64,000 nucleotides of DNA. Origin: Kiritimatiellia bacterium (GTDB lineage: Bacteria > Verrucomicrobiota > Kiritimatiellia > RFP12 > UBA1067). The stretch lies in the NCBI GenBank assembly GCA_017463935.1, contig JAFUEM010000002.1, positions 531 to 64,530 on the forward strand, given 5' to 3'. Position numbers and translations under genes: made by a program. This document shows positions 1-64,000 of this stretch, piece after piece. The notes below the pieces were generated by a model. It was not told the origin of the DNA. It ran no database searches and saw nothing but the letters and a program-made list of their open reading frames with translations. Positions within the stretch are counted from its first letter, which is position 1; the number at the start of each line of letters is the position of its first letter.

Positions 1-1614
1 CGGATTCGCCGCGCCGCGGATGCGCAGGAAGCCCGCGCACTGCTCGAACGCCTTTTCGCCGAGGCCCTTCACCTTCCGGAGCTCCGCGCGGCTCGTGAAC
101 TTGCCGTGCTCGTTGCGGTAGTCGACGATGGCCTTCGCGAGGGTCGGCGTCACGCCCGAGACGCGCTCCAGAAGCGGCGCGGACGCCGTGTTCAGCTCCA
201 CGCCGACGCCGTTCACGCACGAGACGACGACCTCGTCGAGCTTCGCGCCGAGCAGCGCCTGGTTCACGTCGTGCTGGTACTGTCCCACGCCGATCGCCTT
301 GGGATCGACCTTGACGAGCTCCGCGAGCGGATCCTGGAGACGGCGGCCGATCGAGATCGCGCCGCGCACCGTGAGGTCGAGGTCGGGGAATTCCCTGCGC
401 GCGATCTCCGACGCGGAATAGACCGACGCGCCCGCCTCCGAGACGCTGACGACGATCGGCGTCGGGATTTCGGGATGCTGCGCGGCGAGCTTCTTCAGGG
501 TCGCGCGGCAGAACGCTTCCGTCTCGCGGCCCGCGGTGCCGTTGCCGACCGCGATCGCCTCGGGGCGGAACTTGTTGACGATGAGCGCGAGCGCGCGCGC
601 GGCCTCGTCGGGCTTCTGCTGCGGGAAGATCACCGTCTTGCCGAGATACTTGCCCGTCGCGTCCATCATCGCCACCTTGCAGCCCGTGCGGATGCCGGGG
701 TCGATGGCGAGGACCGCCTTTTCGCCGAGCGGCGCGGCGAGGAGCAGGTGGCGCAGGTTCTCCGCGAACACCTCCACCGCCGCGCGGTCGGCCGCCATCT
801 TCTTGTCGACCGTCACGTCGATTTCGCACGACGGCGCGAGGAGGCGCTTGTAGGCGTCCTGCGCCGCGAGCCGCACCTGCTCGCTGTCGTTGTCCAGAAG
901 GCTCATGATGCCGTCGAGCGCGAGCTCCTTGTCGAGCTCCAGCTTCACCCAGAGGACGTTTTCGTTCTGGCCGCGTTTGATGGCGAGGTAGCGGTGGGAG
1001 GGGATCGTCGCGATGGACTCGGCGAAGTCGTAGTACTGCTCGAACTTGGTCGGCTCCGTCGGCTTCGGCGAGGCGACCTCGCTCTTGACGAGCGCCTTCG
1101 TCGCGAAGAGCTGGCGCACGTACCCGCGCACGTTCGCCTGGTCCGCGATGCGCTCGGCGAGGATGTCGCGTGCGTACTGGAGCTCCTCGTCGCTCCGGCC
1201 GGCGGCGGCCGCGTCGCCGTCGGTCCAGATCGCGTCGGCGAGCGGCTCGAAGCCCTTCTCCTTCGCGACCTGCGCGCGCGTGCGGCGCTTGGGCTTGTAG
1301 GGCTGGTAGAGGTCCTCGAGCGCGGACTTCTGGTAGCAGGACGCGATCTGCGCGGCGAGCTCGTCCGTCAGCTTGCCCTGCGCGTCAATCGTCTTCAGGA
1401 TCGTCTCCTTGCGCGTTTCGAGCTCGGTGTAGTAGGCGAGGCGCTCCTGGATCCTGCCGATCGCGACCTCGTCGAGGTTGCCGTGCATCTCCTTGCGGTA
1501 GCGCGCGATGAACGGCACGGTGCTGCCCTCGCCCAGCAGTTTTTCGACGGCGGCGATTTGGCGGGCGTTCGCGCCCACCTCCGTCTGCATTCTCTCAATG
1601 ATCTCCGGTTTCAT
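1..1614 (-). CDS. tex: Transcription accessory protein Tex (N-terminal ~538 codons; 3' end lies beyond window start)
   Basis: Minus-strand translation from ATG 1614 reads MKPEIIERMQTEVGANARQIAAVEKLLGEGSTVPFIARYRKEMHGNLDEV... and stays open to position 1 through the helix-hairpin-helix region (GVELNTASAPLLERVSGVTPTLAKAIVDYRNEHGKF). It is absent from the ORF track because there is no stop in the window. Track ORF 106..1731(+) is its antisense shadow. Confidence 0.9.
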   Translation of the reverse strand, partial: MKPEIIERMQTEVGANARQIAAVEKLLGEGSTVPFIARYRKEMHGNLDEVAIGRIQERLAYYTELETRKETILKTIDAQGKLTDELAAQIASCYQKSALEDLYQPYKPKRRTRAQVAKEKGFEPLADAIWTDGDAAAAGRSDEELQYARDILAERIADQANVRGYVRQLFATKALVKSEVASPKPTEPTKFEQYYDFAESIATIPSHRYLAIKRGQNENVLWVKLELDKELALDGIMSLLDNDSEQVRLAAQDAYKRLLAPSCEIDVTVDKKMAADRAAVEVFAENLRHLLLAAPLGEKAVLAIDPGIRTGCKVAMMDATGKYLGKTVIFPQQKPDEAARALALIVNKFRPEAIAVGNGTAGRETEAFCRATLKKLAAQHPEIPTPIVVSVSEAGASVYSASEIARREFPDLDLTVRGAISIGRRLQDPLAELVKVDPKAIGVGQYQHDVNQALLGAKLDEVVVSCVNGVGVELNTASAPLLERVSGVTPTLAKAIVDYRNEHGKFTSRAELRKVKGLGEKAFEQCAGFLRIRGAANP

Positions 1615-2276
1615 GCCTCTGCATCTTTCATTCTTCTCACGATCCCTTCGCGCGGTTCGGCTTCGGGCGGAATCTTCAGCGGTTCGAGCGGCGCATCGTC
1701 GGCGGGCAGCGAGCGCCACGCCGCCGAATAGATCGGCAGACCCTCGGCGCGGAAGCCGGCCTCGAACTCGGTCCAGACCTCCGGCGGGCGCGGCATCGGC
1801 TCGACGCGCGCGAAACGCGCGTCCGCGGCGAAGCACGCCTCGACGACCTCGAAATATTCGCGGTGGTCGGTCACGAACTCGATGCGCCCGCCGATCGCGA
1901 GGCGCTTCCAGAGCGCGTTCAGGAAGAGGGGGCCGAAGAGGCGGTGCGAATGGTGCTTCTTCTTCGGCCACGGATCCTGGAAGAGCGCGTAGACCGTCCG
2001 CGCGTGGTGCGCCGGCAGGAGGTAGTGGAAGGTGTAGAGCGCCTCCAGGCGCAGGACCCTGGCGTTCGGAATGCGGCCGCGCACGCACTTGCCCGCGAAG
2101 GAGCGCACGCGCCCGAGCATCCGTTCGATGCCGAGAAAGTCGCAGTCGGGATTCGCCTGGGCGCGGCGCGTCAGGAAGCCGCCCGAACCGCAGCCGACTT
2201 CGATTTCCAGCGGGCGCGACAGGTCGATGTCGAGCGGGCGGCACGGATCGGTGACGCGGAGAATGGGATCGATCAT
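1611..2276 (-). CDS. trmB: tRNA (guanine-N7)-methyltransferase
   Basis: The internal ATG at 2276 of track ORF 1611..2612 gives MIDPILRV... SAM motif EVGCGSGGF and the FQDPWPKKKHHSHRL motif are typical of TrmB. ATGA overlaps occur with the pgpA stop (2273) and the tex start (1611-1614). Confidence 0.85.
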   Translation of the reverse strand: MIDPILRVTDPCRPLDIDLSRPLEIEVGCGSGGFLTRRAQANPDCDFLGIERMLGRVRSFAGKCVRGRIPNARVLRLEALYTFHYLLPAHHARTVYALFQDPWPKKKHHSHRLFGPLFLNALWKRLAIGGRIEFVTDHREYFEVVEACFAADARFARVEPMPRPPEVWTEFEAGFRAEGLPIYSAAWRSLPADDAPLEPLKIPPEAEPREGIVRRMKDAEA

Positions 2277-2761
2277 GCGAAGAAGAGGAGATAGAGGGCC
2301 CAGTTGATCGCCAGCGAGTAGAGGTTGGCGACGAAATCGTCGATCACGATGCCGCGGCCGCCGGGGATCGACTGGAGCGACCGGCACGGCCACGGCTTGA
2401 GGATGTCCACGGCGCGCACGACGACGAAGAAGACGGCCATCGCCCACCACGGCAGCGATGCGAGCGGCAGGCCGATGACGGCGAGCGGGTAGAGCATCCA
2501 TTCGTCGGCGGTGATGCGGCCGTCGTCCTTGATGCCGAGCAGCCGTTCGGCGACGTCGCAGAACGGGATCGCGAGCAGCGTCAGGCCGAGGCACGCGGGC
2601 AGCTGCGCCCACAGCGGCAGGCGCGTCGTCGCGTAGGCGAGCGCGACGCCGGCGGCGCTACCGAACGTGCCGGGCGCGAACGGCACCGCGAGGCCGACGC
2701 CGAATCCCGTCGCCACGAAGAGGCAGAACCTGTCAAATCCACTCCAGTTGTCCTTCATCAT
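2273..2761 (-). CDS. pgpA: Phosphatidylglycerophosphatase A
   Basis: MMKDNWSGFDRFCLFVATGFGVGLAVPFAPGTFGSAAGVAL... is the PgpA-type membrane protein signature. Start is ATG 2761 (alternatives 2758 or 2779). The upstream part of track ORF 2273..2941 is not coding. Confidence 0.75.
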   Translation of the reverse strand: MMKDNWSGFDRFCLFVATGFGVGLAVPFAPGTFGSAAGVALAYATTRLPLWAQLPACLGLTLLAIPFCDVAERLLGIKDDGRITADEWMLYPLAVIGLPLASLPWWAMAVFFVVVRAVDILKPWPCRSLQSIPGGRGIVIDDFVANLYSLAINWALYLLFFA

Positions 2762-2820
2762 GGGCGCATAGTATATCATAATTCCCGCCGCCCCCGCCGC
2801 GCGGACGCGGGCGGCCGGGG

Positions 2821-2855
2821 CCGAGAAACACAAAAGGCCGCCCTTTCGGACGGCC
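2821..2855 (-). terminator. Rho-independent terminator (minus strand)
   Basis: On the minus strand, GGCCGTCC-GAAA-GGGCGGCC (2836-2855; 8-bp stem including one G-U, GNRA loop) is followed by TTTTGTGTTTCT. The core 18-mer GCCGCCCTTTCGGACGGC recurs at 19779-19796. Confidence 0.7.
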
Positions 2856-2860
2856 ATCGA

Positions 2861-2888
2861 CTTCAGACTTCGGACTTCCGACTTCCGG
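2861..2888. repeat. Tandem heptamer block (CTTCNGA x4)
   Basis: Reads cttcaga cttcgga cttccga cttccgg. It starts exactly where homology of the truncated GT2 copy to its intact paralogue ends. Confidence 0.85.
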
Positions 2889-3281
2889 TGACTCAAATGC
2901 GGAGGCGACATGCGCCAGCGTCTCGTCGCTTGCCAGCACATCGTCGGCGTTCAAGATTCCAACGACATCGCCCGTCGCCATCTTGATGCCCTTGTTGATG
3001 GCGTCGTACATGCCCCTGTCCGGCTCGCTGATCCAGCGGAAGGTACACCGCTTGTTTTGAACGCAGAGCCGCAGAGGCGCAGAGTCTTTTAAATGTGCCG
3101 AACACGTAGCAGGCTCAATCTTTGCCGCATACTCCTTTATTACATCGACCGTGCCATCGGACGAGCCGCCGTCAACGACGATGTACTCGACATCTACGCC
3201 CTTCTGCGAAAGGACGCTCTCAATCGCCGTCCCAATCGTCTCCGCGCTGTTGTAGCAAGCGGTTATAAGTGAAATCTTCAT
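2889..3281 (-). pseudogene. Family-2 glycosyltransferase, 5' fragment (truncated paralogue of 23443..24225)
   Basis: MKISLITACYNSAETIGTAIESVLSQKGVDVEYIVVDGGSSDGT... matches the intact copy up to ...TLAHVASAFES, and then homology stops. It carries a ~22-codon insertion containing CGCAGAG repeats. The C-terminal ~130 codons are missing. Confidence 0.8.
3062..3085. repeat. Tandem octamer block (CGCAGAGN x3)
   Basis: Reads cgcagagc cgcagagg cgcagagt, read through in frame as ..APLRLCV.. The same unit recurs at 22030-22062. Confidence 0.85.
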
Positions 3282-4133
3282 TTGCAAATCCTCTCTATCG
3301 CCTTTTTCAGCAACTCCACTCTCTCCGCATCAGTTCCGTCTCGGTACCCCTTCAGGCAAACCAACCGCCCACCGTATGAATTTCCATCTTCCCACGCCGG
3401 AGCACCGTCTGTGGTAATGACTCTCTTCCCGCGCTCGAGGGCTTCGGCGACGACACGTCCGAAGTTCTCAGAAAGCGTTGGTAGCACAAGGACTTCGCAC
3501 CATTGCCACACGCGTTCAAGTTCCTCGCCCTGTGCGTCAGAGACAATCCGCAACTCGACATTAGGTAGACCAGCTACGGCCTGTTCAAGATATTCAATGC
3601 CTTTTAAGGGATGCTTGCGCCCAAGATACAGCAAATGTACTGGATTGGAAATGTACTGGATTGGAAATGATAAAATGGGTCTGACTTGTTTTATCATTTT
3701 GCGGCAGGCAGAAAAAGCGCTTTAGATTTGTGAGTTCAATTTTCCGTGCCCCTGGTTCGTATTCTCTTATCCATTTTGCTTCTGCTTCGCATGTAGCAAG
3801 CAGCACATCAGCCCTTCGTAGCATACGATGTTCAAAGAATGATACAAGTTTCTTCTTCCACCCGTGATATGCTCTACGCACAGGGTCATAGCTACCAGCC
3901 GGACGAATGTACAGCTTTGCGCCAACCGCTTTCGCCTTCTTCGCCACCCGCCACAACACCGGCAGCCACGCGCCATGTATCATTACAACATCGACGCCAG
4001 CAACGATCTGGGCGTGGATATTCGTCAAGCTCGAATCATCACCCCGTGCAAGCTCTTCATTGACAAACTGCCGCGCAGTATTTGCCATCCCGTTCCAGGA
4101 CTGTAATCCTGCGCAAAAGTGGACAACTTTCAT
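3278..4133 (-). pseudogene. GT4 (group 1) glycosyltransferase, frameshifted paralogue of 24222..25112
   Basis: ORFs 3594..4133 and 3278..3697 together align end to end with the intact GT4: MKVVHFCAGLQSWNG vs MRILHICAGWQKWNG, LLYLGRKHPLKG vs LLYLGRRHPLKG, and C-terminus ..ERVELLKKAIERICK in both. The frame breaks inside the 16-nt tandem duplication at 3633-3664. Confidence 0.85.
3633..3664. repeat. 16-nt perfect tandem duplication (AAATGTACTGGATTGG x2)
   Basis: The two units read directly at 3633-3648 and 3649-3664. Removing one unit joins ..HFIISNPVH to LLYLGRKHPLKG.. in one frame. Confidence 0.9.
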
Positions 4134-4604
4134 TCTGCTGCCATATTGTACTTTCGACCGCTCAATCTCATCGAATCAAATTTACGCTTCACCCAACTCC
4201 CATCCAATACCGAAGCTATTCTGGTAAGATTGCGCCAAAAGTGTTCATGTCTAATGCCGAGCTTGCACATCAAGTGCGCTCTCTCCGCCCTATGTTCATC
4301 GCGATTTTTCCCTCCCATCGTCTTTGATTCATCATGTACGCGAAACCCCCATACATAACCGCCTAGCCCGACAAACCTCTCGCCCGCCTTCGCCCAGCGC
4401 GTCCAAAGATCAATGTCCATCACATACTTAAGCTCAGCGTCAAATCCGCCGCGCTTCTCCCAAAGCTCACGGCTGAAAAACGCACTCGGCCCTCCCGTCC
4501 AGACACTCAGATTCTTCCGAACCAACTACGCCACTTCGCATCCGTCCTGACATCCTTCACAATCCCTTGTTCGTCGATATAAACAGTATCTCCTACTACC
4601 CAAT

Positions 4605-4637
4605 TAATCCTGTCAATCCTGTTAATCCGGTCCAAAA
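4605..4637 (+). repeat. 32-nt tri-nonamer element, AATCCTGT family, copy A
   Basis: taatcctgtcaatcctgttaatccggtccaaaa versus consensus cAATCCTGTaAATCCTGTtAATCCTGTcAAAA has 3 mismatches and 1 extra base. It is read in frame as ..LDRINRIDRIN.. Confidence 0.85.
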
Positions 4638-4782
4638 CTTTCTTCAGCGCACCAGGCAGCAGAACATCATCGGCATTCAGCCAGAACAGCCACTCGCCCT
4701 TCGCCTTCTCAAACCCCTTGTTCAGCGCATCGCTCTGTCCGGCATCTGGCTCCCGAATCCATTCCACACCTCGCAAATCCAC

Positions 4783-4812
4783 CACTCCCAACTCCTCCAC
4801 TCCCAACTCCTC
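4783..4812. repeat. 15-nt perfect tandem duplication (CCACTCCCAACTCCT x2)
   Basis: Read directly and encodes EELGVEELGV. It sits at the N-terminal truncation point of the GT2 pseudogene. Confidence 0.85.
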
Positions 4813-4845
4813 CGTCCTGCACAATGATCTCCAAGCCCCTGCGCT

Positions 4846-5313
4846 TTAAGCGAATCGATAGCTTCGCCAAAGAAAGGTCTTCAGCAGCGGCAACGTTGTA
4901 TCCTTCGCATAGTCGCCAGTCGCAATAATCTTACTCGCCTTCCCCGCCTTGAACAATCTTGCCGCCTGCCAGACGCGATCGGCGCTTGTCGCCATCTCTG
5001 CATATGAACTCGTGTTCGTCTCGATGCCCATCGAACCACCCAGCAGCACTATTACGTCCGCTTCGGGGAACGACTCCACCATCGGCACCCTGCCATCCAC
5101 CAGAAACTCCTTCTCCAACGGCACGCCGACAATCCAAGTCATAATCGGCGTCATCCATTGCCACAGCCATGCGACAGTCAGCCAGCCGAGCCACTTCGCC
5201 ACGCGCTGCCGCTTCAGCCGAGCGCAAATCAACGCCCCCGCGCCGCCAATAATCGCAAGCCCGACGGGGCTCACCACACAACCTATTAATTTATGTAGTA
5301 CATATCTGCTCAA
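4846..5313 (-). pseudogene. DUF218 (YdcF/ElyC-like) protein, C-terminally truncated paralogue of 25936..26670
   Basis: TTG start. ..VLLGGS.. and RVWQAARLFKAGKA align with ..VLLGGG.. and RVWYAAKLYNAGKA of the 244-aa copy, but the ORF diverges and stops about 90 codons early. Confidence 0.55.
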
Positions 5314-5447
5314 CTCAAACTGTCACGGCAGATATTTTACCATTTCCTGATGAGTTGGAGCACCGAAAACTGAGGCGTCAAAACCATCCGCGGCACCGGC
5401 TATCACCTCTCCCCAGACTACCTCACACGCGCCCCCCTCGGCACTTG

Positions 5448-6077
5448 CTAATCTTCATGAATTCCAACAAGCCTAATTGTCATCTCCGATGGAAGTCCGT
5501 TTGTCAGCGCATTAACATCCGCGGCCTTGTCAACAGAAAGTAATGCGTCTGCAGCATTGAATCTAAACGCATCCCTCAATGAAATGACGTCAGGAATTTC
5601 CGGGCCGAACAATGCCGACCATACATTTGTGGATCTTTCAAGACCAGATGTCGGTGCAATCGGAATCGTATTCGTGGCAATGGAATAAATCTTCGCATAC
5701 TCTTCACCCAAAGCCAATGACTGCATCAGAACAAGGCGAGCCCCAAAGAACCGCCAGTCTTTTGGCCTGTTTGCATATTCGCGCTCTATAGCCCACAGCA
5801 GATTTGTCGCTTCCACACGAGCCAAAGTGTCGTGTTCCGTTTCCGCACGCTCAAGAAGCACTGCAGACTTAAGCAATCTACACTCAACCAGTTCGTCGCC
5901 ATTGGTTGTTGCCACAATGAGCGCATTGATTTGATTCATGGAGCCCATCCTCTCCAGATAATTTGTAGATGAAAAGTCATGAAGAATGCTAGTCATCTGT
6001 TCGTGATAATTGACCTCTGCAGGCAGCGCGAACACTGCGCAACAAACAGCCAATACTGATAGGAATTTAACTTTCAT
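5448..6077 (-). CDS. Secreted hypothetical protein (accessory protein of envelope module 1)
   Basis: ATG 6077 overlaps the upstream stop (ATGA). Signal peptide MKVKFLSVLAVCCAVFALPA. It shows weak similarity (NYH.., ..ATTNGDELV vs ..AANTNDLV) to 11859..12323 and 12333..12809. Confidence 0.6.
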   Translation of the reverse strand: MKVKFLSVLAVCCAVFALPAEVNYHEQMTSILHDFSSTNYLERMGSMNQINALIVATTNGDELVECRLLKSAVLLERAETEHDTLARVEATNLLWAIEREYANRPKDWRFFGARLVLMQSLALGEEYAKIYSIATNTIPIAPTSGLERSTNVWSALFGPEIPDVISLRDAFRFNAADALLSVDKAADVNALTNGLPSEMTIRLVGIHED

Positions 6078-8599
6078 AGATTTATTTCCTCCACGATCTC
6101 CAGATATTTACTGCGTAGATTCCATCCTCGACCGTCTCTCCTGAAATATCTATACTCGATCTTTCCACCTTGCAGAAGCCGTATTGCACAGGCATTGCGA
6201 CCATTCATATTATCGTTTGCCCGCATCCATGCCGCCACGTCACCAAGTGAACTCCTATTCGCGCACCAGCTATTGATGATTTGCACACCGCCTTGGTTGT
6301 CAAGCGGCGCCTTCCAGCAATATCCGAGAAGCGCACTTGCGCCTGATAATGTTGCCCATTTTAATCCTGGGCTCGCTGAATGACTTGCCGGATTTGAATA
6401 ATGATTTCCCTTGTCGCCGATGTCCAACACCGAACATCCGGCAAAAATGACCGTCTCAACATCCCTCCAATGGTTTGTCACGTCCGCCGGCACCGCAACG
6501 CCGTAAAGCCTTCCGGTGTCATGCTCGCCATGCCCCGAATAGTAGAACACATCGGCCTGCTGCTGGCACTGCTTCTTCGTAGAACAAGACGCTCCGCACG
6601 ATGCCATAAGGCAGCCCGTCCCTGCCGCCTGAACGGTCTTGAGGTTAAACTCGCCCTCGGGTATCTGCGCGTCGGCATTGCCGCCCCATCTTCCGCGCGC
6701 CCGTCCATAAAGTCGACCCGTCGTATTCTCATCAAAGCAGTCGCTGTCTATCCTGTCACTTCCCGCGTCGGGCCCATTTGCCATGTCAACCGAGGTCTTG
6801 GCGACAATTTCATCATCGGCATTGCGAATAATGCCATTCGACTGGAGCCAGGCGGCAGCAACCGACACGCGAAAGACGTTCTGCCCTTGCGAAGTCGTAG
6901 TTGTCGCGCTTATGGGAATCGCCGCACCAGCTATATCGTGCGCTCCGTCAAAATCGACATAATACGATTTGAGCCGGATTCTCCCGCCAAAGAGCCCTAC
7001 AAAGGCGGAGACTGTCATCTCAGAACCGCCGACAGTCGCCTTCACAATGACAGACTCTCCGACTATCACAGGGTATTTCCATTCAATGGCGTTGCCAGAA
7101 GCGTCCAGTATCTCAAGACTGACGCCGCGACTTTCAATCTCGTCAATGCTCGCCTGGTCTTCATAATAGCAACGACATCTCCCCCGCCAGGAGAACGGAT
7201 ACGAATACCCTTCCCATTTTGCGGCACCCGAAAGCGAATGTTCCGAACCGCCGCAGAGACATTGCAGGGAGCAACCCCACGAGAAACCAATCTCGTTCGT
7301 CACGCACGAGCAGCAACCGCCTGCGATGTTAAGGATTCTCGGGCCGACATCTATTGGCGAAGTGTGTGCAACATAGCTGTCGGAACCGCCGCGCATCTGA
7401 ACCCGCTCAAACGGCAACTCCAACGGCAAAGAAACGGTTAATCGGTTCGCGTCGTTTGTCACGATCTCCGCGTATTCGCTCGACACGGCAGAGTAGTCAA
7501 TCGGCAAGTTGCTATCGACTGCGTATGTCGCGCCAGCGAGAAGCGGGATGTGACAGACTTGGTTTGTCCGCGCAATGATCACATGGTCGCCAAGGTCGCT
7601 CGCTCCATCGCAAGTGACGCGGATCGCCGCAACGCCGAGAAGCCCAGTTACCGAAAGATCAAGCCAGTAGTAGGCATCGGGATTCGCGTTTGGTGGCAAG
7701 CCGTTTGCCGCGTCAAAGAAATCTCCGTCGTAGCTTGCCGGGTTCGCGTCTCGCTCGTTATGGATTCCATCATCATCCCAATCGTCGGGGTTGATGCGGC
7801 GGCAGACAGTCTCGACATCGTTGGAGCGTGTCAGGAAATCGCCATTGGGGGAAAGGATGATCTGCGCGTTGACGGGGCAGTTCGTGTCGCCGCCGAGGAA
7901 GAAGCTTTCCCATGTGAGGATGCGGACCCCGTCTTCGCCATCAAGCCGCCACAGTCGGCTTTGTTCTGGAACGGCAGACATTGGAACGCCAACGGCGCAG
8001 ATTTCGTGCGCGGCATCGTGCGGAGCCGGGCGTATGCGACCATCGATGAAATACCAAAACGACGAAAACGCCTCGTCGTTTGTGCCGAGCGGGAACGACC
8101 AATTGGTAGGGACGAGCGTCCCGCTCGTCCGCAAAACGCCGAAATCAACCACATTGTTCCCGAACGACGATGCCGCGCCGTGGATGTGCCAGTTCCCGAC
8201 AAGCGCTGCGTTCGTAGGCATCGCATACGAAACCGCCGCATTAGTCGTAACGCTCTCCACTCGCCACCCGCGCATAATGTCATCAATAGTTGTCTGGACA
8301 GGATTCACAAGGCTTATAAGATTACCAATCCCCACCAATCCTGTCAATCCTGTCAAAAAACTTCCACTAGGTTGCATCTGCGGCTGATTCATATTCGGCG
8401 GCACATTGTTCGTCTTCTGCGCGGTAAGAGTTGCGACAACTGCCGCTGCGGCAAACCCCAGCAAAAGCGAGCGCGGCAACCGGCGAAGTGCCCGCAGACC
8501 AACAACAGCGGCGTATGCAGCCGCAACAGCGAACATCGCCATTACAGTGCAGTAGCCAATATATAACCAATCCACTATCACTTCATTCCCCAAATCCAC
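6074..8599 (-). CDS. Giant membrane-anchored Cys-rich protein with C-terminal CHAT/caspase-like domain (envelope module 1)
   Basis: GTG 8599 lies 8 nt after GGGAGAAG. There are two N-terminal hydrophobic segments. A roughly 370-aa region is shared with 12842..15658 (AMPTNA, HGAxSxFG, SRLW, TWExFFxGGDTNxxVNAQI, NGDFxxRSND, RRINPxDWDxDG, CDGxSxLGD). Then come a Cys cluster (GGCCSCV..CLCGG..GRCRCY) and a C-terminal FYYSGHG-(31 aa)-CSVLD..LLGYCWKAPLD. Confidence 0.7.
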   Translation of the reverse strand: MDLGNEVIVDWLYIGYCTVMAMFAVAAAYAAVVGLRALRRLPRSLLLGFAAAAVVATLTAQKTNNVPPNMNQPQMQPSGSFLTGLTGLVGIGNLISLVNPVQTTIDDIMRGWRVESVTTNAAVSYAMPTNAALVGNWHIHGAASSFGNNVVDFGVLRTSGTLVPTNWSFPLGTNDEAFSSFWYFIDGRIRPAPHDAAHEICAVGVPMSAVPEQSRLWRLDGEDGVRILTWESFFLGGDTNCPVNAQIILSPNGDFLTRSNDVETVCRRINPDDWDDDGIHNERDANPASYDGDFFDAANGLPPNANPDAYYWLDLSVTGLLGVAAIRVTCDGASDLGDHVIIARTNQVCHIPLLAGATYAVDSNLPIDYSAVSSEYAEIVTNDANRLTVSLPLELPFERVQMRGGSDSYVAHTSPIDVGPRILNIAGGCCSCVTNEIGFSWGCSLQCLCGGSEHSLSGAAKWEGYSYPFSWRGRCRCYYEDQASIDEIESRGVSLEILDASGNAIEWKYPVIVGESVIVKATVGGSEMTVSAFVGLFGGRIRLKSYYVDFDGAHDIAGAAIPISATTTTSQGQNVFRVSVAAAWLQSNGIIRNADDEIVAKTSVDMANGPDAGSDRIDSDCFDENTTGRLYGRARGRWGGNADAQIPEGEFNLKTVQAAGTGCLMASCGASCSTKKQCQQQADVFYYSGHGEHDTGRLYGVAVPADVTNHWRDVETVIFAGCSVLDIGDKGNHYSNPASHSASPGLKWATLSGASALLGYCWKAPLDNQGGVQIINSWCANRSSLGDVAAWMRANDNMNGRNACAIRLLQGGKIEYRYFRRDGRGWNLRSKYLEIVEEINL
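8297..8360. repeat. Back-to-back inverted pair of AATCCTGT-family blocks (copy B plus a degenerate partner)
   Basis: gacaggattcacaaggcttataagatt (8297-8323, reverse orientation, degenerate) is followed by caatccccaccaatcctgtcaatcctgtcaaaaaa (8326-8360). Both are read in frame as ..FLTGLTGLVGIGNLISLVNPVQ.. in the linker after the membrane anchor. Confidence 0.8.
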
Positions 8600-8675
8600 C
8601 CATCAATCTTCTCCCTATGTCCCCTGCCCAACCCACCACGCGCAGTTCTTCCGTGTCACCCATTGAAATCACATA

Positions 8676-8717
8676 GTTATCTTCTACGGAAGGAAACGTC
8701 CTTCTGTAGAAGATAAC
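8676..8717. other. 19-bp stem hairpin (possible terminator or insulator)
   Basis: gttatcttctacggaagga-aacg-tccttctgtagaagataac has 18 Watson-Crick pairs plus one G-T and a 4-nt loop. There is no clear U-tail on either strand. It lies between the defence pair and the 841-aa gene. Confidence 0.6.
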
Positions 8718-8772
8718 CCCTTTCATCTGTGGATAAATCCACTTTCGTCGTTAGCCCCGCCAATCTGTGGAA

Positions 8773-9195
8773 TCACGACTTGTCTTCCGGCTTCAATTTC
8801 TCACATGTCTCTTCCACATTCGCATGAACAAGAGTCATGCAACGCGCAAGCACAAGTTCTGCGCCATCCGCCCGGTTGTTACAGCACTCGCATAATGGCG
8901 CTATAAACACCCGCTTATCATCTGAACCCTTTATCATCACATGACATCCTTCTATCTCAGCAAGCTTTCCATTTTTTGTCTTTCCAGTGCAACCAGCAAC
9001 CGCACAATCCCCAGCCCCAGGGGCATTCTTATCGCTTAAAGTCTCCCAATGCCTTATCCATGGACCGCAATTTGGGCATTCCCTGCTTTTCTTTGCCGTT
9101 CCATTTCGATTGATCAATACAGTCCCCGCAGGAACAAATTTCTGCGAGAAAATCTTGATTATCTCGTTAGCAACCTCATCATTTTGATTTTCCAT
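8773..9195 (-). CDS. Small Cys-rich putative zinc-binding His-Me (HNH-like) finger protein
   Basis: ATG 9195 is preceded by GGAGGT. The protein is 140 aa with 10 Cys. The pattern CPNC..CAVAGC..GCHV..(D)KRVFIAPLCECCNNR fits a zinc-stabilised beta-beta-alpha nuclease finger. There is no closer family assignment by eye. Confidence 0.45.
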   Translation of the reverse strand: MENQNDEVANEIIKIFSQKFVPAGTVLINRNGTAKKSRECPNCGPWIRHWETLSDKNAPGAGDCAVAGCTGKTKNGKLAEIEGCHVMIKGSDDKRVFIAPLCECCNNRADGAELVLARCMTLVHANVEETCEKLKPEDKS

Positions 9196-9438
9196 TTGGC
9201 ACCTCCATTTCTTGGATTATTCTTATGTTGTGACCGCACTCGCAGTCAGCGGGAAAGTTAGAAAAGAATTCCTACAAGTTTCTACAAAATCGCAGGAAAT
9301 TTGACAAGACAAGAATTGGTCTTTTATGCTTGCAATGGCAATAGTATCCTATTTGCGCCGACAATATCAATGCAACCTTGCGCTCTTTCTCAAACTCGCG
9401 CCACACGCCTGACATGAAGATTCGGTAGGTCATACAAG

Positions 9439-11787
9439 TTATGCGTGGTGGACAATTTTAAGAGCAAGGTTCACATAAGTTTTCAATTCTATTGGATCTG
9501 GAACATCTGCAGAAACGCCTGTAACCCGATGATGGAAACGCTGAGTATATGCGTTAACATCTTCCAAGTCTGTTACAAGACATTTACAAGGCGCCATTAC
9601 ATCATGTATTTGGGCGTTTTTGATACAGCTTATCATATCACCAAGCCAGACTTTCTCTCCAAAATTCAATGGATACTTATAGTGAAGATATGTTTCCAAT
9701 AGCGGCCTAATCCGTCCAACGACTTCTTTTAGTTTATCATGATAAAGATCTGGATTGTCCGCATAACCTGCTAGTTCCATATAATCCGTTTCATACGATT
9801 TTGATGGCAACTGCGGAAGTTCGCCATGCTTCAACTCTATTGCAGAACCCATTTGAGGAATCTCAAATGCCCGAATCTCATTACGTGCAATACCCTTGTC
9901 GGACATAAACATCTGAACAAATTCAATATTATGTGAGAGCAGGAAGAATTGGGAACACGCGTTTGCTTTCCGCTTTAGCAGACTAATTGTCTGCGATTGT
10001 CTACTACGGTCTTGATCGTGATATGGATCATCAATAACTACAATTGCGGAAGCAAGATTAGAATCCGTTTCCAACTTGGCCAAAAAGAACGCCAAGGCCA
10101 AGGCGCTACAGTCTCCACCACTTAAACTATTTGAAAGAGACAGCCGCGATGGGTCATCAGCCGCCCCAGATGAACAGTCAACTTGTGCTGACTGTCCATT
10201 AGCTGAGATTTTTATAGACAATTGCCCCGACGCCACACCTCCTCTCAAATTGACACCATCGTTTCCAACAGTAAAATTGACTCCAAATACGCCAAGAATT
10301 TCATTAATCTTATCTCCAAATGAATCAAATATCGACTTAGACTCTTCTTTTAGAGCATCATTAGCTTGCGTCTTCGCATCTTGAGCGGCTTGCTTGGCTA
10401 ATAGCGCACTATCATATTCCTGATAAGCGCTAACAACACTTTTCTCATAACGTTTCTTCTGTAGTTCTAACAGACTTAACTCTTTAGTAGAATCGTCAAT
10501 GTTGATGGTAGCAATTGACCGTTGGAACTCCTTTATTTGCGCATTGGCTACATCAATAGCATCGTTATATGCTGTAATACACGATTGCATACTGCCAAGT
10601 GAATCTAATGCAACAATCTCGCTTTCAAGCAGGGGAACTGCAATGGTCAGATTACTTTGCTTCCGCGCTATCGCCGCCAATGCCACACGAAGAACCCGTG
10701 AATAGATCCCTTTAATGGCTTCAACATCAAACGATGGCAATGCAATCGACAAGCCACAGGCATCTTTCCACCATGAAACGTCTCCAGAATTTTGTTTTGC
10801 AACATTAACTAATTCTATTTGTGCCTTATCCCCCATACAACTTTGAAAAGCAGATCTAACACCACTTCGACGATTTTCTTGTTGTTTCAACGCCCCAGAA
10901 AAGAATACTTTATATGTTGTAAATAAATCAACATGAGACATAACCTGCCCACAGTATGGGCATAGTGTCCCAGTTTGAGCCTCATATCCTTGTTTTATCC
11001 AGTCAACAGACAACTTTTTAGGATCTGAACATAGAGCAAGGTGTTCTTTGATTTTTCCTTCCGCAGTCAACGCCGCGTCATCAAGCGTTGTCGACAAAAC
11101 ACTTTCCAAATCACTTTTTGCAATTGACGGCATTGCTATCTTTTGCATCAACCCATGTTTACGAATCTGATCGGCCTTGGACTTTTTATTTTTATCAGCA
11201 GTAATACGCGCCTTGAGTCCCAATATCTTAACATCAACATCATCAACTTTCTCAAGTGTTCTGAAGGTATCTATCTGCTGACCCGCCGGGATCAGAGCTG
11301 AAAGCACAGATGCACATCGCGAAACAGCCTCTGTTGCTCTAGTAAGTTCATCTCCTGCTTTTTGAACAGCCCTATTAAGTTCAATTGCTTTTGGCCCTAA
11401 TGCCAGACTATACACATTTCGCTTCTGCTCAACACCAATTTGGCCACCGACAATCACATTATCCTTGACAAATCGTTGGTCAAAAACAAGAATGTGCGAT
11501 CCATCAAGTGGACAATTCCATTGTCCATTATTAAATACCAGATGCTGATTATTATCGGAAAGCAAGTCAATAAGCGGTTCCGCCTCTCCGCCAATCCTCT
11601 TACGTCCAATAACATACGATGAATTTTGTGTATCCAACGATCTGAGAACGTCGCACAGTGTTGTCTTTCCGCAAGCATTTAGAGCATATATGACATTCAC
11701 CTTGCTAAACTCACCATCATTACCGCTTGATGACCTAAGCTTCTCGAATCGACCAACGTTTTCTAGTTTAATGATTCTTTTTATCAT
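9439..11787 (-). CDS. RloC/AAA_13-like ABC-type ATPase with coiled-coil zinc hook (candidate anticodon nuclease or defence ATPase)
   Basis: ATG 11787 is preceded by AAGGAG. Walker A is ALNACGKTT, with signature LSGGD and Walker B IVVIDDP in the C-terminal third. A long helical insertion contains CPYC (aa 276-279, nt 10951-10962). The C-terminal RPLLETYLHYKYP..QRFHH resembles the PrrC/RloC-type tail. Confidence 0.6.
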   Translation of the reverse strand: MIKRIIKLENVGRFEKLRSSSGNDGEFSKVNVIYALNACGKTTLCDVLRSLDTQNSSYVIGRKRIGGEAEPLIDLLSDNNQHLVFNNGQWNCPLDGSHILVFDQRFVKDNVIVGGQIGVEQKRNVYSLALGPKAIELNRAVQKAGDELTRATEAVSRCASVLSALIPAGQQIDTFRTLEKVDDVDVKILGLKARITADKNKKSKADQIRKHGLMQKIAMPSIAKSDLESVLSTTLDDAALTAEGKIKEHLALCSDPKKLSVDWIKQGYEAQTGTLCPYCGQVMSHVDLFTTYKVFFSGALKQQENRRSGVRSAFQSCMGDKAQIELVNVAKQNSGDVSWWKDACGLSIALPSFDVEAIKGIYSRVLRVALAAIARKQSNLTIAVPLLESEIVALDSLGSMQSCITAYNDAIDVANAQIKEFQRSIATINIDDSTKELSLLELQKKRYEKSVVSAYQEYDSALLAKQAAQDAKTQANDALKEESKSIFDSFGDKINEILGVFGVNFTVGNDGVNLRGGVASGQLSIKISANGQSAQVDCSSGAADDPSRLSLSNSLSGGDCSALALAFFLAKLETDSNLASAIVVIDDPYHDQDRSRQSQTISLLKRKANACSQFFLLSHNIEFVQMFMSDKGIARNEIRAFEIPQMGSAIELKHGELPQLPSKSYETDYMELAGYADNPDLYHDKLKEVVGRIRPLLETYLHYKYPLNFGEKVWLGDMISCIKNAQIHDVMAPCKCLVTDLEDVNAYTQRFHHRVTGVSADVPDPIELKTYVNLALKIVHHA

Positions 11788-11830
11788 TTCATCACTCCTT
11801 CTTAGAGAAAAATTCCATGACCTTTCCTCA

Positions 11831-11861
11831 ATCTACACGTTCTACATGTTCTACACGGCTA
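11831..11861 (-). repeat. Tri-nonamer element, GTGTAGAAC family, solo copy
   Basis: The reverse complement tagccgtgtagaacatgtagaacgtgtagat shares TAGCCGTGTAGAAC.. with the arm at 23411-23442. It abuts and overlaps the stop codon of 11859..12323 and lies 44 nt upstream of the ATPase start. Confidence 0.85.
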
Positions 11862-12323
11862 TTTCTGGAGCGGCGTCCAGAGGCCGGTTTCCGAGATCTG
11901 TTCAAGGATGAAGTCGCAGTCCAAGGGCTTGTGCGAGATCTGGGACTTCGCCCTTTGCTCCTGAAGGACGGCGTCGGTCTGTTGCGGCAGAAATTCGTCG
12001 AGGTAGTACACCCACCCGGACCGAAGGTTGGAGCACAGATTCGTGAGCGACGGCTCGCTTACGGAGTCCAATGCGCAGACAAGGCGCTGTATCGAGTTTG
12101 ACATAGCCTGGTAGTCCGAAAACAATATGTCGTACGAAACCATGAGGTGCGAGGCGACGAGGTCGTTCGTGTTCGCCGCCAGACGCTGCTGCGCCAGCTC
12201 GTAGACGTTCGTCCAGTTGCCCTGATACCAGTCGTTCGTAACAGCGTGATAGTTGTCCGCCGACGGGGCCGCATGCGCGAACGCCGAGAGCGAGAATGCA
12301 ATTGCCGCGATTGTATTCTTCAT
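11859..12323 (-). CDS. Secreted hypothetical protein (tandem paralogue 2, envelope module 2)
   Basis: ATG 12323 follows GAGGGA. Signal peptide MKNTIAAIAFSLSAFAHA. It shares YHAVTNDWYxGNxxNVxELxxxRLAANTNDLV with 12333..12809. Confidence 0.7.
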   Translation of the reverse strand: MKNTIAAIAFSLSAFAHAAPSADNYHAVTNDWYQGNWTNVYELAQQRLAANTNDLVASHLMVSYDILFSDYQAMSNSIQRLVCALDSVSEPSLTNLCSNLRSGWVYYLDEFLPQQTDAVLQEQRAKSQISHKPLDCDFILEQISETGLWTPLQK

Positions 12324-12332
12324 GTCGTTCCC

Positions 12333-12809
12333 TCATTGCTGATTCACCGGCGTCCACATCCCGTTGTCCCAAAGGAGCTTGAGCCACCTTTTTTCGGGGA
12401 TCGGCTTGTGGGGAAGGCTCGCCTTCGGCAGTTCTGCACGCCGCATCTCCTCCGTCACGTTGGGCAGCACCTGGTCGCGGAACGCCACCATGACCGGACG
12501 CAGCCTCTGGAAGTCGTTGCTGAACGCGGCGTTCGTCACGGCGTCGGAGAGGGCTATGGTCCGCGTCACGGAATTGGACAGCGTCGGGATGTCGGCGAAG
12601 CAGATGTCCCAGCTCAGCTTGAGATAAGCCCCCACAAGGTCGTTCGTGTTCGCGGCGAGCCTTGCCGATGAGAGTTCGAGCACGTTCGAGAAGTTCCCGT
12701 TGTACCAGTCGTTCGTAACGGCGTGGTAGCTGTCCTGCGAAGGGGCAGCCGCGGCCACCGCTCCGGCCATCGTGAAGAGCGCCGCCAGCATTGTCGTTTT
12801 TCCAGTCAT
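12333..12809 (-). CDS. Secreted hypothetical protein (tandem paralogue 1, envelope module 2)
   Basis: Internal ATG 12809 (MTGKTTMLAALFTMAGAVAAAAPS.., AGGAA upstream) of track ORF 12333..13322. The 5' extension of that ORF overlaps the 938-aa gene and is rejected. Confidence 0.7.
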   Translation of the reverse strand: MTGKTTMLAALFTMAGAVAAAAPSQDSYHAVTNDWYNGNFSNVLELSSARLAANTNDLVGAYLKLSWDICFADIPTLSNSVTRTIALSDAVTNAAFSNDFQRLRPVMVAFRDQVLPNVTEEMRRAELPKASLPHKPIPEKRWLKLLWDNGMWTPVNQQ

Positions 12810-12841
12810 TTCCTTGTTCCTTTCTTTTCGAGTATCCATTG

Positions 12842-15658
12842 TCAATGCCCGTCCCCGACGCGCTGCGTCGTGAATCCGGGCGAGATGAAGTTGAAGTTGA
12901 AGTCGATGTCGGGCATGAATGTCGTGTGGTTGTCGGTCGGCCTGGCGTTCGGCCACAGCCGCCTTTCCTTCACGTCCGCGCCTGCCCAGACGTTCGTGGC
13001 CATTGCCTGCATCGTCTCGTCGAGGTCGGCTCCATCCGCGACGGCAGTCCCTGCATCCCAGCTCGCCGATCCGGCATCGTCGTCCCATGTGCCGTACCTG
13101 TAGCGGGCAAGCCACCGGGAGAGCGCAAACACATTGATCCTCTCCGTTTCGTATGCAACGAGAAAATTCGAGAGCTTCGCGACGCGCATGGGCACTCCGC
13201 GGAATGTCGCCACGGCACCCATGCCCGAAAGGTCGTTGACCTGGTTGTAGTGCCACACCGTCGGTGCCAAGGCGGAGTCCACTCGCCCGAGGTAGTCGCC
13301 GACGCCGTTGTCGTTGAACCATTCCTCGCCAAATGAAATGGTCTGCCGCTCAAGGTACGTGTAGTGCGAAAGCAGGTGCGCTATCGTCGCGTCCACGTCC
13401 ACCATGCCGGAGGCGAACACGCCGTCGATGCTCGCTCCTGAGAGCGGAAGCACCACGTTGCCCTCCGTCCAAGGGGAGCCGTCGCAGCGGCCCCTGAAGC
13501 GGTATACCCCTCCCTGCGTGGGATTCACGAATTGCGCCGCAAGCCCGCCCCCGTGCGAGAACGCACCGCTCATCTGCGGCTTCGCCTCGATGACCTCCCA
13601 GTCGCAGGGAAGCGACGATCCGTTCACCCCCGTCGGCGCGAGGACAAGGTTCATGTCCACGGTGAAGTTCGTGACGGAGAACCCACTGTCGCCCAGCGCC
13701 GCGACATTGCAGAACGGAACGACGAGATGTCTGTCCGAGGCGAGACTGTTCGTGATTGAAAAAGGACATGCCGTCTCGCCGTTGAACGTAGGCGGGTTGG
13801 GACTTGTCCCTGCGTATGCGCATGTCATGTCAAGATTCGTCACGCAGGCGACAGTGAGGTGCGCCATGTTAGTGTACGACTGTCCGGCGATCTCGCTCAC
13901 AAGCCGAAACTCCACGTCGTCAATCGAATCGCTCAGAACCGCGCCCTTTACCTCCATCCAGCCGCTCCCCTGCGAGAGAACAGTTATCTTGTCCGCCCCT
14001 GCCGTGCATTCAAGCGACATCGACGCCTCAGCGTTCGACGAGCCGGGCGGATCGTACACACCCGAGACGATGTGGCTGTTGCCGCCGCGCATGATCACTC
14101 GCGGCGCGGAGATGGAGACCCACGCCGAAGTGTTCGTCTCGTTCACGCGCTGGCAGCCGCACTGCGACTCCCAGTTGAACAGCCTTGAGTATCCCTCCCA
14201 GAGTGCCGTCACCTGCCACCACTGCGAATAGCCAGAGCAGTGGCAGGTGTCGCAGCAGTTCCACACATAATTGCTCGCATTGCATTCAACAGAGCAGCAG
14301 TTGCCGGTCACCGCGCCGATCACCACGCCTATATCTGGGCTGCTCGTAATGCGTCCGCCGCTCTCGCCTCCCTCAAGATCGATGTCGACCGGCCTCTCGA
14401 CCTCAAAATCGTCGCTCGGCCCAATTCCGCCACCAGCCCCCAGCAAACGCAGTCCTGGCGTCGGCAAATTTGATGGTCGAACTGTGTTCGACCTATCCAC
14501 TATCTCCGCCTCTGAGTCGCTTGCCGCTATGCCATCCACCGGCCAGCTTGCGGTCACGTGGTATCTCGCCCCCATCAGCATCGGCACTTCGCACGCCTGC
14601 CCCTCGTTGGCCAACACGACCATGTCGCCGAGGTTACTCGGCCCGTCACAGGCGATCGTCACCCTCGTCCCGTCATGTGTCGGCGCAAACGCAAGCCAGA
14701 AGTAGGCGTTTTCGTTGGCATCCGCGTTCCACACTATTTCGTATCCGTCGTCCGCATCAGGCACCGCCGACAGCACGCCCCGGCAATTCGCGTTGAGCCA
14801 GTCTAGTCCGGTTCCGAAGCAGTCGCCGTCGGATGCCGTCGGCCATTCGTCGATCAGATTGTCGAGACCGTCTCCGTCCCAGTCGTTCGGGTTGATGCGC
14901 CGGAACACCCTCAGAAAGTCGTTGCTTCTCACTGTAAAGTCGCCGTTCGCGTTCAGGGTAATCTGCGCGTTGACGGCCTCGTTCGTGTCGCCGCCCGCAA
15001 AGAACCGCTCCCACGTGACAGTTCGCGTACCTTCGCTCGCGTGCGCCCACAGGCGGCTTTCTCCTTGCATTGCAAGCGTGTCCCCCAGTTCAGCCGAAGC
15101 CATGAACTCGGAACCACGCAGCGCGTCCTGCAGTCTCCCGTCCATGAACCACCAGAATGCCGAGGTCGTCGCGTTGCTCGGCCCATAGGGAAACGCCCAG
15201 CCTGTCGCCTCTCCTCCGACGGAATCAAGATCAACGACGTGCCTTCCGAAATCAGACCGAGCACCATGCAGGTGAAGCTTTCCGATGTACACGGCGTTCG
15301 TCGGCATGGCAAAAGAATGCCCCGCTTCGTTTGTAACCGATACAAGCCGATATCCTTGCGCTATCTCTTCCGCCGTCACCGTCGGCTCCGGCTCTCCCAC
15401 CCCTGCCAAGCGTAGATTTGATAGCCGAAATATGCTCGACCTGCCGCCACCATTGCCCGGCTTCTGTGCCTCGACCGTGGCAACAACCGCCATAGCAACA
15501 AGCAGAGTCTGCACAAAACGCGGCAGAGCCCTAAGCTGCCCCCACGCCGCCTTGAGCGACCTTCTCATTGTCATTGCGGCGAGCATGCCGTAGAACAGCA
15601 GGCCCGCAGCAAGCGCGACTAAATTCCAGTTAATCTCCATCGAAATCGTTTCACCCAT
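12842..15658 (-). CDS. Giant membrane-anchored Cys-rich protein (envelope module 2), paralogue of 6074..8599 with an unrelated C-terminal half
   Basis: ATG 15658 (alternative 15640). The double hydrophobic N-terminus, shared ~370-aa region and Cys cluster (GNCCSVECN..CCDTCHCSG..SQCGCQ) match module 1. The C-terminal ~450 aa have no counterpart in the 841-aa protein and no recognisable domain. Confidence 0.7.
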   Translation of the reverse strand: MGETISMEINWNLVALAAGLLFYGMLAAMTMRRSLKAAWGQLRALPRFVQTLLVAMAVVATVEAQKPGNGGGRSSIFRLSNLRLAGVGEPEPTVTAEEIAQGYRLVSVTNEAGHSFAMPTNAVYIGKLHLHGARSDFGRHVVDLDSVGGEATGWAFPYGPSNATTSAFWWFMDGRLQDALRGSEFMASAELGDTLAMQGESRLWAHASEGTRTVTWERFFAGGDTNEAVNAQITLNANGDFTVRSNDFLRVFRRINPNDWDGDGLDNLIDEWPTASDGDCFGTGLDWLNANCRGVLSAVPDADDGYEIVWNADANENAYFWLAFAPTHDGTRVTIACDGPSNLGDMVVLANEGQACEVPMLMGARYHVTASWPVDGIAASDSEAEIVDRSNTVRPSNLPTPGLRLLGAGGGIGPSDDFEVERPVDIDLEGGESGGRITSSPDIGVVIGAVTGNCCSVECNASNYVWNCCDTCHCSGYSQWWQVTALWEGYSRLFNWESQCGCQRVNETNTSAWVSISAPRVIMRGGNSHIVSGVYDPPGSSNAEASMSLECTAGADKITVLSQGSGWMEVKGAVLSDSIDDVEFRLVSEIAGQSYTNMAHLTVACVTNLDMTCAYAGTSPNPPTFNGETACPFSITNSLASDRHLVVPFCNVAALGDSGFSVTNFTVDMNLVLAPTGVNGSSLPCDWEVIEAKPQMSGAFSHGGGLAAQFVNPTQGGVYRFRGRCDGSPWTEGNVVLPLSGASIDGVFASGMVDVDATIAHLLSHYTYLERQTISFGEEWFNDNGVGDYLGRVDSALAPTVWHYNQVNDLSGMGAVATFRGVPMRVAKLSNFLVAYETERINVFALSRWLARYRYGTWDDDAGSASWDAGTAVADGADLDETMQAMATNVWAGADVKERRLWPNARPTDNHTTFMPDIDFNFNFISPGFTTQRVGDGH
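12886..12903. repeat. Tandem hexamer block (TGAAGT x3)
   Basis: Read directly. It encodes ..DFNFNF.. nine codons before the stop of the 938-aa gene. Confidence 0.7.
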
Positions 15659-15665
15659 CTACTGC

Positions 15666-16142
15666 CTATCTGAGCCTTATAGAGAAGGTCTTGTTCTCAA
15701 TGATCTCGGAGACCGTCTCCCCAACAGACCCCGGTCCACGTTTGACAACCTTCGCAAGGTCCCAGACCGGATTGAAGTGTCGGTGTCCTATGCTCACCAT
15801 GTCCACCGTTACATCGGCGACAATCCCCTCTTGGTAATCCACGAGGTACCGCTCGCCGCAGTCGTCGCCGAACACGAACGCCGTCTCGTTCTCGGACAGA
15901 TCGCCGTTCTCGTCGGCGTCGCAGCCGACAGCGACCAGCACCTCGCTCGCAGTTGCGTCAGAGACCTGAATCCTCAGGCTGAACACATCAAGCCGCTCTG
16001 CGTTTACCCGCAGCGGGATGTTGGTGGCGACCTCAGTGTCCGGGAGCGTCCCCTCCGGAAGCTGCGGCCAGTCGCACACCTTGACCGCGTATGCACCGAG
16101 CGAAAGCACTGCGGTCATCGCCGTGACAGTAAGTTTCTTCAT
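15666..16142 (-). CDS. Secreted hypothetical protein (first gene of envelope module 2)
   Basis: Internal ATG 16142 (GAAAGGA upstream) gives MKKLTVTAMTAVLSLGAYAV.. with a signal peptide and no recognisable domain. Confidence 0.6.
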   Translation of the reverse strand: MKKLTVTAMTAVLSLGAYAVKVCDWPQLPEGTLPDTEVATNIPLRVNAERLDVFSLRIQVSDATASEVLVAVGCDADENGDLSENETAFVFGDDCGERYLVDYQEGIVADVTVDMVSIGHRHFNPVWDLAKVVKRGPGSVGETVSEIIENKTFSIRLR

Positions 16143-16205
16143 TGCGTCAATCCTTTCACCCTCCCTGCCGGGTCGTCGATAGTATAGCAATTAAGGGGAT
16201 TCTGC

Positions 16206-16225
16206 AACTTGTCACGAACTTGTCA
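16206..16225 (+). promoter_or_regulatory. Direct repeat AACTTGTCA x2 with 11-bp period (candidate OmpR-family operator)
   Basis: aacttgtca occurs at 16206-16214 and 16217-16225, in the 174-bp divergent intergenic region between 15666..16142(-) and the response regulator (+). Confidence 0.55.
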
Positions 16226-16244
16226 AACGCGAAAAAGGAGGCCC

Positions 16245-16270
16245 CGAAGTTGTCATTGCTGACAACTTCG
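16245..16270. promoter_or_regulatory. Perfect 11-bp inverted repeat CGAAGTTGTCA-ttgc-TGACAACTTCG (related half-sites)
   Basis: Read directly. The half-site AAGTTGTCA differs at one base from the direct-repeat unit. It lies 47 nt upstream of the regulator ATG. Confidence 0.55.
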
Positions 16271-16316
16271 CGATTTTGCCTAACCCGCCGGGCCGGATAA
16301 ATGATATAATGTTCTC

Positions 16317-17015
16317 ATGAGAACCTTGAGAGTACTTGTAGCAGAAGACACGACACCCGACTTCGATGCAATCAGATCGCACATCGAATCGATGAAGGTC
16401 GAAGGATGCCGGTTCGAGGTCGTCAGGACGAGCGACGGGCGCGAGGCGCTTTCGCGAATGCGGAACGAGGACTTTGCGCTCGTCGTGCTCGACGTGTGCC
16501 TTCCCCGCATGGACGGCCGCGCCATACTGAAGAGCATCCGGCGTCAGAAGCCGTTCCTGCCGATTGTCGCCGTGAGCTCCTTTCAGGGCGACGCCGGGGA
16601 GTCCGAAACGCTGAACGCTGGTGCCGACGACTTCATCGCGAAGCCGTTCAGCGAGCGGACATTCCAGGCACGGATAAAGAAGGCGCTTTGGCACGGAAGC
16701 CTTGCGTCGATGGAAAAGACCTTCTCCTGGGGGCATGTCCGCATGACCATCGACACGCGCGCCGCCGAATACCGGGGCGAGAGGCTGGATCTCTCGGACC
16801 ACGAGTTCAACATCCTCCTGCAGCTTGTCCAGGCACAGGGGCGCATCGTCGAGGCCAACGCGCTGGAACGCTCCGCATGGGGCGACGTCGAGCGCTTCTC
16901 CATGCGTCTGGCGAACAAGATCAAGACCCTGCGAAACAAGTTCGAGGCGCTTGGCGCGCCCCGAGAGATCATCGACACGAACAGAGGTATGGGATATGTT
17001 CTTCGCGAATACTGA
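16317..17015 (+). CDS. OmpR/PhoB-family response regulator
   Basis: Receiver domain (..ALVVLDVCLPRMDG..KPF) plus a winged-helix output (..LSDHEFNILLQLV..GMGYVL). TATAAT at 16305-16310 ends 6 nt before the ATG and there is no SD, so the transcript may be leaderless. Confidence 0.85.
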   Translation: MRTLRVLVAEDTTPDFDAIRSHIESMKVEGCRFEVVRTSDGREALSRMRNEDFALVVLDVCLPRMDGRAILKSIRRQKPFLPIVAVSSFQGDAGESETLNAGADDFIAKPFSERTFQARIKKALWHGSLASMEKTFSWGHVRMTIDTRAAEYRGERLDLSDHEFNILLQLVQAQGRIVEANALERSAWGDVERFSMRLANKIKTLRNKFEALGAPREIIDTNRGMGYVLREY

Positions 17016-17949
17016 GACAAGTTTCGGCAAGAGGCTCGTCCGCCTCTTCCTGAAAAGCCTTTTGCCGCTTGCCTTCCTTCTCCTGACCGCCGGTTTCCTC
17101 TACACCAGATGGACGGACACTGCAAAGATCAAGCGCCTGCGCGACGCCAGTACACAGACGACGCCAAAGGAATACGTCTTGTCCGTAATGGAGAACGAGG
17201 CGAGGTTCTTCTATGCAGCTCTCGCGCTCGCGGCGGTACTCGCCGTCGTAGTGTTCCGAGCGCTTCGCAGGATGGGGCGTCTGGGGGACGAACTGGAGGG
17301 GCTGACGACAAAGGTCCTGCACAACCAGTCCCGCGCGTTCGGGGACATGGCCAGTGAAGCCAGCGCAATCGTCTCGAACGAGACGCCGCCGGTCCGCGCC
17401 GCCCGGAAAATAGAGGCGATCTGCACAGCGGAGAGGAAGAAAATCTCCGCCTACATGCGCCTCGCGAAAAACTTCGCCGGTTACGACGATTCAAACACCG
17501 AGAACGTAAACGTCTCGGAGGCGGCCTGGCGCATCGCCTCGGAAATGAAGGCGACCATCGACCGGCCGGAGGTGCGCTACACCCCTTCTGAAGCGGACGT
17601 CATAGTGCGCGCGCACCCATTCCTCGTCTTTGAGATAATCGGCAACCTCATGGACAATGCCGTGAAGTACACCGAGTCGGGAGTCGTTGCGCTGTCTGTT
17701 TTCAAACAAAAAGACACGGCGAAAATCGTCGTGTCTGACACAGGATGCGGCATCTCCGCCGCAGACCAAAAGCGGATGTACGAAAGGTTCTACCGCGCGC
17801 CGTCGTCATCCGACAAACCCGGCAGCGGCCTTGGACTCGCCACGGTGTACGAAATCGTCGTCAGGCGATACAAGGGGAAAATCGACTGCCATTCCAAAGT
17901 CGGAAACGGCACGACATTCACAGTGACGCTGCCGCTCGCCACATCATAA
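16996..17949 (+). CDS. Sensor histidine kinase, two TM helices with a ~34-aa loop (intramembrane-sensing type)
   Basis: Internal ATG 16996 (MFFANTETSF..) overlaps the regulator stop by 20 nt. N box NLMDNAVKYT, G1 VSDTGCGI, G2 GSGLGLA. The H-box is divergent (KVLHNQSRAF). There is no extracytoplasmic sensor domain. Confidence 0.8.
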   Translation: MFFANTETSFGKRLVRLFLKSLLPLAFLLLTAGFLYTRWTDTAKIKRLRDASTQTTPKEYVLSVMENEARFFYAALALAAVLAVVVFRALRRMGRLGDELEGLTTKVLHNQSRAFGDMASEASAIVSNETPPVRAARKIEAICTAERKKISAYMRLAKNFAGYDDSNTENVNVSEAAWRIASEMKATIDRPEVRYTPSEADVIVRAHPFLVFEIIGNLMDNAVKYTESGVVALSVFKQKDTAKIVVSDTGCGISAADQKRMYERFYRAPSSSDKPGSGLGLATVYEIVVRRYKGKIDCHSKVGNGTTFTVTLPLATS

Positions 17950-17995
17950 AGAAAAGCCTAAAAGCATCAGCCCCGTTGCGCGCCAAAATGCAAGA

Positions 17996-18024
17996 AGCCC
18001 CGCTCGGTCAAACCGAACGGGGCT
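17996..18024. terminator. Terminator-like hairpin, copy 1 of a duplicated element
   Basis: agccccgctcgg-tcaaa-ccgaacggggct. The minus-strand version is followed by TCTTGCATTTTGG. It sits between the converging kinase gene (+) and the ATPase segment (-). Confidence 0.6.
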
Positions 18025-18253
18025 CCTTATAATACTGCTATCGCTACTCTACGCTACATCTTCACTATGAGTCGGCGCAAACGCTCCTTGATCCGCTCCA
18101 GCTCCTCCAAGTCGCCGTGCGCCTCCGCGTATGCCATCAGCCCTTCAAGGCGACGGATCTGCTCGATGTAGTCATCCCGCTGTGGCATTGCAATAGAATT
18201 ATCTCCCGTTCCTACGCCACGTTCCTATCGTCACAGGCGCTAAGCGGCGCATG

Positions 18254-19624
18254 TCATGCTTCGATCATTCGTCTTTGACTTGACTTCGCTTCCTTGATAA
18301 TGCCGTCAAGAATGGACGTGTCCAGCAAAAAAGGAATCACCCCTACATGCAGGATGCCGTCTTCATCGGGGCGCAACTGACCATATCCATTTTCCACCAC
18401 TATCTTCTGGAAAAAGTCCGCTGTGAGTTTCAAGGATTTGGTTTCCTGTTCCGCCTTGCCCGGGCGGGACATATCGTATGCAGATTGGATATAGACCTTG
18501 TTGAATCCCGCATTGACGATGAAATCGATCTCGTACCGGCAGGAAACCATTTTTCCCTCATCATCCCTGCGGTTTACATCAACCACACCGACATCTACAT
18601 TGTAGCCACGAAGGACAAGTTCATTGTAGATTATGTTCTCCATCAAGTATGTCGGCTCAACCTCCCTAAAATTCAATCTTGCATTGCGAAGACCTACATC
18701 CTCGGCATAGTACTTGCTTGGGTACAGAAGATATTTTCGTCCCCGGACTTCATAGCGTGCGGCTTTTGCAAACAAGAATGAATCGACAAAATAATCGAGA
18801 TATGACTTTACGGTAGGCTCGGACGTCTTCAAGACGCCTCGCGAATTGATCGTATTGGCAAGTTTGTTGGGGTTGGTAAGGGATCCTACAGACGAAGATA
18901 CCACATCCAACACCGATTCGCAGATGGCATCAGTCCGCAAATGGTTGCGTTCAATTATGTCCTTAATGTAAACCTTGGAAAAGAGACTCTTGAGATACTC
19001 TGCCCTCGCGACATCGTCCGCCTCCATGACCGCCACCGGCATTCCGCCCCATATCATATATGCGGAAAGAGCCTCGGATTTGTCGGCATATCCCGTCGCC
19101 TGCAGATATTCCGCGAAGGAGAATGGATGCAACCGAATTTCTACGCCTCTGTCTCTAAAATTGGTTGCAACATCCTTCGACAGAAGTTTTGAATTGGAGC
19201 CAGTCACATATACATCGACGTTCGGCTTTTTGCGCAGGGAATTTAGGATGTCGTAGAAGGTAATATATGCATCCTGTCGGTCTTCGGGCGCAACATCCCG
19301 CAGTTTTACTCCCGACTGGAGAACTTTGCGACACATCTGAACTTCATCTATAAACACATAAGTCCACTTGCCATCATCCGGCAGAAGGGAAACGATGAAG
19401 TCGAAGAGCTTGTTTGGATTGCGCAGATGAACGTTCTCTTTGCTTTCCAAATCCACGCCAATGATATGGCCGGTATCGACACCTTCGGAAATCAGATGCT
19501 CACGGAACAAGTTGAATAGCAGGAACGACTTGCCGCACCGTCGAATGCCAGTGACGATTTTCACGAAACCATCGTGTTTCCTTGCTATCAGTCTCGATAG
19601 ATATCGCTCTCGCCTTACTTTCAT
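18254..19624 (-). CDS. AAA-family ATPase with DUF4143-type C-terminal domain (COG1373-like)
   Basis: MKVRRERYLSRLIARKHDGFVKIVTGIRRCGKSFLLFN.. carries a Walker A motif. The overall 456-aa architecture is typical of AAA_14 plus DUF4143 proteins. Confidence 0.7.
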   Translation of the reverse strand: MKVRRERYLSRLIARKHDGFVKIVTGIRRCGKSFLLFNLFREHLISEGVDTGHIIGVDLESKENVHLRNPNKLFDFIVSLLPDDGKWTYVFIDEVQMCRKVLQSGVKLRDVAPEDRQDAYITFYDILNSLRKKPNVDVYVTGSNSKLLSKDVATNFRDRGVEIRLHPFSFAEYLQATGYADKSEALSAYMIWGGMPVAVMEADDVARAEYLKSLFSKVYIKDIIERNHLRTDAICESVLDVVSSSVGSLTNPNKLANTINSRGVLKTSEPTVKSYLDYFVDSFLFAKAARYEVRGRKYLLYPSKYYAEDVGLRNARLNFREVEPTYLMENIIYNELVLRGYNVDVGVVDVNRRDDEGKMVSCRYEIDFIVNAGFNKVYIQSAYDMSRPGKAEQETKSLKLTADFFQKIVVENGYGQLRPDEDGILHVGVIPFLLDTSILDGIIKEAKSSQRRMIEA

Positions 19625-19734
19625 CCTTTTTCTTCCCCTTCATGTTGCCATACTTTAATGCTCGCGGTGGGTATTTTACTATATTCCCCTGCCGTAAGTC
19701 AATGGTGAATTGAGAAAATCTGCAAAAAGTCGAA

Positions 19735-19761
19735 GCCCCGCTCGGTCAAACCTAACGGGGC
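19735..19761 (-). terminator. Terminator hairpin, copy 2 of the duplicated element
   Basis: gccccgctcgg-tcaaa-cctaacggggc. The minus-strand version is followed by TTCGACTTTTTGCAGATTTTC. It has a 21-nt and an 8-nt identical run with 17996-18024, split by one mismatch. Confidence 0.65.
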
Positions 19762-19778
19762 CACTTGATACTGCATAA

Positions 19779-19796
19779 GCCGCCCTTTCGGACGGC
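19779..19796 (-). terminator. Terminator-like GNRA hairpin at the end of the glycan operon
   Basis: On the minus strand GCCGTCC-GAAA-GGGCGGC, the same 18-mer as 2838-2855. It lies 73 nt downstream of the last operon ORF (stop at 19869). Confidence 0.55.
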
Positions 19797-19868
19797 CCTA
19801 TTGAGTAATCAGGCGACTATCACACCACTCTCAAACTCCAACCCAAACCACCAACTCATCACTCGAAC

Positions 19869-20069
19869 TCACGTTTCCATCTGCTGCGCCTTGTACAGCC
19901 GATCCTGTTCCTTGCGCTGCTCGTCGGGTGGCAATGCACCGAAGCGCTTGCGCCAGCGGCGATAAACAACCTTGCTCCATATCTCAAAACAAACAGCAAG
20001 GACGGCGATAATCCCGACAACTATCAATATTATCTTCACTTCGTTTCTCCGATGATTAATATATACCAT
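19869..20069 (-). CDS. Small single-pass membrane protein (hypothetical)
   Basis: ATG 20069 overlaps the end of the sugar transferase gene by 14 nt. It has a hydrophobic core IILIVVGIIAVLAVCF followed by a basic tail. Confidence 0.4.
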   Translation of the reverse strand: MVYINHRRNEVKIILIVVGIIAVLAVCFEIWSKVVYRRWRKRFGALPPDEQRKEQDRLYKAQQMET

Positions 20070-20733
20070 CGCGCTTAGGGAGACTTGGGAATACTCGATT
20101 CATAAGTTTGCTTTTAGGGAACAAAATTACCCATGCGGTAAGAAAGATTAGCATTGCATCAGTCCAGAGCCCAATGTGCTTCTGATACCACATTTCCAAT
20201 GCGCCCTTGTACGGCGAGACGATCTTGGCGTAAGCCTCGTCGATGTCCATGCCCTTCTTCGCGCACTCCGACAATAACGTTTCCTCGTCGCGGAAGACGA
20301 CCGAGCCGATACCGGTCAGCCCCGGCTTCACGTTGTAGATGTTCGCCTTCACTTCGTCCGAGTAGGGTGCGAAGGTCTTGTCCACCAGCGGACGCGGGCC
20401 GACAATCGACATGTCGCCCAGGAAGATGTTGAAGAGCTGCGGCAGCTCGTTGATCTTCGTTTTGCGGAGGAAGCGACCGAACGGCAGCACGCGCGGATCG
20501 CCATGCGTCGTATGAAGTCCGCCAGCCATGTTCGGGCTGTTGCGCAACATCGTCGCGAACTTCAGAATCTTGAAATGCTTGTTCTTGTAGCCGATACGAT
20601 CCTGCCCGTAGAATATATCATGCTCGCCAGTGCATTTGAGAATTATCATGACAGGCACCAGCAATGGCGACAGCATGATGATTGCGAGACCTGAGAGGAG
20701 GATATCAAAGAAACGTTTGAGGGGTTTATACAT
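20056..20733 (-). CDS. Polyprenyl-phosphate sugar-phosphate transferase (PglC/WbaP-type initiating enzyme)
   Basis: MYKPLKRFFDILLSGLAIIMLSPLL.., KILKFATM, GDPRVLPFGRFLRKTKINELPQLFN and SIVGPRP are bacterial sugar transferase family hallmarks. Confidence 0.85.
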   Translation of the reverse strand: MYKPLKRFFDILLSGLAIIMLSPLLVPVMIILKCTGEHDIFYGQDRIGYKNKHFKILKFATMLRNSPNMAGGLHTTHGDPRVLPFGRFLRKTKINELPQLFNIFLGDMSIVGPRPLVDKTFAPYSDEVKANIYNVKPGLTGIGSVVFRDEETLLSECAKKGMDIDEAYAKIVSPYKGALEMWYQKHIGLWTDAMLIFLTAWVILFPKSKLMNRVFPSLPKRDGIY

Positions 20734-20746
20734 AGAGAGATCTTTC

Positions 20747-20778
20747 TTTTGACAGGATTAACAAGATTGACAGGATTA
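20747..20778 (-). repeat. 32-nt tri-nonamer element, AATCCTGT family, copy E (intergenic)
   Basis: ttttgacaggattaacaagattgacaggatta matches the arm at 24650-24681 at 29 of 32 positions. It ends 14 nt upstream of the sugar transferase start codon. Confidence 0.85.
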
Positions 20779-20784
20779 TGTTTT

Positions 20785-20865
20785 AACCACTAAATACACG
20801 AAATACACGAAAGATAAAGAAATGTTCAGATAAGGTATTTCGTGTATTTAGTGTATTTCGTGGTT
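20785..20865. repeat. 28-bp-stem inverted repeat of (N)AAATACAC nonamers with a 25-nt loop
   Basis: The left arm aaccactaaatacacgaaatacacgaaa (20785-20812) pairs with the right arm tttcgtgtatttagtgtatttcgtggtt (20838-20865) at 26 of 28 positions. The right arm encodes the last five codons (NHEIH) and the TAA of the epimerase gene. Confidence 0.85.
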
Positions 20866-21732
20866 TAGAAAACTCTTTAATGTTTCGCGCAGACCGTCTT
20901 CGGCGCGGACGGGCATCGCCGCCCAACCAAGGTGCGCCTTCAGCGCTGCATTGTCCACAAAGCTGTCCTCGGTCAGTTTGCCGAGGCGCTCCGTGTTGAG
21001 CGGCAGATGGAGGACGTCGCCCACTCTGGCGGCCAGCCGCATCAGTCCCTTCGGCAGTCGCCAGAGTCGCGGCTTGCGCCCACAGACCTCCGCCATCAAC
21101 TCTATAAGGCGGTTTGTCGAAAGCATCTCGTCATCGGCAATCGGGTAGACTCCATTTTTTCCGCGTTCGCACAGAGCCTCGACAGCGGCGCAGATGTTGC
21201 CGATGCTCGTGAACGAGCGTCTGTTCGCGAACGCCGCCAAAGGCCAGGGGAAGCCGCGCCGCGCAATGCCCCAGAGAAGATTCAAATTGCCCTTGTTCCC
21301 TGGACCGTGAATCATCGCCGGACGCAGCACGATGGCGCGCCCGGCCAGAAATTTCTCCGCCGCCAGCTTCGACTGTCCGTAGGGTGTATCGGCATCCGCC
21401 GCCTTGCTGCTGGAGAAGTAGATGAAGCGCGACACCTTGCCGTTAGCGGCATTGAATATCTTCTCCGTAAGGCCTACATTGATGTCGAAGTAGCTCTGCG
21501 GATCGCTCACGTTCTTGAGGTCATGCGCCTTGCCCGCAAGGTGAACGACAGCATCCATGCCAGCCCAGTCGATATTGCTGAGCTCGTCCCACGTATGAAA
21601 CGCCGCATACGGCACATCGTCGCACTTCGCCTTTGGAATGTCGAGTGCAACGCACTCGTGCCCCCTGCCGACAAGGTAGCGGCAGAGATTCGTGCCTACA
21701 AATCCATAGGCTCCAGAGATAAGGATACGCAT
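20848..21732 (-). CDS. NAD-dependent sugar epimerase/dehydratase family protein
   Basis: Internal ATG 21732 gives MRILISGAYGFVGTNL (Rossmann GxxGxxG). It belongs to the SDR extended family. Confidence 0.8.
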   Translation of the reverse strand: MRILISGAYGFVGTNLCRYLVGRGHECVALDIPKAKCDDVPYAAFHTWDELSNIDWAGMDAVVHLAGKAHDLKNVSDPQSYFDINVGLTEKIFNAANGKVSRFIYFSSSKAADADTPYGQSKLAAEKFLAGRAIVLRPAMIHGPGNKGNLNLLWGIARRGFPWPLAAFANRRSFTSIGNICAAVEALCERGKNGVYPIADDEMLSTNRLIELMAEVCGRKPRLWRLPKGLMRLAARVGDVLHLPLNTERLGKLTEDSFVDNAALKAHLGWAAMPVRAEDGLRETLKSFLNHEIH

Positions 21733-21736
21733 ATTA

Positions 21737-22978
21737 TTACATCCTCGAATCAAGCGACTTGCCCTTCTCGATGTGCTGGAAGTTGGGGAGGTATTCTTTC
21801 AGAACCTCTATGACATCCGCCTTCTCTGCGCCGGGCTTCCTGAACACAGCGCGCAGGTTTGCGAAGATCGCCTCTACCTCCTCTACGGGGCGCTTCTTGG
21901 AATTTTTGACCGCGCCAAGATTGATGAAGGTCGTCTCGTCTTTGATGTCCGTATCCGTATAGAACTCCTCAAACGTCTTCTCGCCACTCGTGTCGCTGCC
22001 GAAGAACTCGCACGGGTAGCCATTTTTAACGCAGAGGCGCAGAGACGCAGAGTTCGCAGAGATTTCCCTCATGGATTCTTTAGCTTCAATGGAACTGGAG
22101 CAAACCTTGCACCCGAACCCCATGTCATTCAGCATATCCTTCACCACAGCATCGAACGGGATCATGTCCTTCTCTGGATCAAGCTTTGGATAGACGATAT
22201 CGCCACTCTCAGCCATGACGCTTGCAAACAGGCACAGCTCACCCGACTCTGTCGGGCTCACGAAGAACCTGCGAATCCCAAGCGGACAACTCAGTGGCTG
22301 CTTCTTCTGTATGCGGTTTAGCCAGCCGATGGGAAGCGATCCGTTGGAGAACGCGACATTGGCAAACCGCGCCGTCTTGATCGGAAGCCTATCGGAGTAC
22401 GCCATGATAGTCTCCTCCATCAACTTTTTCGTCGCGCCCATAACGTTTACAGGATTCGCCGCCTTATCCGTCGAGACGCAGAAGAACGCCTCAGGCGGAT
22501 TCTCCAACAGCAAATCCAACAACTTCTTCGCCATAAACACATTTGTCTCGCACATCGCCTCGATGGAGAAGACGTCACGCTCCGCCCGCACGTGCTTCCT
22601 TGCCGCGAAGTTCGCGACAATATCGAACGGCCCCTTTGCCTTGAAGAATCGGTCAAACAAGTCGCTACCAAGGTCGATAGGTTCGGTAATATACTCTTCA
22701 GGGACATTGTAGTCGCCTGCCCTCAGTTCACGCGTCAGTTCCGTCAGTGAGTTTTCATCAATGTCGACGACGAACATCGCCGCCGGCTTGAATCCGCGCA
22801 ACGCCGCCTTGATGTAGTTGCTACCGATTGTCCCAGCGCCGCCGATGACAAGCATCCGCTTGCCGTCGATTCGCCAGTGCATCTCGTCACGGCACTTCTC
22901 AAAGTCAGCCGCCAAAAGCGACTCCGCCCGCTTGGTCATGTACTTGCGGACAAATGATTCAATGTCAAAGTCGATCAT
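21737..22978 (-). CDS. CapD/PglF-like nucleotide-sugar dehydratase (polysaccharide biosynthesis protein)
   Basis: ..MLVIGGAGTIGSNYIK.., ..FFCVSTDKAANPVNVMGATKKLME.. It contains an in-frame CGCAGAG block (..SASLRLCVKNG..). Confidence 0.75.
   Translation of the reverse strand: MIDFDIESFVRKYMTKRAESLLAADFEKCRDEMHWRIDGKRMLVIGGAGTIGSNYIKAALRGFKPAAMFVVDIDENSLTELTRELRAGDYNVPEEYITEPIDLGSDLFDRFFKAKGPFDIVANFAARKHVRAERDVFSIEAMCETNVFMAKKLLDLLLENPPEAFFCVSTDKAANPVNVMGATKKLMEETIMAYSDRLPIKTARFANVAFSNGSLPIGWLNRIQKKQPLSCPLGIRRFFVSPTESGELCLFASVMAESGDIVYPKLDPEKDMIPFDAVVKDMLNDMGFGCKVCSSSIEAKESMREISANSASLRLCVKNGYPCEFFGSDTSGEKTFEEFYTDTDIKDETTFINLGAVKNSKKRPVEEVEAIFANLRAVFRKPGAEKADVIEVLKEYLPNFQHIEKGKSLDSRM
22030..22062. 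repeat. Tandem block (CGCAGAGN x4)
   Basis: Reads cgcagagg cgcagaga cgcagagtt cgcagaga, in the same orientation and with the same T-rich flanks as 3062-3085. Confidence 0.85.
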
Positions 22979-22991
22979 AGAAGGACCTTTC

Positions 22992-23442
22992 TTAACCGTG
23001 TAGAACGTGTAGAAACGTGTAGATTTATGCCGTGATGGTACGACGCTCGAATTTGTAAGAACCGAAATTTATCAGAAGTCCAACTGGTGAATGCGTTATC
23101 TTTAGATAGTTGAGAATTTGTGCGAAATGCTCAGGCGCGAGTGTCTTGACCGCTTTCAGTTCAACTATCAATCTATCATTAACAAGCATATCCACGAAGT
23201 AGTCTCCAACACAATATTCATCTTCATCAAACACTTTTAATGGCTGTTGCCGTTCGACCTTGAACCCAGCCTTTACAAGTCTGTGTTCAAGCGCAGACTC
23301 ATACACTTTTTCAAGCAAGCCGTTACCAAAGTATTCGTGTACGCCATATGCGATTTGCCCAACCTTAGAAGCAAGTTCCCTCAACTCATCAGCGCAATCC
23401 ATCTCTCTCCTTCTACACGATCTGCACGTTCTACACGGCTAA
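22992..23442 (-). mobile_element. 451-bp cassette: GxxExxY gene bounded by 32-nt terminal inverted repeats of GTGTAGAAC nonamers (candidate miniature mobile element)
   Basis: The left arm is ttaaccgtgtagaacgtgtagaaacgtgtaga (22992-23023). The reverse complement of the right arm (23411-23442) is ttagccgtgtagaacgtgcagatcgtgtagaa. The outer 22 nt match at 20 positions and the inner nonamer realigns with a 1-nt indel. The cassette fills the gap between the GT2 stop (23443) and the CapD-like start (22978). Confidence 0.55.
23025..23402 (-). CDS. GxxExxY protein (PD-(D/E)XK nuclease-like superfamily)
   Basis: The protein is 125 aa. ..VHEYFGNGLLEKVYESALEHRL.. contains the eponymous G-L-L-E-K-V-Y motif. 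..DMLVNDRLIVELKAV.. is a D..E-x-K-like core. Confidence 0.8.
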   Translation of the reverse strand: MDCADELRELASKVGQIAYGVHEYFGNGLLEKVYESALEHRLVKAGFKVERQQPLKVFDEDEYCVGDYFVDMLVNDRLIVELKAVKTLAPEHFAQILNYLKITHSPVGLLINFGSYKFERRTITA

Positions 23443-24225
23443 TCACTTTATCCCCAGCCTCGGTAGGATGAACTCAAACACCTTGAAGAAATATTTAGGC
23501 AGCAGCATCGGGAAGCAACAGAAATACCCATTCTCCAAGTTGCCGCGAACAATCTCCCTATTGAGAGTCTTGAAACTTTTCCAACCACGCGTCGACTTGC
23601 CGCCCATCCGCATCCTAACCAAGCATTCGTTCAAGTAGCGCGTATTGAGCTTGGCCATACGTAGGTATCGTATAAGCAACTCATAATCAGCCGCGATATC
23701 ATAGCCCAGCTTGTACAACCCATACTGATCAAACAATTCTCGCCTGATATACACACTCGGATGCGGCGGCATCTTCCCCCATTGCAGCATCCACGGCTTC
23801 CAATGCTTCGCAGAATAATAGCGGCTCGTTGTCTGCAAATCATCCTTCACAAATCGAATATCGGCGTAGACACAATCAACTCTCTCACCCACTCCTCCAC
23901 TACTAAAAGCCTCCACGACATGTGCAAGCGTATTCTCCGACTCAAACATGTCGTCCGCATTAAGAATCCCTACAATATCGCCCGTTGCCATCTTGATTCC
24001 CTTGTTGATGGCGTCGTACATGCCCGCGTCAGACTCGCTTATCCAGCGCATAAGCCCATTGAAACACGGCTCGTATTCTTTGAAGATTGCAATGCTGTCG
24101 TCCGTGGACGCCCCATCCACAACGATGTATTCGACATCTACACCCTTTTGTGAAAGGACGCTCTCAATCGCAGTCCGTATTGTTCCCGCACTGTTGTAAC
24201 ACGCTGTTATAAGCGAAATCTTCAT
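23443..24225 (-). CDS. Family-2 glycosyltransferase
   Basis: ATG 24225 forms an ATGA overlap with the GT4 stop; the track start at 24231 is TTG. MKISLITACYNSAGTIRTAIESVLSQKGVDVEYIVVDGASTDDS.. with an NADD (DxD-type) motif. Confidence 0.85.
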   Translation of the reverse strand: MKISLITACYNSAGTIRTAIESVLSQKGVDVEYIVVDGASTDDSIAIFKEYEPCFNGLMRWISESDAGMYDAINKGIKMATGDIVGILNADDMFESENTLAHVVEAFSSGGVGERVDCVYADIRFVKDDLQTTSRYYSAKHWKPWMLQWGKMPPHPSVYIRRELFDQYGLYKLGYDIAADYELLIRYLRMAKLNTRYLNECLVRMRMGGKSTRGWKSFKTLNREIVRGNLENGYFCCFPMLLPKYFFKVFEFILPRLGIK

Positions 24226-25112
24226 TTGCAAATCCTCTCTATCGCCTTTTTCAGCAACTCCACTCTCTCCTCATCCGTCCCGTCCCGATACCCCTTCAGA
24301 TAAATCAACCGTCCGCCATAGCCCGAATACAATCCTGTAAATCCTGTTAATCCTGTCAAAACCTCTCCCCATGCTGGTGCGCCGTCGGTGGTGATGACGC
24401 GCCTACCGCGCTCGAGAGCTTCGGCTATGACAAGCCCGAAATTGTCGGAGAGGGTCGGGAGAACGAGCACGTCGCACCAGTCCCAAATTTTTTCGAGCTC
24501 TTCGCCAAAGGCATTGGAGACAACTTTCAGTTGCGGGGTAACAGGTAACAGGGAACTGGGAACAGATGAGAGTTGTTGTACGGCGGCTTCGAGATAGTTG
24601 AGGCCCTTGAGCGGATGGCGGCGGCCAAGGTAGAGGAGGTGGAGGTCTTTTTTGACAGGATTAACAGGATTTACAGGATTGAGATTGGCGAGATTGAAGA
24701 ACCGCTTGATGTCGGTGACTTCAACAGGCGGGCAGCGGCGACCAAGATAGGCGCGAATCCAGTCGGCCTCGGCTTCGCATGTGGCAACAAGCACCTTAGC
24801 ACGGCGGAGGCAAAAGCGCTCGATGGGGCCGACAAGAGTCTTCTTCCAACCATGATAGGCCCGCCGGATTGGATCATAACACGCCTCTGGCATCCAACGG
24901 ACGTTCCGACCCCACAATGCCGCCCACCAGAGGCAGGGCAACCATCCACAATGAATCCATATCTCGTCAGCGGATCGAAGTTGGCGAATCGATGCCCACG
25001 TGCGGAATGAGACGGCGTGCCCCTGCTGCACCTGCTCACCCATAATGAGCCGAGCAATATTAGCCGCGCCATTCCACTTTTGCCAACCAGCGCAAATGTG
25101 AAGAATTCTCAT
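24222..25112 (-). CDS. GT4 (group 1) glycosyltransferase, intact, carrying an internal perfect inverted repeat
   Basis: MRILHICAGW.. The C-terminal half has ..VLVLPTLSDNFGLVIAEALERGRRVITT.. (EX7E-type). The ORF is open through both 32-nt arms and the heptamer block. Confidence 0.85.
   Translation of the reverse strand: MRILHICAGWQKWNGAANIARLIMGEQVQQGHAVSFRTWASIRQLRSADEIWIHCGWLPCLWWAALWGRNVRWMPEACYDPIRRAYHGWKKTLVGPIERFCLRRAKVLVATCEAEADWIRAYLGRRCPPVEVTDIKRFFNLANLNPVNPVNPVKKDLHLLYLGRRHPLKGLNYLEAAVQQLSSVPSSLLPVTPQLKVVSNAFGEELEKIWDWCDVLVLPTLSDNFGLVIAEALERGRRVITTDGAPAWGEVLTGLTGFTGLYSGYGGRLIYLKGYRDGTDEERVELLKKAIERICK
24330..24361 (+). repeat. 32-nt tri-nonamer element, AATCCTGT family, copy C (left arm of perfect IR)
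   Basis: caatcctgtaaatcctgttaatcctgtcaaaa, read in frame as ..LTGLTGFTGL.. Confidence 0.95.
24537..24564. repeat. Tandem heptamer block (GGTAACA GGTAACA GGGAACT GGGAACA)
   Basis: Read directly. It encodes part of ..SSVPSSLLPVTPQ.., an insertion relative to ..GLPNVE.. in the paralogue at 3278..4133. Confidence 0.8.
24650..24681 (-). repeat. 32-nt tri-nonamer element, AATCCTGT family, copy D (right arm of perfect IR)
   Basis: ttttgacaggattaacaggatttacaggattg is the exact reverse complement of 24330-24361 (32 of 32). It is read in frame as ..NPVNPVNPVK.. Confidence 0.95.
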
Positions 25113-25939
25113 TTAACACCTTTAACCACGATACTCACCAAATGCGCACATGACAAAATCGCCGCTGCTATGCCATGATAGCGGTAGCGGATAAGCCAAA
25201 GGTCATGAAGATTCCAGTAACCTGGTTGCCAAAGAAGCTTGATGCGCTGACGAAGTGATTTGCCGCGCATCTTTTCACCAAAATCATTGTGGCAGACGCC
25301 TATATACTTGGATGAACAGTAGAATGGTATATTCGCAGCCTTTAGACGTTCAGCATAATCGTAGTCTGCACGAGCATGAGAGTAATCGCCTGAAATCATG
25401 CCGACTTTCTCATATACTGCCTTTGGAACAAGAACAAAATTTCCATTGAACCAACCGTCTGCCAATTGCGGAGTACCATTTGGCACAATCAGTTCGTCCC
25501 TGTGGTTCTTGGCACCATACGAGCACTTAGTCTCTATAATATCCTCAAAACAAGCACCTATGAGGACAAGAGTTCCGTTTGCAGGTAATCGTTGGTTGTT
25601 AGTTGTTAGTAATGCATAGTCGGCGAGGATGTTTGCAATGGCATCCGACTTGAGCGCGACATCATCGTTCAACCACAAATAGAAGTCATATTCACCGCTC
25701 TTTGTTGCCGCCTCCCATGCAAGGCGCATTCCCTTGGCCCAATAGAGTCGTCCCGTCCCATTTATGACATGCACATTCGGAAAGTGTTCACGGGCCTTCA
25801 ACCCTGTCCCGTCTGGGGATGCATCATCGACAAGAAACACATCATGCTCAATTCCGTCCGCCGCCGCTGCCAATCCCCCCAATGCGCGAAGCGTTGTTTC
25901 CGCACGGTTATAGCATGTCATTAGAACCGCAATTTTCAT
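25109..25939 (-). CDS. Family-2 glycosyltransferase (rhamnosyltransferase-like)
   Basis: Internal ATG 25939 forms an ATGA overlap with the DUF218 stop. MKIAVLMTCYNRAETT..FLVDDASPDGT..WLNDDV.. Confidence 0.8.
   Translation of the reverse strand: MKIAVLMTCYNRAETTLRALGGLAAAADGIEHDVFLVDDASPDGTGLKAREHFPNVHVINGTGRLYWAKGMRLAWEAATKSGEYDFYLWLNDDVALKSDAIANILADYALLTTNNQRLPANGTLVLIGACFEDIIETKCSYGAKNHRDELIVPNGTPQLADGWFNGNFVLVPKAVYEKVGMISGDYSHARADYDYAERLKAANIPFYCSSKYIGVCHNDFGEKMRGKSLRQRIKLLWQPGYWNLHDLWLIRYRYHGIAAAILSCAHLVSIVVKGVK
25591..25611. repeat. Tandem heptamer block (GTTGGTT GTTAGTT GTTAGTA)
   Basis: Read directly and in frame (..LLTTNNQ..). The units resemble those at 41131-41151. Confidence 0.7.
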
Positions 25940-26670
25940 CGACGAAACAACCGATAGCCCCAATAGCCGATTATTTCTTTGAACATGGCCACATTGCTTG
26001 CTAACGCCCCCGCATCCGGCACAAAATCTCTCCACGACAGGTTACTGTCATATCCTGTAAGTGTCTCGTAGTCCGTCGCAGCAGGTAGAATCTCAATGCC
26101 TGGCGCATACTTTTGGAACATGAATACAGAACGCCTCATGTGCCACGCACTCGTCACCAGCAATATCTTCTTGCCTTGTCCAAGCATGGCAGCAACGAGT
26201 TTCGCATTCTCCTCCGTATTTCGTGCGGATGTTTCCAGCTTGATTGCGGCCTCTGGCACCCCAAGATCCATCAAAAGAATGTTGTCGCACCTCTCCGCAT
26301 TGATATTCGATGGAATTACAATCGGAGCCTTACCTGCGTTGTAAAGCTTTGCGGCATACCAAACCCTGTCTGCGCCCTGCTTCAGGTCGGGCGTGGGAAA
26401 GCCCTCGCGTTGCGGCGTAATCCCGCCGCCAAGCAGAACGATAGCATCCGCAGTCGGCTGGTCTTCCGCTGCCACGACTGGCCACTCACGCTCTAGCGGC
26501 AGCGCTATGATTCGCCCAGCAATTCCAGCCGACCAAAACCACAACCACACAAACGTTCCTACGATTATCCATCTGCATCGTTTCTTTGTTATGAAAGAAA
26601 CAAACATACCTACAAACGTAAGAACGAGCGGGTTGACCCCCAAAAACAGCAATTTGTTTATCAGATTCAC
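25936..26670 (-). CDS. DUF218 (YdcF/ElyC-like) membrane-associated protein
   Basis: GTG start 26670. N-terminal TM segments, then ..AIVLLGGG..RVWYAAKLYNAGKAP..SARNTEENA..LLVTSAWHMRRS.. Confidence 0.75.
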   Translation of the reverse strand: MNLINKLLFLGVNPLVLTFVGMFVSFITKKRCRWIIVGTFVWLWFWSAGIAGRIIALPLEREWPVVAAEDQPTADAIVLLGGGITPQREGFPTPDLKQGADRVWYAAKLYNAGKAPIVIPSNINAERCDNILLMDLGVPEAAIKLETSARNTEENAKLVAAMLGQGKKILLVTSAWHMRRSVFMFQKYAPGIEILPAATDYETLTGYDSNLSWRDFVPDAGALASNVAMFKEIIGYWGYRLFRR

Positions 26671-26677
26671 AATTGCA

Positions 26678-26842
26678 TTACCTTGTAGCTTTCATCTTCG
26701 CTATCTCCCGGTCAACAATCCACCGATACCATAGCCCCTGCCAAAAGTGCCAACGCCAACCGGCAACACCATCAAGGAAGCCGAGTTTTAGAAAGTAGCG
26801 AATGCAGAAGTAAGCGAAGGCGCGGAAGTATGGCGGGAGGCG
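26678..26842 (-). pseudogene. Orphan 3' remnant (54 codons) of a GT2 gene
   Basis: The minus-strand frame RLPPYFRAFAYFCIRYFLKLGFLDGVAGWRWHFWQGLWYRWIVDREIAKMKATR* parallels the C-terminus of 27887..28690 (..[24 protein letters not shown]..). It is bounded upstream by an in-frame TAG. Confidence 0.65.
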
Positions 26843-26892
26843 CTAGCAACTGACATTACCAAGTGAGAATATAAGTCAGACCTAAATTCCCA

Positions 26893-27882
26893 CTATGCTG
26901 CTACAAAGCCTCTGAAGTATTCGATAGTCTTGGCGAGGCCTTCTTGCAGAGGCACTTTTGGTTCCCAGCCGAGGAGTTCTTTGGCCAAGGTGATGTCGGG
27001 CTTGCGACGCTTGGGATCATCGGAAGGAATCGGACGATAGACGAGCTGCGACTTTGAATCCGGCAACTGGCGCAAGGTCTCTTCGGCCAACTGCTTGATG
27101 GTGTACTCGCCTGGGTTGCCTGTGTTGATGACCGGCGCGCCGAGCTTGTGCTTTGCGCAGAACGCATCTATCGTCTCGCGCGGCAGCTCCATATATCGGC
27201 GCATTGCCTCTATGAGGTCATCGCAGTACTGGAAGCTACGAGTCTGCAGACCATCGCCAAACAAAGTAATATCCTCGTTGTTCAACGCCTGCATGATGAA
27301 GTTTGAAATCACGCGGCCATCCTTAGGGTGCATGTGTGGTCCGTAGGTGTTGAAGATGCGCACCATGCGAACATCAACGCCATACTCGCGGCGATAGTCG
27401 GCGGCAAGCGTCTCGGCACAACGCTTGCCCTCATCGTAGCAAGAGCGAATGCCAATCGTGTTCACATTGCCCCAATAGCTCTCAACCTGAGGATGCACGA
27501 GCGGATCACCATAGACTTCGCTGGTAGAGGTGTGAAGAATCTTCGCCTTGGTCTTGAGCGCCAAATCCAACATGTTCATCATACCGAGAACGCTGGACTT
27601 CATCGTCTCGACAGGGTTATGCTGATAGTGAATCGGGCTCGCGGGACACGCAAGGTTGTATATCTCGTCGAACTGCCCCCAATATGGCTGCGTCACATCG
27701 TGTAGGACAAACGAGAAGCGCCGATTGTCCAACAACGCCTCGATGTTGCGCTTTGTCCCCGTAAAGAGATTATCCAACGCCGTAACCTCGTATCCTTCAT
27801 CAAGCAGCCTCTTGCAAAGATGGCTCCCTAAGAATCCAGCGGCTCCAGTAACAAGAGCTTTCCTTGGCAATTTTAGTTCCAT
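26893..27882 (-). CDS. UDP-glucuronate decarboxylase (UDP-xylose synthase)
   Basis: ..[39 protein letters not shown].., ..SCYDEGKR.. (YxxxK). The overall 329 aa are UXS-like. Confidence 0.85.
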
Positions 27883-27886
27883 ATTA

Positions 27887-28690
27887 TTATATCTCCGAGA
27901 TTTTCTTTCTTATGTTTGCAAAATACTTCCACTTCCCTCTTGCGAACACATAACCGGGCTTGCCATCAAGAATGCCAAGTTTCAAGAAATAGCAGACACA
28001 GAAATAGGCGAAGCCAAACCATCCCTCCTGAATGAGCCTGTATTTCGTCCGCTGCCTATCCGTCAACTTAGAAAAGTCGCCCTTAAGCGCCTTATACCTA
28101 TTAGCCTCCCAATTTGCGTATTCCTCATGCTTCTTGTAGTAATTTGCAAGGCTCCGTTTGTCGTGATGCTCAAGCCTTGCCTTAATTACCCCAATTTCAC
28201 CTTTCACCTGAAGTTGCTCATGAATCTCCATATCTAAACTTGACCACCCATTCTCGTCAATATTCTCATATTCGCCAGCCCCAAGGCGCAAAATAGCAGT
28301 CTTGCGCATTGCATCACCATGCCGCAACATTCGCCCCATAAACCAGTTGTCATAGAAGCAGATAAACGCATTGCACTTTGTCGTAGGCAATACACGTTCC
28401 AATTCATTGCAGAATTCTGACGTAATTCGCTCGTCAGCATCAAGGAACATAACCCAAGGAGTTTTAAAACTGTAGTTACGCAAAAGCCAGTTACGTTTCT
28501 TAGGGAATTCGCCGTTCCACTTGAACTGCACGACCTCGCGCCCATATTCGGCGGCTATTCCAGGCGTCCTGTCAGTACTGCCAGAATCCACAACCACGAC
28601 ATGCCGAAACGCCTTGATGTTTTCTAGACACGCCGGAAGGTTCTTTTCCTCATTCTTAACAGGAATCACAATTGTCAATAATTCATTCAT
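27887..28690 (-). CDS. Family-2 glycosyltransferase (LPS-core type)
   Basis: Internal ATG 28690 follows [48 protein letters not shown].. Confidence 0.8.
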
Positions 28691-28706
28691 GCGAACATGC
28701 CTCCCT

Positions 28707-28838
28707 CTAATCTCTTTGGTTGATGAATTTTGCCGGATTACCACAGACTATAGTCAACGGTTCGACATTTCTAGACGCAACTGCCCATAACACGACAAAT
28801 GCGCCGTCCCCAATGGTTATGCTTGGAATGACGATTGA
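28707..28838 (-). pseudogene. Orphan 3' remnant (43 codons) of a hexapeptide-repeat acetyltransferase
   Basis: The minus-strand frame SIVIPSITIGDGAFVVLWAVASRNVEPLTIVCGNPAKFINQRD* is a typical LbH acyltransferase C-terminus (..GNPAK.I..). It is bounded upstream by an in-frame TGA. Confidence 0.6.
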
Positions 28839-28869
28839 TCATGCTACAACCCAAGCAGTGCTGCCTCTA

Positions 28870-29925
28870 TCATTTTCCTTGCAAGACTTCTTTGTAGCAT
28901 TCAAGCATACTACTTGCAGCTGAGGTCCACGTATATTTATCTGCAACTAGCTTACGGCCTCTTTGCCCCATTCTCGCTCGCCCAGAATCACCCAACCTCA
29001 TAGCTACACTCAATGTTCTTGCTATTGTTTCAACATCATTCTCGATCCACCAACCACACCTTGATTCTTCAATCTCCGCCCAAGGCGTGCCTTTGGTCGC
29101 AATAACTGTAACTCCGTATGAAAGAGCCTCGACCACAACGCTTCCAAAGTTTTCCGCGTATGAGGGAAGAATAAACAAATCTGCACTTCGATACGCCTTG
29201 TCTTTTGCTTCACCTATCACTGCGCCGATAAACTCTACGCCTACAATTCCCTCATCAGTAACTTTGCGCTTCAACTCTTCCAAATACCCCCTCCAGCTAG
29301 GCCCAGCCACTACGAGTCGCCATCCCGTTGGTGGAAGTCGTTTCCATGCATCAAGCAGGATCTCAACCCCCTTCTCTCTGGAAACCCTGGATAAGAACAA
29401 AACCGTCCGGGTCCTTGTTCCTAGGGTGTTGATAGCGCGGACATCCGGCATCGTCACCCCCAATGGAACAATCCCATACTTGCATTTGAGCCCTAACTTC
29501 TCGCAGGCGATTCTTTCCGCATCAGTAGTGACATGCAAACAAGATGCCTTACGCATCAATGATTTAAGCAAGAAATGAAAGAACAAAAACTTCTTAACTC
29601 TGCCGTTCCTCATTGCCCACGGCATCAAGCAACCATGCGGTGAAACAACATATGGGACTTTATTCTTCAAGCACCAATACAACGCTTGCACATTGAATAG
29701 CGACCACAACCCATGCACATGCACAACATCAGGCCGTTCTTCAATGACATCAAGCTTTGTGCCTTGAACCACTTGCACCCCGTCGTTCGGCTTGTATTCA
29801 TACCTACATTTATGCAACAATGTTACCATATGCCCTTGCTTAACCTGCCGATTACACATTTCAACACAAAAGAGCGAAACTCCTGATGTAAGGTCCAAAC
29901 CTTCTATGACATGAAGGATTCGCAT
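28870..29925 (-). CDS. GT4 (group 1) glycosyltransferase
   Basis: MRILHVIEGLD.. starts at ATG 29925 (TAATG overlap with the upstream stop; the track start 29931 is also possible). ..LPSYAENFGSVVVEALSYGVTVIAT.. Confidence 0.85.
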   Translation of the reverse strand: MRILHVIEGLDLTSGVSLFCVEMCNRQVKQGHMVTLLHKCRYEYKPNDGVQVVQGTKLDVIEERPDVVHVHGLWSLFNVQALYWCLKNKVPYVVSPHGCLMPWAMRNGRVKKFLFFHFLLKSLMRKASCLHVTTDAERIACEKLGLKCKYGIVPLGVTMPDVRAINTLGTRTRTVLFLSRVSREKGVEILLDAWKRLPPTGWRLVVAGPSWRGYLEELKRKVTDEGIVGVEFIGAVIGEAKDKAYRSADLFILPSYAENFGSVVVEALSYGVTVIATKGTPWAEIEESRCGWWIENDVETIARTLSVAMRLGDSGRARMGQRGRKLVADKYTWTSAASSMLECYKEVLQGK

Positions 29926-30779
29926 TACCATTCCTCCGCATACAAAGACCTCTTGAGGATGTCGCCCATCGTAACCTTTCGCCGCGCCAAATCGTCAACC
30001 GCTTCCATAGCCATAGCCCTTGTTGATGCGTTGCATCCATACTTAGATTTGACCATTTCCATAACCTGTTCAATCGATTTGTGCTGCCAATAATATGCAA
30101 GACCACACTCCAGACATATTTCGTCCCCCAAGCAATTTTTCGCTTGCCGCATCTCTTCCCAATCCAATATCCATAACTTTTCTCCTGCCGCCCTAAAATT
30201 ATGCCAAGCGAAATCTCCATGTATGTAACCGGCGGCTTCAATCTGCCGCCGCGCATCCCTAGCCCGCGCAATCCAGTCATCCGTCAGCGGACAAACATGC
30301 GCGTCTTCGGGAAGCGGCTGGTATCTAACCGCAAAGGCCTCGCCATATTCATGAACGCCAAGAACCCTAGGTACTCGAAACAAGTGATTTGCTATCGCAC
30401 CTGCATGTATTGTGTTCTTGGCCTCCCTTTCAAGAGTCAAGCGCTCTGCTTCGCCCATTGCGAACTTAATATACTCGACCACTTTCCCATCTTTTACTCC
30501 ATATCCGTAGAAGCGAGATGTGGAGCGAATCCTAGACGGCCAAAAAAATGCAACTTCAAATCCAAATTGCGACGCTATCGTTGGCGGCGCAACCCTCTTC
30601 AATATAAACTTATCCATTCCCATCCTGTGCAGCCAATATAAAGCCCTCGATACGACACCTCTCCCTCGAAACGGATAGTTTCTGTCAAAGCTTCGAGGGA
30701 ACCGCATCCTAGAAGGATAAGACACCCATTTTTCGCCCTTGATTTCCAAGGCCAAGTTATTAGCCGCACTATCCGCCAT
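29925..30779 (-). CDS. Protein-kinase-like/APH-fold phosphotransferase (sugar or LPS kinase-like)
   Basis: The catalytic-loop motif YIHGDFAWHNF is followed by LWILDWEE, the HGDxxxxN..iDWe pattern of the APH/choline-kinase/Kdo-kinase fold. Confidence 0.65.
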   Translation of the reverse strand: MADSAANNLALEIKGEKWVSYPSRMRFPRSFDRNYPFRGRGVVSRALYWLHRMGMDKFILKRVAPPTIASQFGFEVAFFWPSRIRSTSRFYGYGVKDGKVVEYIKFAMGEAERLTLEREAKNTIHAGAIANHLFRVPRVLGVHEYGEAFAVRYQPLPEDAHVCPLTDDWIARARDARRQIEAAGYIHGDFAWHNFRAAGEKLWILDWEEMRQAKNCLGDEICLECGLAYYWQHKSIEQVMEMVKSKYGCNASTRAMAMEAVDDLARRKVTMGDILKRSLYAEEW

Positions 30780-32163
30780 AATTCATGATCCACTTCTCAA
30801 TCTCACTATTCACCATTCCTATCGTAGACTCCACCCCTTTGCTGGCGTCAATAAACCTCGCCCTCCTATCCTTGCCAAGACAGTCTCGTATTGCCTGTTG
30901 TTGCCGCTTAATCTCATCAATCTCAAGTTCTGGCTTCTGACGATATATATCCTCTGCCGGGCGTTCAAGGATAAACACCAAATCAGGCTTGGGGACTATC
31001 AGCCAGACCATGTCTTTCCACCACTTGGGGCACTTCATGTGCCCTCGCATATAGTAATAATCATAATAATATCTATCGGCAAGTAGCAACCCAGAAAAGG
31101 TTCGCCATCTAAAAAGGACTATCCTTCCTAGCGCTAGGTTTATTCCATAATACAATACATATGCCATTGAGCGCAATCGCCCAAGCGGGGGCTTCATCCC
31201 CATTCCTCTTGTGCCAGGTGGAGGTTCTGGATCAAATTCTATTTTTCGACCAAACAATCCCATAATCCACTTATAAATGTCACGCAACATCACAACTCCT
31301 GGGAAATGCGAATGAATACGCATCAAACCGCACAAAGGCCTATGGTCGAAGTGAGCGACAACGGCATCGGCTATTGTAGTCTTCCCGCAGCCATCCGGCC
31401 CTACAAGAGCCACAAATGGACGCAAGAACGGGAATAGCCGCAATCTTATGTTGTCAAACATGTAGATCAATATCCCACAGACATTGCAGAGCCTAGGGCA
31501 CAAAACTTTCCTCCTAAACTCTGGCGCAAGCTTAGGAAGCAAATCCCAATCCTTCTTCTCAACAATACCGACAACCTTCTCAGTAAAATCAGCATCTCCT
31601 TTGAACGCCTCGGTCAGCAAGGCGACAAACCCATCCCTGTCTTTTGCGACACCGTCATAGACTTGCGCACGCCTCGCCTCGCGCCCCAGTCGGGAATTGG
31701 CGATTACCTCCTTGAGCAAAACAGATGCCGCCGAATAGGAATACGGCATGCACCATATCCCCTTTTCGTTCCGCCATCGGTTCTTCAAAGGCTTTACGCT
31801 GGAGAAGAATAGGATACCCCTCAGGCTGGCCTCAAGGAAGATATCAATCTGGAAATAGGATATCTCTTCTCCAGGTAGCAATATCCAGTATGAATGCAGG
31901 TTAGAAGACTTGAAGTGGCAGTAGTTTATCCACCCTGTCTCCTTGGCGACCTTCTTCAATATGGAGACCATAGCTTTGAGGTGTCTCCTGCTTGTCACTA
32001 GGTCAACATCGTGGCGGGCATACGTCGGTAAGCCTTCCCAGCCGTGCGCGACGGCCCACTCAATAGTGGCAGCATCAAGCGCATTAAAGAACGGCGTCAG
32101 GAATGTCGCTATCACTTCAGGGTGATATCCGACAAGACTATCATTATTCATTGAACCCTCCAT
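30769..32163 (-). CDS. Two-domain protein: unknown N-terminal domain plus P-loop nucleoside/nucleotide-kinase-like C-terminal domain
   Basis: Walker A is VALVGPDGCGKTTIADAV. ..LLLADRYYYDYY.. resembles Walker B. No confident family assignment. Confidence 0.5.
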   Translation of the reverse strand: MEGSMNNDSLVGYHPEVIATFLTPFFNALDAATIEWAVAHGWEGLPTYARHDVDLVTSRRHLKAMVSILKKVAKETGWINYCHFKSSNLHSYWILLPGEEISYFQIDIFLEASLRGILFFSSVKPLKNRWRNEKGIWCMPYSYSAASVLLKEVIANSRLGREARRAQVYDGVAKDRDGFVALLTEAFKGDADFTEKVVGIVEKKDWDLLPKLAPEFRRKVLCPRLCNVCGILIYMFDNIRLRLFPFLRPFVALVGPDGCGKTTIADAVVAHFDHRPLCGLMRIHSHFPGVVMLRDIYKWIMGLFGRKIEFDPEPPPGTRGMGMKPPLGRLRSMAYVLYYGINLALGRIVLFRWRTFSGLLLADRYYYDYYYMRGHMKCPKWWKDMVWLIVPKPDLVFILERPAEDIYRQKPELEIDEIKRQQQAIRDCLGKDRRARFIDASKGVESTIGMVNSEIEKWIMNYGG

Positions 32164-33340
32164 CTTCCAAATACTCGCACAACGCCTTTGCTCCAGCCTC
32201 TGCCGTCCATAACGAAGCGCAGTTCCCGTTTACATGATTCTCCATGGTTTTACATGAAATCCCCGACAGCAACTTCTTCAATGCTCGCCAATCTCCGGCA
32301 TGGAAAAGGCATCCTTCCGGCAGAATAGTTGCGCTTGAACCGGCTTCGTATGTTCCGAGAACCGTCATACCCTCTTCCAACGCTTCACTGACAACCGCCC
32401 CCCACCCCTCGTATCCGTTGCTGGCGAGAACATAGACGCCATGTTCGCGCATAAGCCTGCGCACTTCTTCTATCGGCACCGGAGGATAGAACTTCACGGC
32501 ATCGCCATACTGCGCAGCCATCTTTTTAAGGATCTTCTCTGCAGGGCCGCTACCATAGATGTCCAAGGTGATTTCAGGCAGCGAATTATCCACGCGCTTC
32601 AAGTTCACGTGCTCGCCTACGGCTCGCACGATTGTATCCACGCGCTTCAAGTTCAGGAGGCGACCAACCCAAAGAACTTTTATTGCATGCGGCTTTGACT
32701 TGCTCGCCTCCTGAACTGGAAGCGCGTCTTTTTTGGAAGGTGCAACATAATACCCCCACATACGCATTTTGTCAAGAAGGACCTCACTCCTACCCAATGC
32801 GCTCAATCTCCCCATAGGATGCTTTTCAAAAGCGATTCTGCGATTGCGCAATCCCCCGATTACATCCAACTTTGTATAGCAGGCTATTCTCAATGCGTCC
32901 ACTGCTGCATGTGGGCCAATAGGCAAATACAAAAATTTATTGTAACTTCTCAAGAGCGACGCAAACTCCATCGCCCTGCGCACAAAAGATTTCTTTATGA
33001 ATCTTATTGCGCCAAATGGCGGTTTAAGCCATCGCTCAGATGCATACAGTATTCTCTTGCCTCTTTTCCTGAAACACTCTATCACCTTCGGCTCGAACTC
33101 CGAAACAAAAAGAACATCAAACTTATCTGCGTACACCTCTAACACATCACAAGGCGGCACTCCGTCATATCTTACAATCCATTCCCTCTCTGCTTCCTTC
33201 CATCCCAGTTTCGACCTCTCCTGCCGCATCCGCAACGTTGCGCAGTAGAGGAAATTCCCGGGCCCAAGACGCGCATACAGACTGTCGCACAATGGAATCA
33301 TGTGCGGCGAAACTATTCCTGCATAGACAAGAACCTTCAT
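32144..33340 (-). CDS. GT4 (group 1) glycosyltransferase
   Basis: ..VLASNGYEGWGAVVSEALEEGMTVLGT.. is an EX7E-type motif in the C-terminal Rossmann domain. Confidence 0.8.
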   Translation of the reverse strand: MKVLVYAGIVSPHMIPLCDSLYARLGPGNFLYCATLRMRQERSKLGWKEAEREWIVRYDGVPPCDVLEVYADKFDVLFVSEFEPKVIECFRKRGKRILYASERWLKPPFGAIRFIKKSFVRRAMEFASLLRSYNKFLYLPIGPHAAVDALRIACYTKLDVIGGLRNRRIAFEKHPMGRLSALGRSEVLLDKMRMWGYYVAPSKKDALPVQEASKSKPHAIKVLWVGRLLNLKRVDTIVRAVGEHVNLKRVDNSLPEITLDIYGSGPAEKILKKMAAQYGDAVKFYPPVPIEEVRRLMREHGVYVLASNGYEGWGAVVSEALEEGMTVLGTYEAGSSATILPEGCLFHAGDWRALKKLLSGISCKTMENHVNGNCASLWTAEAGAKALCEYLEDGGFNE

Positions 33341-33365
33341 ACACGAATACTCAATGGCATTGCTT

Positions 33366-33866
33366 TCAGATGTCTGTGATCACCTTGGCTGGGATGCCCG
33401 CTACAATTTTGCGTTCTCCCACATCGCGGTTGATCAGCGCACCAGCGGCGATGACGCTTTTCCCGCCTATCGTTACTCCCGGCAGTATAGTGCTTCTTGC
33501 GCAAAGCCATGCACCATCGCCAATCGTAACGTCTATATTGCAACCTTTCCCGGCAGTATGTGCACCAGAAGCATCAATCTCATGAGTACCCGTGAATATG
33601 CACACCTCTGGAGCGATATCCACACACGCACCTATGCGCACCGTCGCAGGCGACATTGCAATAATGGTTGCATAGTGTCCTATCCAAGTATCATCGCCAA
33701 TCTCAATATGCCCAACGCCGAGAATCCTTACAGATGAACATATCCTGACGTTTCGCCCGATTTTGGCACCGCACCAGCGAAGCAACGCCCGCTTGACGCC
33801 AAAGAACTTTGTTTCCGGCAGCAGGCGGACGATTTGAGCATAAAAATATATCTTCCAGGATCTCAT
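33366..33866 (-). CDS. Hexapeptide-repeat (LbH) O-acetyltransferase
   Basis: Repeated [LIV]-G-x4 turns: ..IEIGDDTWIGHYATII..VTIGDGAWLCARSTILPGVTIGGKSVIAAGALI.. Confidence 0.85.
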   Translation of the reverse strand: MRSWKIYFYAQIVRLLPETKFFGVKRALLRWCGAKIGRNVRICSSVRILGVGHIEIGDDTWIGHYATIIAMSPATVRIGACVDIAPEVCIFTGTHEIDASGAHTAGKGCNIDVTIGDGAWLCARSTILPGVTIGGKSVIAAGALINRDVGERKIVAGIPAKVITDI

Positions 33867-35059
33867 TTTGCAAGTCTCATCCTAAGCTTATCTCCGATTA
33901 CACCCACATTAAAGTTCTGCCTGGCATATTCAAGTGCCGCCAGGCGCTTTACATTCGCAGCATCTTGTGTCAGCGACGCCAGAATAGCCGCAAGCGTTTC
34001 GGCACTGTATGGCCGCAGATGGCAGCACACCTTGTCTGGCAATTCCCCGAAGTCGCCAATATCAGAAACAATTAACAGCTTACCTGAACAAAGTGCCTCA
34101 TAGCCTTTCGATGGCGTCTTGAACTGCCCATGTCTCCCATAGGGATTCTGTATCGCAAAGCAAGCATCCGTTTCCTTGTAAAGTGAAACGAACGCATCGC
34201 TATCAAGGAATCCCAACACAGTTGCATCTATATTTACGAGTTCTTTGGCGCGATCTTCTGCCCATTCTTTTCTGCACCCCATGCCGCAAATCGACACCTT
34301 GAGATTCCGCTTTTGCCCGTCCAGTCTTTTCAAAGCATCAAAAAGAAGAACTATCCCGTTTTCTTCTGTTATGCCGCCACTAAAAAGCAGCCGAATTCCC
34401 CCATCACTCGGCTTGATGGCATCGTCTGGTGATACATTCTGGCAACCGGATATCACAAGTCTTTTCTTTTCTGGCACCACCGGGGAGAACTTCGCGGTGG
34501 GCATTATCACCATGTCCGCAAGCCAAACGGATAACTTCATCAAACACCAGCCCCAGAGCTGAAGCACAGGACGCGTCTCAGAACCGGGCTTCCAATCCGC
34601 AAGCCGTGGCCGGCAAATATCCTCAAGATCCAAAACCACCTTGCTACCATAGGCAATCTTGCACCAAAGAGAGAACAAAAACGCATCTGGAAAATAACAA
34701 TACTGGACAACTGTTTTAATCTTTCGGCGCCTGGCTAGTACAACTGCTGCGGCTATGGCTGTAAATGGCGTCAAAATATAGCCTATGTACCGACGCCTCA
34801 GTTGCCTGATTGAAAGGACTGGCACTCCCGACACCCTCTGGGCAATAGAACACATCCAGCCGCCGCCAGATATACGCGGCATTATGGCTGGCGACAATAT
34901 CGCGCAACGCTCTCCGGCAGCATTGAATGCACCGGCAATACGCAACATGCGGTTTGTTGTCGCCGGATTGATAAGCGGCAGATTGCGTACGCGCTTTGCC
35001 CGAGTCGTTATCGCCGCCCCATAGTAAAGGCAGCAATCCCTTTTACCCATTTCACGCAT
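33863..35059 (-). CDS. GT4-like glycosyltransferase
   Basis: Two-Rossmann architecture, ..LLFSGGITEENGI.. and ..FKTPSKGYEALCSGKLLIVSD.. ATGA overlap with the downstream acetyltransferase gene. Confidence 0.65.
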   Translation of the reverse strand: MREMGKRDCCLYYGAAITTRAKRVRNLPLINPATTNRMLRIAGAFNAAGERCAILSPAIMPRISGGGWMCSIAQRVSGVPVLSIRQLRRRYIGYILTPFTAIAAAVVLARRRKIKTVVQYCYFPDAFLFSLWCKIAYGSKVVLDLEDICRPRLADWKPGSETRPVLQLWGWCLMKLSVWLADMVIMPTAKFSPVVPEKKRLVISGCQNVSPDDAIKPSDGGIRLLFSGGITEENGIVLLFDALKRLDGQKRNLKVSICGMGCRKEWAEDRAKELVNIDATVLGFLDSDAFVSLYKETDACFAIQNPYGRHGQFKTPSKGYEALCSGKLLIVSDIGDFGELPDKVCCHLRPYSAETLAAILASLTQDAANVKRLAALEYARQNFNVGVIGDKLRMRLAK

Positions 35060-36335
35060 TATGTGTTGCTATCTCCCTATAGACTCTCAGCGTATCTTCA
35101 GCATTTTTACGGCCATTGTGGCGGGCAAGCGCGGTGACGCGTGCCGCATCGATACACGCCTCGGCTTCCTCGGGATGCAGGAACCATCGGCGTATCGCAC
35201 CAGCCAATGCAGCTGGATCGCCACTTGGAACGAGCTTACCTTCAACTCCGTCTTTCATGATGCTTGGCGTTCCACCGACAAAAGTCGCTATTGCAGGAGT
35301 GCCGACGAGCATTGCTTCGCCCAATGAATTTGGACTGTTCTCGCACAATGAAGGGAGGACGAACAGCTCTGCATTCTTTAGTTCTTCAGCCACGCCATCT
35401 GCAGGTAACGCAGGCAGCGCAACAACATTATTTTCTATTCCCAAATCCCGCACAAGCCGCCGCAGGTACATCCCGTATGCGTCGTCCTTCAGCTTTGCGA
35501 TAAACAAACGATTCTTGTCTAGTTTATCCTTGGCGGCAACAATGCGGAGCTGAATATCCGGGAATTCCCCCTTGAGCGCTGCAACCGCCCGCAACAGCCA
35601 ATGCGCACCTTTCAATGCGTAGCCAGCCGCTGCACTGCAATATATCGTATGTGGCTTTATTGACTTTCGGTTTCGACGGACACGATAAAATGGCTCGCGC
35701 AAAGTTTCGTTCACATGGAAATATTGCGCCTTCGGGTTGAAATACCGCACCCAGGCCTCGTCCCATTCCGTACGACCTATGAAATATCTTTGTTGACGAA
35801 AAACCCTTTCTTCTTGTGTTGCCCGTTTCTCGCGCCAAAATGTCTGTTCTCGCCAAAACGTAGATCCATACCTCAGCAACCGAAGATTATATTTCGTCCA
35901 CCATGTCTCTTTAGGCGATAACCCCCCGGTGAACTGAACATGACATGCCGAGAGCACTCCTTGAATAGAGACTACAACCGGTTTGCCGCAATATACATCC
36001 TCGCTCATGCAACCATAGAAGTATTCCGTCCCCTGAACATGTATAATATCAGGATTAAACTCTTCTATTACTTTCTTGCACTGAAGTTCTATCTTGCTCG
36101 GCACTTTTTTATACCACGTCTTGCCCCTCTCGCCAAACGAAACGTAGCGGACCCTACCAACCTTTAGATCACAGGGGCGGTGGTCAAGGCACAATGCACA
36201 CATTTCAAGTGAAGGGTCTATCTCAAACAAGGCATCCTGCATCGAGCCAAGCCAACCTGATGTCACGCTTTTCGCCCCACCTATTGCCTCGACAGCCCGT
36301 GGAAGCAACTTAGCGTTTATCCACAAAACCCTCAT
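35052..36335 (-). CDS. GT4 (group 1) glycosyltransferase
   Basis: Internal ATG 36335 forms an ATGA overlap with the upstream stop. MRVLWINAKLLP.., ..LPSLCENSPNSLGEAMLVGTPAIAT.. The track 5' extension overlaps the Wzy-like gene. Confidence 0.8.
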   Translation of the reverse strand: MRVLWINAKLLPRAVEAIGGAKSVTSGWLGSMQDALFEIDPSLEMCALCLDHRPCDLKVGRVRYVSFGERGKTWYKKVPSKIELQCKKVIEEFNPDIIHVQGTEYFYGCMSEDVYCGKPVVVSIQGVLSACHVQFTGGLSPKETWWTKYNLRLLRYGSTFWREQTFWREKRATQEERVFRQQRYFIGRTEWDEAWVRYFNPKAQYFHVNETLREPFYRVRRNRKSIKPHTIYCSAAAGYALKGAHWLLRAVAALKGEFPDIQLRIVAAKDKLDKNRLFIAKLKDDAYGMYLRRLVRDLGIENNVVALPALPADGVAEELKNAELFVLPSLCENSPNSLGEAMLVGTPAIATFVGGTPSIMKDGVEGKLVPSGDPAALAGAIRRWFLHPEEAEACIDAARVTALARHNGRKNAEDTLRVYREIATHNA

Positions 36336-37756
36336 CCGCCTAGACTCCAATGCATCTCGCGACGACACTGCCATACGCCATATATTATTCCGGGGAATAC
36401 CATTGTAACCAATGCATTCCCACAAAAATTTGCATTTAATACTGTCTGTCCCGTCAAACCCACAGGAATAAACACTGCCGCAGATGGAGCTAAAAGAACA
36501 CACAAGGACACCTTATCCCATACCATATCCGCCGCAACGATAAATGCTCGAACATGAGTCCACCACAAAAACAAAACCATAAAAAGCCCCATCCACCAAC
36601 CATTTCTAACCAACTGTGTCAATACTTGGTTATGTGGTGGAACTGCTGGCATGTATTCAAATGCACACGACTCAGGATTGTAGCGCATCTGCAACTGAAG
36701 CCTAGGCTCTCTAAAAACCAAAGGCTCTTTTAGCGCCTCTTCAATTGAGGCCTTCCATAATTGTCCACGATCTCCAATAAGTTTATGTTCAAAGCGCTCA
36801 AAAATAGTTCGACTCTCTTGATTAGTCAATGCATAATCAACAACGGTTGTACTAGCACGGGAAACCGAGTAAACGAATACACTGACACAAAACACAAGCG
36901 CGAAATAGGGGATTCTTCTAATAATGTCTCTATTTGCATTATTCATCCAGAAATAACATGAAAATACTATGCCAAATATAGCAACCATAACTGTCGTAAA
37001 TGAACTTCCAAGATCAACTAGACTAGCGTAACCATGCGCATCCATTGCACCAAGATACCGCGAAAATAATACATTCAATAGCGACGAGAACGTGCCTAGT
37101 GTGCCCAGGATCGCATATATTATACCTACTTTCAATATTATGGCACCAACAAGTAATGCAAGAGTCATTACAAAAGGAGCGAAGGAAAACATATAGAACA
37201 TTCCTAGAAAACTTAGTATATCTAAGATAGTGCAAAGTATAATCATACGCTTTATAAAGTATTCTTTCCCATTATCCCATGTTCTAGCAACGCCTATACC
37301 CCAAAAGTATAAAGCAGGGGTTAGGAAATCAACTAGTGACACTTGCCAGACAGACGTCAATCCATCACTTCTTGCCGATAGTGCGATTGCAAACGCAGGC
37401 ACAATACATGACATCCAAGGAATAAGCCAAGGCATCGTTCTACTATCATACCATCTCTTAAATACCCCAATAAGGCACAAGAAAAAGCACACAATTAAAA
37501 ATACATTCTGTGGGCTAACAGCAAAACCTATATTAAACTTTATTGCATTGGCTTCAAGATAGGTAAAATTGGATTTATCAAGCATCAGCAGATACATCCC
37601 TGGGAAGAGTCTTATATCGCTCTTGATTACTGCATATGTCAAAAGGACGCACTGCAACGGGAATGCCGCAACTTGCGAAATAAGATTCACCAAAAGCACC
37701 GCAATAGAAAGAAACAAAAATCTATCGCCAGACTTACTATTGTTATAGTTTGACAT
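36332..37756 (-). CDS. Polytopic membrane protein, O-antigen polymerase/ligase-like (Wzy candidate)
   Basis: The protein is 474 aa with at least 10 hydrophobic segments and a larger loop near the C-terminal third. It is located in a Wzx-containing cluster. Assignment is by context and topology only. Confidence 0.5.
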   Translation of the reverse strand: MSNYNNSKSGDRFLFLSIAVLLVNLISQVAAFPLQCVLLTYAVIKSDIRLFPGMYLLMLDKSNFTYLEANAIKFNIGFAVSPQNVFLIVCFFLCLIGVFKRWYDSRTMPWLIPWMSCIVPAFAIALSARSDGLTSVWQVSLVDFLTPALYFWGIGVARTWDNGKEYFIKRMIILCTILDILSFLGMFYMFSFAPFVMTLALLVGAIILKVGIIYAILGTLGTFSSLLNVLFSRYLGAMDAHGYASLVDLGSSFTTVMVAIFGIVFSCYFWMNNANRDIIRRIPYFALVFCVSVFVYSVSRASTTVVDYALTNQESRTIFERFEHKLIGDRGQLWKASIEEALKEPLVFREPRLQLQMRYNPESCAFEYMPAVPPHNQVLTQLVRNGWWMGLFMVLFLWWTHVRAFIVAADMVWDKVSLCVLLAPSAAVFIPVGLTGQTVLNANFCGNALVTMVFPGIIYGVWQCRREMHWSLGG

Positions 37757-37776
37757 TTTATATAACTATGCAATGG

Positions 37777-38544
37777 TCAATTCGCTACGCACTTCCCAAT
37801 ATCCCACGTTATTATCTTTTTTATAAGAGTCTTGGGTTCAACAAGAACATAATACACTAATGCTCCCATACGGATGCCTAGTTTCTTTCTGACAACCCAT
37901 GCAAGTCTTGCACCTTTTGGCACCCAAGATCCAGCAAAATGGTGAATTACGTAACTGTTTTCAGTCAAACTTATTTGATTTGAAGCGCCTGATTTAGGGC
38001 AAAAGAAATCTTGCGGGAAAATGGTAACATACCCAGGCATCTCAATTTTATGACCATCTACTATCGCTCCCTTACGCCGCATTAGATTTGTAGTGTATAC
38101 AACATTTGTAGTAGTATCTAATCGACCATCCTCAAGGACAAATCGCCTATTGACATACTCTGCGAGCAAATCTCCTACCCACACTCCACCCTTTTCGGAG
38201 CCCATCAAGCCAGTAATACAACCATTGGACGTCTCATATCCAGTAAAAGCAGGCAGGGACAAGAAACTATCAAGCGGCCTTAAGACTTCCACATCGCTAT
38301 CCATATAAATTCCGCCTTCGCTAAAAAGCGCGTAAAGGCGAACATAATCTGTCACAAAAGCAAACTTCTTTGCACCATATGCTTCTTTTGTGTATTGGCA
38401 AGAGTTTACATCAAAGTTATTTTCATTCCACAATTTTATTTCATATTCCGGCAATATTCTGCGCCAAGAATCTATGCACTTGCATGCAAGCGGCGGAAGC
38501 TTACCCTTGCCAAACCAACAATAATGTATTACTTTTGGTATCAT
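37777..38544 (-). CDS. GT32-family glycosyltransferase (Och1/capsular sugar transferase-like)
   Basis: [17 protein letters not shown].., ..[25 protein letters not shown].. (DxD). Confidence 0.8.
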
Positions 38545-39665
38545 ACTCCCTCCAGAACTTTTACTATGCGATCTACGGCCTTTCCATCACCATACGGATT
38601 CACAGCAGCAGCCATTTTAGCATATTCCTTTTCATTCATAAGAAGCAATGCAGCTTCACGCTCTATCACTTCACGTTCAGTTCCAATAAGTTTTACTGTC
38701 CCTGACGCAACAGCCTCAGGACGCTCTGTCGTGTCGCGCATCACAAGAATCGGCTTGCCAAGCGACGGCGCCTCCTCCTGAACACCACCAGAATCAGTCA
38801 GTATGAGATATGCCCGATTCATCAATGCTACAAATGGAAGATAACTTTGTGGTTCAATCAAGTGGACATTCTTGCCGCAGTGATGTCCAAGTATCCTTCC
38901 TACTGGCTCGCGCACATTCGGGTTGAGATGGACAGGATAAACAAAATGGACATCCGGGAATCTCTCGGCGAGATTGCGAATCGCCGTGCAGATATTCTCA
39001 AATCCATCGCCAAAGTTCTCTCTTCGGTGTCCGGTAACCAAGACCATGCGCACTTCGGACTGCATCAGATCTGGCGGAAGGCCATCAATGGTTGGTGGAT
39101 TCTTCCGAACCATCTCCTTCGCCATAAGCAAAGCGTCTATCACAGTGTTACCAGTCACAAAAATATTCGCATCAGGAACCCCCTCTTTGAGAAGATTCGC
39201 TTTGTTGTTCTCCGTCGGGCAGAAATGCCATTTGGCAAGGCGCGTCGTCAAAACGCGGTTTGCCTCTTCCGGCCAAGGACTTTGCATGTTCCAAGTACGA
39301 AGTCCCGCTTCAACATGAGCAACAGGGATGTGATGATAGAAAGCCGCCAACGCGCCTGCAAGCACGGTCGTAGTATCCCCCTGCACCATCACGACATCCG
39401 GTTTCTCTTCTGCAAGGTAATCATCAATAGCGGCAATCGCACGACTCGTCAATCCGCCAAGCGTTTGATTCGGGCGCATCAACGCTAAATCCTTATCTGG
39501 CGTGACTCCAAACACATCCAAGACTTGCTGCAGCATCTCTCGATGCTGGCCTGTCACGCAGACCTTGCAATCAAAGGCTGGGTCGGCCTTTAACGTCAAC
39601 ACAACTGGGCAAAGCTTTATCGCCTCTGGCCGAGTGCCGAATATAACTGCAATTTTTCGTTTCAT
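38541..39665 (-). CDS. wecB: UDP-N-acetylglucosamine 2-epimerase (non-hydrolysing)
   Basis: Internal ATG 39665 gives [21 protein letters not shown].., ..HVEAGLRT.., ..[24 protein letters not shown].. Confidence 0.9.
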
Positions 39666-41119
39666 TAGATGTCCTTCAAGCCCGACGTGACAAATGCTGC
39701 CGCATACAATGGCCACATAACATGCAAAAGCACCGTGTATCTTTCACCCACTTCGGCAACGGCAAGAATTGCGAAATTCATTCCTAACATAATCGCCGGG
39801 GCGAACAAAACAAAACTACATTTAAATGAACTTCTGTTAAAATTTGCAAAGAACATTACAGCCAACAATACGATTGCGGCAGGGAACAAAATTCCTCCCA
39901 GTCGCGCTACACAGTGTCCAATTAGCGAGACATCCCATGAGATGTCATACCCGATAGGATTCCCCCACCAAACCATTTCCTTCTTTATGAACAGCATTAC
40001 CATATCGCCAAACGACATGGATTTCCATCTGCGAGTTGTTTCTTCTCTGACATATGGCGCAATCTCTTTGGGGCAGTGCCCCACAATCCTGAATGGGACA
40101 CCAGTCGGAGATGTCAACGGCCAGTCGCAATCTGGATGGTCAACTTTATAGCGTTGCCATATCATCTGGCAATCTTCTTTATTCATTCTGCCATTATGTT
40201 CCAATGATGCGCCGAACAATCTTGGCCACAGATTGTCGTTCGAACTGAATATCGTCACACCATTGCCAGTTTTGAAATTTACAGAAACAGCGATAGCACA
40301 TACAAATGCAATACCAACAAGCATTCCCAATAATCCACATACTGTTCTGACGTGGCGTGAAAAGTAGTCCACAACAAACACTATAGGCAATACAATAAGT
40401 AACATGACACCTTCACCGCGAGACCACATTGCAGCGAAGGAAACAAGCGCGCAAGCAAAAGCGAGCACAAATGTGGAGACTCGACTCTTAACGGTACTGA
40501 CTAAAGTAGCCGCCCACAAGGCCAAAAGCGTGAAAAACACATATGTGTGCTCGGTTGCGACATTGCCGCAATGTCCGGAAAGAAACGGCGACAAGAATAT
40601 AAATGCCGCTGTAATCAAACCAGCTTTCTTATTGAACCAGCGTTTTGCCAAATCAAATGCTACGAGAGCAGAACATGCGCTCAGCAATGAAGCAAAAGCA
40701 AATGCAGCAACTAGACTATCTCCGAAAAGTTTCGCCACAAAACCAAAGAATACAACTGTCGTCCAGGATTTGGATTCAGGCCATGTCCCCCTAGCAAAAT
40801 CCTTTGCTTGACCCCACAATAGCGTATAGTCACCCGTCGGGAGCTGGTGATGCGCCCCCAGCACGCCAGGATTGATCAGAACATAGGCCAATCGCATCAC
40901 ACAACCAACTGCCAGCACAAATGCAAGTGACTTGTCAGGGTTCGCCTCCAATGTCTTATCCAGCCACTGGATGACATCATTCACCCATTGTTTCTTTCTC
41001 AGGGCAAAGAACAAACCTACAAGCACCAATTCTATCGGCAAACGGCTTGGTGCAATGGCGAACCAGAGCGATATCGCCAATCCTACAATCCCGGCAAAAC
41101 AATAAATCTTTCTATACAT
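39665..41119 (-). CDS. GT-C fold glycosyltransferase (ArnT/PMT-like, GT39/GT83-type)
   Basis: The protein is 484 aa and polytopic. The N-terminal third resembles PMT_2/ArnT family proteins (..[10 protein letters not shown]..; many TM helices). It probably uses a polyprenyl-phosphate sugar donor. Confidence 0.6.
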
Positions 41120-41130
41120 GATGAATAGGC

Positions 41131-41151
41131 GTTAGGGATTGGTTGTTAGGA
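41131..41151. repeat. Tandem heptamer block (GTTAGGG ATTGGTT GTTAGGA)
   Basis: Read directly. It spans the stop codon of the TagF-like gene (41146-41148) and most of the 26-nt gap to the next start. Confidence 0.65.
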
Positions 41152-42330
41152 GCCGATTCCAAACCAATCGCAAATCTTTTTGCATGCATCGCCATCAGGT
41201 GCCGAGTGAAACTTCTCGCGCATCTCTCGGCGCTCGGTTTTGCATTCATCCTTACCAGCAACAACATCGCGCACAAATGCTTTAAGTCCTTCAACATCGT
41301 AAACATGGCGGCCAGGCATAAGTTTCTTAACCTCGTCAAGCCCTTCAACTATAAAGCCCCGACCGGAAGAATACTCCTCGATATCATCTAGTATATAAGC
41401 CTGCGGCTTGTCGGTAAGAAGATAGTCGTATCCAATAGATGAATAGTCGGTTATCAACGCATCGGTCTTTCCAACCATCTCATAAAGCTGAATATTACGC
41501 TTGCGCAAATCCCCATCTGTCACAATCATAATGTTTGAGAACTTCTCTGAAAAAACCGGCTTGTCCGCCTGAAGATGGTGGATTTTCAATAAAATCGCTA
41601 CGTTTATAGACCCAAGAAATTCATCAAATGCTGAAAGTGCGCTTTTGGTTGAAAGGAGAGGGATCCCCGTTTCATTGTCACAAGCCGCCTCCGATATGGC
41701 CACATTCCCCGACTTCCTAAAGGTAGGCATCCAAAGCAACACTTTATCGTATTTCACGGAGGCAAACGGATTTTCGCTACCAGGCTCCATGTTGGAGACC
41801 AAGATGTCATTTCTAGGATATCCAAGGGGTAGCGTATTATCTGGTGTACCTTTACCCATGAATTTTATATTGAGAGGAACGGCGGCATTGCCTATCACCG
41901 TCGAATAGTCGTAATAATCTTCGTTGACGTACTTATTGCCCTTTATCGGCGCGCCATGCCACAATGCAACGACGATCTGGCCATTCCGCGGCAACCAAGG
42001 GCGCATAGTGCCATGCGTATGGAAACTAAATCTAGCCGTAGAGTAATGATATAACGCACAAAAATGCACGCCGCGTCCAAACCTACTAGTGAAGACTGTA
42101 TCTTTTGATCGCTTGAAGTCTTCTGGATGCCTAACGATCCATATATACTTAAAGCCAGGACAATGCTTACGCATATACATATAAAGTGCCCAAGAGTTGT
42201 CACAAAAATCCCCCTCGCTCTCAAAAATAACTTTCTTCGTATCAATGGGGAATATCTGCATAATACGCCAGATACAGGATACAATTGCACTTTCTAAATG
42301 CAATACAACTTGCACAATAATTTTTCTCAT
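41146..42330 (-). CDS. CDP-glycerol glycerophosphotransferase family protein (TagB/TagF-like)
   Basis: ATG 42330; the track start 42339 is TTG. ..VLLWMPTFRKSG.., ..LLKIHHLQ.., ..TDALITDYSSIGYDYLLTDKPQAYILDD.. Confidence 0.8.
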   Translation of the reverse strand: MRKIIVQVVLHLESAIVSCIWRIMQIFPIDTKKVIFESEGDFCDNSWALYMYMRKHCPGFKYIWIVRHPEDFKRSKDTVFTSRFGRGVHFCALYHYSTARFSFHTHGTMRPWLPRNGQIVVALWHGAPIKGNKYVNEDYYDYSTVIGNAAVPLNIKFMGKGTPDNTLPLGYPRNDILVSNMEPGSENPFASVKYDKVLLWMPTFRKSGNVAISEAACDNETGIPLLSTKSALSAFDEFLGSINVAILLKIHHLQADKPVFSEKFSNIMIVTDGDLRKRNIQLYEMVGKTDALITDYSSIGYDYLLTDKPQAYILDDIEEYSSGRGFIVEGLDEVKKLMPGRHVYDVEGLKAFVRDVVAGKDECKTERREMREKFHSAPDGDACKKICDWFGIGS

Positions 42331-42351
42331 ATATCGCAATAAATTATCTCA

Positions 42352-42751
42352 TCATTTGTTTGAGAGTTTCTCTTTAATTTCAGACGATGATATTGAAGGG
42401 GTGCGTTTAAGATAAATTACAGTGCAAATATCTTTTAGAAAATCAAATTTCCCTCGCCAATCATCTCCCATCACAAAAATATCAATTTTATTATTGATGA
42501 CATCTTGCCGTTTTTGCTCCCATGAATCTTCAAAAAGCACCTTGTCAACGCACTTGAGCGAACCGACAATCTCTGCTCGCTGCACATCTGGGATCACACA
42601 CTTCTTTTGCTTCTCCTCCCAGTTGAAACGATCGCTAGATACGACTACTGTTAGCGTACCATCTGCCCCCCAATTCTCTTGCCTTCTGCAACAACTTCTG
42701 ATGCCCAATATGAAACAAATCAAATGTCCCGTATGTTATTACATTTGCCAT
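42352..42751 (-). pseudogene. tagD: Glycerol-3-phosphate cytidylyltransferase, frameshifted in a G6/C6 tract
   Basis: ATG 42751 gives MANVITYGTFDLFHIGHQKLLQKARELGG, then stops at 42635. The rest (..GADGTLTVVVSSDRFNWEEKQKK..DIFVMGDDWRGKFDFLKD..YLKRTPSISSSEIK) is in the frame of ORF 42352..42723. Deleting one C from 42666-42671 fuses them. Confidence 0.85.
42666..42671. repeat. Homopolymeric C6 (G6 on coding strand) at the tagD frameshift
   Basis: Counted directly in ..atctgccccccaattc.. Confidence 0.9.
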
Positions 42752-42755
42752 AAGC

Positions 42756-43772
42756 CTACTCCTTAATTTTCTTTGTTAACCCTAAAAGGTTTAGGCGATT
42801 AATTAGCAGCAACCTTCCCAAGCCTGTCATGAGATAAAGTCTCCAACGTAAAGCATCAAATCTTGTTCCATCAATATTATTTGAAATAGCTCCCATGTGA
42901 AGCAGTTTACGCACAAGGTTCCACACCTTACACGTATCGCCCAATGTTCTATCTGGACAAAAGGCAAACCATTGGCAGACATCTTTATGCACCCAGAAAG
43001 TTGATGCCTTTACAATAGATTCACGCTCAACACGGCCATCAATCTTGGATGACAAACTTTCACATATCTCAATGTACTTGGCTAAAAGATTAATCGTATC
43101 ATTACGTCGTCTATACGAAAGCGTCGCACTCCCAAAGCGTTCTCGTTTTAAATAACTAGTCTGCAAACTGATTTTTAATCCCCGTGAGACAGCTGCTACC
43201 GCATAGCCAAACAATGCATCCTCTCTAAACCTAATCCCATCCGCAAAGCGTAAGCCACTCAACATTACACGACGATAAAAATTTAAGAAAGGGAAGGCGC
43301 ACGTCGAAATCAGTTGCCAACCTACAGATATGACGTTCTGTTTAAAAACATTGCCAGTAATACCCTTTGGTTTGCTTTGATATTTTACTTTTTCATTACC
43401 ATTAATATACCAATCTGTCCACCCAGTCCTAATCCAATCAATTTCAGGTTCTATTGAAAGAGCAATCGTCTTCAACCAATCCATTTCAACAACATCATCA
43501 GCATCCAAAAAACCTACCCAAGCCCCGTTTGCCACGTCCAACGCGATATTCCTCGTCACACTTACGCCAGCATTTTTCTGATGGATTACTTTATACCGCC
43601 TGTCTTTCGCGGCATACTCGTCGAGAATCGCACCAGAGCCATCCGTTGACCCATCATCAACACAAATCGCTTCCCAATCGGTGAATGTCTGCGCCAAGAC
43701 ACTGTCTAGACACTCGCGCAAATACGGTGCGACATTGTATACAGGAATTATAATAGAGAAGAAAGGTGTCAT
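42756..43772 (-). CDS. Family-2 glycosyltransferase
   Basis: MTPFFSIIIPVYNVAPYLRECLDSVLAQTFTDWEAICVDDGSTDGS.. and ..FLDADD.. Confidence 0.85.
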   Translation of the reverse strand: MTPFFSIIIPVYNVAPYLRECLDSVLAQTFTDWEAICVDDGSTDGSGAILDEYAAKDRRYKVIHQKNAGVSVTRNIALDVANGAWVGFLDADDVVEMDWLKTIALSIEPEIDWIRTGWTDWYINGNEKVKYQSKPKGITGNVFKQNVISVGWQLISTCAFPFLNFYRRVMLSGLRFADGIRFREDALFGYAVAAVSRGLKISLQTSYLKRERFGSATLSYRRRNDTINLLAKYIEICESLSSKIDGRVERESIVKASTFWVHKDVCQWFAFCPDRTLGDTCKVWNLVRKLLHMGAISNNIDGTRFDALRWRLYLMTGLGRLLLINRLNLLGLTKKIKE

Positions 43773-44929
43773 TCCAAATTATCCTGCAACCACTTTTTGC
43801 TATAGGCGCAACGAGAATTAATCCACGCGTAGTCAAAAGCAGTCTTCTCGCCTCCTTCGAATGAGTCAAGTGCGGCGGACACAGAATCCTCCACCAATGG
43901 ACCATTCGTATGTTCGGCAAATTCCGATATTCGAGCAAACATTCTTTGCCGAGATGCCGTGCGTGGCCTTATAATTCGTGCATTGCTACCATTGCAGATA
44001 GAGAACATCAGCGCATGGAACGAATCGCCGACAACCCAGCTGGCGGTCTTGAACGCCCTGTAAAATTCTTCTGGACCGGCAGAGTCCATTACCTCGACGT
44101 GTGCCGACAGTCGACGCTTCCATGTCTTAAGTAGGTTCTTGACTCGCACTAGGTTTGAAGGTGCGGCCACAAACCATGTGCTACCCATAAAAACCTTCAC
44201 CTTGCAGTCGTGCGCTTTGGCAAAGGAGTTCAATTCATCAATATGATCCTCAATATTTTCGGAAAGGAAGTAGCAAACAAGCTCCCGTTTTTTCGGTTCC
44301 TTAGACTTTTCTTCCGCCCCCGCTCCCCATGCGAGCAAAGTTGGGTCCACTACATGCGCCGCCTCAAAGCCCATCTTGCGGCAAATATCAACCCCTTCTT
44401 TCTCTCGGCAACTTATGGCGCTGAATCGAGACAGCCCGCGCTTGTAAAGCTCAACGAAATCTTGCGGCAACTCGGTCATTCCAAATGATGCAGCATACGC
44501 AATCGCAGGAATCTTCGGTGCGCCCTCTAGCAAATATGCCCTAGGATCGCCCCAGTCGCCACAATGCCAGACTTGATCGGAACCGACAACAAGCTTATCA
44601 ACACCAAGGTCTTTTGGCGCCCCTTTCCAATCCACAAAATGGCACTTGGTCAAGTGCAATAATGATTTCAGCCACTTTTTAGTTTTTCTAACACGAAGCC
44701 AATCGTTCAAGTCACCCAACCCTAGCACGGCTCTAAACCCAAAGCGTACCCATTGCCGCCACTCCATCCTATCATATATCGTGTCATTAATGTTGCGACC
44801 ATCTTCCAACCATCGGTCAATTACAACAACCTCATGCCCCATTTTCTCCAGCACGGTCTGCAATGCCCAGCACTGCAGCACCCCGCCGTAATTCAATTGC
44901 GAATGGAATGTAAGTATGCCGATTTTCAT
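43769..44929 (-). CDS. Polysaccharide pyruvyl transferase family protein
   Basis: MKIGILTFHSQLNYGGVLQCWALQTVLEKMGHEVVVIDRW.. is the characteristic PS_pyruv_trans N-terminus. Confidence 0.75.
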   Translation of the reverse strand: MKIGILTFHSQLNYGGVLQCWALQTVLEKMGHEVVVIDRWLEDGRNINDTIYDRMEWRQWVRFGFRAVLGLGDLNDWLRVRKTKKWLKSLLHLTKCHFVDWKGAPKDLGVDKLVVGSDQVWHCGDWGDPRAYLLEGAPKIPAIAYAASFGMTELPQDFVELYKRGLSRFSAISCREKEGVDICRKMGFEAAHVVDPTLLAWGAGAEEKSKEPKKRELVCYFLSENIEDHIDELNSFAKAHDCKVKVFMGSTWFVAAPSNLVRVKNLLKTWKRRLSAHVEVMDSAGPEEFYRAFKTASWVVGDSFHALMFSICNGSNARIIRPRTASRQRMFARISEFAEHTNGPLVEDSVSAALDSFEGGEKTAFDYAWINSRCAYSKKWLQDNLE

Positions 44930-44941
44930 GATACCATTAAA

Positions 44942-46474
44942 TTATGCGCCAGCGACAATTAAAGAAATTTTGCGTCTCGCTACATTAAATAACTTTATGC
45001 GCTCTGTCTTGTCAATCCCAATATAGAGTGCCGAAAGTCCGACAGACAATGTTGTCAGCATGCCAGTCCACAGCACTCGCACAAATGAAGGACTGAATAT
45101 TGAATATCCAAAGTAAGGAACCACAAATGAAACAATCGTAACAGCAATACAACGAAGATACACGGTTCCTATATAATCCAGAATAGAGTAATTGTAATAC
45201 ATCTTAAGAATAACAAGTCCTGAAATCTCAGAACAAATCATTACTATGTTTGTTGCATGAAATACCGATTCTGGTTCACAACCCGTCCGCAAAGCAATAT
45301 ATGCAAGCGGAAATGACATGCAAAGTATTGTGCCGCTTATCATGTTAGGTACAAAAAGCTTACCTATGGCGTGAAACACTGCGCTCCTCGGTGTCTTAAG
45401 CGATTGTATGAGACAGGCAACAAGAATAAGCCTGAAAAAACTAAGTGTATGCTCGGGATAACTTCCCAACCATAATTTCAGCACATAGTCGGCCTCCAAC
45501 AAAAATGGCAACGCCAATATCCATATGAGATAATACGAATAGCAACCACTTCTTTTAACAAGACGCCACATTCCCTCAGTGTCACCGGCCGCATATGACT
45601 TTATAATCTGAGGACGAACCGCTGTCATGAAGTTGCCCGAGAACTGCGTGGTCTGCCCTTGAACCGCATACGCGATACCTCTTGCCGCATTGATCACTGG
45701 GCCAAAGAATGTATTAAGTAGCATGTTCACACCCTGTCCTTGCAACAAAACAGATGTGCAACCAATCAAATCACTTCCTGCAAAGCGGAACATCTCGCCG
45801 TACATTTTCCAATCAACACATAGTCTCAACCTTGTCTCGTCATACTTACGCTTACAGTAAACACGATAGAATATCATAGTGGCAACGCTCCATGAAGTAC
45901 CAAGCACAGCAAGCGTTATAAGTTTGTCGAAAGGCGAAACCAGTAAAAGATAGATAGTCAGCAACCGTACAACGGCATCCGCAACACTGACATAGGCAAA
46001 TATCGTCATATTCTCATGAGCAATTATCACGGCACCATACGGCACTTGTGTAAGACTCAATGGGACAGTCAAAATTGAAAGCTGCAACACCCAAAATGCG
46101 GCCGATACTCTTTCCGCAGGTATTATCATCTTGTTGTAGAAAAACCACAGACCAATCGTCTCCGACAAAATAACAATCAAAACGCCAAGGGCTAAATGTA
46201 TTACGAGAGATGCATTAAACACATGATTAAGTCTATCCTTATCTCCTCTGCCGAGTTCAAATGTTATGAATCTTGAGGCTGCGCCACTTAAAGAGCCGTT
46301 CAGAAACGAAAACATAGCCACAATACCGCCAAGAACGGCATTTATGCCGTAATCGACGCTACCGAGAACTCGCAAAGTAACACCCGCCGTGGCTAGGGAT
46401 ATACCCATGACCACGAACATCCTGAAATAAAGCATCAGGGTGTTCTTTGCAATCCTTCTATTATCTACGCCCAT
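44942..46474 (-). CDS. wzx: Oligosaccharide flippase (MOP/Wzx family)
   Basis: The protein is 510 aa and polytopic. MGVDNRRIAKNTLMLYFRMFVVMGISLATAGVTLRVLG.. is typical of the polysaccharide biosynthesis protein (Wzx) family. Confidence 0.75.
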   Translation of the reverse strand: MGVDNRRIAKNTLMLYFRMFVVMGISLATAGVTLRVLGSVDYGINAVLGGIVAMFSFLNGSLSGAASRFITFELGRGDKDRLNHVFNASLVIHLALGVLIVILSETIGLWFFYNKMIIPAERVSAAFWVLQLSILTVPLSLTQVPYGAVIIAHENMTIFAYVSVADAVVRLLTIYLLLVSPFDKLITLAVLGTSWSVATMIFYRVYCKRKYDETRLRLCVDWKMYGEMFRFAGSDLIGCTSVLLQGQGVNMLLNTFFGPVINAARGIAYAVQGQTTQFSGNFMTAVRPQIIKSYAAGDTEGMWRLVKRSGCYSYYLIWILALPFLLEADYVLKLWLGSYPEHTLSFFRLILVACLIQSLKTPRSAVFHAIGKLFVPNMISGTILCMSFPLAYIALRTGCEPESVFHATNIVMICSEISGLVILKMYYNYSILDYIGTVYLRCIAVTIVSFVVPYFGYSIFSPSFVRVLWTGMLTTLSVGLSALYIGIDKTERIKLFNVARRKISLIVAGA

Positions 46475-46477
46475 GTC

Positions 46478-47395
46478 TCAGAAGCCAATATCCTTTAGCA
46501 CCCGTCTAGTAAACAGTAGCCCCCCTCGCTTATTAAGGAATAAGCTATTAACGAAAAGCGCAGCGTCATTAAAATCCGGACAATCAAGGTAATCAAGAAG
46601 CATATCATCCAACACTCCACATTCGCGGGCAAAGGAATAAATATAATTTTCTCGGAAAGTTGATGATAGCCGCTTAGAAAGCGCTGATGTAACAGGCGGA
46701 AGCACCACGAAAACACGGAACTCCCTATCTATGCAGAATCTTATTAGCTCGATTAGTGTTTCGACACGCTTCTTACGGCCTGCCCTTATATGCACAGGAA
46801 GTGGAGCCTCCACATCATCTATCTTGAATTGCCTCTTCCATCCGTCGATGAAACCCTGCGCATCACTTTCCAGAGCCTCCCTACAGAACTGTTGCACATC
46901 AAGATCAAGGCCGTCCTCAATGCCTTGCAGTCGCTGTTTAATCGACTGTACGCATCCATGCGACATCGGTCGCAGCGCCACTCGAAATGGATGGTCTTTC
47001 CACCTGTACGCCAACTTCTGCTGTTCAATGGAAAAATCCTCCATCACACCTGGGTGGACAATTGTGTAATATTTCAGCCATTCTGTGCCCGTATAGTTCT
47101 TGAGACAAGAACTATACGGGCACAGAGGAACCAAAATGGTCCCTCTGGGCCGTATATAACTTGAGTAAGTCTTTAGAATCATTAGATCTTGATTCAAAGA
47201 CTGAGGTCCAAGAGCCCAATTCGCCGCCTTAACCGGCAATCCGTCATAACGAAAACCATACAGTCCTGTATTGCTGCCAAGGTTGACAACATCAAGATTA
47301 CTCGCAACTCCTTCCCAAAATTTGTAGCTATAGCCAAAAATCGACTTATAGCACGGATTGCTGTAATATAGCAGATTATAGAACCAATTAATCAT
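46478..47395 (-). CDS. Hypothetical protein, paralogue of 47388..48356
   Basis: It shares ..VNLGSNTGLYGFRYDG..QSLNQDLMILKTYSSYIRPRGTILVPLCPY.. with ..VNLGSAPSHYAFTYEA..QSLGTDLEILRNYHSFIKKGGFVILGLSPY.. The NLGS motif is reminiscent of DltD/SGNH-type proteins but is not diagnostic. Confidence 0.55.
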   Translation of the reverse strand: MINWFYNLLYYSNPCYKSIFGYSYKFWEGVASNLDVVNLGSNTGLYGFRYDGLPVKAANWALGPQSLNQDLMILKTYSSYIRPRGTILVPLCPYSSCLKNYTGTEWLKYYTIVHPGVMEDFSIEQQKLAYRWKDHPFRVALRPMSHGCVQSIKQRLQGIEDGLDLDVQQFCREALESDAQGFIDGWKRQFKIDDVEAPLPVHIRAGRKKRVETLIELIRFCIDREFRVFVVLPPVTSALSKRLSSTFRENYIYSFARECGVLDDMLLDYLDCPDFNDAALFVNSLFLNKRGGLLFTRRVLKDIGF

Positions 47396-48356
47396 TCACA
47401 CTCTTAACTGAAAGACTAGACAACACATGTGCAGTAAAGTCTTTTGCCGTAGTTTTCGTCATTATTAACGGTCTTATAAAGTCTGATGCAGCCCATGCTT
47501 TATATCCCTGGGAAAGAATAACTTTACAGCACTTGCCATATGTCCCCAGCACCCAGTTGGAAAAAGCCTCAGTTTTTGCATTTACCAAGGAATTCTCTAC
47601 CGGCAAGACAACTATAACTGGCGTGTACTCACGATCCTTGCAAAATTGGATATATGAGAATACAATCTCGGCATCATGAGTTCCCAATGATTCACGCGCA
47701 GACATACAACACTTAGGCCAATTGCTTCGACCAATTGACTCGACTGGCAAATCCTTGTTAATATCTGCGAACAAAGAGTAAATTACCTCGAAAGGCTTAT
47801 ATCGAATTGGATATCGCATAAACCTCATCGGAACAATGTGACTCTTTGATGGCAGGAGATATGAATAATTGGCATAGTAGCCGCGATATTCATCTGGGCG
47901 CCCAGGAACCTTCCTAATAAAGCGCGACCAATACGCAACATCCTCCTTGAAGTCTATTTGATATGGCGAAAGGCCAAGAATTACAAACCCACCCTTTTTA
48001 ATAAAGCTATGATAATTGCGTAATATCTCTAAATCTGTTCCAAGGGATTGACAACCGCTAGAAAGATTAAGCCCTTGAAAAGCTTCATATGTGAATGCAT
48101 AGTGAGAAGGCGCAGACCCTAGATTAACCACTCCGAAATTTCGGCGCTCATCACTTCTAAAGAATGGCGACGCCAAGAAATCGTTCACCGCGAGATATCT
48201 ATTATTCCAATAGTTTGTGGAGAACACCTTCCTGTTGCAGCAGTAGAAAAACAATAGCACCAAAACAACAGCTACTAGTGCTAGAAATCCAAGGCACAAG
48301 CCTATGGTTGACAGCAAGCCAATTGCTGCAATAAATAAGCAGATCTTTCGTCTCAT
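47388..48356 (-). CDS. Hypothetical membrane-anchored protein, paralogue of 46478..47395
   Basis: ATG 48356 lies 2 nt after the AKR stop; the track start 48374 is TTG. The N-terminal TM segment is ICLFIAAIGLLSTIGLCLGFLALVAVVLVLLFF. Confidence 0.55.
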   Translation of the reverse strand: MRRKICLFIAAIGLLSTIGLCLGFLALVAVVLVLLFFYCCNRKVFSTNYWNNRYLAVNDFLASPFFRSDERRNFGVVNLGSAPSHYAFTYEAFQGLNLSSGCQSLGTDLEILRNYHSFIKKGGFVILGLSPYQIDFKEDVAYWSRFIRKVPGRPDEYRGYYANYSYLLPSKSHIVPMRFMRYPIRYKPFEVIYSLFADINKDLPVESIGRSNWPKCCMSARESLGTHDAEIVFSYIQFCKDREYTPVIVVLPVENSLVNAKTEAFSNWVLGTYGKCCKVILSQGYKAWAASDFIRPLIMTKTTAKDFTAHVLSSLSVKSVND

Positions 48357-48358
48357 TT

Positions 48359-49195
48359 TCAATATCCCGGACAATGAAGCGACTCAGGGATGAACTTATA
48401 ATCCTCGTCCAATGTCGCAATCCTATTCATGTCGTCCTCGTCTAGAACAAAATCAAAGATTTTAGCGTTTTCCGCAAAACGAGTTGCCTTTTCAGATCTG
48501 AAAACAGGCAACACTCCCCGCTGCACATGCCACCGCAGCACAATCTGTCCAACAGATTTACCATATTTACATCCAAGTTCTACAAGCAGAGGACTGTGCT
48601 TCAGGCGATCAATCATAAAGCAAAGCGGCGAGTATGCTGCAACTTGAATTTTATGCATTTTGCAAAAGGAAAGCAATTCTGGAACTTGTCGAAACGGGTG
48701 AAGCTCTATCTGGATCACTTGCGGGAGAAGCCCTGTCGTATCATATAATTCCTGCAAATGGCGAATACGAGGATTGGCAAGGCCTATTGATTTTACTCGC
48801 CCGCTCGCCAGTAAATCAGCCATTTGCCTAAAGTTATCTATAAAATAGTCGGGATATGGCCAGTGTTGCAGCCATAAATCAACATAATCCATCTGCAGTT
48901 GTTGGAGAGAGCGATCAAGCTCCTTGCGCATATCACGCCCAATTTGCTTGGAATTATCTACCTTGGTAGTAATAAACACTTCGCTACGGGTTAGCCCACT
49001 TGCCTCCATCGCACCCCTGAGCGCCGCCCCAACAAGGCCCTCATTCCCGTATGCTTGGGCAGAATCAAAGAACCGAAATCCAGCGTTTATGGCTGCGGGA
49101 ATAACCGCATCAAGCAATTGGCGATCCATCCTATTCGTACCTACGCAAAGCGACGGCAAGACAGCACCATTACTTAACCTATAAGTTGAAATCAT
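48359..49195 (-). CDS. Aldo/keto reductase
   Basis: ..FRFFDSAQAYGNE.., ..LQMDYVDLWLQHWP.., ..VAAYSPL.. are AKR family motifs. Confidence 0.85.
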   Translation of the reverse strand: MISTYRLSNGAVLPSLCVGTNRMDRQLLDAVIPAAINAGFRFFDSAQAYGNEGLVGAALRGAMEASGLTRSEVFITTKVDNSKQIGRDMRKELDRSLQQLQMDYVDLWLQHWPYPDYFIDNFRQMADLLASGRVKSIGLANPRIRHLQELYDTTGLLPQVIQIELHPFRQVPELLSFCKMHKIQVAAYSPLCFMIDRLKHSPLLVELGCKYGKSVGQIVLRWHVQRGVLPVFRSEKATRFAENAKIFDFVLDEDDMNRIATLDEDYKFIPESLHCPGY

Positions 49196-49199
49196 CTAT

Positions 49200-49421
49200 T
49201 CACCCAAACACTACTTTGTACACATCACCTATGGTCTCTGACGCCTTGAAATCTGGTATCGACAACTCCTTGCCATACTTGGACTTGAGTCGCATCATTA
49301 TGTCAAGGCCTGTAAGAGAGCTCCATTCATCAAGATAACGAAACTCAGTATCCGCATCAATGGATGATGCGTCAATATCCAGCACTGATGCGAAGAAGTC
49401 AACAAATTCCTGCTCTGTCAT
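49200..49421 (-). CDS. Acyl carrier protein (phosphopantetheine-binding)
   Basis: ATG 49421 follows AAAGGAAA; the track start 49454 overlaps the upstream gene. MTEQEFVDFFASVLDID..LDEWSSLTGLDIMMRLK.. is an ACP-like D/E-x-S-L helix II. Confidence 0.7.
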   Translation of the reverse strand: MTEQEFVDFFASVLDIDASSIDADTEFRYLDEWSSLTGLDIMMRLKSKYGKELSIPDFKASETIGDVYKVVFG

Positions 49422-49437
49422 TTCATTATTTCCTTTG

Positions 49438-51249
49438 TTAATGTTTCCATGCAATATCTGTTCCTATTATCTGCGCCGGGTGACCTGTGACCAATACCCT
49501 AGCCGGCAACGGAGTGATGACAACTGAATTTGAGCCAACTACTGTTCCGTCGCCAATCTTTACGCCCGTCATGATTTTACATTCAGAGCAAAGCCATACA
49601 AAATCACCAATAATCACTGGGTTGGTATTCTTGAAGCCTTGCATCGCAATAACATGACCGCCATTAGTGTCACGAATAGAAACCTCTCGGCCCCAGAATG
49701 TGTGGGATCCGATGGAAATCTTTTCGCCACAGATAACCGTAAGGGCTACATTGCCGCCGCAGTCCGACCCGAAAGTTAGGTGCGCATTGCGGAACACCTC
49801 GACATCGGAACCGTAGCCAAAGCGAGCCGGGCCAAGAAATTCAAGTCTCCCTTTCGGATCCACAAGGAGCCGTGTCTCCAGCTTACTACCCTTTATTCGC
49901 TTTACGCCAAAGCGAACAGGGCCTTTAATGATGACACTTGCCGTCTTGTCGATATCAAAGACACAATTAGCCGTAGGGTAAATCAATGCGTTGCTTCGCC
50001 AGTCCGTATGTATTGCCGGATGGAGAAAATTAAGTTTGACAAACTGCAAGATGGCTTTAGGATTGAAACTGGTCTCCTTAATCAACTGCCTAACTATCTG
50101 ATAAACCGTGCCAAGGACCGGATGCCTACGCCTTGGTGCAACGATAGGAAAGTATTTGTTGCTTAATTCGTCAAACCGCAAAGCATCCATGTCTTTGAAG
50201 AACTGGACGCGATCATAATTTGGCATTGCAGCAACCGTTGTAAGAGGTCTGTTCCCTTTTGCGATGTCTGCAATCGAGACTTCCTTCTTTATTATTCGCT
50301 TCGATGTAGACAAAAACAATGACTTGCCTTTTTCAGAGTGCACGATAACAGCTGAGGTACCGACATTATCGTCTAACTCCTTCGCATACTTCTCGGCGCC
50401 CCAAAAGTCGGCAAGAGTTATATCAGAGTCGCGGGCAATCCCCTTAAACTTGCAACTGTAACAACTTGGACGGTCAATCATTCCGCTATGGTATGCCCTG
50501 GAATAGCAATCTTTTCCACGAACGCCGTAATGGGATCTTCCGTTCGCAAATATTGTCTTCTTGGTCAATGAACGCCATCCAAGCTCCTTATTCTTTGCCT
50601 TGAAGTAAACCGCTTTTGATCCAAAGACCTCCTCCAGATAGTCAAAATACTTTCTATGCGCTTTGGGGGAAGCTACGCTGTGGCAAATGAAATCAACTGT
50701 TGTAAGATTCGAATAGTCCTTGCCTAGATAAAGTTTCAAAGCCGATATCTGGCACGGTGTTCCACAAACAAGAACAGGGCGACCGGTCTCGCAACAATCC
50801 TTAACCTTGCGATAGAAACCTTGCGCATCACTCTGAAGATATTTGCTGCTGCGAATGCGCGCCAAATCGGCCTTTTCGTCTGAAATAAAATGGCGAGCCG
50901 AAAAATCTTCATTGTAGATTGCGCCTCCGACAAAACCCTTCTTCCGGTATATTTCTTCGGCAAGCGCTGAGAACATGCCGCCAGAAGTCGAATCAAAACG
51001 AATCTCGAGATTCTTGTGATTTACGGCGAAGCAGCTGACAGCTTCAGAGGGATCGACTTGCTTCCGGTTTGATACTGCCTGTACAGGACAGACTTTATCG
51101 CACATTCCGCAACCAGAACAAATCGTCTTATCCACAGTCGGATACAAGAACCCCTCTTCATCCGCTTCAAAGCGAATTGCATTTGCTGGGCACGCATCTC
51201 CGCATGCGTTGCATCCACAACAGAGCGACTTGTCTTTTATTTCAATCAT
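49438..51249 (-). CDS. Fusion: 2x[4Fe-4S] ferredoxin plus F420 hydrogenase/dehydrogenase beta (FrhB)-like domain plus C-terminal hexapeptide acyltransferase
   Basis: CCGCNACGDACP and CSGCGMCDKVCP clusters, an FrhB-like middle region, and a C-terminal ..VIIGDFVWLCSECKIMTGVKIGDGTVVGSNSVVI.. LbH repeat. Confidence 0.7.
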   Translation of the reverse strand: MIEIKDKSLCCGCNACGDACPANAIRFEADEEGFLYPTVDKTICSGCGMCDKVCPVQAVSNRKQVDPSEAVSCFAVNHKNLEIRFDSTSGGMFSALAEEIYRKKGFVGGAIYNEDFSARHFISDEKADLARIRSSKYLQSDAQGFYRKVKDCCETGRPVLVCGTPCQISALKLYLGKDYSNLTTVDFICHSVASPKAHRKYFDYLEEVFGSKAVYFKAKNKELGWRSLTKKTIFANGRSHYGVRGKDCYSRAYHSGMIDRPSCYSCKFKGIARDSDITLADFWGAEKYAKELDDNVGTSAVIVHSEKGKSLFLSTSKRIIKKEVSIADIAKGNRPLTTVAAMPNYDRVQFFKDMDALRFDELSNKYFPIVAPRRRHPVLGTVYQIVRQLIKETSFNPKAILQFVKLNFLHPAIHTDWRSNALIYPTANCVFDIDKTASVIIKGPVRFGVKRIKGSKLETRLLVDPKGRLEFLGPARFGYGSDVEVFRNAHLTFGSDCGGNVALTVICGEKISIGSHTFWGREVSIRDTNGGHVIAMQGFKNTNPVIIGDFVWLCSECKIMTGVKIGDGTVVGSNSVVITPLPARVLVTGHPAQIIGTDIAWKH

Positions 51250-51579
51250 ACGCGAAACCGATTTCTCTGTTCGTATTATTTATTGAGCCTTAAAAAGCGC
51301 AATCACAATCTGCGCATTCTTCTCGTCAGTGTAATAATGTTTTTGATCGCTCATAAATTCACTCAAAATTCTTATTCAAGTTCCACAGTTACGATACATA
51401 TGAATTATATATGTTCCTCTGAGCCCCTAAAATGCACATTAAGTTCATGCAACGGCGCAAGAAGCGTTCCCATTGAAGCCCATTGCGTCATCTTGGCGAA
51501 CGCATTAACATCCTTGGGGAAGCACTTCCCGCCGTCGCCAAGTTTGCCATTCAGTCCAGTAACATGTGTATGCGTGTCA

Positions 51580-52290
51580 TTAATATAGCCCGAAAGAAAA
51601 AAGAATTGTTTGCCAAAAACTCTTTGCCGCAGCCTTTAGAAGCTTCCACTTCTTGATTGAAACCTCGCCCGTGGTACGATCATGTTGAGGGACCCGAGTC
51701 TCAAAGCAGCGCAACTTATGACGCGCAGCAAGACCACTCAGAATAACATTCGGCGCGAATGTCGTCATTGGGATTGCCTCATAGAAGGAACTGAAAGCAG
51801 TAACTCGCATAAGACGATAGGGCGTATTAACATCCCAAACACTCTTGCCGTAGAACATTCGAACACAAAGACGTGACACAAAGCTAATGATCTTACGCGG
51901 TAACGCCTGAACACGCCCATCACGAATGCCGACAAGGAAATCATAGTCATTTCGCCGCGACCAAAGCGCATTGAACTTCTCCGGCCCCATCTCATCATCT
52001 GAGTCTATCTGGAACACCCAATCAAAACCATCTTTTGCCGCTTCTCGGTAACCGGTTAGGATAGTATTCCCATGCCCACCATTAGGCTTATCTTTAACTT
52101 TAACACCCCCTAGCTTTTCTGCGACATTTCTCATTACAGAGAGGGAGTTGTCTTTCGAACCATCGTTGTATGGGCGAATTTCGTAGTCAATGCAAAGACC
52201 CTTAAGTGCAGCATCCCACTTCTCCAGCACGGGACCTATTGCATCCTGCTCATTATAAACCGGCATTACGACACAAAGTCTATCAGACAT
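51580..52290 (-). CDS. GT2 polyprenyl-phosphate glycosyltransferase (GtrB/DPM1-like)
   Basis: MSDRLCVVMPVYNEQDAIGPVLEKW..YNDGSKDNS..QIDSDDE.. It lies adjacent to the GtrA-like gene. Confidence 0.8.
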   Translation of the reverse strand: MSDRLCVVMPVYNEQDAIGPVLEKWDAALKGLCIDYEIRPYNDGSKDNSLSVMRNVAEKLGGVKVKDKPNGGHGNTILTGYREAAKDGFDWVFQIDSDDEMGPEKFNALWSRRNDYDFLVGIRDGRVQALPRKIISFVSRLCVRMFYGKSVWDVNTPYRLMRVTAFSSFYEAIPMTTFAPNVILSGLAARHKLRCFETRVPQHDRTTGEVSIKKWKLLKAAAKSFWQTILFSFGLY

Positions 52291-52299
52291 AGTAGCTCC

Positions 52300-52692
52300 T
52301 TACTTTCTAAATGTAATGAACTTGTTTAGGCAGAACTGTACGACGGTAACAAAGAATATCGTACCCAGCTTGGCGACTAGCGTATTCAACCCCATTACCG
52401 CTATTAAAAGCCAGAGACTTCCAGCACTCAACGCCCAGCCGAACATACCGACCGAATAGAAACTGGCAAGACGCCGCAATATCCTGTCTTTCGTCTTGAA
52501 ATTGAAATAGCAGTTCCAAAAGAAATTGTTGATTATTCCAAAACTGACGCTGAGAAAATTTGCGATCTGATAATGCATGCCCATTGCGTTCGTCAAGATT
52601 GCATAGACGAGAAAATCAAACGTCGCTCCTGTGCAACCTATAATGCAGTACACAATCAGTTGCCGGTATTTTTCAAACATTAATTTTATCAT
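52300..52692 (-). CDS. gtrA: GtrA-family membrane protein
   Basis: Internal ATG 52692 (or 52680). ..YRQLIVYCIIGCTGATFDFLVYAIL..ANFLSVSFGIINNFFWNCYFNFK.. has four TM helices. Confidence 0.8.
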   Translation of the reverse strand: MIKLMFEKYRQLIVYCIIGCTGATFDFLVYAILTNAMGMHYQIANFLSVSFGIINNFFWNCYFNFKTKDRILRRLASFYSVGMFGWALSAGSLWLLIAVMGLNTLVAKLGTIFFVTVVQFCLNKFITFRK

Positions 52693-52715
52693 AAAGCCTC
52701 GACAACTATTAAGCA

Positions 52716-54062
52716 TTAAACGTTGCACCTCGCAGCAAGCAGCAATTTTAGCAGAGCTAACGAATCGGACGCTCCCCATACCGCAAGCTTCTGTCCCGAT
52801 GCGATTGCACCTACAAACTCCGCCAATTCGTACCGCAATCCATCTCCGATAAATGGACAATAAACACGGCGGACGGTTTGTCCCATATCGTTGCGGATTT
52901 CAAAGTATTCCGTCTTCCACCAAGGACTCGGCACGTAAACATAACCTGTCGATCCAGCTACGGCGAGACTGCCCTCGGTTTTACCCCCAAGTCCAACCGT
53001 AAAAACACCCGTCGATGCTGAGTATTTGATAATGCCAGTAGCAAACGTCTCCACGCGGTCTCCCTGGTCTCGCAAGGAATGCGTTACCATCTGCGATGGA
53101 TCCGCCGCACCAAGTAGTTTTATTATAGGGCAAAGGACATAAGAAGCCAATTCGGACAAAGCCCCCCCCCCCATTTCCGGGTCGTATTCACGCAAGCTCT
53201 TGTCCGGAGTAAGTCGAGTAAAAGCGGCATTCACTTGTCGCACCTTACCGACAATGCCGCTTTTCACCAGATTTACGAGCCTTTTAAAACAAGGAGCAAA
53301 GGCCGTTTTCAAAGCTTCTTGGAGAATAACTCCGTTCTCTTCCGCCAGCGAATAAAGCGCCTTTGCTTCTTCATAGTCAAGTGTCAACGGTTTTTCGCAA
53401 AGAACATGCTTCTTCGCTTTAAGGGCCCGCCTGACATATTCCGAATGAAAGGGATGTGGCGTGGCGACGTATACCACATCGACTTTATCAAGCAATGTGT
53501 CGAAATCCGCGAAAACGTCCTTTATTGAATGCTTTTGAGAAAACTCCTCTGCAAGTCGAAGTTCTGGATTGCAAACAGCATCAAATACAATACCTGACAC
53601 AAATCGGCTCTCTACCATAAAACGATTGGCAATACGACCGCACCCGACAATTCCACCGCGCAATATATGCCGTGCATCATTTCTAATCATTGTAGAACTG
53701 ATTCCTTTTGTCCGAGGAAGGTATACGACCTTGCACCATTCCTTCAGATACTCGTACTTCCCAAGCCAGTCATCACCAATAACAAATATGTCTATATTAT
53801 AACGTTGAACATCTTCGATTTTCTGACCTTCATATTCCTCGACAAACAGCTCATCCGCGAGTCCGCTTCCCTTGACTTGTTCCATCCTATCCGCTAGGCT
53901 TTGAACCACATTCAATTTGCCACGTTCCCTATCATAATTCTCGCTGGTCACGCCGACAAAAAGCTTGCCGCCCTCACCACAAAACTCTTTGGCCCTTTCC
54001 AAAATGCGCCTATGTCCATCATGGAAGAAATCAAAAGTTCCGTATGTTATTACATTTGCCAT
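52716..54062 (-). CDS. Fusion protein: TagD-like cytidylyltransferase plus Gfo/Idh/MocA oxidoreductase
   Basis: The N-terminus MANVITYGTFDFFHDGHRRILERAK..DIFVIGDDWLGKYEYLKEW..YLPRTKGISST has its first 23 nt identical to tagD at 42751. Next comes ..GIVGCGRIANRF.. (Rossmann) and ..LCEKPL.., the Gfo/Idh/MocA signature. Confidence 0.8.
   Translation of the reverse strand: MANVITYGTFDFFHDGHRRILERAKEFCGEGGKLFVGVTSENYDRERGKLNVVQSLADRMEQVKGSGLADELFVEEYEGQKIEDVQRYNIDIFVIGDDWLGKYEYLKEWCKVVYLPRTKGISSTMIRNDARHILRGGIVGCGRIANRFMVESRFVSGIVFDAVCNPELRLAEEFSQKHSIKDVFADFDTLLDKVDVVYVATPHPFHSEYVRRALKAKKHVLCEKPLTLDYEEAKALYSLAEENGVILQEALKTAFAPCFKRLVNLVKSGIVGKVRQVNAAFTRLTPDKSLREYDPEMGGGALSELASYVLCPIIKLLGAADPSQMVTHSLRDQGDRVETFATGIIKYSASTGVFTVGLGGKTEGSLAVAGSTGYVYVPSPWWKTEYFEIRNDMGQTVRRVYCPFIGDGLRYELAEFVGAIASGQKLAVWGASDSLALLKLLLAARCNV
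53162..53172. repeat. Homopolymeric C11 (G11 on coding strand) inside the fusion gene, currently in frame
   Basis: Counted directly in ..caaagcccccccccccatttcc.. It encodes ..PEMGGGALS.. Confidence 0.9.
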
Positions 54063-54101
54063 ATGTCAAGTATTCTTATAAGAGCAATTTTCTTTTTTAT
54101 A

Positions 54102-55184
54102 CTAATCGAGAGCCACTTTCAATGATGCCTCTATTGACCTGTCCATGTCGTAGTATTTGTATCCGCCCAATCTGCCACCAACAACCAGTTTTTCCACTTT
54201 TACCGCCTCACTCTGATACTTCGCGAGAAGTTCGCGCGATTCAGCATTGTCAATAGGGTAGTATGGTTCGTCCCCAAGTTTCCAACTTGCTGAATATTCA
54301 CGCATAATGATCGTATTCTCGCATTCCATCACATCCTTCTGCTCAGGATGATAATGCTTGAACTCATGTATGCGAGTATAGGGCACATTAGCTTCGGTGT
54401 AGTTCACGACCGAGGTGCCTTGGTAATCCTTGACGGCGAGTTTTTCCGTCTCAAGGCGGAGTGTGCGCCATGGGAGATGCCCAAATCTGTAATCAAATAG
54501 AGCATCAATGGGGCCCGAATAGTAAACCGGCACATTCGGCAGGTCGTCGCCGCCAACCTTGAGGTCGTTCCCTTCAAGCCTGATTTCAGCGTTGCATCGC
54601 ACCTCGATGTTCGGGTGGTCCAAAAGGCGCTCAAAGAGCGAATTATAGCCAGTCAATGGAATGCCCTGGTTATAGTCGTTGAAGTAGTTTACATCGTAGT
54701 TTGAGCGAACAGGGACTCGCTTGATGATCGAGGGGTCGATTTCTTCAGGCGGCTTGCCCCACTGCTTCGAAGTGTAGCCACGGAAGAATGCATCGAATAT
54801 CGCCTTTGAGTGCGCTTCGTCCGCCATAAAGTCAGCTACTTCACCCGGCTTCAGTTCGATGCCGAAGAACTTGTTTATGAGCGCGAGGCCCAGCGGCAGG
54901 AAGTATGTCTTGCCTTGATACCACGCCAGAACTTTATGCTGATATCCATTGAACTTCACAAAGCGATTCACAAACTCCCACACTTCGGGAATGTGTGTAT
55001 GGAAAATGTGCGAGCCGTACTTATGAATCTCTATGCCGGTTTCTTCGTCAATTTCGCAGCGAACATTACCGCCGACAACAGGCCGCTTCTCCAGCACCAG
55101 CACCTTACGCCCAGCCTCAGCCAGCCGCCTCGCCACCGTGCATCCCCAAATGCCCGCGCCTGCTACTATGGAATCTACTGTCAT
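54102..55184 (-). CDS. glf: UDP-galactopyranose mutase
   Basis: MTVDSIVAGAGIWGCTVARRLAEAGRKVLVLEKRPVVGGN..YGSHIFHT.. It is the first gene of the co-directional operon. Confidence 0.9.
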   Translation of the reverse strand: MTVDSIVAGAGIWGCTVARRLAEAGRKVLVLEKRPVVGGNVRCEIDEETGIEIHKYGSHIFHTHIPEVWEFVNRFVKFNGYQHKVLAWYQGKTYFLPLGLALINKFFGIELKPGEVADFMADEAHSKAIFDAFFRGYTSKQWGKPPEEIDPSIIKRVPVRSNYDVNYFNDYNQGIPLTGYNSLFERLLDHPNIEVRCNAEIRLEGNDLKVGGDDLPNVPVYYSGPIDALFDYRFGHLPWRTLRLETEKLAVKDYQGTSVVNYTEANVPYTRIHEFKHYHPEQKDVMECENTIIMREYSASWKLGDEPYYPIDNAESRELLAKYQSEAVKVEKLVVGGRLGGYKYYDMDRSIEASLKVALD

Positions 55185-55595
55185 ATTTTAGATGTTGTGT
55201 TCACTTGTATGCCAATGTTCGTGAGTATTGATAGCCACTCTGGAAAATGTGTCATTCCGCATATATTATCGTCTAATATGCCAACATTTGTGTCCGTATG
55301 TATCGCTGAAAATCCGTTTTCAAGTCTTCCAACCGCCCCGCGACAGTTCAGAAATCGCCATTTTCTGCAAGTTATAGGTTGTGTTGGTGAGTATTGATTT
55401 GCACTCCGAAAAACCGCGTTTTCCCATTGAGTTCGTCGATACGTATTCGATTCATTCGCTCCCACCGCCATCACGCCGCGCCCAACAAATACAGCCCTTT
55501 CCTCAAAGTGGTGCTGATGTGAGTCCGCCTCGTTGTCCCGCGATCATCAACTTAGCAATTGCAAGACTTTTTACATGTAGCGTCTGGGTGTGTCA

Positions 55596-56108
55596 TCATC
55601 GTCTATACTCCTTAATCCTGTATTCACATTTGTTCCATAAATCTCTCACATTATATTCAGACCACTTACTGGCAAGGCAATCTACAACAGCGTATTTCCC
55701 GTTGAAACTATTTACGCCAACATTATCATATCCAAGATTATCAAATAGCGTTCCGTCCGCCCACATTTCATCCTCTGCGACCAGCACCCTGCCATATTTA
55801 CTTAGCAAATCCTCTGCCAGAAGTCTTTGCCCTTCTGCGTTACTATTGGGAACAATATCTATATATGGCTGCCTCAAAAGCAGCCCTGCAATATCGTGCC
55901 ATTGCACGTTGCCAAGTATCTCGTAGCCTGTTGTGTCGCCAAAATACTTATTATGCAACTCTATACGTTCTACATCTATACCCGAGCAACGCAACTTATA
56001 AACCCAATCGCCAACACGGACGACTTTTGCAGTCTCCATGCCATGCTGTAATTCCACTATCAGAAGCCCATTGGCCACAGATTCAATACATCTATCAAAA
56101 TCAATCAT
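55596..56108 (-). CDS. Hypothetical protein
   Basis: A 170-aa ORF with ATG 56108, ordinary composition and no recognisable motif. Confidence 0.4.
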   Translation of the reverse strand: MIDFDRCIESVANGLLIVELQHGMETAKVVRVGDWVYKLRCSGIDVERIELHNKYFGDTTGYEILGNVQWHDIAGLLLRQPYIDIVPNSNAEGQRLLAEDLLSKYGRVLVAEDEMWADGTLFDNLGYDNVGVNSFNGKYAVVDCLASKWSEYNVRDLWNKCEYRIKEYRR

Positions 56109-56394
56109 TTCAAACCATTTAACGCATTAATATGATTGATTATAGCCGCCACAAGGCCAACTGAGGCGAGTGTGATGTTTGCCGCTCTATTCGGATTCTG
56201 CTCCTGATTGATAGATTCTCCAGACGCAAGCAAGACTCAACCACATCATGAGAGGATTTCAAAGACGCACTCTGCGGAGCCCTTGCTGCTAGGGCAGCAA
56301 AGAACCCATTCACAAACGCATGAGCATCATCGAACTCGCTCATATATCCTGCTCGCCTTTTTGTTTTCTCAAGCCCGCGCGCCGCCACCATCAA

Positions 56395-57417
56395 TCACGT
56401 CGCGAACAACGGTTCGCCGTAGCGGATGCTTTTGGCGATTCCTTCGAGACCGGGGAACAGGCTCTGCGCCGACACGTTCGCTTGATCCAGCATATTCCAG
56501 ACCGCATGCTCCGGCAACCTGTTTCGATCAAAGACCAGCTTGATGCATGAGGCCGCGCGAAGTTTCGTTGTCACGCCAGATTTCAGCGGATCGGTCACGA
56601 CCTCGCCTGGATTGCGGATTTCCTGCGCGGACAAACCGAGCGACAGGGCGAGGTTGCTTTCGAAGCTGCTGAAGCTGCGCGGCAAAAGGAACAATCCTGA
56701 TTGCGCGACCAGCCTGTCATTTGCACCCGGCACATGGACCGGAATCACGCCTTCGCCCCTGCTTCCGCAGCGAATGACCTCGTCTGCAAGGCGAACAAGC
56801 GTATTCTGCAGTTCAAGCTGATTCTTGTAATATGACTTCTTGAGAAACATCATCCTGCGTTCATACGCAGGCCCCTTCGCGTCCCCGCTTTTGTCAAGGT
56901 CTTCCGCCAGGACGCTGATCAAATCATGCCGTATCGTGTCGTTGTGAATCAGGTCCTTGAACCGGATGGCATAGATTGCGCGCGTTGTCGTGGCCTGGCG
57001 GTTTTCAAACGCGAAATAGAGCGCCACATAGATCGATCGTGTAAAGTCGACGAGCCTTGTATGCGTTCCATAGTGCTGCATCGCGGCCAGCCATTCGACC
57101 TCATGGGTTTGTGGCACCATCTTGCCCTGTGAAAGTCGCTTGAACAGCTCAATCGCATAGCACTCGTCAGACTTGCCGAATTCAGGGGCGGCGACTTGCT
57201 GATTGTGCCCGTCTGCCTTCGGGGCAACCAGAAACTCCCGCTCCAGACTGCTCGACAACGGCCAGTCAGATGACGCATGCCCCCTGAAAATCCAGCCGCC
57301 GGTACCCAGCGCCCGAATCACCTTGCTGAGATGGCTCAGCTGATGGATCTCAACCTGAACAGCCTTCGGCTGCCGAGCTGTCCCGTCGTCTGGCGGCTCT
57401 ATGCGATTATCGTGCAT
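56395..57417 (-). CDS. FRG-domain protein
   Basis: Internal ATG 57417 (MHDNRIEPPDD..). ..GGWIFRGHASSDWPLSSSLER.. and ..AAMQHYGTHTRLVDFTRSIYVALYFA.. are FRG-domain hallmarks. The track 5' extension is R/A-rich and rejected. Confidence 0.75.
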   Translation of the reverse strand: MHDNRIEPPDDGTARQPKAVQVEIHQLSHLSKVIRALGTGGWIFRGHASSDWPLSSSLEREFLVAPKADGHNQQVAAPEFGKSDECYAIELFKRLSQGKMVPQTHEVEWLAAMQHYGTHTRLVDFTRSIYVALYFAFENRQATTTRAIYAIRFKDLIHNDTIRHDLISVLAEDLDKSGDAKGPAYERRMMFLKKSYYKNQLELQNTLVRLADEVIRCGSRGEGVIPVHVPGANDRLVAQSGLFLLPRSFSSFESNLALSLGLSAQEIRNPGEVVTDPLKSGVTTKLRAASCIKLVFDRNRLPEHAVWNMLDQANVSAQSLFPGLEGIAKSIRYGEPLFAT

Positions 57418-57526
57418 TGAAGTTTGAAGATTTCGGGGGCTGTCCCCACTGGCGAAACGAGCGCACTGAGCGGGCTTTGCATACTGCTTTTCGCGAACAT
57501 GTGTTCTCCATTTCGCGCACCGCCGC

Positions 57527-58372
57527 TCAGCCCAGCCGCTCGCGGAGGGCGTGGCCCTGCGCGTCCTTCCAGTCGGTAAGGCCGTTGGACATGCGCCCGC
57601 AGACAACCGACGACGCGGCGGACGGCGAGGCGAACTCGTAGTCGCGCGTGAAGACGTGCCGCCGGATCGTCCCGTTCGCCTCCAGCTCGCCGCGCAGGCG
57701 GAAGTACCGCCCGCCGACCCGCACAAACGACGGCACCGTCGCCTCAGTGGTGCGCGACCCCTTGAGCACCATGAACCCCGTCTTCGTCAGGAACCCCTTC
57801 GCGTCGGCGCCCGACGCCTTGCAGCAGAAACAATCCGTCGGCCCGCCCGCCTGCGGCTTCGGCAGCAGCACGCGATAGCCGAGCACGCCCATCAGCACGC
57901 GCGCATTCTCGATGAACTCCTCCATCGCTGCGCACTGCCATTCCTTCATGACGGTCTTGCCGTAGGTCTTCTTGGTCAGCGGCCGGGCGCGGTCGCACGC
58001 CTTCATGATCCCCACGAACCGGTGCTCCAGATAGCGGATCAGCGTCTTGTTCAGGTCGCGCCCCAGGAAGCAGACCGCCGTGTTCCAGTAGTAGGTCTCC
58101 TTCCCCGTCTTCGCATCGCGGATGTGCTGGAGCAGACGATCGCGCACATTCTCGGCCTCGCCGACGTAGACGCCTTCATCGCCGTCCTCGCCGTTGCCGC
58201 AGAAAAGGAAATAGACGCCGGCCCCCTGGATGTCCGCGCGCGCGCATCCCGCAACGTCATCGCGTGCGATTTTGAGGGCCTTGCCGTTCCAGTTGGACAG
58301 TTCGGCCACCACCAATCCGCCAACGGTTCCGTCGGCGAGGTAAAGTTCAATGCTCTTGCCGTGATTTGCCAT
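57527..58372 (-). CDS. GIY-YIG nuclease-family protein with DUF4357-type C-terminal domain
   Basis: ..GAGVYFLFCG..GVYVGEAENVRDRLLQH.. is GIY-YIG-like. The C-terminal ..GFMVLKGS..RLRGELEANGTI.. resembles DUF4357. Confidence 0.7.
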   Translation of the reverse strand: MANHGKSIELYLADGTVGGLVVAELSNWNGKALKIARDDVAGCARADIQGAGVYFLFCGNGEDGDEGVYVGEAENVRDRLLQHIRDAKTGKETYYWNTAVCFLGRDLNKTLIRYLEHRFVGIMKACDRARPLTKKTYGKTVMKEWQCAAMEEFIENARVLMGVLGYRVLLPKPQAGGPTDCFCCKASGADAKGFLTKTGFMVLKGSRTTEATVPSFVRVGGRYFRLRGELEANGTIRRHVFTRDYEFASPSAASSVVCGRMSNGLTDWKDAQGHALRERLG

Positions 58373-58618
58373 GTGTCAGTTCCTCATGCGCATCAGTTCG
58401 ACAACAGTATACCATTTCCGGCAAGACCGAGTCAATATCGCTTCATTCGGGGTCTGTCACCAGGGGTTTCCCAGGGATTGTTTTCACACCAGAGGCTGTT
58501 AAAAAAAACACTCCGTGCGCGTGGGGTATGCAGAATTTACCTCACGTACACGCTTAAGCAACCACAATATCTAGAAGATGCCAGAAGCATCTTGGTTGGT
58601 AGTGTATCATATTTTGCC

Positions 58619-58646
58619 CGCCGTGAACAGTCCGCACGGCGTTTTT
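58619..58646 (+). terminator. Plus-strand intrinsic-terminator-like hairpin with T5 tail, no annotated plus-strand gene upstream
   Basis: cgccgtg-aacagtccg-cacggcg is followed by ttttt (58642-58646). On the minus strand the tail would be A-rich. Confidence 0.45.
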
Positions 58647-58660
58647 GGGGGTCTGTCCCC
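58647..58660. repeat. GGGGTCTGTCCCC motif copy
   Basis: gggggtctgtcccc lies 5 nt from the HAD gene stop. A degenerate copy ggggtctgtcacc is at 58449-58461. Confidence 0.7.
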
Positions 58661-58664
58661 GCGC

Positions 58665-59312
58665 TCAGTCCTCGGCCTTCAGGAAGCGCAGCAGCTCGTT
58701 CATCCGGTTGATGCGCACCGTCGCGCGCGTATCGCCCGCCCGGCCGAACCCGAACGTACAGAACGCCCCCTTGACGCCCGCGTTCGTCGCACACGCCATG
58801 TCCGTCCAGTTGTCGCCGACCATCCAGTCGTGCGACGACAGCCGGTGAGCGCCCATCCGCGCCGCGCATTCCCTCAGCGGCAGCGCGCTCGGCTTCATCT
58901 CCGCGCAGTCGCCGCCCGCCACCACCGCGTTGCCGAAGTAGCGCGTCAGCCCGAAATGCTCCAGGATCGCCATCGTCGCGAACCGCGGCTTGGCGGTGTT
59001 GACGCCGAGCCGCCACCCGCGCGCGTGCAGCTCCGCCAGCGTCTCGCGCACGGTCGGATACAGCGTCACCGATTCGAGCGCGTGCTCTGCGTAGTGCGAC
59101 CGGAAAATCTCCCACAGCTTCTCCACCTCGCCCGCCCGCTCCGGGATCGCGTGCGCGAGCAGATATTTCGCGCCCTGCCCCACGTGAACGAGCACGTCCG
59201 CCTGCGGCAGGTCGGCGAGCCCCAGATCGCGCCGCGTATGGTTGACGGTCGCCGCCAGGTCGGCGCGCGTATCGGCGAGCGTTCCGTCGAGATCGAAAAA
59301 GCACGCGTTCAT
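58665..59312 (-). CDS. HAD-family phosphatase (phosphoglycolate phosphatase-like)
   Basis: Internal ATG 59312 gives MNACFFDLDGTLADT.. (DxDGT). ..GVNTAKP.. and ..MVGDNWTDMACATNAG.. are HAD motifs III/IV. Confidence 0.8.
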   Translation of the reverse strand: MNACFFDLDGTLADTRADLAATVNHTRRDLGLADLPQADVLVHVGQGAKYLLAHAIPERAGEVEKLWEIFRSHYAEHALESVTLYPTVRETLAELHARGWRLGVNTAKPRFATMAILEHFGLTRYFGNAVVAGGDCAEMKPSALPLRECAARMGAHRLSSHDWMVGDNWTDMACATNAGVKGAFCTFGFGRAGDTRATVRINRMNELLRFLKAED

Positions 59313-59325
59313 CTGCGTCCCTCCG

Positions 59326-60120
59326 CTAGTCCAGGATGCGCACCGTCGGCCCCGCACCCGAATACGAATCGAGCCCGCCCGTCGCGCCGCCGTCACCGTC
59401 CGTCTCGCCGACGGCCGCGCGCACGGCCTTCACCTTCGGCCGCTCGCCGAACAGCACCGTCCCGAGCCGCACCCACGTCGCGCCCTCCTCCACGGCCACC
59501 TCGTAGTCGCCGCTCATGCCCATCGACAGGCGCGGCAGCTTCACGCCGAGCGCCGCCTCCGTCGCGTCGCGCACCTCGCGCAGCCGCCGGAAGTACGGCC
59601 GCGCGTCCTCGGGGTTCTCGCTGAACGGCGCCATCGTCATCAGCCCCTCCACCGTCACGCGCGGGCAGTCGCGGCAGATGTGTTCGACCGTCGGCGCCAC
59701 ATCCTCGGGCTTCATGCCGTTCTTCGACTTCTCGCCCGACACGTTGACCTCGAGGAGGATGTGCGGCTGCGCACCGATCGCATCGGCGATCAGGTTGATG
59801 CGGTCGGCCAGCTTGACGGAATCGACGGAGTGGATGAAGTCGAAGATCTCCAGCGCCGGGCGCACCTTGTTCGACTGCAGATGACCGATCAGGTGCCAGT
59901 CCATCCCGCCGACGGCGGCCGCCTTCTTCCACGCCGCCTCCTGCACCTTGTTCTCGCCGACAATCCGCAGCCCCGCGTCGCGCGCCTCGCGCACGACATC
60001 CTCGCCGTGCGTCTTGGTGACGGCGATGATCTCGACCTCGGCGGGGTCGCGCCCCGCCCGTTTCGCGGCCGCGGCGATTCTGCCGCGCACCTCTTCCAGA
60101 ATTTCGCTCAATGGTTTCAT
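59326..60120 (-). CDS. yggS: PLP-binding homeostasis protein YggS
   Basis: Internal ATG 60120 gives MKPLSEILEEV..IIAVTKTHG..WHLIGHLQSNK..LSMGMSGDYEVAVEEGATWVRLGTVLFG. The track ORF 59326..62544 (1072 aa) is an out-of-frame artefact upstream of this start. Confidence 0.85.
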   Translation of the reverse strand: MKPLSEILEEVRGRIAAAAKRAGRDPAEVEIIAVTKTHGEDVVREARDAGLRIVGENKVQEAAWKKAAAVGGMDWHLIGHLQSNKVRPALEIFDFIHSVDSVKLADRINLIADAIGAQPHILLEVNVSGEKSKNGMKPEDVAPTVEHICRDCPRVTVEGLMTMAPFSENPEDARPYFRRLREVRDATEAALGVKLPRLSMGMSGDYEVAVEEGATWVRLGTVLFGERPKVKAVRAAVGETDGDGGATGGLDSYSGAGPTVRILD

Positions 60121-60201
60121 GATCCGTCCGCGCCTTTCGCGCTTCGATTTGTCCGCGCGTAGTATATCACATCCGCCGCGATTTATGTTATACTCTCGCC
60201 C

Positions 60202-60828
60202 ATGGACAGATTCACCGTTTCCGTCGGCTCCTACGAAGTCAACTGCTCGCTCGTGAGCACGGCCGGCCGCGCGCTCGTCGTCGATCCCGGCAGCGAAGGC
60301 GCGCGCCTCGTCCGCCTGCTCGCGCAAAAGGGCCTCGAGCCCGCCGCGATCCTGCTGACCCACGGCCACTTCGACCACATCGGCGGCGTGCACGAGCTGC
60401 AGGCCGCCTTCCCCGACCTGCCCGTCTACATCCATCCCGACGACACCGTCATGTTCGGCCACCCCTTCAACCAGTCGCCGCCCGACTATCCGCTCGCGCC
60501 CCGCCCGGCGAACATCCGCGACGCGCGCCAACTCGCGGCCGACGCGCCCGCGCTCGGCTTCACCGCGCCCGTCGAGACGATCCATACGCCCGGCCACACG
60601 CCCGGCGGCGTCTGCTACCACTTTCCCGCCGACGCGCTGCTCCTCTCGGGCGACACGCTCTTCGCGGGCTCGGCCGGCCGCACCGATTTCCCGGGCGGCA
60701 GCATGAACCGCCTGATGGCCTCGCTCAAGGCGCTGACCGCGCTCCCCGACGCGACGCTCGTCATCCCGGGCCACGGGCCGCACACGACGATCGCCGCCGA
60801 AAAGGCGACGAATCCGTTTCTGATCTGA
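60202..60828 (+). CDS. MBL-fold metallo-hydrolase (GloB-like)
   Basis: ..LLTHGHFDHIGG.. (HxHxDH), ..HTPGHTPGG.., ..GDTLFAGSAGRTDFPGG.. Confidence 0.85.
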   Translation: MDRFTVSVGSYEVNCSLVSTAGRALVVDPGSEGARLVRLLAQKGLEPAAILLTHGHFDHIGGVHELQAAFPDLPVYIHPDDTVMFGHPFNQSPPDYPLAPRPANIRDARQLAADAPALGFTAPVETIHTPGHTPGGVCYHFPADALLLSGDTLFAGSAGRTDFPGGSMNRLMASLKALTALPDATLVIPGHGPHTTIAAEKATNPFLI

Positions 60829-60863
60829 CCGCCCGCGCCGCCGCACCGTGCGCGGCCCGGCCG

Positions 60864-62501
60864 CTACCACAGGCCCAGCTTGAGGTAGGGCAGAATCTGC
60901 TTTTCGAGCGTCGTGTCGAGATCGAAGAGCGCGACGCCCGGGAAGTCGTACTTGCGCGCGAGCCGGATCTGGTCGATGACCTGCCGCGGTCCGAGCCGCG
61001 ATTCGTTCGCCGTCACGCCGATGCCGATGATCGTCTTGCGCGCGTGCGCCTTCATCATCGCATGCTGCCGGAGGAAGGACTCGAACTTCGCGAAATCCTC
61101 GGTGTAGTCCATCGGCACGACGAAATCCACCAGGTTGGCGTTGAGCCAGCTGTCCCAGTCCTGCCCCACGGACGCGATGCACATCGGATACTTGCCGAGC
61201 ACCGCCGTCGTCAGCCACGCCGGCCGGTGCACGTGCCGCCGCGCCGCGGCGACGAAGCCGGAGATGACCGCCGCCGCATTCGCCGGCCGGACGCTGCGCT
61301 CGTACCAGCGCACAAAATCGAGGTGGATGCCGTCGACCTTGTAGAGCGCCTGAATCTCGTCGACCGCACTCAGGATGTAGCTCTGCACCGCCGTGTTCGA
61401 CGGATCGAGGTACTCGCTCAGGCTGCCGTCCGCCGTCTTCAGCCGCCAGCCCGCCGCCGCGAACTTCTTCAGCCGCTCGGGCGTCGCGCGCGTCGCGTTG
61501 AAGCAGAGAATCCACGCGTGGACGCGAATGCCCCGCCCCGCCGCCGCCGCGAGGCACGCCTTGAGCTGGTCGCCCTCCTGCTCGAAGATGCGCGAGCGCG
61601 GCAGCACCTTCGACGGGTAGTGCGCGAACCCCGCGCCCGCGACGTTGAGGAAGAGATCGGTGACGCGCGCCTCCTGAAGCACCTTCATCGTCCGCGGCCA
61701 GTCGCCGGGGTAGAGCCCGCAGCCGGTGTGGTCCCACACGGCGTGAATCTCCCCCTTGCGCGGAATCTGCCGGAGCGCGTAGGCGCGCAGGCGCTGGTGC
61801 TCCGCCTCCGCCTTCGTGACGAAATCCTTGAAGTTCCAGAGCTGCGGCGCGGCCGCGCCCACGAACGCCGCAACGAGCTGCGCCTTGAGGTTCTCGTCGC
61901 CGTCGGCCAAAAGGACGTGCGTCATCCACCAGCCGCCCGCCGTCGCGATCCACGCCGCCTCGCCCGTCGACCGGCCCGTGCGGTCGCACCACGTCGCGAG
62001 CACCTGCCCCTTGCCCGCGACCGGCGTCGCGCGCTGGAGGACGGTCGACGTCTGCCGGATCGCCGCCGGCACGCCGGGCGGATTGCGCACGGTGAACTTC
62101 ATCGAGCTCCACTGGCCGGGATACTGCGCCGTCGTGTAGCCGAGCGGCTTCACGTCCATCAGCGCGGCGAGGCGCGGCGAGGCGGAATAGAAGACGACGA
62201 GCTTGCCGCCGCGCTTGCGGTAGGCCGCAAGCGTGTCGAGCTCCGCCGCCGTCGGTTCGTTGAAGCCGACGAGAAACGCGATTTTCGCGGAGGTGAGCGC
62301 GGCGGCCATGTCCTTCGGCGTCGCGAAATCCGCCGCGATCGACTGCTGCTTGAGCCAGCGTTCGAGGTGGCGCGCGAGCGACGTGTAGTAGCCGGGCTCG
62401 TGGCTCACGACCGCGACCTCCGCGGCGGAAACGTCCGCGGTGAACACGGCGAGCGCGAGCGACAGCGCGAGTGTCAGGCCGTTGGCAAGGTGAATGTGCA
62501 T
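60864..62501 (-). CDS. Secreted glycoside hydrolase-like protein (GHL10/DUF187-type TIM barrel)
   Basis: ATG 62501 gives MHIHLANGLTLALSLALAVFTADVSA (signal peptide). ..GIRVHAWILCFN.., ..VDGIHLDFVRW.., ..VVPMDY.. Confidence 0.65.
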   Translation of the reverse strand: MHIHLANGLTLALSLALAVFTADVSAAEVAVVSHEPGYYTSLARHLERWLKQQSIAADFATPKDMAAALTSAKIAFLVGFNEPTAAELDTLAAYRKRGGKLVVFYSASPRLAALMDVKPLGYTTAQYPGQWSSMKFTVRNPPGVPAAIRQTSTVLQRATPVAGKGQVLATWCDRTGRSTGEAAWIATAGGWWMTHVLLADGDENLKAQLVAAFVGAAAPQLWNFKDFVTKAEAEHQRLRAYALRQIPRKGEIHAVWDHTGCGLYPGDWPRTMKVLQEARVTDLFLNVAGAGFAHYPSKVLPRSRIFEQEGDQLKACLAAAAGRGIRVHAWILCFNATRATPERLKKFAAAGWRLKTADGSLSEYLDPSNTAVQSYILSAVDEIQALYKVDGIHLDFVRWYERSVRPANAAAVISGFVAAARRHVHRPAWLTTAVLGKYPMCIASVGQDWDSWLNANLVDFVVPMDYTEDFAKFESFLRQHAMMKAHARKTIIGIGVTANESRLGPRQVIDQIRLARKYDFPGVALFDLDTTLEKQILPYLKLGLW

Positions 62502-63451
62502 GTCGCCCCCTTGTTTTCCAGCGTGTTGAGCCGCCACAGTTCAAGGTCGGCGCCGGGCTCCGGCGAATCCTTGATCGGGAACCAGAAGTCGCGCTGGCGC
62601 AGCGACACCCTGGCCTGGCCGCCGCGCGTGCGCAGGAGCGCCCAGCCGATGTCGCCCCAGTGCCCGGTCGAGGGCAGGCAGAGCGTTTTGACGATGCGCG
62701 GGCTCTTCCAGTTCAGGTGCACGAAATCCTTGCGCCAGCGGTGGTCGTGGCCATGGATGTAGCCGGCCACCATGGGCGATTCGACCAGCAGTTCGCTCAG
62801 TTTCCGCCCGCCGACGTCAATGCACCACGTCGCGTAGTGCGAACAGACGAACACCGGCTTCTTCCACCGGGGCAGCGCCTCGGCGAGCCAGTCCTGCTGC
62901 GCCCTGGAGAGGCACGAGCCATCCGTCTTCCGGTCGCCGCCGAGGATGTCCAGCATGATGAAATCGACCGCGCCCGCATCGACGGTGAAAACGACTTCGC
63001 CGGGCACGCGCGTCAACCGCCCGTATTCGGGGAACACCTCGAAAAACGGATTGTGCGCGTCATGATTGCCCATGCCGAGGTGCAGCGCGATTCCGGCGTC
63101 GACGAGCGGCTGCAGGCACTGCCGCGCCAGCGTGTAATCCGCCACGCAGCCGTTCGACCGCGCCAGGTCGCCGAAGAACACCACGCGCGCCGGAAGCGGA
63201 TCGAGCGTCAGGATTTCCTCGATCGTCTTGCGGAGCTCGCCCGGCTGGTAGTGTTCGCCGTCCTTCTTTCCGTTGATATGGATGTCCGCGAGCAGCACCG
63301 TCAGGTCCGGGTCGTGCCGCAACCGCTCAACGGACCGCGCGACCGCCGCCGGAGCGACCGCCGCCGCCGCACCCGTCGCGATGCCGAGGAGGAAACTCCG
63401 CCGCGTCAAGGTCGGGGTCGGACCCCAATCAACATTTATATTTTTACGCAT
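62474..63451 (-). CDS. Tat-exported metallophosphoesterase
   Basis: Twin-arginine signal ..LTRRSFLLGIATGAAAA.. Motifs are LADIH, FFGDLA, GMGNHD and GHDH. Confidence 0.85.
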   Translation of the reverse strand: MRKNINVDWGPTPTLTRRSFLLGIATGAAAAVAPAAVARSVERLRHDPDLTVLLADIHINGKKDGEHYQPGELRKTIEEILTLDPLPARVVFFGDLARSNGCVADYTLARQCLQPLVDAGIALHLGMGNHDAHNPFFEVFPEYGRLTRVPGEVVFTVDAGAVDFIMLDILGGDRKTDGSCLSRAQQDWLAEALPRWKKPVFVCSHYATWCIDVGGRKLSELLVESPMVAGYIHGHDHRWRKDFVHLNWKSPRIVKTLCLPSTGHWGDIGWALLRTRGGQARVSLRQRDFWFPIKDSPEPGADLELWRLNTLENKGATCTFTLPTA

Positions 63452-63488
63452 TCAAGCTCCTTTCTGACTCATGATCGCCTTTTCAACC

Positions 63489-63525
63489 GGGGTCTGTCCC
63501 CACAAGTCCCAGGGTCTGTCCCCAC
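63489..63525. repeat. Two tandem-spaced copies of GGGTCTGTCCCCAC
   Basis: ggggtctgtccccac (63489-63503) and gggtctgtccccac (63512-63525), between the EEP gene stop and the metallophosphoesterase start. Confidence 0.75.
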
Positions 63526-63538
63526 GCATCCGGGCGAA

Positions 63539-64000
63539 TTACAGCTCGACCGTGGCGACGACGGGGAAGTGGTCGCTCGGATAGAGCTTCCTGCCGGGCC
63601 GCGGATCGGCGACCGTCGCGTAATCCAGCACGGTAACATCCGGCGAGACGTAGATGTAGTCGATCCGCGCGCCGAAATCCTCCCACGTGTAGCCGCCGTT
63701 CTTCAGCTTGTCGGCGTCAGGCGAGCCATACAGGGCGTTCCGGACATTCACCGGCGTCCCCAGCGCCTCCGCCGTGGACCGCTCGGTGTCGCGCCAGTGC
63801 CATCCGTTGAAGGTGCGCCACGGGCCGACCGGCGGGGTTTTCGTCGCGTACAGCGCGTTCTTGAGCAGCGCCGCGACGGCGACCGCCGGCGCCTCGGTCT
63901 CGCGGCAGTTGTGATCGCCCGTGAAAATGATCGGCGCGCCGTCGCCGAACGCCTTCATGCGGTCGATCACCAGCAGCATCCCCTTCTCGCGCGCCAGCGC
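63539..64000 (-). CDS. Endonuclease/exonuclease/phosphatase (EEP) family protein, C-terminal part (5' end beyond window)
   Basis: ..IIFTGDHNC.., ..RIDYIYVSPD.., ..YPSDHFPVVATVEL*. The frame stays open to the window end. Confidence 0.8.
   Translation of the reverse strand, partial: ALAREKGMLLVIDRMKAFGDGAPIIFTGDHNCRETEAPAVAVAALLKNALYATKTPPVGPWRTFNGWHWRDTERSTAEALGTPVNVRNALYGSPDADKLKNGGYTWEDFGARIDYIYVSPDVTVLDYATVADPRPGRKLYPSDHFPVVATVEL

Follow-up and report, generated by a model that had tools for sequence, protein, structure and literature searches.

Micro-tandem blocks in a Kiritimatiellia genome: probable arms of small hairpin-forming repeat elements

Why does the sugar-gene island of a Kiritimatiellia bacterium carry so many short tandem blocks, and what made them? 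The DNA analysed here (the window) is a 64,000-nt stretch of contig JAFUEM010000002.1. An earlier note, made from the letters alone, had read the blocks as one class of small insertions or scars associated with rearrangement.

Census of tandem blocks in the window

Tandem repeats were searched with TRF (score floor 30; periods 6-16 counted) and compared with 40 dinucleotide shuffles. Most of the blocks listed in the earlier note were found again, with coordinates exact or a few bases off (Table 1), and their excess over the shuffled controls is real in the island: 29 micro-tandems vs. 8.6 ± 2.7, and 18 vs. 1.0 ± 1.0 at TRF scores of at least 40. About one third of the weak island blocks (score 30-39) may be chance. 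The GC-rich flanks are not free of such blocks, contrary to the statement in the earlier note: TRF gives 11 comparable ones there, not significantly more than the 6.2 ± 2.6 of shuffled sequence. They consist of low-complexity GC-rich repeats, and none is a family array. Blocks within genes had been said to leave the reading frames open, and on this the ORF list and independent gene calls agree.

Table 1. Tandem blocks and associated features of the window, with positions counted from its first letter
Feature	Position	Strand	Basis
GC-rich hairpin then T run on - strand	2835..2858	-	sequence: GGCCGTCCGAAAGGGCGGCC then TTTTGTGTTTC
GAAGTCN x4.3 heptamer array (CTTCNGA on +)	2858..2888	-	TRF score 46, period 7
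Leader TTTTGAA + CGCAGAGN x3, single arm	3055..3085	+	TRF 3062-3084, period 8, x2.9
Perfect 16-nt x2.3 tandem duplication AAATGTACTGGATTGG	3633..3669	none	TRF 100% matches, score 74
15-nt x2.9 block, GGAGTTG/GGGAGTG heptamers, GRGAGTK-like family	4770..4813	-	TRF
TGAAGT x3, coding for DFNFNF	12886..12903	-	TRF period 6, x3, 100% matches
TTGACAGGA x3.2, ACAGGATTN nonamer arm with T-rich leader	20749..20777	+	TRF; adjoins hairpin element
Gene-less hairpin, leader AACCAC + CACGAAATA-type units per arm	20785..20865	none	repeat search, fold
Leader TTTTTAA + CGCAGAGN x4	22023..22062	+	TRF 22029-22062, period 8, x4.1
GxxExxY (PDDEXK_3) nuclease cassette	22992..23442	-	gene 23025-23402
AATCCTGTN x3 arm, CAAAA leader	24330..24361	+	32/32 complementary to 24650-24681
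GGKAACW x4 (GGGAACN heptamer family)	24537..24565	+	TRF 24540-24565, period 7, x3.7
TTTTG leader + ACAGGATTN x3 arm (NPVNPVNPV), GT4 inter-domain linker	24650..24681	+	
GTTRGTW x3 (GTTAGKA heptamer family)	25591..25611	+	TRF period 7, x2.9, score only 33
Claimed GTTRGTW-type x3 block	41131..41151	none	absent from TRF at score >=30

The blocks do not form the one class proposed; they are a mixture of dispersed families and three unrelated blocks, of which one encodes a conserved motif, one is a local duplication and one is not significant as a match. TGAAGT x3 at 12886 was rejected as an insertion: it is ancestral, ordinary coding sequence, and its motif aligns gap-free (D[FYW]N[FYL][NFS]F) in all of the 37 homologues compared, whose identity goes as low as about 50%. 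The 16-nt block at 3633 was rejected as a copy of a dispersed element; it is a plain local duplication, a member of no dispersed family, that adds 19 nt relative to the paralogue and frameshifts a decayed GT4 copy. In paralogue copy B the same GT4 linker site is occupied by ACAGGATT x3, in contig C281 by a CGCAGAG hairpin. Lastly, the match at 41131 (GTTAGGG ATTGGTT GTTAGGA) was rejected as a repeat, its units being too degenerate.

Slippage or small tandem duplication in place might be invoked for the entire list, the class then being a reading artefact. This is true of the 16-nt block, made of 100% identical copies of a unique sequence, and is plausible for the weak TRF hits, as chance alone predicts 8.6 in the island; TGAAGT x3 owes its periodicity solely to a conserved peptide, and the number of units does differ between copies of the arrays (2.5-4, rarely many). 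Slippage cannot explain 18 high-scoring arrays where 1.0 is expected, nor identical words and leaders at 24 sites of this genome and in many phyla (see below). For the family arrays it is refuted by the cross-phylum identity and a reversed-pattern control of zero, and it stands only for the 16-nt block, TGAAGT x3 and the weak hits. As an explanation of the class it is highly improbable.

Families, arm anatomy and distribution

Seven blocks belong to dispersed families: CGCAGAGR (two blocks), GAAGTCN, GGGAACN, GTTAGKA, a GRGAGTK-like 15-mer and the CACGAAATA hairpin. An arm consists of a family-specific leader (TTTTAA for CGCAGAGR, TTTTG for ACAGGATTN, AACCAC for CACGAAATA) followed by units of 7-9 nt, about three in number and each with one wobble (loosely constrained) base. 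A complete element has two inverted arms, leaders outward, around an arbitrary loop or small gene; arms measure 25-35 nt and full hairpins about 70-100 nt. The genome holds 24 CGCAGAGN, 20 AATCCTGTN, at least 30 GRGAGTK (33 for the family) and 6 CTTCNGA arrays. Counted as non-duplicate loci, the ACAGGATTN family has 18 and the GAAGTCN family four, including gltB site A, the latter family being found also in L050 and L105. CGCAGAGR, ACAGGATTN and GRGAGTK are the three most abundant families. The two CGCAGAGN blocks of the window (3062 and 22030) share their orientation and have T-rich flanks, as described earlier.

Pairing of the arms is pronounced: 80 of 123 inverted array pairs are spaced 0-150 nt, with leaders outward 38:3. 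The wobble position is purine-biased, and the wobble bases of paired arms are independent (match in 12 of 31, about 41% expected). The 57 hairpin loops are unrelated and almost all singletons, varying in sequence and length. In the gene-less hairpin at 20785, arms of 28 nt (TRF 20788-20812 and 20835-20862) are 93% complementary around a 25-nt loop, and the DNA fold of -21.9 kcal/mol (z = -7.6) was matched by 0 of 200 shuffles. Arms of identical sequence are present in L040 and L051; in L145, L155 and L161, PDDEXK_3 genes are flanked by arms of the related types CACGAAN and CACGGAA.

The exact 28-mer TTTAACGCAGAGNCGCAGAGNCGCAGAG, i.e. TTTAA followed by CGCAGAGN x3, is present at more than 119 loci in Verrucomicrobiota, Planctomycetota, Chloroflexota (including isolates), Acidobacteriota, Desulfobacterota, Armatimonadota and a Polaromonas. 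Among 41 relatives 15 carry the element, in a patchy manner that extends to members of one genus. The enrichment suggested in the earlier note holds for low-GC DNA, where elements are 5-6 times denser (5.3 arrays per 100 kb at <55% GC vs. 0.88 at >=62% GC, p = 1e-4), but not for the island as such, as 15 of 64 family arrays lie in DNA of at least 62% GC. Coding DNA contains 44% of family arrays vs. 78% of random positions.

The arrays could instead be functional cis-elements rather than selfish DNA, with in-gene copies as tolerated by-products; the roles named are RNase III stems or RNA stability as in 23S rRNA intervening sequences, insulators, terminators and protein binding sites. Consistent with this, the hairpins are very stable, exact words are kept across phyla, a purine-biased wobble would permit G-U pairing in RNA, and numerous copies fill gene junctions exactly, as upstream of an AAA_13 gene and of the ribosome-binding site of PDDEXK_3, or between a Bac_transf and an epimerase gene. 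Moreover, the PF05635 cargo described below recalls ORF-bearing rRNA intervening sequences. Still, the distribution is patchy within one genus, shared gltB sites show presence, absence and family replacement, loops are conserved in neither sequence nor length, and an Rfam search of the window gave zero matches. Because the leader is T-rich 5', the hairpin is followed by TTAAAA rather than by a T run, which makes it a poor intrinsic terminator. Taken together, a cis-acting function appears unlikely.

In-frame insertions and truncation points

Alignment with orthologues, the paralogue and PDB chains, the check proposed earlier, showed four blocks to be in-frame insertions specific to a lineage; at shared protein loops the families differ between related genomes. 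The CGCAGAG array at 22030 lies in a UDP-GlcNAc 4,6-dehydratase-like gene (21737-22978) and translates on the - strand as SANSASLRLCVKN, a 9-aa insertion relative to orthologues and to PDB 3pvz, which has a 9-residue gap at the exact position. Orthologues L124-L127 (74-78% identity) lack the array, and L128 carries another octamer array (TTCAGAAC x3) in this loop. Within the GT4 gene 24222-25112, the arm at 24330 belongs to a 33-nt in-frame insertion (LTGLTGFTG), and GGKAACW x4 is indeed an insertion relative to the paralogue, in which a 27-nt gap corresponds to VPSSLLPVT. The GGGAACN array is unique in this genome, is repeated x8 in the gltB gene of L185, a congener, and is found also in L016; its site holds ACAGGATT x3 in C281. 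The GTTRGTW block at 25591 encodes LLTTNNQ within a 13-17-aa lineage-specific insertion of GT2 25109-26035, a site with 4 aa (KTKS) in most homologues and different inserts in other lineages. The single arm at 3055 sits in a 66-nt insertion of a truncated GT2 (ORF 2733-3287, - strand) and is read through; paralogue copy B lacks about 66 nt here (paralogue alignment A1).

The housekeeping gene gltB, on a contig of 65% GC, contains at least five in-frame arrays, including a full CGCAGAG hairpin, which are gaps vs. PDB 7mfm. In 22 gltB orthologues, about eight sites hold differing families or nothing. At site E, for example, a CGCAGAG hairpin is found in L163 and L183, a ACAGGATT hairpin in L164 and L170, CACGA-type arrays (CACGAGC/CACGAAT) in L165 and GTTAGGA, of the GTTAGKA heptamers, in L168, while L166 and L167 are empty. 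Essential genes such as glutamate synthase take in-frame copies; the TTTTAA leader has a stop in one frame of three, and selection would remove frame-breaking copies. Neither a target-site duplication nor a shared target motif was definable.

We are highly confident that the elements are dispersed across phyla, form hairpin arms, make lineage-specific in-frame insertions and are not island-specific. Since identical elements occur in many phyla and in frame in essential genes, most of the blocks are not local rearrangement scars of the sugar-gene island; leader and units are letter-identical at the loci counted above and usually make up one hairpin arm. Rearrangement does not create the elements. 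Several of the blocks are, as read earlier, small in-frame insertions.

Two blocks do lie where decayed glycosyltransferase genes are truncated. The array at 2858 stands between a truncated GT2 fragment and the putative operon-end terminator, and paralogue homology stops about 15-25 nt to its right; its placement at the end of GT2 homology was correct to within that distance. Judged by its letters, the hairpin at 2835 looks like an intrinsic terminator that would close the island operon just after the array. The block at 4770 lies where a GT2 fragment (ORF 4507-4824) is truncated at its N-terminus, and C310 has a similar array.

Such positions bear on a model closest to the earlier note, in which broken DNA would receive its arrays from an enzyme that adds repeats from a template (a telomerase-like reverse transcriptase or, with a slipping template, a primase-polymerase), so that arrays mark past breaks, deletions or junctions. 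A leader with variable units and one degenerate base resembles telomeric repeats, the arrays at both truncation points are solo, viral contigs carry long arrays at their ends, and the addition of arms to DNA already in place would leave loops unrelated to one another, as observed. The outward inverted pairs are not predicted by it, however, most in-gene copies lie in collinear intact genes without rearrangement, arms frame small gene cassettes, and zero candidate enzymes are linked to arrays. We regard the model as improbable.

We favour the reading that most listed blocks represent arms, solitary or in pairs, of tiny hairpin-forming repeat elements with periodic arms, which is probably correct as a whole. 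The elements would be non-autonomous insertional DNA. Dispersed repeats may also seed deletions, from which arrays at the two truncation points would follow.

Gene-bearing cassettes and known systems

The PDDEXK_3 gene of the window (Pfam PF13366, E = 6.7e-35) is flanked by inverted CGTGTAGAA-type arms (22992-23023 and 23411-23442) of 22 nt and 91% complementarity. A paralogue in C140 has the identical arm type and one in C78 has GCGGAG arms; two further contigs with the cassette are identical in sequence to the window. Inverted arrays enclose 3 of 4 PDDEXK_3 genes in this genome, and 9 of 30 across the order vs. 0 of 23 shifted controls. Genes of PF05635 (IVS-type four-helix bundle) likewise lie between heptamer arrays in C206 (GRGAGTK) and L108. 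The cassettes hint, by analogy, at a nuclease-repeat partnership like Ssn/NTS or RAYT/REPIN, and mobilisation in trans by a small nuclease that would recognise its own arm type is a tentative possibility. In this 85%-complete genome, none of the three commonest families has a nuclease cassette with matching arms, and the Y1-like genes have no flanking periodic arrays. Relative G032 has 22 CGCAGAG arrays and zero PDDEXK_3 genes, and 807 kb around CGCAGAG arrays contain only 2 such genes. As two unrelated protein families lie between arms, the genes may be cargo or loop insertions and need not be the mobilising enzyme.

Cyanobacterial STRR are an apt comparison as far as resemblance goes. Their heptamers, and the small dispersed repeats (SDR), were reportedly described by Mazel in 1990 and Elhai in 2008. 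Tandem heptanucleotide arrays are dispersed in cyanobacteria, and tiny repeats insert into one another and hairpins; we know of no transposase for SDR insertion. Dispersed tandem heptamer arrays are common to both systems, whereas words and taxa differ, periods 8 and 9 are here as common as 7, and the present arms have defined leaders and frame small genes. ORF-bearing 23S rRNA intervening sequences (S23p/PF05635) hold a four-helix-bundle gene in the loop of a long inverted-end stem, as do the inverted heptamer arrays of C206 and L108 around their PF05635 genes; the present copies lie between or inside protein-coding genes rather than in rRNA, and RNase III excision is putative here.

Nuclease-repeat pairing is already published for Ssn/NTS, small GIY-YIG single-strand nucleases framed by hairpin repeats that they cut (Chenal et al. 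2025, PMC11893778). Shared with it are a small nuclease gene flanked on both sides by a short hairpin-forming repeat and many gene-less copies around the genome in several phyla. The fold here is PD-(D/E)XK, with binding and cleavage putative, arms are tandem 7-9-nt units, copies lie in frame inside genes, and at genome level the nuclease is missing from at least one relative that has arrays (G032). Rickettsia palindromic elements (reviewed in PMC10969869) are selfish palindromes inserted in frame in unrelated genes, including metabolic ones, without destroying them, as are the palindromic repeats here in unrelated protein-coding genes; they are about 100-150 bp, conserved over their whole length and confined to Rickettsia, in contrast to periodic arms in many phyla. 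MITEs are copied as whole units, unlike hairpins with unrelated loops. In REP/REPIN and RAYT (Bertels & Rainey 2011, PMC3116915, where SDR are cited), short dispersed repeats have an inverted-doublet hairpin as replicative unit. As there, one genome has several sequence flavours, single copies resemble decayed halves and clusters arise by insertion beside existing copies; REPINs are extragenic beside a Y1 (HUH) transposase, whereas the arms described here are internally periodic, enclose unrelated loops and often lie in coding frames.

Short tandem blocks in the polysaccharide island

The draft genome (2.79 Mb in 354 contigs, 62% GC, 85% complete) carries in the window (contig C222, 531–64530) an island of surface-polysaccharide genes (GT2, GT4, Polysacc_synt_2, epimerase, Bac_transf, Glyphos_transf and PMT_2) over approximately 2.7–56 kb, with nearly all genes on the - strand, 41–60% GC inside and 65–69% GC in both flanks. 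The names of homologous proteins suggest an origin among gut or rumen Kiritimatiellia. An earlier note had described ten items of short tandem blocks here, and TRF finds nine of them in place; the units at 41131–41151 are too degenerate for a TRF score, and this block is not supported. The island holds 29 micro-tandems of period 6–16 versus 8.6 ± 2.7 in dinucleotide shuffles, and 18 versus 1.0 ± 1.0 at TRF scores ≥40. Thus, the excess is real, although several of the weak micro-tandems may have arisen by chance. The statement that no such blocks occur in the GC-rich flanks did not hold, as the flanks carry 11 blocks versus 6.2 ± 2.6 in shuffled sequence; these are low-complexity GC-rich repeats. 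Over the whole genome, micro-tandems of any kind reach a higher density in high-GC DNA (22 versus 11.9 per 100 kb). The class is definable by sequence family only, not as any short tandem.

Assignment of the short tandem blocks in the window
Position	Assignment	Strand	Remark
2858–2888	GAAGTCN family	-	paralogue homology ends here; directly before terminator-like hairpin 2835–2858 on - strand
3062–3085	CGCAGAGR family, insertion		
3633–3669	perfect local duplication		
4770–4813	GRGAGTK-like heptamers	-	truncation point
12886–12903	conserved coding motif		
20785–20865	complete hairpin without gene		
22030–22062	CGCAGAGR family, insertion		
24537–24565	GGGAACN family, 27-nt insertion		
25591–25611	GTTAGKA family, inside lineage-specific insertion		
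41131–41151	claimed repeat, unsupported		

Comparison with homologues showed four of the blocks to be in-frame insertions. The CGCAGAGN × 4 array at 22030–22062, translated as SANSASLRLCVKN in a UDP-GlcNAc 4,6-dehydratase-like protein, coincides exactly with a nine-residue gap in PDB 3pvz, and four orthologues at 74–78% identity are free of it. A more distant orthologue (L128, from the related genome G056, contig C9) carries a different octamer array, TTCAGAAC × 3, plus a 16-nt duplication in the same loop; this host belongs to a different family of the same order, and the loop was colonised independently. GGKAACW × 4 appears as 27 nt extra in copy B when the two paralogous GT2–GT4 segments of the window (copies A and B) are aligned. 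The same alignment shows about 66 nt extra in copy A, containing TTTTGAA-CGCAGAGN × 3, and 33 nt extra in copy B that correspond to AATCCTGTN × 3. A third paralogue, on contig C281, has ACAGGATT × 3 at the site of the copy B GGKAACW block, and, at the position occupied by ACAGGATT × 3 in copy B and by the 16-nt duplication in copy A, a complete CGCAGAG hairpin. GTTRGTW × 3 codes for LLTTNNQ, part of a 13–17-residue segment limited to the closest homologues; the site spans four residues in most homologues and holds different inserts in other lineages. Conversely, TGAAGT × 3 was not upheld as an inserted block: it codes for DFNFNF, which aligns gap-free with D[FYW]N[FYL][NFS]F in 37/37 homologues, and the block is ancestral coding sequence.

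The blocks should not be taken as a sign of local rearrangement in this island, as had been suggested by their description as scars. The region 2733–4824 consists of decayed glycosyltransferase fragments paralogous to 23443–25112, and dispersed repeats may have seeded deletions here, which could account for the arrays at two truncation points. Contig C166 (10,850 bp) is a reverse-strand duplicate of window positions 2821–13670 (99.99% identical); its end falls 40 nt to the left of the island-border GAAGTCN array. It is an assembly or binning redundancy, perhaps at a strain-level branch point; no polymorphism relative to the window was found in C166 or in the Logan contigs L002 and L003 (identity 100% or 99.99%). 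The island also includes an AAA_13/SMC_N-type ATPase gene (9439–11787, 782 aa, 43% GC) with a TCTACACGT × 2.9 arm at 11832–11857, roughly 45 nt ahead of the gene start; the far end of the gene showed no inverted partner for this arm. Finally, a non-periodic hairpin at 32640–32727 (35-nt arms, 89% complementary, 18-nt loop, then a T run on the + strand) lies within a - strand 398-aa ORF (32144–33340), and may be either an antisense terminator or a palindromic insert of a different type.

Repeat families and hairpin architecture

Once canonicalised, the TRF units prove to recur throughout the genome, and a regex census of the resulting families returned 24 arrays of CGCAGAGN × 3–4 on 15 contigs, 20 arrays of AATCCTGTN, at least 30 of GRGAGTK and six of CTTCNGA/GAAGTCN, with arrays of TCTACACGN, GCGGAG and AAATACACN likewise present. 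Each family has its own leader, on one side only: (G)TTTTAA before CGCAGAG, TTTTG or CTAAAAC before ACAGGATT, AACCAC before CACGAAATA, TCTCAC before GCGGAG, and TTAACC or TTAGCC before GTGTAGAA. In approximately 88% of CGCAGAGN units, the variable base is a purine. Leader and units together form an arm, and arms tend to occur as inverted pairs: 80 of 123 inverted array pairs are spaced by 0–150 nt, with the leaders facing outward in a ratio of 38:3. The NAAATACAC arms at 20785–20865 are such a hairpin, with 28-nt arms that are 93% complementary and a DNA fold of -21.9 kcal/mol (z = -7.6). Hairpin loops of at least 25 nt (n = 57) are mostly singletons and form clusters no larger than three, and the two arms of a pair vary independently at their wobble bases (12/31 match).

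A role of the hairpins as intrinsic terminators was ruled out, as the T-rich leader is located 5' of the arm; the sole good terminator, at 2835–2858, is a separate hairpin. The likeness of ACAGGATT/TTGACA to a CsrA site or a -35 box was dropped because the orientation relative to genes varies. In the GT4 gene, perfect 32/32 inverted arms (24330–24361 and 24650–24681) show the rare orientation with leaders inward, and enclose exactly 288 nt (96 codons) of the C-terminal domain with the ORF intact. These arms could be a candidate substrate for recombination, i.e. inversion or gene conversion.

The proposed enrichment of blocks in low-GC, accessory DNA is retained for the family arrays (p = 1e-4); their exclusivity to such DNA is not, given the arrays in gltB at 65% GC. 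Leaving out GRGAGTK and the duplicate contig C166, the density decreases from 5.3 family arrays per 100 kb at local GC <55% to 4.0 at 55–62% and 0.88 at ≥62%, and GRGAGTK arrays follow the reverse trend. By a spanning-ORF and GC3 criterion, which gives approximate fractions, 28/64 family arrays (44%) are found in coding frames versus 78% of random positions. This depletion fits purifying selection, since the TTTTAA leader places a stop in one of three frames on either strand. In-frame copies were found in gltB, in purF of a foreign locus (L011) and in GT4, GT2 and dehydratase genes; in-gene CTCTGCG arrays are almost always read as S-A-[PS]-L-R-L-C-V.

Housekeeping genes and distribution across phyla

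The housekeeping gene gltB (glutamate synthase large subunit) is located outside the window on contig C46 (65% GC, 718–5367, - strand) and encodes 1,550 residues that match B. subtilis GltB (PDB 7mfm) with 1391 bits. Five or more arrays or hairpins are inserted into it in frame, and the array-coded segments are gaps in the 7mfm alignment: a GAAGTC hairpin, two copies of CTCTGCG × 3–4, a 21-nt × 3 repeat and the full CGCAGAG hairpin of site E, which reads as NAESQSRREVCGGESSSAPLRLCV in translation. In a comparison of 22 gltB orthologues (genus and order), some eight sites proved hypervariable and differ between congeners, and the same site can hold different repeat families. Site E carries a CGCAGAG hairpin in L163 and L183, a ACAGGATT hairpin in L164, L170 and L118, CACGA-type arrays (CACGAGC/CACGAAT) in L165, GTTAGGA heptamers in L168 and leftover single CGCAGAG units in L169, L171 and L184, and is empty in L166 and L167. 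Orthologues with filled and empty sites share 76–82% amino acid identity and are too diverged for a definition of the junctions. GGGAACN and GTTAGKA are unique in this genome and recur in gltB of congeners. PurF of L011 shows in-frame arrays of the same kind.

The exact pattern TTTAA-CGCAGAG-N-CGCAGAG-N-CGCAGAG was found in at least 119 stretches of one-genome-per-species contigs. Hosts among the matches listed comprise Kiritimatiellia, Victivallales/Lentisphaerae, Chthoniobacterales, Akkermansia, Opitutaceae, Pirellulaceae, Anaerolineae, Chloroflexaceae, isolates of Herpetosiphon and Chloroploca, Thermoanaerobaculales, Acidobacteriota, Desulfuromonadales, Desulfobacterales, Armatimonadota and one Polaromonas; cyanobacteria are absent from these cross-phylum matches. 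The distribution among 41 relatives is patchy (15 positive, 0–24 copies per genome), and the reversed pattern, used as control, gave zero in each of them. Other window families adjoin the CGCAGAG arrays in foreign genomes, for example ACAGGATT in L011, TCTACACG in L113, GAAGTC in L050 and L105 and, preceded by an identical AACCACG leader, AAATACAC in L040 and L051. A full-text literature search with the exact arrays (15–17-mers) returned no paper, and the entire window gave no Rfam match at the gathering threshold. In viral contigs from IMG/VR (L199, L220, L224 and L251) long unbroken CGCAGAGN arrays with at least five overlapping matches were observed, at or near the contig end in the first three and internal in L251. 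It should be noted that leaders in the viral scans are heterogeneous and that the ACAGGATT matches there are partly collagen-like coding repeats; in giant-virus MAGs these matches are mostly of that sort, and unrelated.

Vertical descent would not be expected to yield a 28-nt word identical in Verrucomicrobiota, Chloroflexota, Acidobacteriota, Desulfobacterota and further groups; the finding points to some agent, so far unrecognised, by which very short DNA is written or moved. Within this lineage, loops of core enzymes would repeatedly have received 8–30 added residues from such an agent, and congeners differ at eight or more gltB sites. Inserts of this kind have a bearing on how proteins evolve and genes are called, on the assembly of MAGs and on the typing of strains. 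GxxExxY/PF13366 and PF05635, both very large families listed as "function unknown", gain a possible role.

Gene cassettes and comparison with known systems

The window carries a PDDEXK_3 nuclease gene (GxxExxY, PF13366; 23025–23402) with inverted CGTGTAGAA arms on both sides. Inverted arrays surround three of the four PDDEXK_3 genes of this genome: the paralogue on C140 has CGTGTAGAA arms as in the window and that on C78 has GCGGAG arms, while the C208 copy has none. The gene is present in 89/121 genomes of the order, and among the best 30 loci nine show periodic inverted arms within 160 nt versus 0/23 in control windows shifted by 500 nt. Arm types at these loci include CACAGAG, CACGAAG, CACGGAA and ACAGGATT, and L006 has a copy with CGCAGAG arms. 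Genes of the IVS-type four-helix-bundle protein PF05635 likewise have heptamer arrays on both sides (contig C206 and L108). On C199 (2952–4036) a 279-aa ORF lies between inverted GAAGTCN arrays; its N-terminus is four-helix-bundle-like (weak PF05635 match) and its C-terminus zinc-ribbon-like (CxxC...CxxC), and it may constitute a third cargo type.

Several observations speak against a simple model in which the nuclease moves its own arms. The related genome G032 has 22 CGCAGAG arrays with PDDEXK_3 absent at E ≤ 1e-15. Many genomes have the gene and no CGCAGAG arrays; as arm types vary among nuclease copies, co-occurrence is to be judged family by family. In tblastn searches, the four PDDEXK_3 proteins hit two genes only in 807 kb around CGCAGAG arrays, so that most arrays are not tied to a nuclease by proximity. 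The unrelated loops, the independent wobble bases and Y1-like genes without arrays argue against the model as well. For Y1 (HUH) transposases (PF01797) the genome gave three weak matches, whose flanks are empty or contain GC-rich palindromes; periodic arrays are missing from them. Y1-like genes at C78:48771–49034 and C100:74–250 are possibly RAYT-like, with a PDHIHFF motif. The C78 gene is followed by GC-rich palindromic repeats of the GGGAGGGCCGGGCGCTGTCCC type, which also occur beside some CGCAGAG arrays; this suggests that the genome has, in addition, a REP-like system of a separate kind.

In summary, the families are dispersed, differ between lineages by gain and loss, form hairpins, have passed a filter for open frames and bracket small gene cassettes. 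The arrays would be selfish, insertional DNA, and a small nuclease might maintain them by acting on the arm type that belongs to it, in parallel to Ssn/NTS (PMC11893778) and RAYT/REPIN (PMC3116915). That arms, gene-less hairpins and GxxExxY/IVS-type cassettes form one cross-phylum system, whose small PD-(D/E)XK nuclease recognises hairpins of its own 7–9-nt word and spreads or maintains them, is a speculative proposal that we consider rather improbable. If true, it would be a third nuclease–repeat partnership beside the two named, and gene-less arms would settle in frame even in essential genes. Surface loops of GltB, PurF and glycosyltransferases would then be fast-evolving insertion hot spots, and inverted repeats would be supplied for intragenic switching in surface-polysaccharide genes.

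Among known repeats, the STRR sequences of heterocystous cyanobacteria have consensus words such as CCCCAGT. The likeness to STRR noted earlier stands for the dispersed heptamer architecture (GAAGTCN, GRGAGTK, GGGAACN, GTTAGKA) and not for the words, as no frequent unit matches; octamers (CGCAGAGR) and nonamers (ACAGGATTN, CGTGTAGAA and CACGAAATA) share this architecture here, and the host is a Kiritimatiellia MAG. The terminal inverted repeats, with leaders outward, recall MITEs; the lack of a conserved interior argues against a classical MITE. As in REPIN/RAYT, inverted doublets yield hairpins, but the arrays are not confined to extragenic DNA and no Y1 (HUH) gene is flanked by them. Rickettsia palindromic elements (PMC10969869) also sit in frame in conserved genes, as at gltB site E, but the elements described here have periodic arms and are much shorter than those (~100–150 bp). 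As in Ssn/NTS, a dispersed hairpin repeat flanks a small nuclease gene, the cargo here being PF13366 (PD-(D/E)XK fold) or PF05635 instead of the GIY-YIG Ssn family.

Follow-up and report, generated by a model that had tools for sequence, protein, structure and literature searches.

The REPIN-RAYT systems consist of REP doublets that form hairpins, together with a REP-associated tyrosine transposase (Bertels and Rainey 2011, PMC3116915; PMC3337134; PMC3733652), and RAYTs have been described as single-copy and vertically inherited (PMC3116915; PMC3337134; PMC3733652). The elements reported here, found in a 64-kb stretch of DNA (hereafter the window) and in many other genomes, resemble this arrangement in several respects. 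Both comprise short repeats dispersed chiefly between genes, with an inverted doublet of variable spacer as the prevalent unit and with singlets also common. Both include a small cognate gene that is flanked by inverted copies of its repeats, gene clades that pair with different repeat families, and a preference for non-promoter spacers. However, the gene examined here is of the PD-(D/E)XK type (Cas4/RecB-like) rather than a Y1 HUH transposase, and each arm consists of 8-9 nt repeated directly three times plus a T-rich tail, whereas REPs are self-palindromic and carry a GTAG/CGTC tag. Moreover, about 18% of the copies here reside within ORFs and are translated, and the cassettes are present in multiple copies at varied sites (three in tandem in contig L210), with the same arm family spread across many phyla. 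We consider REPIN-RAYT to be the best analogy, albeit one in which the gene encodes a Cas4-like nuclease and the arms are built of tandem repeats.

Rickettsia palindromic elements (RPEs), reportedly described by Ogata et al. in 2000, are said to be MITE-like and to lie in-frame within genes. The shared feature is a small palindromic or foldback repeat that sits in-frame in a surface or linker region, where the protein tolerates the added peptide. However, RPEs measure 100-150 nt, are confined to Rickettsia, and have neither tandem units nor an associated gene, whereas a solo arm here spans 33 nt and its family has a flanked nuclease gene. The STRR heptamer arrays and small dispersed repeats of cyanobacteria, reportedly described by Mazel in 1990 and by Elhai et al. 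in 2008 (cited in PMC3116915), are also similar in that they are dispersed elements of about 20-30 nt with short-period tandem arrays, located between and occasionally within genes, whose mobility is evidenced by presence/absence comparisons. Their units and architecture appear unlike those seen here, and no cognate flanked gene is known to have been proposed for them. Finally, 23S rRNA intervening sequences carry a small ORF between inverted repeats inserted in a transcribed host unit, and Avd has been linked to PF05635 ('23S_rRNA_IVP') (PMC10053308), the family of one armed gene discussed below. In contrast to those sequences, the sites here are protein-coding operons rather than rRNA helices, the arms are tandem arrays, and the usual cargo is a nuclease-fold protein.

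Arms, foldbacks and a GxxExxY cassette in the window

The 32-nt element that a sequence-only reading of the window had singled out is one arm type of a widespread family of small foldback DNAs that bracket a GxxExxY nuclease gene. This family has apparently not been described before. That reading rightly took the element to be a specific family and not low complexity. A 31-mer with up to three mismatches matches four times in the window (0.00 expected from 100 shuffles), and exact AATCCTGT octamers number 15 versus 1.38 expected, with 6 as the largest shuffle value. The copies, orientations and translations that it listed, including the intergenic copy upstream of a start codon, were all recovered (Table 1). 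This intergenic arm at 20747 is kept at the same junction in related strains, in identical form in L223 and in similar form in L228.

At least four unit families of identical build are present in the window, namely AATCCTGT, TCTACACG, CACGAAATA and CGCAGAG, and the last of these also borders GxxExxY genes elsewhere. Among the three TCTACACG arrays, two exactly flank the ORF that encodes the GxxExxY protein. This protein is predicted to adopt a PD-(D/E)XK nuclease fold, and residues D71, E81 and K83 are invariant. Its structure model (pLDDT 89.8) has Cas4 (4ic1) as the best PDB match, with Cas4/RecB-like nucleases as the top matches. Based on the invariant residues and this confident model, a nuclease function is plausible. 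No GxxExxY gene armed with AATCCTGT is found within this window, and a divergent GxxExxY gene with AATCCTGT-type arms is carried by the related rumen/gut contig L210. A co-occurring recombinase or DNA-binding protein had been proposed as something to look for; no recombinase, integrase or transposase gene is present within the 64 kb.

Table 1. Arms, foldbacks, cassette components and a heptamer array in the window
Position	Feature	Strand	Composition	Location and translation
3062-3084	CGCAGAG-family arm	-	GTTTTGAA + 3 units	DSAPLRLCV, within truncated GT2 gene 2733-3287(-)
4606-4636	AATCCTGT-family arm, solo	+	3 units + CCAAA tail, 3 mismatches	DRINRIDRIN, within degraded GT2 fragment 4507-4824(-)
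8297-8360	AATCCTGT-family foldback	both arms	degenerate arm 8297-8323 (-), 74% similarity to family; 4-nt centre; arm 8328-8360 (+), degenerate first unit, two exact units, CAAAAAA	in-frame SFLTGLTGLVGIGNLISLVNPV (8328 copy LTGLTGL), close to N-terminus of ORF 6074-8599(-)
11827-11861	TCTACACG-family solo arm	+	TCTACACG x3; 86% identity to 23407-23441	intergenic, ORF 11859-12323 / PDC-S06-like gene
20747-20777	AATCCTGT-family solo arm	-	2 mismatches	intergenic, 13 nt 5' of ATG of Bac_transf gene 20056-20733
20785-20865	CACGAAATA x3 / TATTTCGTG x3 empty foldback, third family	both arms	arms 20785-20812 / 20838-20865, 28 nt, 93% complementary; 25-nt centre	between epimerase and Bac_transf genes; abuts 20747 arm
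22029-22062	CGCAGAG-family arm	-	TTTTTA + 4 octamer units	in-frame ISANSASLRLCV, within CapD-like gene 21737-22978(-)
22992-23023	TCTACACG/CGTGTAGA-family downstream arm of cassette	-	TTAAC + 3 units (TCTACACG x3)	begins directly 3' of GxxExxY stop codon
23025-23402	GxxExxY gene, cassette cargo	-	125 aa; PF13366 E 6.7e-35; TIGR04256 E 6.6e-36	
23411-23442	TCTACACG-family upstream arm of cassette	+	3 units (TCTACACG x3) + GGCTAA tail	ends 8 nt before GxxExxY start codon; gap is the GGAGAGAG Shine-Dalgarno
24331-24361	AATCCTGT-family arm	+	exact match	part of +33-nt in-frame insertion VLTGLTGFTGL, loop 'site 3', GT4 gene 24222-25112(-)
24540-24565	heptamer array AACAGGG/AACTGGG x3.7			+27-nt in-frame insertion SSVPSSLLPVT, loop 'site 2', GT4 gene; polymorphic among orthologues
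24650-24680	AATCCTGT-family arm	-	exact match	NPVNPVNPVKK, interdomain linker ('site 1'), GT4 gene 24222-25112(-)

Arm architecture and its association with GxxExxY genes

The element is not confined to the window, since at least 119 genome loci from approximately 10 phyla contain its exact 26-nt core, a spread based on MAG taxonomy labels that may include misbinned contigs. Its build is fixed, with three AATCCTGTN units followed by a C and an A-rich tail. Exactly three units are present in 187 of the 223 arrays in these 119 array-selected loci, the C comes next in 93%, and no conserved 5' flank is seen among the 223 arrays. Close pairs are predominantly heads-facing (54, versus 7 tails-facing), so that the usual form is an inverted pair around a variable centre. 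Read inward, each arm consists of a T-rich tail ending in A/G-C and then three tandem units of 8-9 nt. The tails of paired arms point outward, and the centre between the arms is either short and variable, giving an empty foldback, or a whole small gene that brings its own Shine-Dalgarno sequence. The enclosed gene is usually that for the 125-aa GxxExxY protein, and once encodes an Avd-like four-helix bundle. Many unit families follow this plan, including ACAGGATTN, CGTGTAGAA, CACAGATNA, CGCAGAGN, CACAAAGN and CACGAAATA. The arms are mostly intergenic and are found in 17 convergent versus 3 divergent spacers.

When 75 loci were chosen by the GxxExxY protein alone, inverted three-unit arms were found in 53. 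The median inverted-repeat score of the flanks was 33, compared to 15 for controls, and 53 of the 75 exceeded the control 95th percentile, whereas clear arms are missing from the other 22 genes. On the upstream side, the median gap from the arm to the start codon is 14 nt, and on the downstream side the arm follows the stop codon at a median distance of 3 nt. The T-rich...A-C tail is common to all families at these cassettes. For example, ACAGGATT/AATCCTGT arms surround GxxExxY genes in L003, L029, L092 and L101, and CACGAAGG arms do so in L106.

All six units of a given cassette are of the same variant, and this variant goes with the clade of the protein inside. The two arms of a cassette share identical unit cores in 62% of cases, compared to 5% between cassettes, and none of 2000 permutations in a Mantel test reached the observed covariation of protein and arm. 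Similar arms accompany 57% of protein pairs with at least 70% identity, versus 0-1% of those below 45%. Among Kiritimatiellae-type contigs, proteins 83-90% identical to that of the window all have TTTTTAAC[CGTGTAGA]3 arms, at a different junction, whereas a 54%-identical protein has CACAAAG arms and a 43%-identical protein has TTTTGACAGGATT arms. Gene and arms are found jointly at different operon junctions. The pairing is nevertheless loose, because proteins that share as little as 43% identity can both have ACAGGAT-type arms. Extra arms near cassettes belong to the cassette's own family in six cases and to another in none, although only 2 of 32 loci contribute, which is too few to judge cognate dispersal. 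In L224-226, the operon junction that holds the GxxExxY cassette in the window is taken up by an unrelated PF05635 four-helix-bundle gene, which has inverted octamer arms of its own. This one independent example suggests that the arms could be read by some trans-acting factor that is not the cargo.

Among close strains, arms, foldbacks and cassettes are variously present, missing or swapped at fixed sites. The GT4 gene has three hypervariable loop sites at which arrays are present, absent or replaced in orthologues of 74-85% identity. The site 3 insertion is missing in 12 of 37 aligned orthologues, and site 1 holds other array families or non-array sequence in some. A paralogue of this gene also lacks the 33-nt block. 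In line with the sequence-only reading, the copies are insertions rather than conserved coding repeats. At such intra-ORF sites, the 33-nt arm preserves the reading frame and is translated. Likewise, an FdtA-like gene carries in-frame arms of different families at one codon in different strains, and a CapD module is preceded or followed by a GxxExxY gene in some cases, whereas in others it lacks one or has the Avd-like gene with its own arms. In L210, arms coincide with a structural-variant breakpoint, and the structure there looks like the product of an arm-to-arm unequal crossover.

Possible modes of spread

We think it probable, though by no means assured, that this modular foldback element works with its GxxExxY gene in the manner of REPIN-RAYT, a mechanism that we infer. 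The GxxExxY nuclease would recognise its own arms, probably as an oligomer that matches one subunit to each unit, and would cut at or near them, whereupon host repair would copy or insert the arm-bounded DNA. Empty foldbacks and solo arms would be non-autonomous derivatives or scars, and the surviving copies would be only those between genes or in-frame in tolerant loops. Dispersed identical arms could also act as short, movable stretches of homology and so rearrange the hypervariable glycan loci in which they build up. The earlier suggestion that the copies are footprints of a tiny insertion element was close to the mark, but it overlooked the link to GxxExxY, the sibling families and the cross-phylum spread. 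PD-(D/E)XK enzymes cut and do not carry out strand transfer by themselves, which speaks against a REPIN-RAYT-like reading. So do the loose pairing of arms with proteins, the armed PF05635 gene, the 22 protein-selected genes with no clear arms, the lack of target-site duplications beyond 1-2 nt and the missing AATCCTGT-armed gene in the window.

A possible but rather unlikely alternative is that only whole cassettes insert, either by an unknown route or through homologous recombination when segments of glycan loci are transferred horizontally, and that empty foldbacks and solo arms are left after deletion of the gene. The arms would then be immobile and not acted on by the nuclease, and might, for instance, have a cis-regulatory or structural role in the cassette. 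Consistent with such passive scars, pseudogenised GxxExxY remnants lie between arms in L101, and at the GT2-CapD junction of L228 a foldback with a centre of about 100 nt stands where other strains carry a gene. Moreover, any target-site duplication is at most 1-2 nt long, and the covariation of protein and arm could be explained if gene and flanks had simply descended together. The L210/L209/L204 series also shows arms engaged in ordinary homologous recombination. However, arms heavily outnumber genes (5 GxxExxY genes among the 119 array-selected loci), and each clean 33-nt in-frame arm would require insertion of a cassette of about 450 nt into an essential loop followed by precise deletion. 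In addition, different families occupy the same loop sites in sister strains, and solo arms retain the strict form of three units and tail across phyla, which is unexpected for decaying scars.

It is less likely still that the element acts at the RNA level, with the inverted arms forming a long stem in polycistronic mRNA, comparable to 23S rRNA intervening sequences around small ORFs, that serves as an RNase III-type substrate or as a REP-like stabiliser or insulator, dispersal being secondary. RNase III is specific for double-stranded RNA, and stems of 27-33 bp are long enough for such nucleases. The arms also tightly flank the ORF, just beyond the Shine-Dalgarno sequence and the stop codon, and are positioned at intra-operon junctions, and the alternative armed cargo belongs to a family named for 23S intervening sequence proteins. 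Nevertheless, deviations from the consensus are hardly ever compensated (57 in one arm only versus 4 shared), and free N positions covary weakly between paired arms (36/86 versus 27.6 +/- 3.9 expected). Solo arms occur frequently and have no preferred orientation relative to transcription (14 versus 11), many copies lie within ORFs, and no Rfam family matches the window or 16 loci. A stem would require neither tandem units nor cassette-specific variants.

The sequence-only reading had raised a shufflon-like switch, in which opposite arms are crossover sites for a segment-inverting recombinase. Copies do occur in both orientations across 20 kb, and the pair at 24330-24361 and 24650-24681, both within one ORF and separated by 288 nt, is a perfect 32-nt inverted repeat. 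However, this interval encodes the conserved GT4 C-domain and keeps the same orientation in the paralogue and each of the 37 aligned orthologues. Elsewhere, heads-facing partners are typically only 4-150 nt apart, which indicates a foldback rather than an invertible segment, and the same architecture surrounds a small gene in the 53 independent armed loci. With no recombinase gene in the 64 kb, such a switch is very improbable.

We give just as little credence to the foldbacks being unusual integron-type cassette sites served by a tyrosine integrase encoded elsewhere, with the small genes as cargo. Like integron cassettes, the cargo is small, promoterless and within operons, and like attC sites, the foldbacks are imperfect palindromes (60-200 nt) with conserved outer boxes and variable centres. 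The attC boxes of integrons read RYYYAAC/GTTRRRY, and the outer boxes of some families, TTTTAAC...GTTAAAA, recall them, but the AATCCTGT family has GAC/GTC rather than AAC/GTT. Furthermore, the palindrome here encloses the gene instead of adjoining it, the arms consist of tandem repeats and also occur singly within ORFs, and no integrase is found in the window or sampled loci.

Least probable of all are ordinary coding or slippage repeats, whether selected peptide repeats (NPV, or collagen-like Gly-X-Y) or microsatellites, and these were rejected for the canonical copies, which have exactly three units and a tail, occur in both orientations and at least four reading frames, lie mostly between genes, and are missing in the paralogue and some orthologues. 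The ACAGGATTN nonamer does read Gly-X-Y, and viral and Bacillus-type contigs, namely L006 and many of L236-L270, have long coding arrays of it.

Three-unit arms and a bracketed gene in a glycan island

The repeats described here, on a metagenome scaffold of Kiritimatiellae, lie in a large, compositionally foreign glycan island, a low-GC block at ~3-56 kb (roughly 53 kb, 41-60% GC) with intermediate edges and outer ends (1-2000 and 58000-64000) at 65-69% GC. The island is one large region of surface-glycan biosynthesis, made up almost entirely of glycosyltransferase and sugar-nucleotide enzyme genes, and a domain scan of ORFs across the window found no recombinase, integrase or transposase encoded in it. 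Its left edge (2700-5350) is a decayed duplicate of the GT2-GT4-GT2-DUF218 segment at 23440-26670, and direct repeats D1 and D2 of this duplicate share 77-84% identity. Two candidate anti-phage genes lie inside the island, and an FRG-domain gene marks its right-hand boundary (Table).

The 32-nt element described in the sequence-only reading is present as reported, with four matches in the window and none expected in shuffles. We refer to each copy as an arm, composed of three tandem units of 8-9 nt and a T-rich or A-rich tail. The octamer AATCCTGT occurs 15 times in the window versus 1.4 expected, and two arms form a perfect 32-nt inverted repeat (24330-24361 / 24650-24681) within a single ORF, the GT4 glycosyltransferase gene. 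The translations given for the genic copies are correct, and the intergenic copy indeed sits 13 nt ahead of a start codon. No Rfam family matched the window or 16 element-rich loci at the gathering threshold.

Tandem-repeat and inverted-repeat scans revealed further three-unit arrays of like build in the window. One pair of inverted TCTACACG arms exactly brackets ORF 23025-23402. The order on the coding strand is the stop codon of the upstream GT2 gene, AGC[CGTGTAGAA]3, GGAGAGAG, ATG...TAA, [TTCTACACG]3GTTAA and the next gene. We use the term “foldback” for two inverted arms with their tails outward around a centre, and “cassette” for a foldback whose centre is a small gene.

Arms, arrays and other features of the window
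Feature	Position	Strand	Remarks
AATCCTGT-family arm	4606-4636	+	31-mer search, at most 3 mismatches
AATCCTGT-family arm	20747-20777	-	same search; intergenic
AATCCTGT-family arm	24331-24361	+	same search; inside ORF
AATCCTGT-family arm	24650-24680	-	same search; inside ORF
AATCCTGT-family arm and degenerate inverted partner	8328-8360; 8297-8323		both recovered as family members
TCTACACG arrays	11827-11861; 22992-23023; 23411-23442
CACGAAATA arrays	20785-20812; 20838-20865		empty hairpin, 25-nt centre
CGCAGAG arrays	3062-3084; 22029-22062		both inside ORFs, translated
GxxExxY gene	23025-23402	-	125 aa
GT2 gene of left-edge duplicate	2733-3287		truncated
GT4 gene of left-edge duplicate	3278-4133		frameshift-split at 16-nt tandem duplication (AAATGTACTGGATTGG x2.3, 3633-3669)
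GT2 gene of left-edge duplicate	4130-4824		split
DUF218 gene of left-edge duplicate	4846-5313		truncated
Candidate anti-phage gene	9439-11787	-	PDC-S06-like AAA_13/SMC protein, E 8e-60
Candidate anti-phage gene	18254-19624	-	PDC-S01-like AAA_14/DUF4143 protein, E 1.5e-105
FRG-domain gene	56395-57726	-

The bracketed ORF scores 123.2 bits against TIGR04256 (cut-off 35) and 120.4 bits against PF13366 (cut-off 22), and carries the GxxExxY motif as G28-L-L-E31-K-V-Y34. The glutamate of this motif is invariant, as are D71, E81 and K83. An AlphaFold model (pLDDT 89.8) contains the classic alpha-beta-beta-beta-alpha-beta core, and the best PDB matches in a fold search are Cas4 SSO0001, lambda-exonuclease-like enzymes, the AdnAB nuclease domain, MGME1, tRNA-splicing endonucleases and Hjc. 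Invariant residues, confident model and fold matches together suggest that the GxxExxY protein is a minimal nuclease domain that is probably active. A PDB search by sequence returned no relative, and membership in a defence system was dropped after a search of PADLOC gave no match. The family is very large, with more than 3,000 90%-identity clusters near enough to this member for scoring and more than 559 matches. PF13366 has been classed as of unknown function, with multiple horizontal transfers (PMC3424549). The other papers found on GxxExxY, PF13366 or TIGR04256 hold only “function unknown” and incidental mentions, and an informal remark on flanking repeats may exist in the TIGR04256 database comments.

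Other repeats in the window were also noted. A 15-nt/7-nt periodic array at 4770-4813 (CTCCCAACTCCTCCA x2.9) contributes the peptide EELGVEELGV to the beginning of a GT2 fragment, and its reverse complement, GGAGTTGGGAGTGG, resembles the GGGAGTGA arms around a PF05635 gene in a related contig (L224; L-numbers denote other loci compared). In or next to a GT1 gene, an exact 21-nt direct repeat (32587 and 32635) adjoins a hairpin (32640-32674 / 32693-32727; 35 nt, 89% complementary), and neither is related to the nonamer arms. At 47082-47126 there is a perfect 21-nt inverted repeat with a 3-nt loop (TCTGTGCCCGTATAGTTCTTG / CAAGAACTATACGGGCACAGA).

Arms in other genomes and around other GxxExxY genes

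The AATCCTGT family is not confined to this window, since an exact scan with AATCCTGTNAATCCTGTNAATCCTGT, using one genome per species, yielded at least 119 loci; the seed was an exact three-unit match, and such counts are lower bounds. By the taxon labels of the MAG submitters, these loci belong to Chloroflexota/Anaerolineae, Kiritimatiellia, Verrucomicrobiota, Lentisphaerota, Planctomycetota, Acidobacteriota, Syntrophobacteraceae and other Desulfobacterota, sulfur-oxidising and other Gammaproteobacteria, Bacteroidales, Chlamydiota and one archaeal MAG. Their flanks are unrelated, which indicates that the element is resident in each genome. Among these loci, exactly three units are present in 187 of 223 arrays (at most 3 mismatches), a figure shaped in part by the seed. 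The same three-unit form is seen in loci selected by protein, independent of that seed. The base following the three units is C in 93% of arrays and precedes an A-rich run, and the other side lacks conservation.

Pairs with a gap of at most 150 nt face each other with their heads, tails outward, in 54 cases versus 7 with tails facing, and the dominant form is TTTnG[ACAGGATTN]3, a centre of 4-150 nt, and [AATCCTGTN]3CnAAA. Deviations from the consensus occur in one arm only in 57 cases and are matched in the partner arm in 4, and the free N positions of paired arms agree only slightly above chance. Because deviations are almost never matched, the arms are not maintained as a stem, and we rejected selection for base pairing as the main constraint. 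The same lack of compensation speaks against a role for the arms at the RNA level, as does their lack of strand bias, and we consider such a role possible but poorly supported. Solo intergenic arms show no preferred orientation relative to transcription (14 versus 11); they do avoid divergent spacers (3 divergent versus 17 convergent). Arrays are also rarer in coding sequence, the median open span being 113 codons compared to 397 at random positions, but 38 of 212 (about 18%) are located deep within long ORFs, oriented either way and read in several frames.

A separate phenomenon is seen in L006, L068 and many viral contigs, which carry long collagen-like or NPV coding repeats. Seven viral contigs, some labelled giant-virus MAGs (L238, L244, L249, L253, L259, L263 and L264), have collagen-like Gly-X-Y repeats whose long coding arrays are built of AATCCTGT-like nonamers. 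The shared nonamer is here a coincidence of codon choice, and these arrays are distinct from the foldback element. Phages were rejected as vectors, given that the 35 matching viral contigs hold mostly collagen-like coding repeats, with ~10 canonical matches and none with a GxxExxY gene. A recurrent neighbouring recombinase was likewise rejected, as all-against-all clustering of 789 ORFs from the loci gave no family in more than 7 loci. Exact-sequence literature searches with dimers of AATCCTGT and of other unit families found no matching paper.

Several array-selected loci contain GxxExxY genes directly flanked by arms, of the ACAGGATT/AATCCTGT type in L003, L029, L092 and L101 and of the CACGAAGG/CCTTCGTG type in L106. 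An independent test set comprised 80 metagenome loci fetched by protein alone, of which 75 had a flank on each side of the gene. The best local inverted repeat between upstream and downstream flanks has a median score of 33 (n=75), compared to 15 when flanks of different loci are paired, and 53 of the 75 loci exceed the 95th percentile of this control. Nearly all of these arms consist of three, sometimes four, tandem units of 8-9 nt, and the upstream arm stands a median 14 nt from the start codon, the downstream arm a median 3 nt from the stop codon. The unit families include ACAGGAT(T/G)N, CACAGATNA, CGCAGAGN, CGCGGAGN, CGCAAAGN, CGCGAAGN, CACAGAGN, CGTGTAGAA, CACGGATGA and CGCCGATGCA, among others, and an outer T-rich tail ending in A-C is common to all arm families.

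Arms also match within a cassette. In the C[AG]CNNA[GTC] superfamily, 62% of comparisons between the arms of one cassette give an identical unit core, versus 5% between cassettes, and uniform-unit cassettes occur (e.g. CGCGAAG x6, CGCGGAG x6 and CACGGAT x6). How closely two arms resemble each other can be predicted from the relatedness of their proteins (Mantel test, 0 of 2000 permutations): among pairs with at least 70% protein identity, 57% have similar arms, compared to 0-1% of those below 45%. Kiritimatiellae-type contigs offer three protein clades with three arm families. In the first, the proteins are 83-90% identical to the GxxExxY protein of the window and all have TTTTTAAC[CGTGTAGA]3 arms, at an FnlA-like / cassette / FdtA-like junction unlike the GT2 / cassette / CapD-like junction of the window. 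The second (L227; 54% identity) has CACAAAG arms, and the third (L210; 43%) has TTTTGACAGGATTGACAGGAT / AATCTTGTCAATCCTGTCAAAAAA arms, the family of the 32-nt element. That each clade has its own arms, at different junctions, indicates that gene and arms travel together. The L210 clade further shows that this lineage has a possible cognate gene type for the AATCCTGT arms, albeit outside the window. Local enrichment of own-family arms near cassettes was set aside, since the count of 6 own-family versus 0 other-family arms comes from 2 of 32 loci.

Differences between strains at arm sites

Arms are present, absent or different at loop sites of the GT4 gene. The frameshifted GT4 paralogue at the left edge of the island lacks the 33-nt block holding the 24331 arm as well as a 27-nt heptamer block, and 37 aligned orthologues (74-85% identity) have three hypervariable loop sites. 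Site 1 encodes NPVNPVNPV in most orthologues and other arrays or non-array sequence in the remainder. Site 2 holds heptamer, CTCTGCG-type or AATCCTGT-type arrays, or nothing. Site 3 encodes LTGLTGFTGL, LSRVERVE-type (CGTGTAGA) or IHETHEK-type (CACGAAA) peptides, or is empty (12 sequences). The difference between filled and empty forms of site 3 is a clean 33-nt block, with no target duplication longer than 1-2 nt visible. The GT2 gene hosting the 4606 arm was considered for a similar comparison with the GT2 gene at 25109-26035 and was rejected, the two not being close paralogues. The heptamer array (24540-24565, AACAGGG/AACTGGG) is a 27-nt in-frame insertion in the GT4 gene, polymorphic among orthologues; its reverse complement, TCCCAGT, resembles CCCCAGT, the unit of the cyanobacterial STRR1 repeat.

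The sequence-only reading had suggested shufflon-like inversion between oppositely oriented copies. This idea is not supported, as a scan of ORFs across the window gave no recombinase domain, the paralogue and all 37 orthologues have the GT4 segment in colinear order, and the exact scaffold is known in one arrangement only.

A CapD-epimerase-Bac_transf module is conserved between strains (86-96% identity), and its junctions vary. The GxxExxY cassette stands before CapD in the window and after it in L227. L224-L226 have, before CapD, a PF05635 (Avd-like four-helix-bundle) gene with its own inverted GGGAGTGA/TCACTCCC arms, a type of cargo seen at one independent locus among the sequences examined. 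L230-L233 have an AAA_21/RloB pair before CapD (GT2-CapD junction, 439-2389), and L223 and L228 have no insertion. In gene-less strains, the junctions hold empty foldbacks or stacked solo arms of differing families. For example, CACAAAG, TCTACACG and AATCCTGT arms stand in series directly ahead of the Bac_transf start codon in L228, and the 20747 arm of the window is identical in L223.

Around CapD, L224-L226 (1-4773), from a sister strain, also encode a 1034-aa protein with a weak RVT_1 match and an Abi_2 protein beside the PF05635 gene; the glycan locus may thus harbour a retroelement or an abortive-infection module made up of these genes. The AAA_21 and RloB genes of L230-L233, from another sister strain, resemble an OLD/abortive-infection pair, and no arms were seen around them.

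One codon of an FdtA-like gene (after ...IEVE[N/S]F) is the site of an in-frame arm, and the arm family there depends on the strain: TTTTAAC[CGTGTAGA]3 in L209 and a ACAAGATT/ACAGGAT arm in L204. In L210, two complete GxxExxY cassettes and a further arm lie within 1.8 kb, in the order FnlA, a ACAGGATT-armed GxxExxY cassette, the N-terminal part of FdtA, a CGTGTAGA arm, a GxxExxY gene, two CGTGTAGA arms, the FdtA N-terminal part again, and a ACAAGATT arm. Judged from its structure, this locus is what unequal crossing-over would yield if a solo CGTGTAGA arm inside FdtA recombined with the same arm ahead of a cassette. No other observation bears directly on what dispersed arms do.

A possible mobile element and its rivals

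It is possible, if rather doubtful, that these sequences represent a new class of prokaryotic mobile element. It would consist of a Cas4-like nuclease gene bounded by inverted arms of three recognition units, with the nuclease, in place of a classical transposase, driving a spread that has seeded non-autonomous foldbacks and 33-nt in-frame arms in at least 10 phyla, supplying enzymes with new peptide loops and providing portable recombination sites that shuffle surface-glycan gene clusters.

For the very large, uncharacterised GxxExxY/PF13366 family, its own flanking triple-repeat arms are a consistent DNA partner and offer a concrete, testable function hypothesis. Arms also explain puzzling length polymorphisms and odd low-complexity peptides (NPVNPVNPV, LTGLTGFTG, SRVERVERVE and SASLRLCV) in glycosyltransferases and sugar-modifying enzymes of gut and rumen Kiritimatiellae. 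They mark rearranged junctions of surface-polysaccharide loci, which bears on the origin of glycan diversity.

The closest known analogue is the REPIN-RAYT system, in which a small gene is flanked by its own inverted repeats with family-specific pairing and a preference for non-promoter spacers, and gene-less inverted doublets and singlets far outnumber gene-flanking repeats (PMC3116915). Our observations fit a system of this kind. Like REPINs, the arms are short, dispersed and mostly extragenic, despite the fraction inside long ORFs, and form inverted doublets with a variable spacer; the gene is likewise flanked by its own repeat family with clade-specific pairing. However, the arms are three direct tandem units plus a tail and not self-complementary, whereas a REP is an imperfect palindrome with a GTAG/CGTC tag, and the flanked gene has a PD-(D/E)XK fold whereas RAYT is a Y1 HUH (IS200/IS605-related) transposase. 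A RAYT gene is described as single-copy and vertically inherited; in the contigs and MAGs covered here, L210 has two complete cassettes, a cassette type occurs at different junctions and an arm family in many phyla. We describe the system by analogy as one that probably works like REPIN-RAYT, and do not file it as a member because of its non-Y1 gene, direct triple repeats, copies in ORFs and cross-phylum family. In this reading, the nuclease would recognise the arm units, cutting and host repair would then spread arm-bounded DNA, and survival within ORFs would be limited to copies that preserve the frame. The main rival is that the arms are passive scars of cassette gain and loss. Should the nuclease act on its arms, REPIN-RAYT would gain a mechanistically independent counterpart, a second system of its type that, unlike REPINs, crosses phyla and inserts in-frame into genes.

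Arms of 27-33 nt resemble the terminal inverted repeats of MITEs or IS-derived elements. Unlike such elements, they show no fixed-length target-site duplication in the filled/empty comparison of GT4 site 3, and no DDE, HUH, serine or tyrosine transposase is present in the window or recurrent in the at least 119 loci. The foldback outer boxes (TTTTAAC...GTTAAAA) give only a loose resemblance to integron attC sites, and an IntI integrase and attI platform are absent from the window and sampled loci.

CsrA-type GGA sites, a TTGACA promoter and an intrinsic terminator were dropped on three grounds: a variable tail (CAAAA, CTAAA, CCAAA), a T-run located ahead of the hairpin and not behind it, and the lack of strand bias. 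Mimicry of 16S rRNA was also rejected. ACAGGATTA equals positions 782-790 of E. coli 16S rRNA (L271, rrsH), a match that we treat as coincidence because 0 of 11 other nonamer or octamer units of GxxExxY-arm families match the rRNA operon. The lone further match, at chance level, is the octamer GGGAGTGA of the L224 IVP arms. The 16S stretch identical to ACAGGATTA is universally conserved and lies just 5' of the 790 loop.

Follow-up and report, generated by a model that had tools for sequence, protein, structure and literature searches.

Modular exported giant proteins with head-matched small partners in Kiritimatiellia: an undescribed family of candidate polymorphic toxin–immunity cassettes

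Two giant proteins encoded in one stretch of a Kiritimatiellia genome share their N-terminal region, part company completely thereafter and lie beside small genes for exported proteins, which raises the question of what such a layout serves. The window (the whole stretch analysed, 64,000 nucleotides) contains the six ORFs of both modules, all on the minus strand and at the positions given in the earlier note (Table 1). The answer favoured here, with a probability of roughly 0.55, is that the proteins belong to a previously undescribed family of modular effectors in Kiritimatiellia, exported by Sec and provided with head-specific partners, which most likely work as polymorphic toxin–immunity cassettes; a membrane-anchored stalk with differing enzyme-like tips and tip-matched small genes is the layout of such cassettes. 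The modules are not adjacent, being separated by low-GC DNA that encodes a 782-aa PDC-S06-type ATPase and a 140-aa Cys-rich protein. The module of giant 1 occupies an island that varies between strains and also holds candidate defence genes, in line with the toxin–immunity reading, while linkage to the two-component system is kept in close relatives only. Since homologues open with MVDW or MADW, the true start of giant 1 is probably the GTG at 8581 instead of 8599.

Table 1. Coordinates of the two modules and their features within the window
Feature	Position	Strand	Remark
Upstream accessory gene, 158 aa	15666..16142	-	Signal peptide and EF-hand-type loop
Giant 2, 938 aa	12842..15658	-	N-terminal helical hairpin, stalk, D-type tail
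Giant 2 aa 1-65, N-terminal helices	15464..15658	-	Hydropathy and model
Giant 2 aa 96-505, constant stalk	14144..15373	-	Alignment, model, Foldseek
Giant 2 calcium-type loop (predicted)	14849-14899	-	Within stalk
Giant 2 Cys cluster	14153-14299	-	On Ig-like domain of stalk
Giant 2 aa 740-938, D-type head	12845..13441	-	All-helical in model
158-aa exported partner, apparent cognate of the giant 2 D head	12333..12809	-	L007 comparison
154-aa exported paralogue, apparent orphan partner	11859..12323	-	L008 comparison
Giant 1, 841 aa as listed	6074..8599	-	N-terminal hairpin, stalk, A-type tail
Giant 1 Cys cluster, aa 429-477	7169..7315	-	Constant/variable junction
Giant 1 aa 596-841, A-type head	6077..6814	-	Caspase-like, putative cysteine protease
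Giant 1 candidate dyad His690	6530-6532	-	YYSGHG motif
Giant 1 candidate dyad Cys722	6434-6436	-	AGCSVLD motif
209-aa exported partner of A head	5448..6077	-	Start overlaps giant 1 stop

The giants are 35% identical between aa 9-477 of giant 1 and aa 9-502 of giant 2 (E=3e-79). The shared region, formerly put at roughly 370 aa, is about 470-500 aa by this alignment, and the pairwise comparison bears out the claim that the two are unrelated past it. The two N-terminal hydrophobic segments described for both giants are seen by hydropathy at aa 11-38 and 41-61 of giant 1 and at aa 12-31 and 45-65 of giant 2. In giant 2, hydrophobic helix 1 is followed by an Arg/Lys-rich connector and a short, signal-peptide-like helix 2 terminating in a conserved A-Q-K (A64 and K66 invariant, Q65 nearly so; alignment A2), and its AF2 model places helices at 11-30, 32-43 and 47-64. 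The layout in the AlphaFold models (mean pLDDT 83.6 for giant 2 and 66.9 for giant 1) consists of two N-terminal helices, a linker, a beta-sandwich/Ig-like stalk and a variable C-terminal head; the stalk of giant 2 comprises, in order, a beta-sandwich domain, the calcium-type loop, an Ig-like domain and a Cys-cluster Ig-like domain. The calcium-site-like motif and the Cys cluster recognised earlier are conserved across 34 diverse relatives. In the former, a predicted metal site reading PxDWDxDGxxNxxD, the residues P271, D273, D275, D277, G278, N281 and D284 are invariant; in the latter (GGCCSC…C…C.C…WEGYS..F.W…C.C in giant 1), C429, C447, C449 and C475 are invariant and C430, C443 and C477 nearly so. 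Neither the giants nor the upstream protein significantly match the TSP3_bac or EF-hand Pfam profiles.

Foldseek searches with the giant 2 stalk return no folds other than Ig-like arrays, among them invasin (1cwv) and two S-layer proteins, EA1 and SbsB. The N region has no match in Pfam, NCBIfam or PADLOC, and no profile search places it in a known family, as the earlier note had anticipated; weak head-profile signals aside, the same holds for the whole family in Pfam, NCBIfam, PADLOC and PDB-sequence searches. On this basis the family appears to be previously undescribed. The trafficking domains PAAR, TPS, LXG and RHS are absent from the window proteins. Secretion-system genes do not occur consistently in the inspected neighbourhoods, which counts against the toxin–immunity reading, while a partial relative (P0208) in which the N region is joined to RHS repeats counts in its favour.

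Past the stalk, about 400 proteins from 160 loci carry five recurring head classes, besides a short tail without a catalytic head: A (caspase-like), B, C (HExxH metalloprotease-like), D (helical) and a fifth, weakly CHAP-like class. Giant 1 carries an A head and giant 2 a D head. Classical polymorphic toxins have dozens of C-terminal domain types, and the few head classes count against the toxin–immunity reading. The earlier description of the giant 1 tail as CHAT-like holds only in part: a caspase-like His/Cys dyad candidate is present, with conserved YYSGHG and AGCSVLD motifs (H690 invariant, G721 and C722 at least 90% conserved), whereas Pfam CHAT (PF12770) does not match giant 1 and matches one of 35 family members without significance (E=0.061). 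H690 and C722 each follow a predicted hydrophobic beta-strand (E684-688 and E716-719 in the giant 1 model), an arrangement that is the signature of the caspase-hemoglobinase fold. A weak Foldseek match links the A head to the C11 protease iotapain (6nag; E=0.08, probability 0.63, 275 columns, model pLDDT 67), and DUF6345 gives weak matches among relatives; significant Pfam C11 and PDB sequence matches are lacking. The A head is described as a putative caspase-like cysteine protease.

The C head bears an HEIGHA motif and weak Reprolysin matches (E=0.002), and the fifth class weakly matches CHAP (NlpC/P60-type; E=0.017). Heads A, C and the fifth class may thus be hydrolase-like, which is counted for the toxin–immunity reading; the weakness of these assignments (E=0.002-0.08) and the lack of a match between any head and a recognised toxin domain are counted against it. 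For the B and D heads, neither a profile match nor a recognisable catalytic motif is found. The D head of giant 2 is modelled by AF2 as helices across aa 745-900 and has no PDB sequence match; its profile search recovers no more than 166 relatives from 1.84 billion proteins, with the head at or near the C-terminus in the long matches inspected.

The giants have more than 400 relatives, and those that are named belong almost entirely to rumen or gut Kiritimatiellia MAGs; full-length homologues of giant 2 number about 85. Up to about nine copies occur per MAG, a multicopy state in keeping with the toxin–immunity reading. N and C regions evolve independently of each other: P0023 is 53% identical in the N region and 88% in the C region, while P0042 is 80% identical in the N region and shows no similarity in the C region. 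The N/C identity breakpoints fall at about aa 270-330, 391-400 and 478, and against a B-head relative the identity of giant 1 collapses at about aa 478, just past the Cys cluster. Mosaic joints in the giants coincide with domain boundaries, and the exchanged parts include the first stalk domain. Furthermore, cassettes of head and partner are exchanged at syntenic sites, as in L001 and L003, where the flanks are 82-87% identical and the tail and downstream gene are unalignable.

The association of heads with partners was assessed over 60 non-redundant loci (1,770 pairs), a comparison that addresses genetic association only. Head and partner are both homologous in 100 pairs and the head alone in 391, while not one pair shares a homologous partner without a homologous head. 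The two family groupings agree with an adjusted Rand index of 0.81, a value matched by none of 1,000 permutations, and partner identity correlates better with head identity (rho 0.64) than with N-region identity (0.26). Partner family tracks head family in all 60 loci; the partner families (20) change faster than the head families, a further point for the toxin–immunity reading. The suggestion of polymorphic-effector logic is therefore upheld by the decoupled N and C identities, the differing L001 and L003 cassettes and the tracking of head family by partner; homologues elsewhere likewise show strong C-terminal variability and linkage to small genes.

Each small protein has a single N-terminal hydrophobic, signal-like segment, in agreement with their proposed export. 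The further claim that the partners are homologous to each other is true of the tandem 158-aa and 154-aa pair (41% identical, E=6e-40) and not of the rest, as the 209-aa partner, the 158/154-aa partners and the upstream 158-aa protein form three unrelated families. Periplasmic immunity proteins are exported too. The case for a chaperone that was built on export and mutual homology fails, because export is shared with immunity proteins and partner families are unrelated across head types. The 209-aa partner starts within the stop of giant 1 (4 shared nt, ATGA), and such overlaps are common across loci, a point for the toxin–immunity reading. It has no Pfam match and is 36% identical to its L001 counterpart; its family HMM picks out the gene that immediately follows the A-type giant in L001, L002, L009, L010, L030, L031 and L037, as well as one ORF in L082.

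The 158-aa partner has 98.7% identity to the only partner encoded in L007, where the giant's tail is 93% identical to that of giant 2, and it appears to be the cognate of the D head that giant 2 itself carries. The 154-aa gene is absent from L007. In L008 the D tail has just 51% identity to that of giant 2, and the single partner encoded there is 84% identical to the 154-aa protein. As the apparent cognate of another strain's D head, a different allele, the 154-aa gene is regarded as an orphan partner. A second orphan case is seen in L082, where an A partner is followed by a D-partner fragment, and both cases are counted for the toxin–immunity reading. The occurrence of only two orphan partners, the absence of displaced or orphan head fragments among the loci surveyed and the presence of heads without an adjacent partner (L090 being one of several) count against the toxin–immunity reading. 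Behind unrelated N-terminal architectures, too, D heads occur together with a dn158-like partner, a point for the toxin–immunity reading; the 158-aa-type HMM matches the gene immediately after such D-head proteins in L091 (E=4e-12) and L088 (E=5e-4).

The upstream 158-aa protein, present only in module 2 of the two window modules, contains a canonical EF-hand-type loop (DADxDGDLSxxE; a predicted metal site) and has no Pfam or PDB match. Its family HMM matches ORFs in about 50 related loci, directly 5' of the giant in about 30, before heads of types A, B and D and the short-tail class, and it shares 41-59% identity with its counterparts in L001, L003 and L008; an ORF before a D-head protein of unrelated architecture is also matched (L089, E=8e-8). 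This gene appears to be a constant partner of the giant family across head types.

On the toxin–immunity reading, the N-terminal hairpin (hydrophobic helix, positive loop and signal-peptide-like helix up to A|QK, where cleavage is possible) would put the giant into or through the cytoplasmic membrane, and the flexible linker and calcium- and disulfide-stabilised stalk would hold an enzymatic head outside the cytoplasm. Recombination at domain boundaries would exchange heads along with the gene directly downstream. The product of that gene, exported as a periplasmic, lipoprotein or membrane-anchored form, would bind and neutralise the matching head in the producer, while surplus partners such as the 154-aa protein may guard against the heads of neighbouring strains, and the EF-hand-type protein may be a constant accessory in export, assembly or presentation. 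We infer that the heads would be enzymatically active, the partners inhibitory and the targets antibacterial, with a route across the outer membrane. That the hairpin with A|QK, the stalk and the EF-hand protein form a new delivery or presentation route in PVC-group diderms is a rather improbable extension; if it were true, Sec-exported effectors would attack rumen and gut neighbours without known secretion systems.

Exported hydrolases for the producer's own use, envelope-anchored or secreted proteases and amidases that act on dietary proteins, host proteins or the producer's envelope, with self-protecting inhibitors or steric foldases as partners and no antagonism between bacteria, are unlikely but a serious contender. 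The heads resemble proteases or amidases, all components are extracytoplasmic, the repertoire of heads is small, delivery machinery is not found, and the anchor with a stalk of about five or six Ig-like domains could span the periplasm. Outside the family, the D head is carried by ordinary secreted multi-domain proteins with other N-terminal architectures (TSP3, PKD, Big, Laminin_G), as expected of such hydrolases; it is not found there on toxin-delivery domains, an observation against the toxin–immunity reading. Nevertheless, self-use would hardly explain orphan partners whose head is missing, and cassette replacement between close strains at syntenic sites, the many copies per genome, the faster turnover of partners (the 391 pairs sharing heads only) and the strain-variable island holding giant 1's module all speak against it.

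Variable surface adhesins or fibrils, with exchangeable binding heads on an Ig-like stalk for attachment or for phage or host evasion, are improbable. The downstream proteins would then chaperone the assembly of their particular heads, with the upstream EF-hand protein as a structural subunit, and the fold matches (invasin, S-layer proteins, Ig arrays), the mosaicism at domain boundaries, the calcium-type loops and the B and D heads without recognisable catalytic motifs would suit such a reading. However, A and C heads retain strictly conserved catalytic-type motifs (YYSGHG/AGC and HEIGHA), orphan partners are unexpected for assembly chaperones, and profile searches find no usher, sortase or S-layer anchoring motif. 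A prophage tail-fibre-like system with a downstream assembly chaperone, formally alike in gene logic and echoed by phage Ig-like and tail proteins among the BFVD fold matches, is effectively refuted, as the giants and all partners bear signal or transmembrane segments, the inspected neighbourhoods hold no phage genes, a search of 2.9 million viral contigs finds just 1 with a relative and the BFVD matches are generic Ig arrays.

Among known systems, the polymorphic toxins (CdiA-CT/CdiI, Rhs and MafB, in the concept of Zhang and Aravind) share with the giants a constant N-terminus with C-terminal domains swapped at a conserved junction, a small gene directly downstream whose type varies in step with the C-terminal domain, orphan partners, several copies per genome and a variable-island location. 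The giants differ in their new N-module (TM hairpin, A-Q-K, Ig-like Cys-cluster stalk), in having no TPS, PAAR, RHS, LXG or MafB domain or associated secretion system, in heads (five and a headless tail) of which none is a catalogued toxin domain, in a conserved upstream exported EF-hand-type gene and in that no displaced C-terminal fragments are seen. The periplasm-acting T6SS pairs, such as Tse1/Tsi1 and the Tae/Tai amidases, join a hydrolase to an adjacent exported periplasmic or lipoprotein immunity gene; predicted hydrolase-type heads, one class weakly CHAP-like, beside exported partners resemble these pairs, whereas T6SS genes and a PAAR/VgrG link are absent and the giants bring their own Sec-type N-terminus and long stalk.

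In prePAAR effectors, N-terminal TM helices are accompanied by an upstream cytoplasmic Eag chaperone (DUF1795) and a downstream immunity gene. A gene of about 150 aa likewise precedes the giants, which have N-terminal TM helices and a partner gene downstream. This assignment was rejected, as no PAAR or prePAAR domain is detected and the upstream protein, with its signal peptide and EF-hand loop, is predicted to be exported and hence not a cytoplasmic DUF1795 chaperone. With the clan CD peptidases (C11 clostripain-like, CHAT, caspases) the A head shares His and Cys after hydrophobic strands (YYSGHG, FAGCS), although its structural match to 6nag is below significance (E=0.08). Finally, secreted cysteine proteases with co-transcribed inhibitors (staphopain/staphostatin and the C10 pair Bfp/Bfi of Bacteroides fragilis) and lipases with the steric foldase Lif resemble the giants in that an exported (here predicted) hydrolase is followed by a small specific partner gene. 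Those operons are non-modular, with neither head swapping on a common stalk nor orphan partners, whereas the giants exchange heads on a common stalk and orphan partners occur.

The two giants of the window, giant 1 (841 aa) and giant 2 (938 aa), can be aligned over residues 9-477 and 9-502, respectively (35% identity, E=3e-79), beyond which no similarity is detected; this confirms the earlier note's observation of two paralogous giants with unrelated C-terminal parts. In both proteins, the constant part opens with two hydrophobic segments and an Arg/Lys-rich loop between them. The second segment, which is short, terminates in a conserved A-Q-K; the residue at -1 is small and that at -3 is V or L. 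It is therefore considered to be signal-peptide-like with an extra helix before it, and the giants may be cleaved at A-Q-K. The AF2 model of giant 2 (mean pLDDT 83.6) places a stalk of beta-rich domains ahead of the variable C-terminal head (see table), and the model of giant 1 (mean pLDDT 66.9) has the same N-terminal plan with an alpha/beta head at its end. Foldseek searches with the whole models retrieve Ig-like arrays (invasin, S-layer proteins, titin and complement MG domains), and such generic matches swamp the results, so that the head of giant 2 could not be assigned from whole models. Apart from these domains, a 9-nt tandem repeat (AATCCTGTC and variants) gives nine matches at five sites of the window, against 0.2 expected. 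It codes for TGLTGL in the disordered linker of giant 1 and, in another frame, for RIDRID in ORF 4507-4824; in homologues, TGLTGL…NPVNPV represents such repeats as an inverted pair of variable length.

Features of the two modules and their surroundings (window nucleotides) and of the giant 2 model (residues, aa)
Feature	Coordinates	Strand	Remarks
Upstream ORF, 158 aa	15666-16142	minus	first in transcription order
Giant 2, 938 aa	12842-15658	minus	start 7 nt past stop of upstream ORF
Partner ORF, 158 aa	12333-12809	minus	next after giant 2
Partner ORF, 154 aa	11859-12323	minus	next after 158-aa partner
782-aa ORF	9439-11787	minus	between the two modules
Cys-rich ORF, 140 aa	8773-9195	minus	between 782-aa ORF and giant 1
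Giant 1, 841 aa	6074-8599	minus	coordinates as listed
Partner ORF, 209 aa	5448-6077	minus	ATG overlaps stop of giant 1
Response regulator	16317-17015	divergent	upstream of modules; histidine kinase alongside
9-nt tandem repeat	4599-4634, 8330-8364, 20752-20777, 24331-24356, 24655-24680		
N-terminal helices	giant 2 aa 11-64		model
Disordered linker			model; between N-terminal helices and beta-sandwich
Beta-sandwich domain	giant 2 aa ~100-255		model
Loop with invariant PxDWDxDGxxNxxD motif			model; after beta-sandwich domain
Two Ig-like domains			model, stalk; second bears conserved cysteines (4 invariant, 3 nearly so)
Further Ig-like domains	giant 2 aa 514-740		model; in tail
All-helical head	giant 2 aa 745-900		model

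As homologues begin at MVDW or MADW, the true start of giant 1 is probably GTG 8581. The small ORF just upstream of it was rejected as an accessory gene, being a conserved DNA leader only. A near-perfect inverted repeat (8676-8717; 19-nt arms, 4-nt loop) separates the 140-aa gene from giant 1 and may serve as a terminator or regulatory hairpin, though it lacks a T-run.

Among related proteins, identity to giant 1 in the N region is decoupled from that in the C region: P0023 is 53% identical in the N and 88% in the C region, P0042 is 80% identical in the N region with no similarity in the C region, and P0206 joins a giant-1-like N region (54%) to a giant-2-type tail (48%). In sliding windows, the identity breakpoints fall at domain boundaries (~aa 478, right after the C.C motif; ~391-400; ~270-330). 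Clustering of ~220 proteins with 130 genomic and metagenomic tails yielded a small repertoire of heads, namely class A (as in giant 1), class B (the commonest), class C (HEIGHA motif, weak Reprolysin matches), class D (as in giant 2), a short tail class without a catalytic head and a rare class weakly matching CHAP (E=0.017); 80 rumen-metagenome loci contained no further head types. Furthermore, two related loci (L001 and L003) share a common chromosomal site with flanks 82-87% identical, the giant having an A head and a 215-aa partner in one of them and a B head and a 272-aa partner in the other, and their DNA similarity is lost within the giant and regained past the partner gene.

In three of the four loci with the short tail class (~220 aa, Ig-like only; L024, L022, L066 and L038), an exported protein of 350-409 aa comes next; in L038, the contig ends ahead of the partner position. 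This class may be a split version with its head encoded separately. A relative of giant 2, P0208 (569 aa, partial, on a single 4.2-kb contig), follows the family N region until ~aa 442 and has RHS/YD repeats (PF05593, PF25023) where the Cys-cluster domain would stand; it is either a real RHS fusion or an assembly chimera. In L005, a 157-aa CesT-family (T3SS-chaperone-like) protein (1144-1617) lies near a C-head giant whose neighbours include very large unannotated proteins (745+, 877, 1174 and 1656 aa).

Each small protein of the window carries one N-terminal signal-like segment. The tandem partners of giant 2 are 41% identical to each other, and no mutual relationship exists between this pair, the 209-aa protein and the upstream 158-aa protein. 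Across 75 complete giants, the first ORF on the 3' side usually starts at most a few nucleotides from the stop of the giant (in many cases with a 4-nt overlap) and encodes a signal peptide, lipobox-like sequence or transmembrane N-terminus. The partner family follows the head family: in 60 non-redundant loci (1,770 pairs), both head and partner are homologous in 100 pairs, heads only in 391 and partners without heads in none, and the adjusted Rand index between the two classifications (0.81) was reached by 0 of 1,000 permutations. Partner identity correlates with head identity at rho 0.64, versus 0.26 with N-region identity, and among 137 pairs whose N regions share 70% identity or more, 65 are unrelated in both head and partner. 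The earlier proposal of polymorphic effectors (a constant part, a swapped C-terminal part and cognate small genes) is thus supported by the head-partner genetics.

The D head is rare (166 matches among 1.84 billion representatives in a profile search) and is also found on proteins without the giants' N region, which have an ordinary signal or lipoprotein start and carry TSP3_bac, PKD, Big, Laminin_G_3 or transglutaminase-core domains. At four such loci, the HMM of the 158/154-aa partner family detected one ORF, immediately downstream, in two (L091, E=4e-12; L088, E=5e-4) and nothing else among 176 ORFs; of the others, L089 has a contig that stops 351 nt past the giant and L090 lacks a downstream gene on the same strand. 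Since the D head occurs with a matching downstream gene on unrelated architectures, head and partner constitute a mobile two-gene unit. In L007, which belongs to the window's species (flanks 92-98% identical), an allele of giant 2 (tail 93% identical) is followed by the 158-aa type partner alone (98.7% identical), and in L008 a D head only 51% identical to that of giant 2 has as its sole partner a protein of the 154-aa type, with 84% identity to that of the window; thus, the window carries its own cognate partner and a second one fitting another strain's head. In another locus (L082), a fragment of a D partner follows an A partner. Taken together, the giants and their partners are interpreted as modular head-plus-partner cassettes, with a probability of roughly 0.85.

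The upstream 158-aa protein is a constant accessory of the family. Its HMM matches ORFs in ~50 related loci, directly 5' of the giant in ~30 of them (heads A, B, D and the short tail class) and downstream or elsewhere in the remainder, as well as the ORF preceding the D-head protein of unrelated architecture in L089 (E=8e-8). It has a canonical EF-hand-type loop by sequence and no relatives in Pfam or PDB; giant 1 has no such gene of its own.

The 782-aa protein, an AAA_13 ATPase matching PDC-S06 among the candidate defence families of PADLOC (E=8e-60), is encoded by DNA of 43-47% GC versus ~55-60% in the two modules, and is an insertion outside the modules. It was rejected as a module part along with the 140-aa Cys-rich protein, both lying in a variable defence-like insertion. 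L008 encodes a homologue of the latter (55% identical) next to DUF6119 and ThsA_Macro genes in its corresponding variable island, and the two genes of the window (8773-11787, minus strand) look like a defence-island insertion. Segment 2855-12330 (the 154-aa gene, ATPase, 140-aa gene, giant 1 and its partner) is strain-variable, since L007 has other genes in its place. The two-component system was likewise rejected, as it adjoins only in the close relatives L007, L008 and L051; a regulator 50% identical to the window's occurs in L015, and the more distant D-type loci L021, L049, L053 and L054 have no two-component system beside their giants. Just past this system, a 456-aa protein (18254-19624, minus) strongly matches PDC-S01, another candidate defence family of PADLOC (E=1.5e-105). 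The very uneven GC of the window (1-64000; 41-69%, with a low-GC stretch at ~20-56 kb that carries a long minus-strand ORF run) and the glycosyltransferase-like ORFs flanking the modules suggest a variable envelope or polysaccharide region.

With regard to the heads themselves, the A head retains YYSGHG and AGCSVLD, in which H690 is invariant and C722 is at least 90% conserved, each with a predicted beta-strand before it; such a predicted His/Cys arrangement typifies caspase-like (clan CD) peptidases. The giant 1 model matches the C11 cysteine protease iotapain (6nag) weakly in Foldseek (E=0.08, probability 0.63), and Pfam CHAT gave no significant match to the A head. Its relatives include stand-alone proteins of Lentisphaerae, Pseudonocardiaceae and Chloroflexi, with weak matches to DUF6345, for which a literature search found no characterisation. 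Polar residues (D, Y, R, N, W and H) are conserved in the D head, which has no assignable fold or family match in Pfam, PDB sequence or Foldseek searches.

The family is multicopy, strain-variable and absent from the databases: neither the giants nor any of the small proteins have a significant match in Pfam, NCBIfam or PADLOC, and PDB sequence-profile searches (full-length giants, both heads and the upstream protein) returned nothing besides chance EF-hand-like fragments. In protein searches, giant 1 had >300 relatives and giant 2 had 113, the named ones coming from Kiritimatiellae MAGs in every case. Scanning of species-representative genomes returned 79 loci, nearly all on rumen or gut MAGs labelled as Kiritimatiellia, Lentisphaerae or Verrucomicrobia, with ~9 loci in JAZSOG01 and 4-5 in several other MAGs. 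The contigs of three loci (L059, L072 and L081) were binned as Faecalibacterium or Gemmiger; they are probably mis-binned Kiritimatiellia contigs, or rarely the result of transfer. In L008, the 5' region of the giant is present a third time (22214-22635), downstream from the second giant and with 82% identity to window 8237-8659; therefore, tandem arrays of giants exist.

As read from the genomes, the genetics of these loci match a polymorphic effector–immunity system, and the exported partners fit putative effectors working outside the cytoplasm. Conflict is preferred over housekeeping because of the hydrolase-like heads, orphan partners, fast partner turnover, high copy number and variable-island site, and it is somewhat favoured that the cassettes act as antagonistic toxin–immunity pairs. 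On the other side, no recognised toxin domain, delivery domain or secretion system was found with the giants or nearby, and the range of heads is not large. The main rival holds that the giants are exported hydrolases for the cell's own use, with the partners as cognate inhibitors or foldases. An adhesin role for the giants, with their Ig-like stalks, is less likely, and a phage tail-fibre role is effectively excluded, as only one in 2.9 million viral contigs encodes a relative.

Kiritimatiellia are common in rumen and gut communities, yet almost unstudied, and to our knowledge nothing is known of competition in this group; a literature search found no paper connecting Kiritimatiellae with polymorphic toxins. 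Should the heads act as toxins and the partners confer immunity, they would provide the first handle on interbacterial conflict in Kiritimatiellia, along with several new effector and inhibitor folds (heads A, B and D; ~20 partner families) and a new module for anchoring or delivery. Under the milder hydrolase-inhibitor reading, the loci would still supply a set of enzymes paired with their matching inhibitors, together with a display scaffold that can be reused. Compared with polymorphic toxin–immunity systems, the toxin–immunity reading would make the giants' family a system of the same kind, in which the anchor/stalk module, the heads and the constant accessory gene are new.
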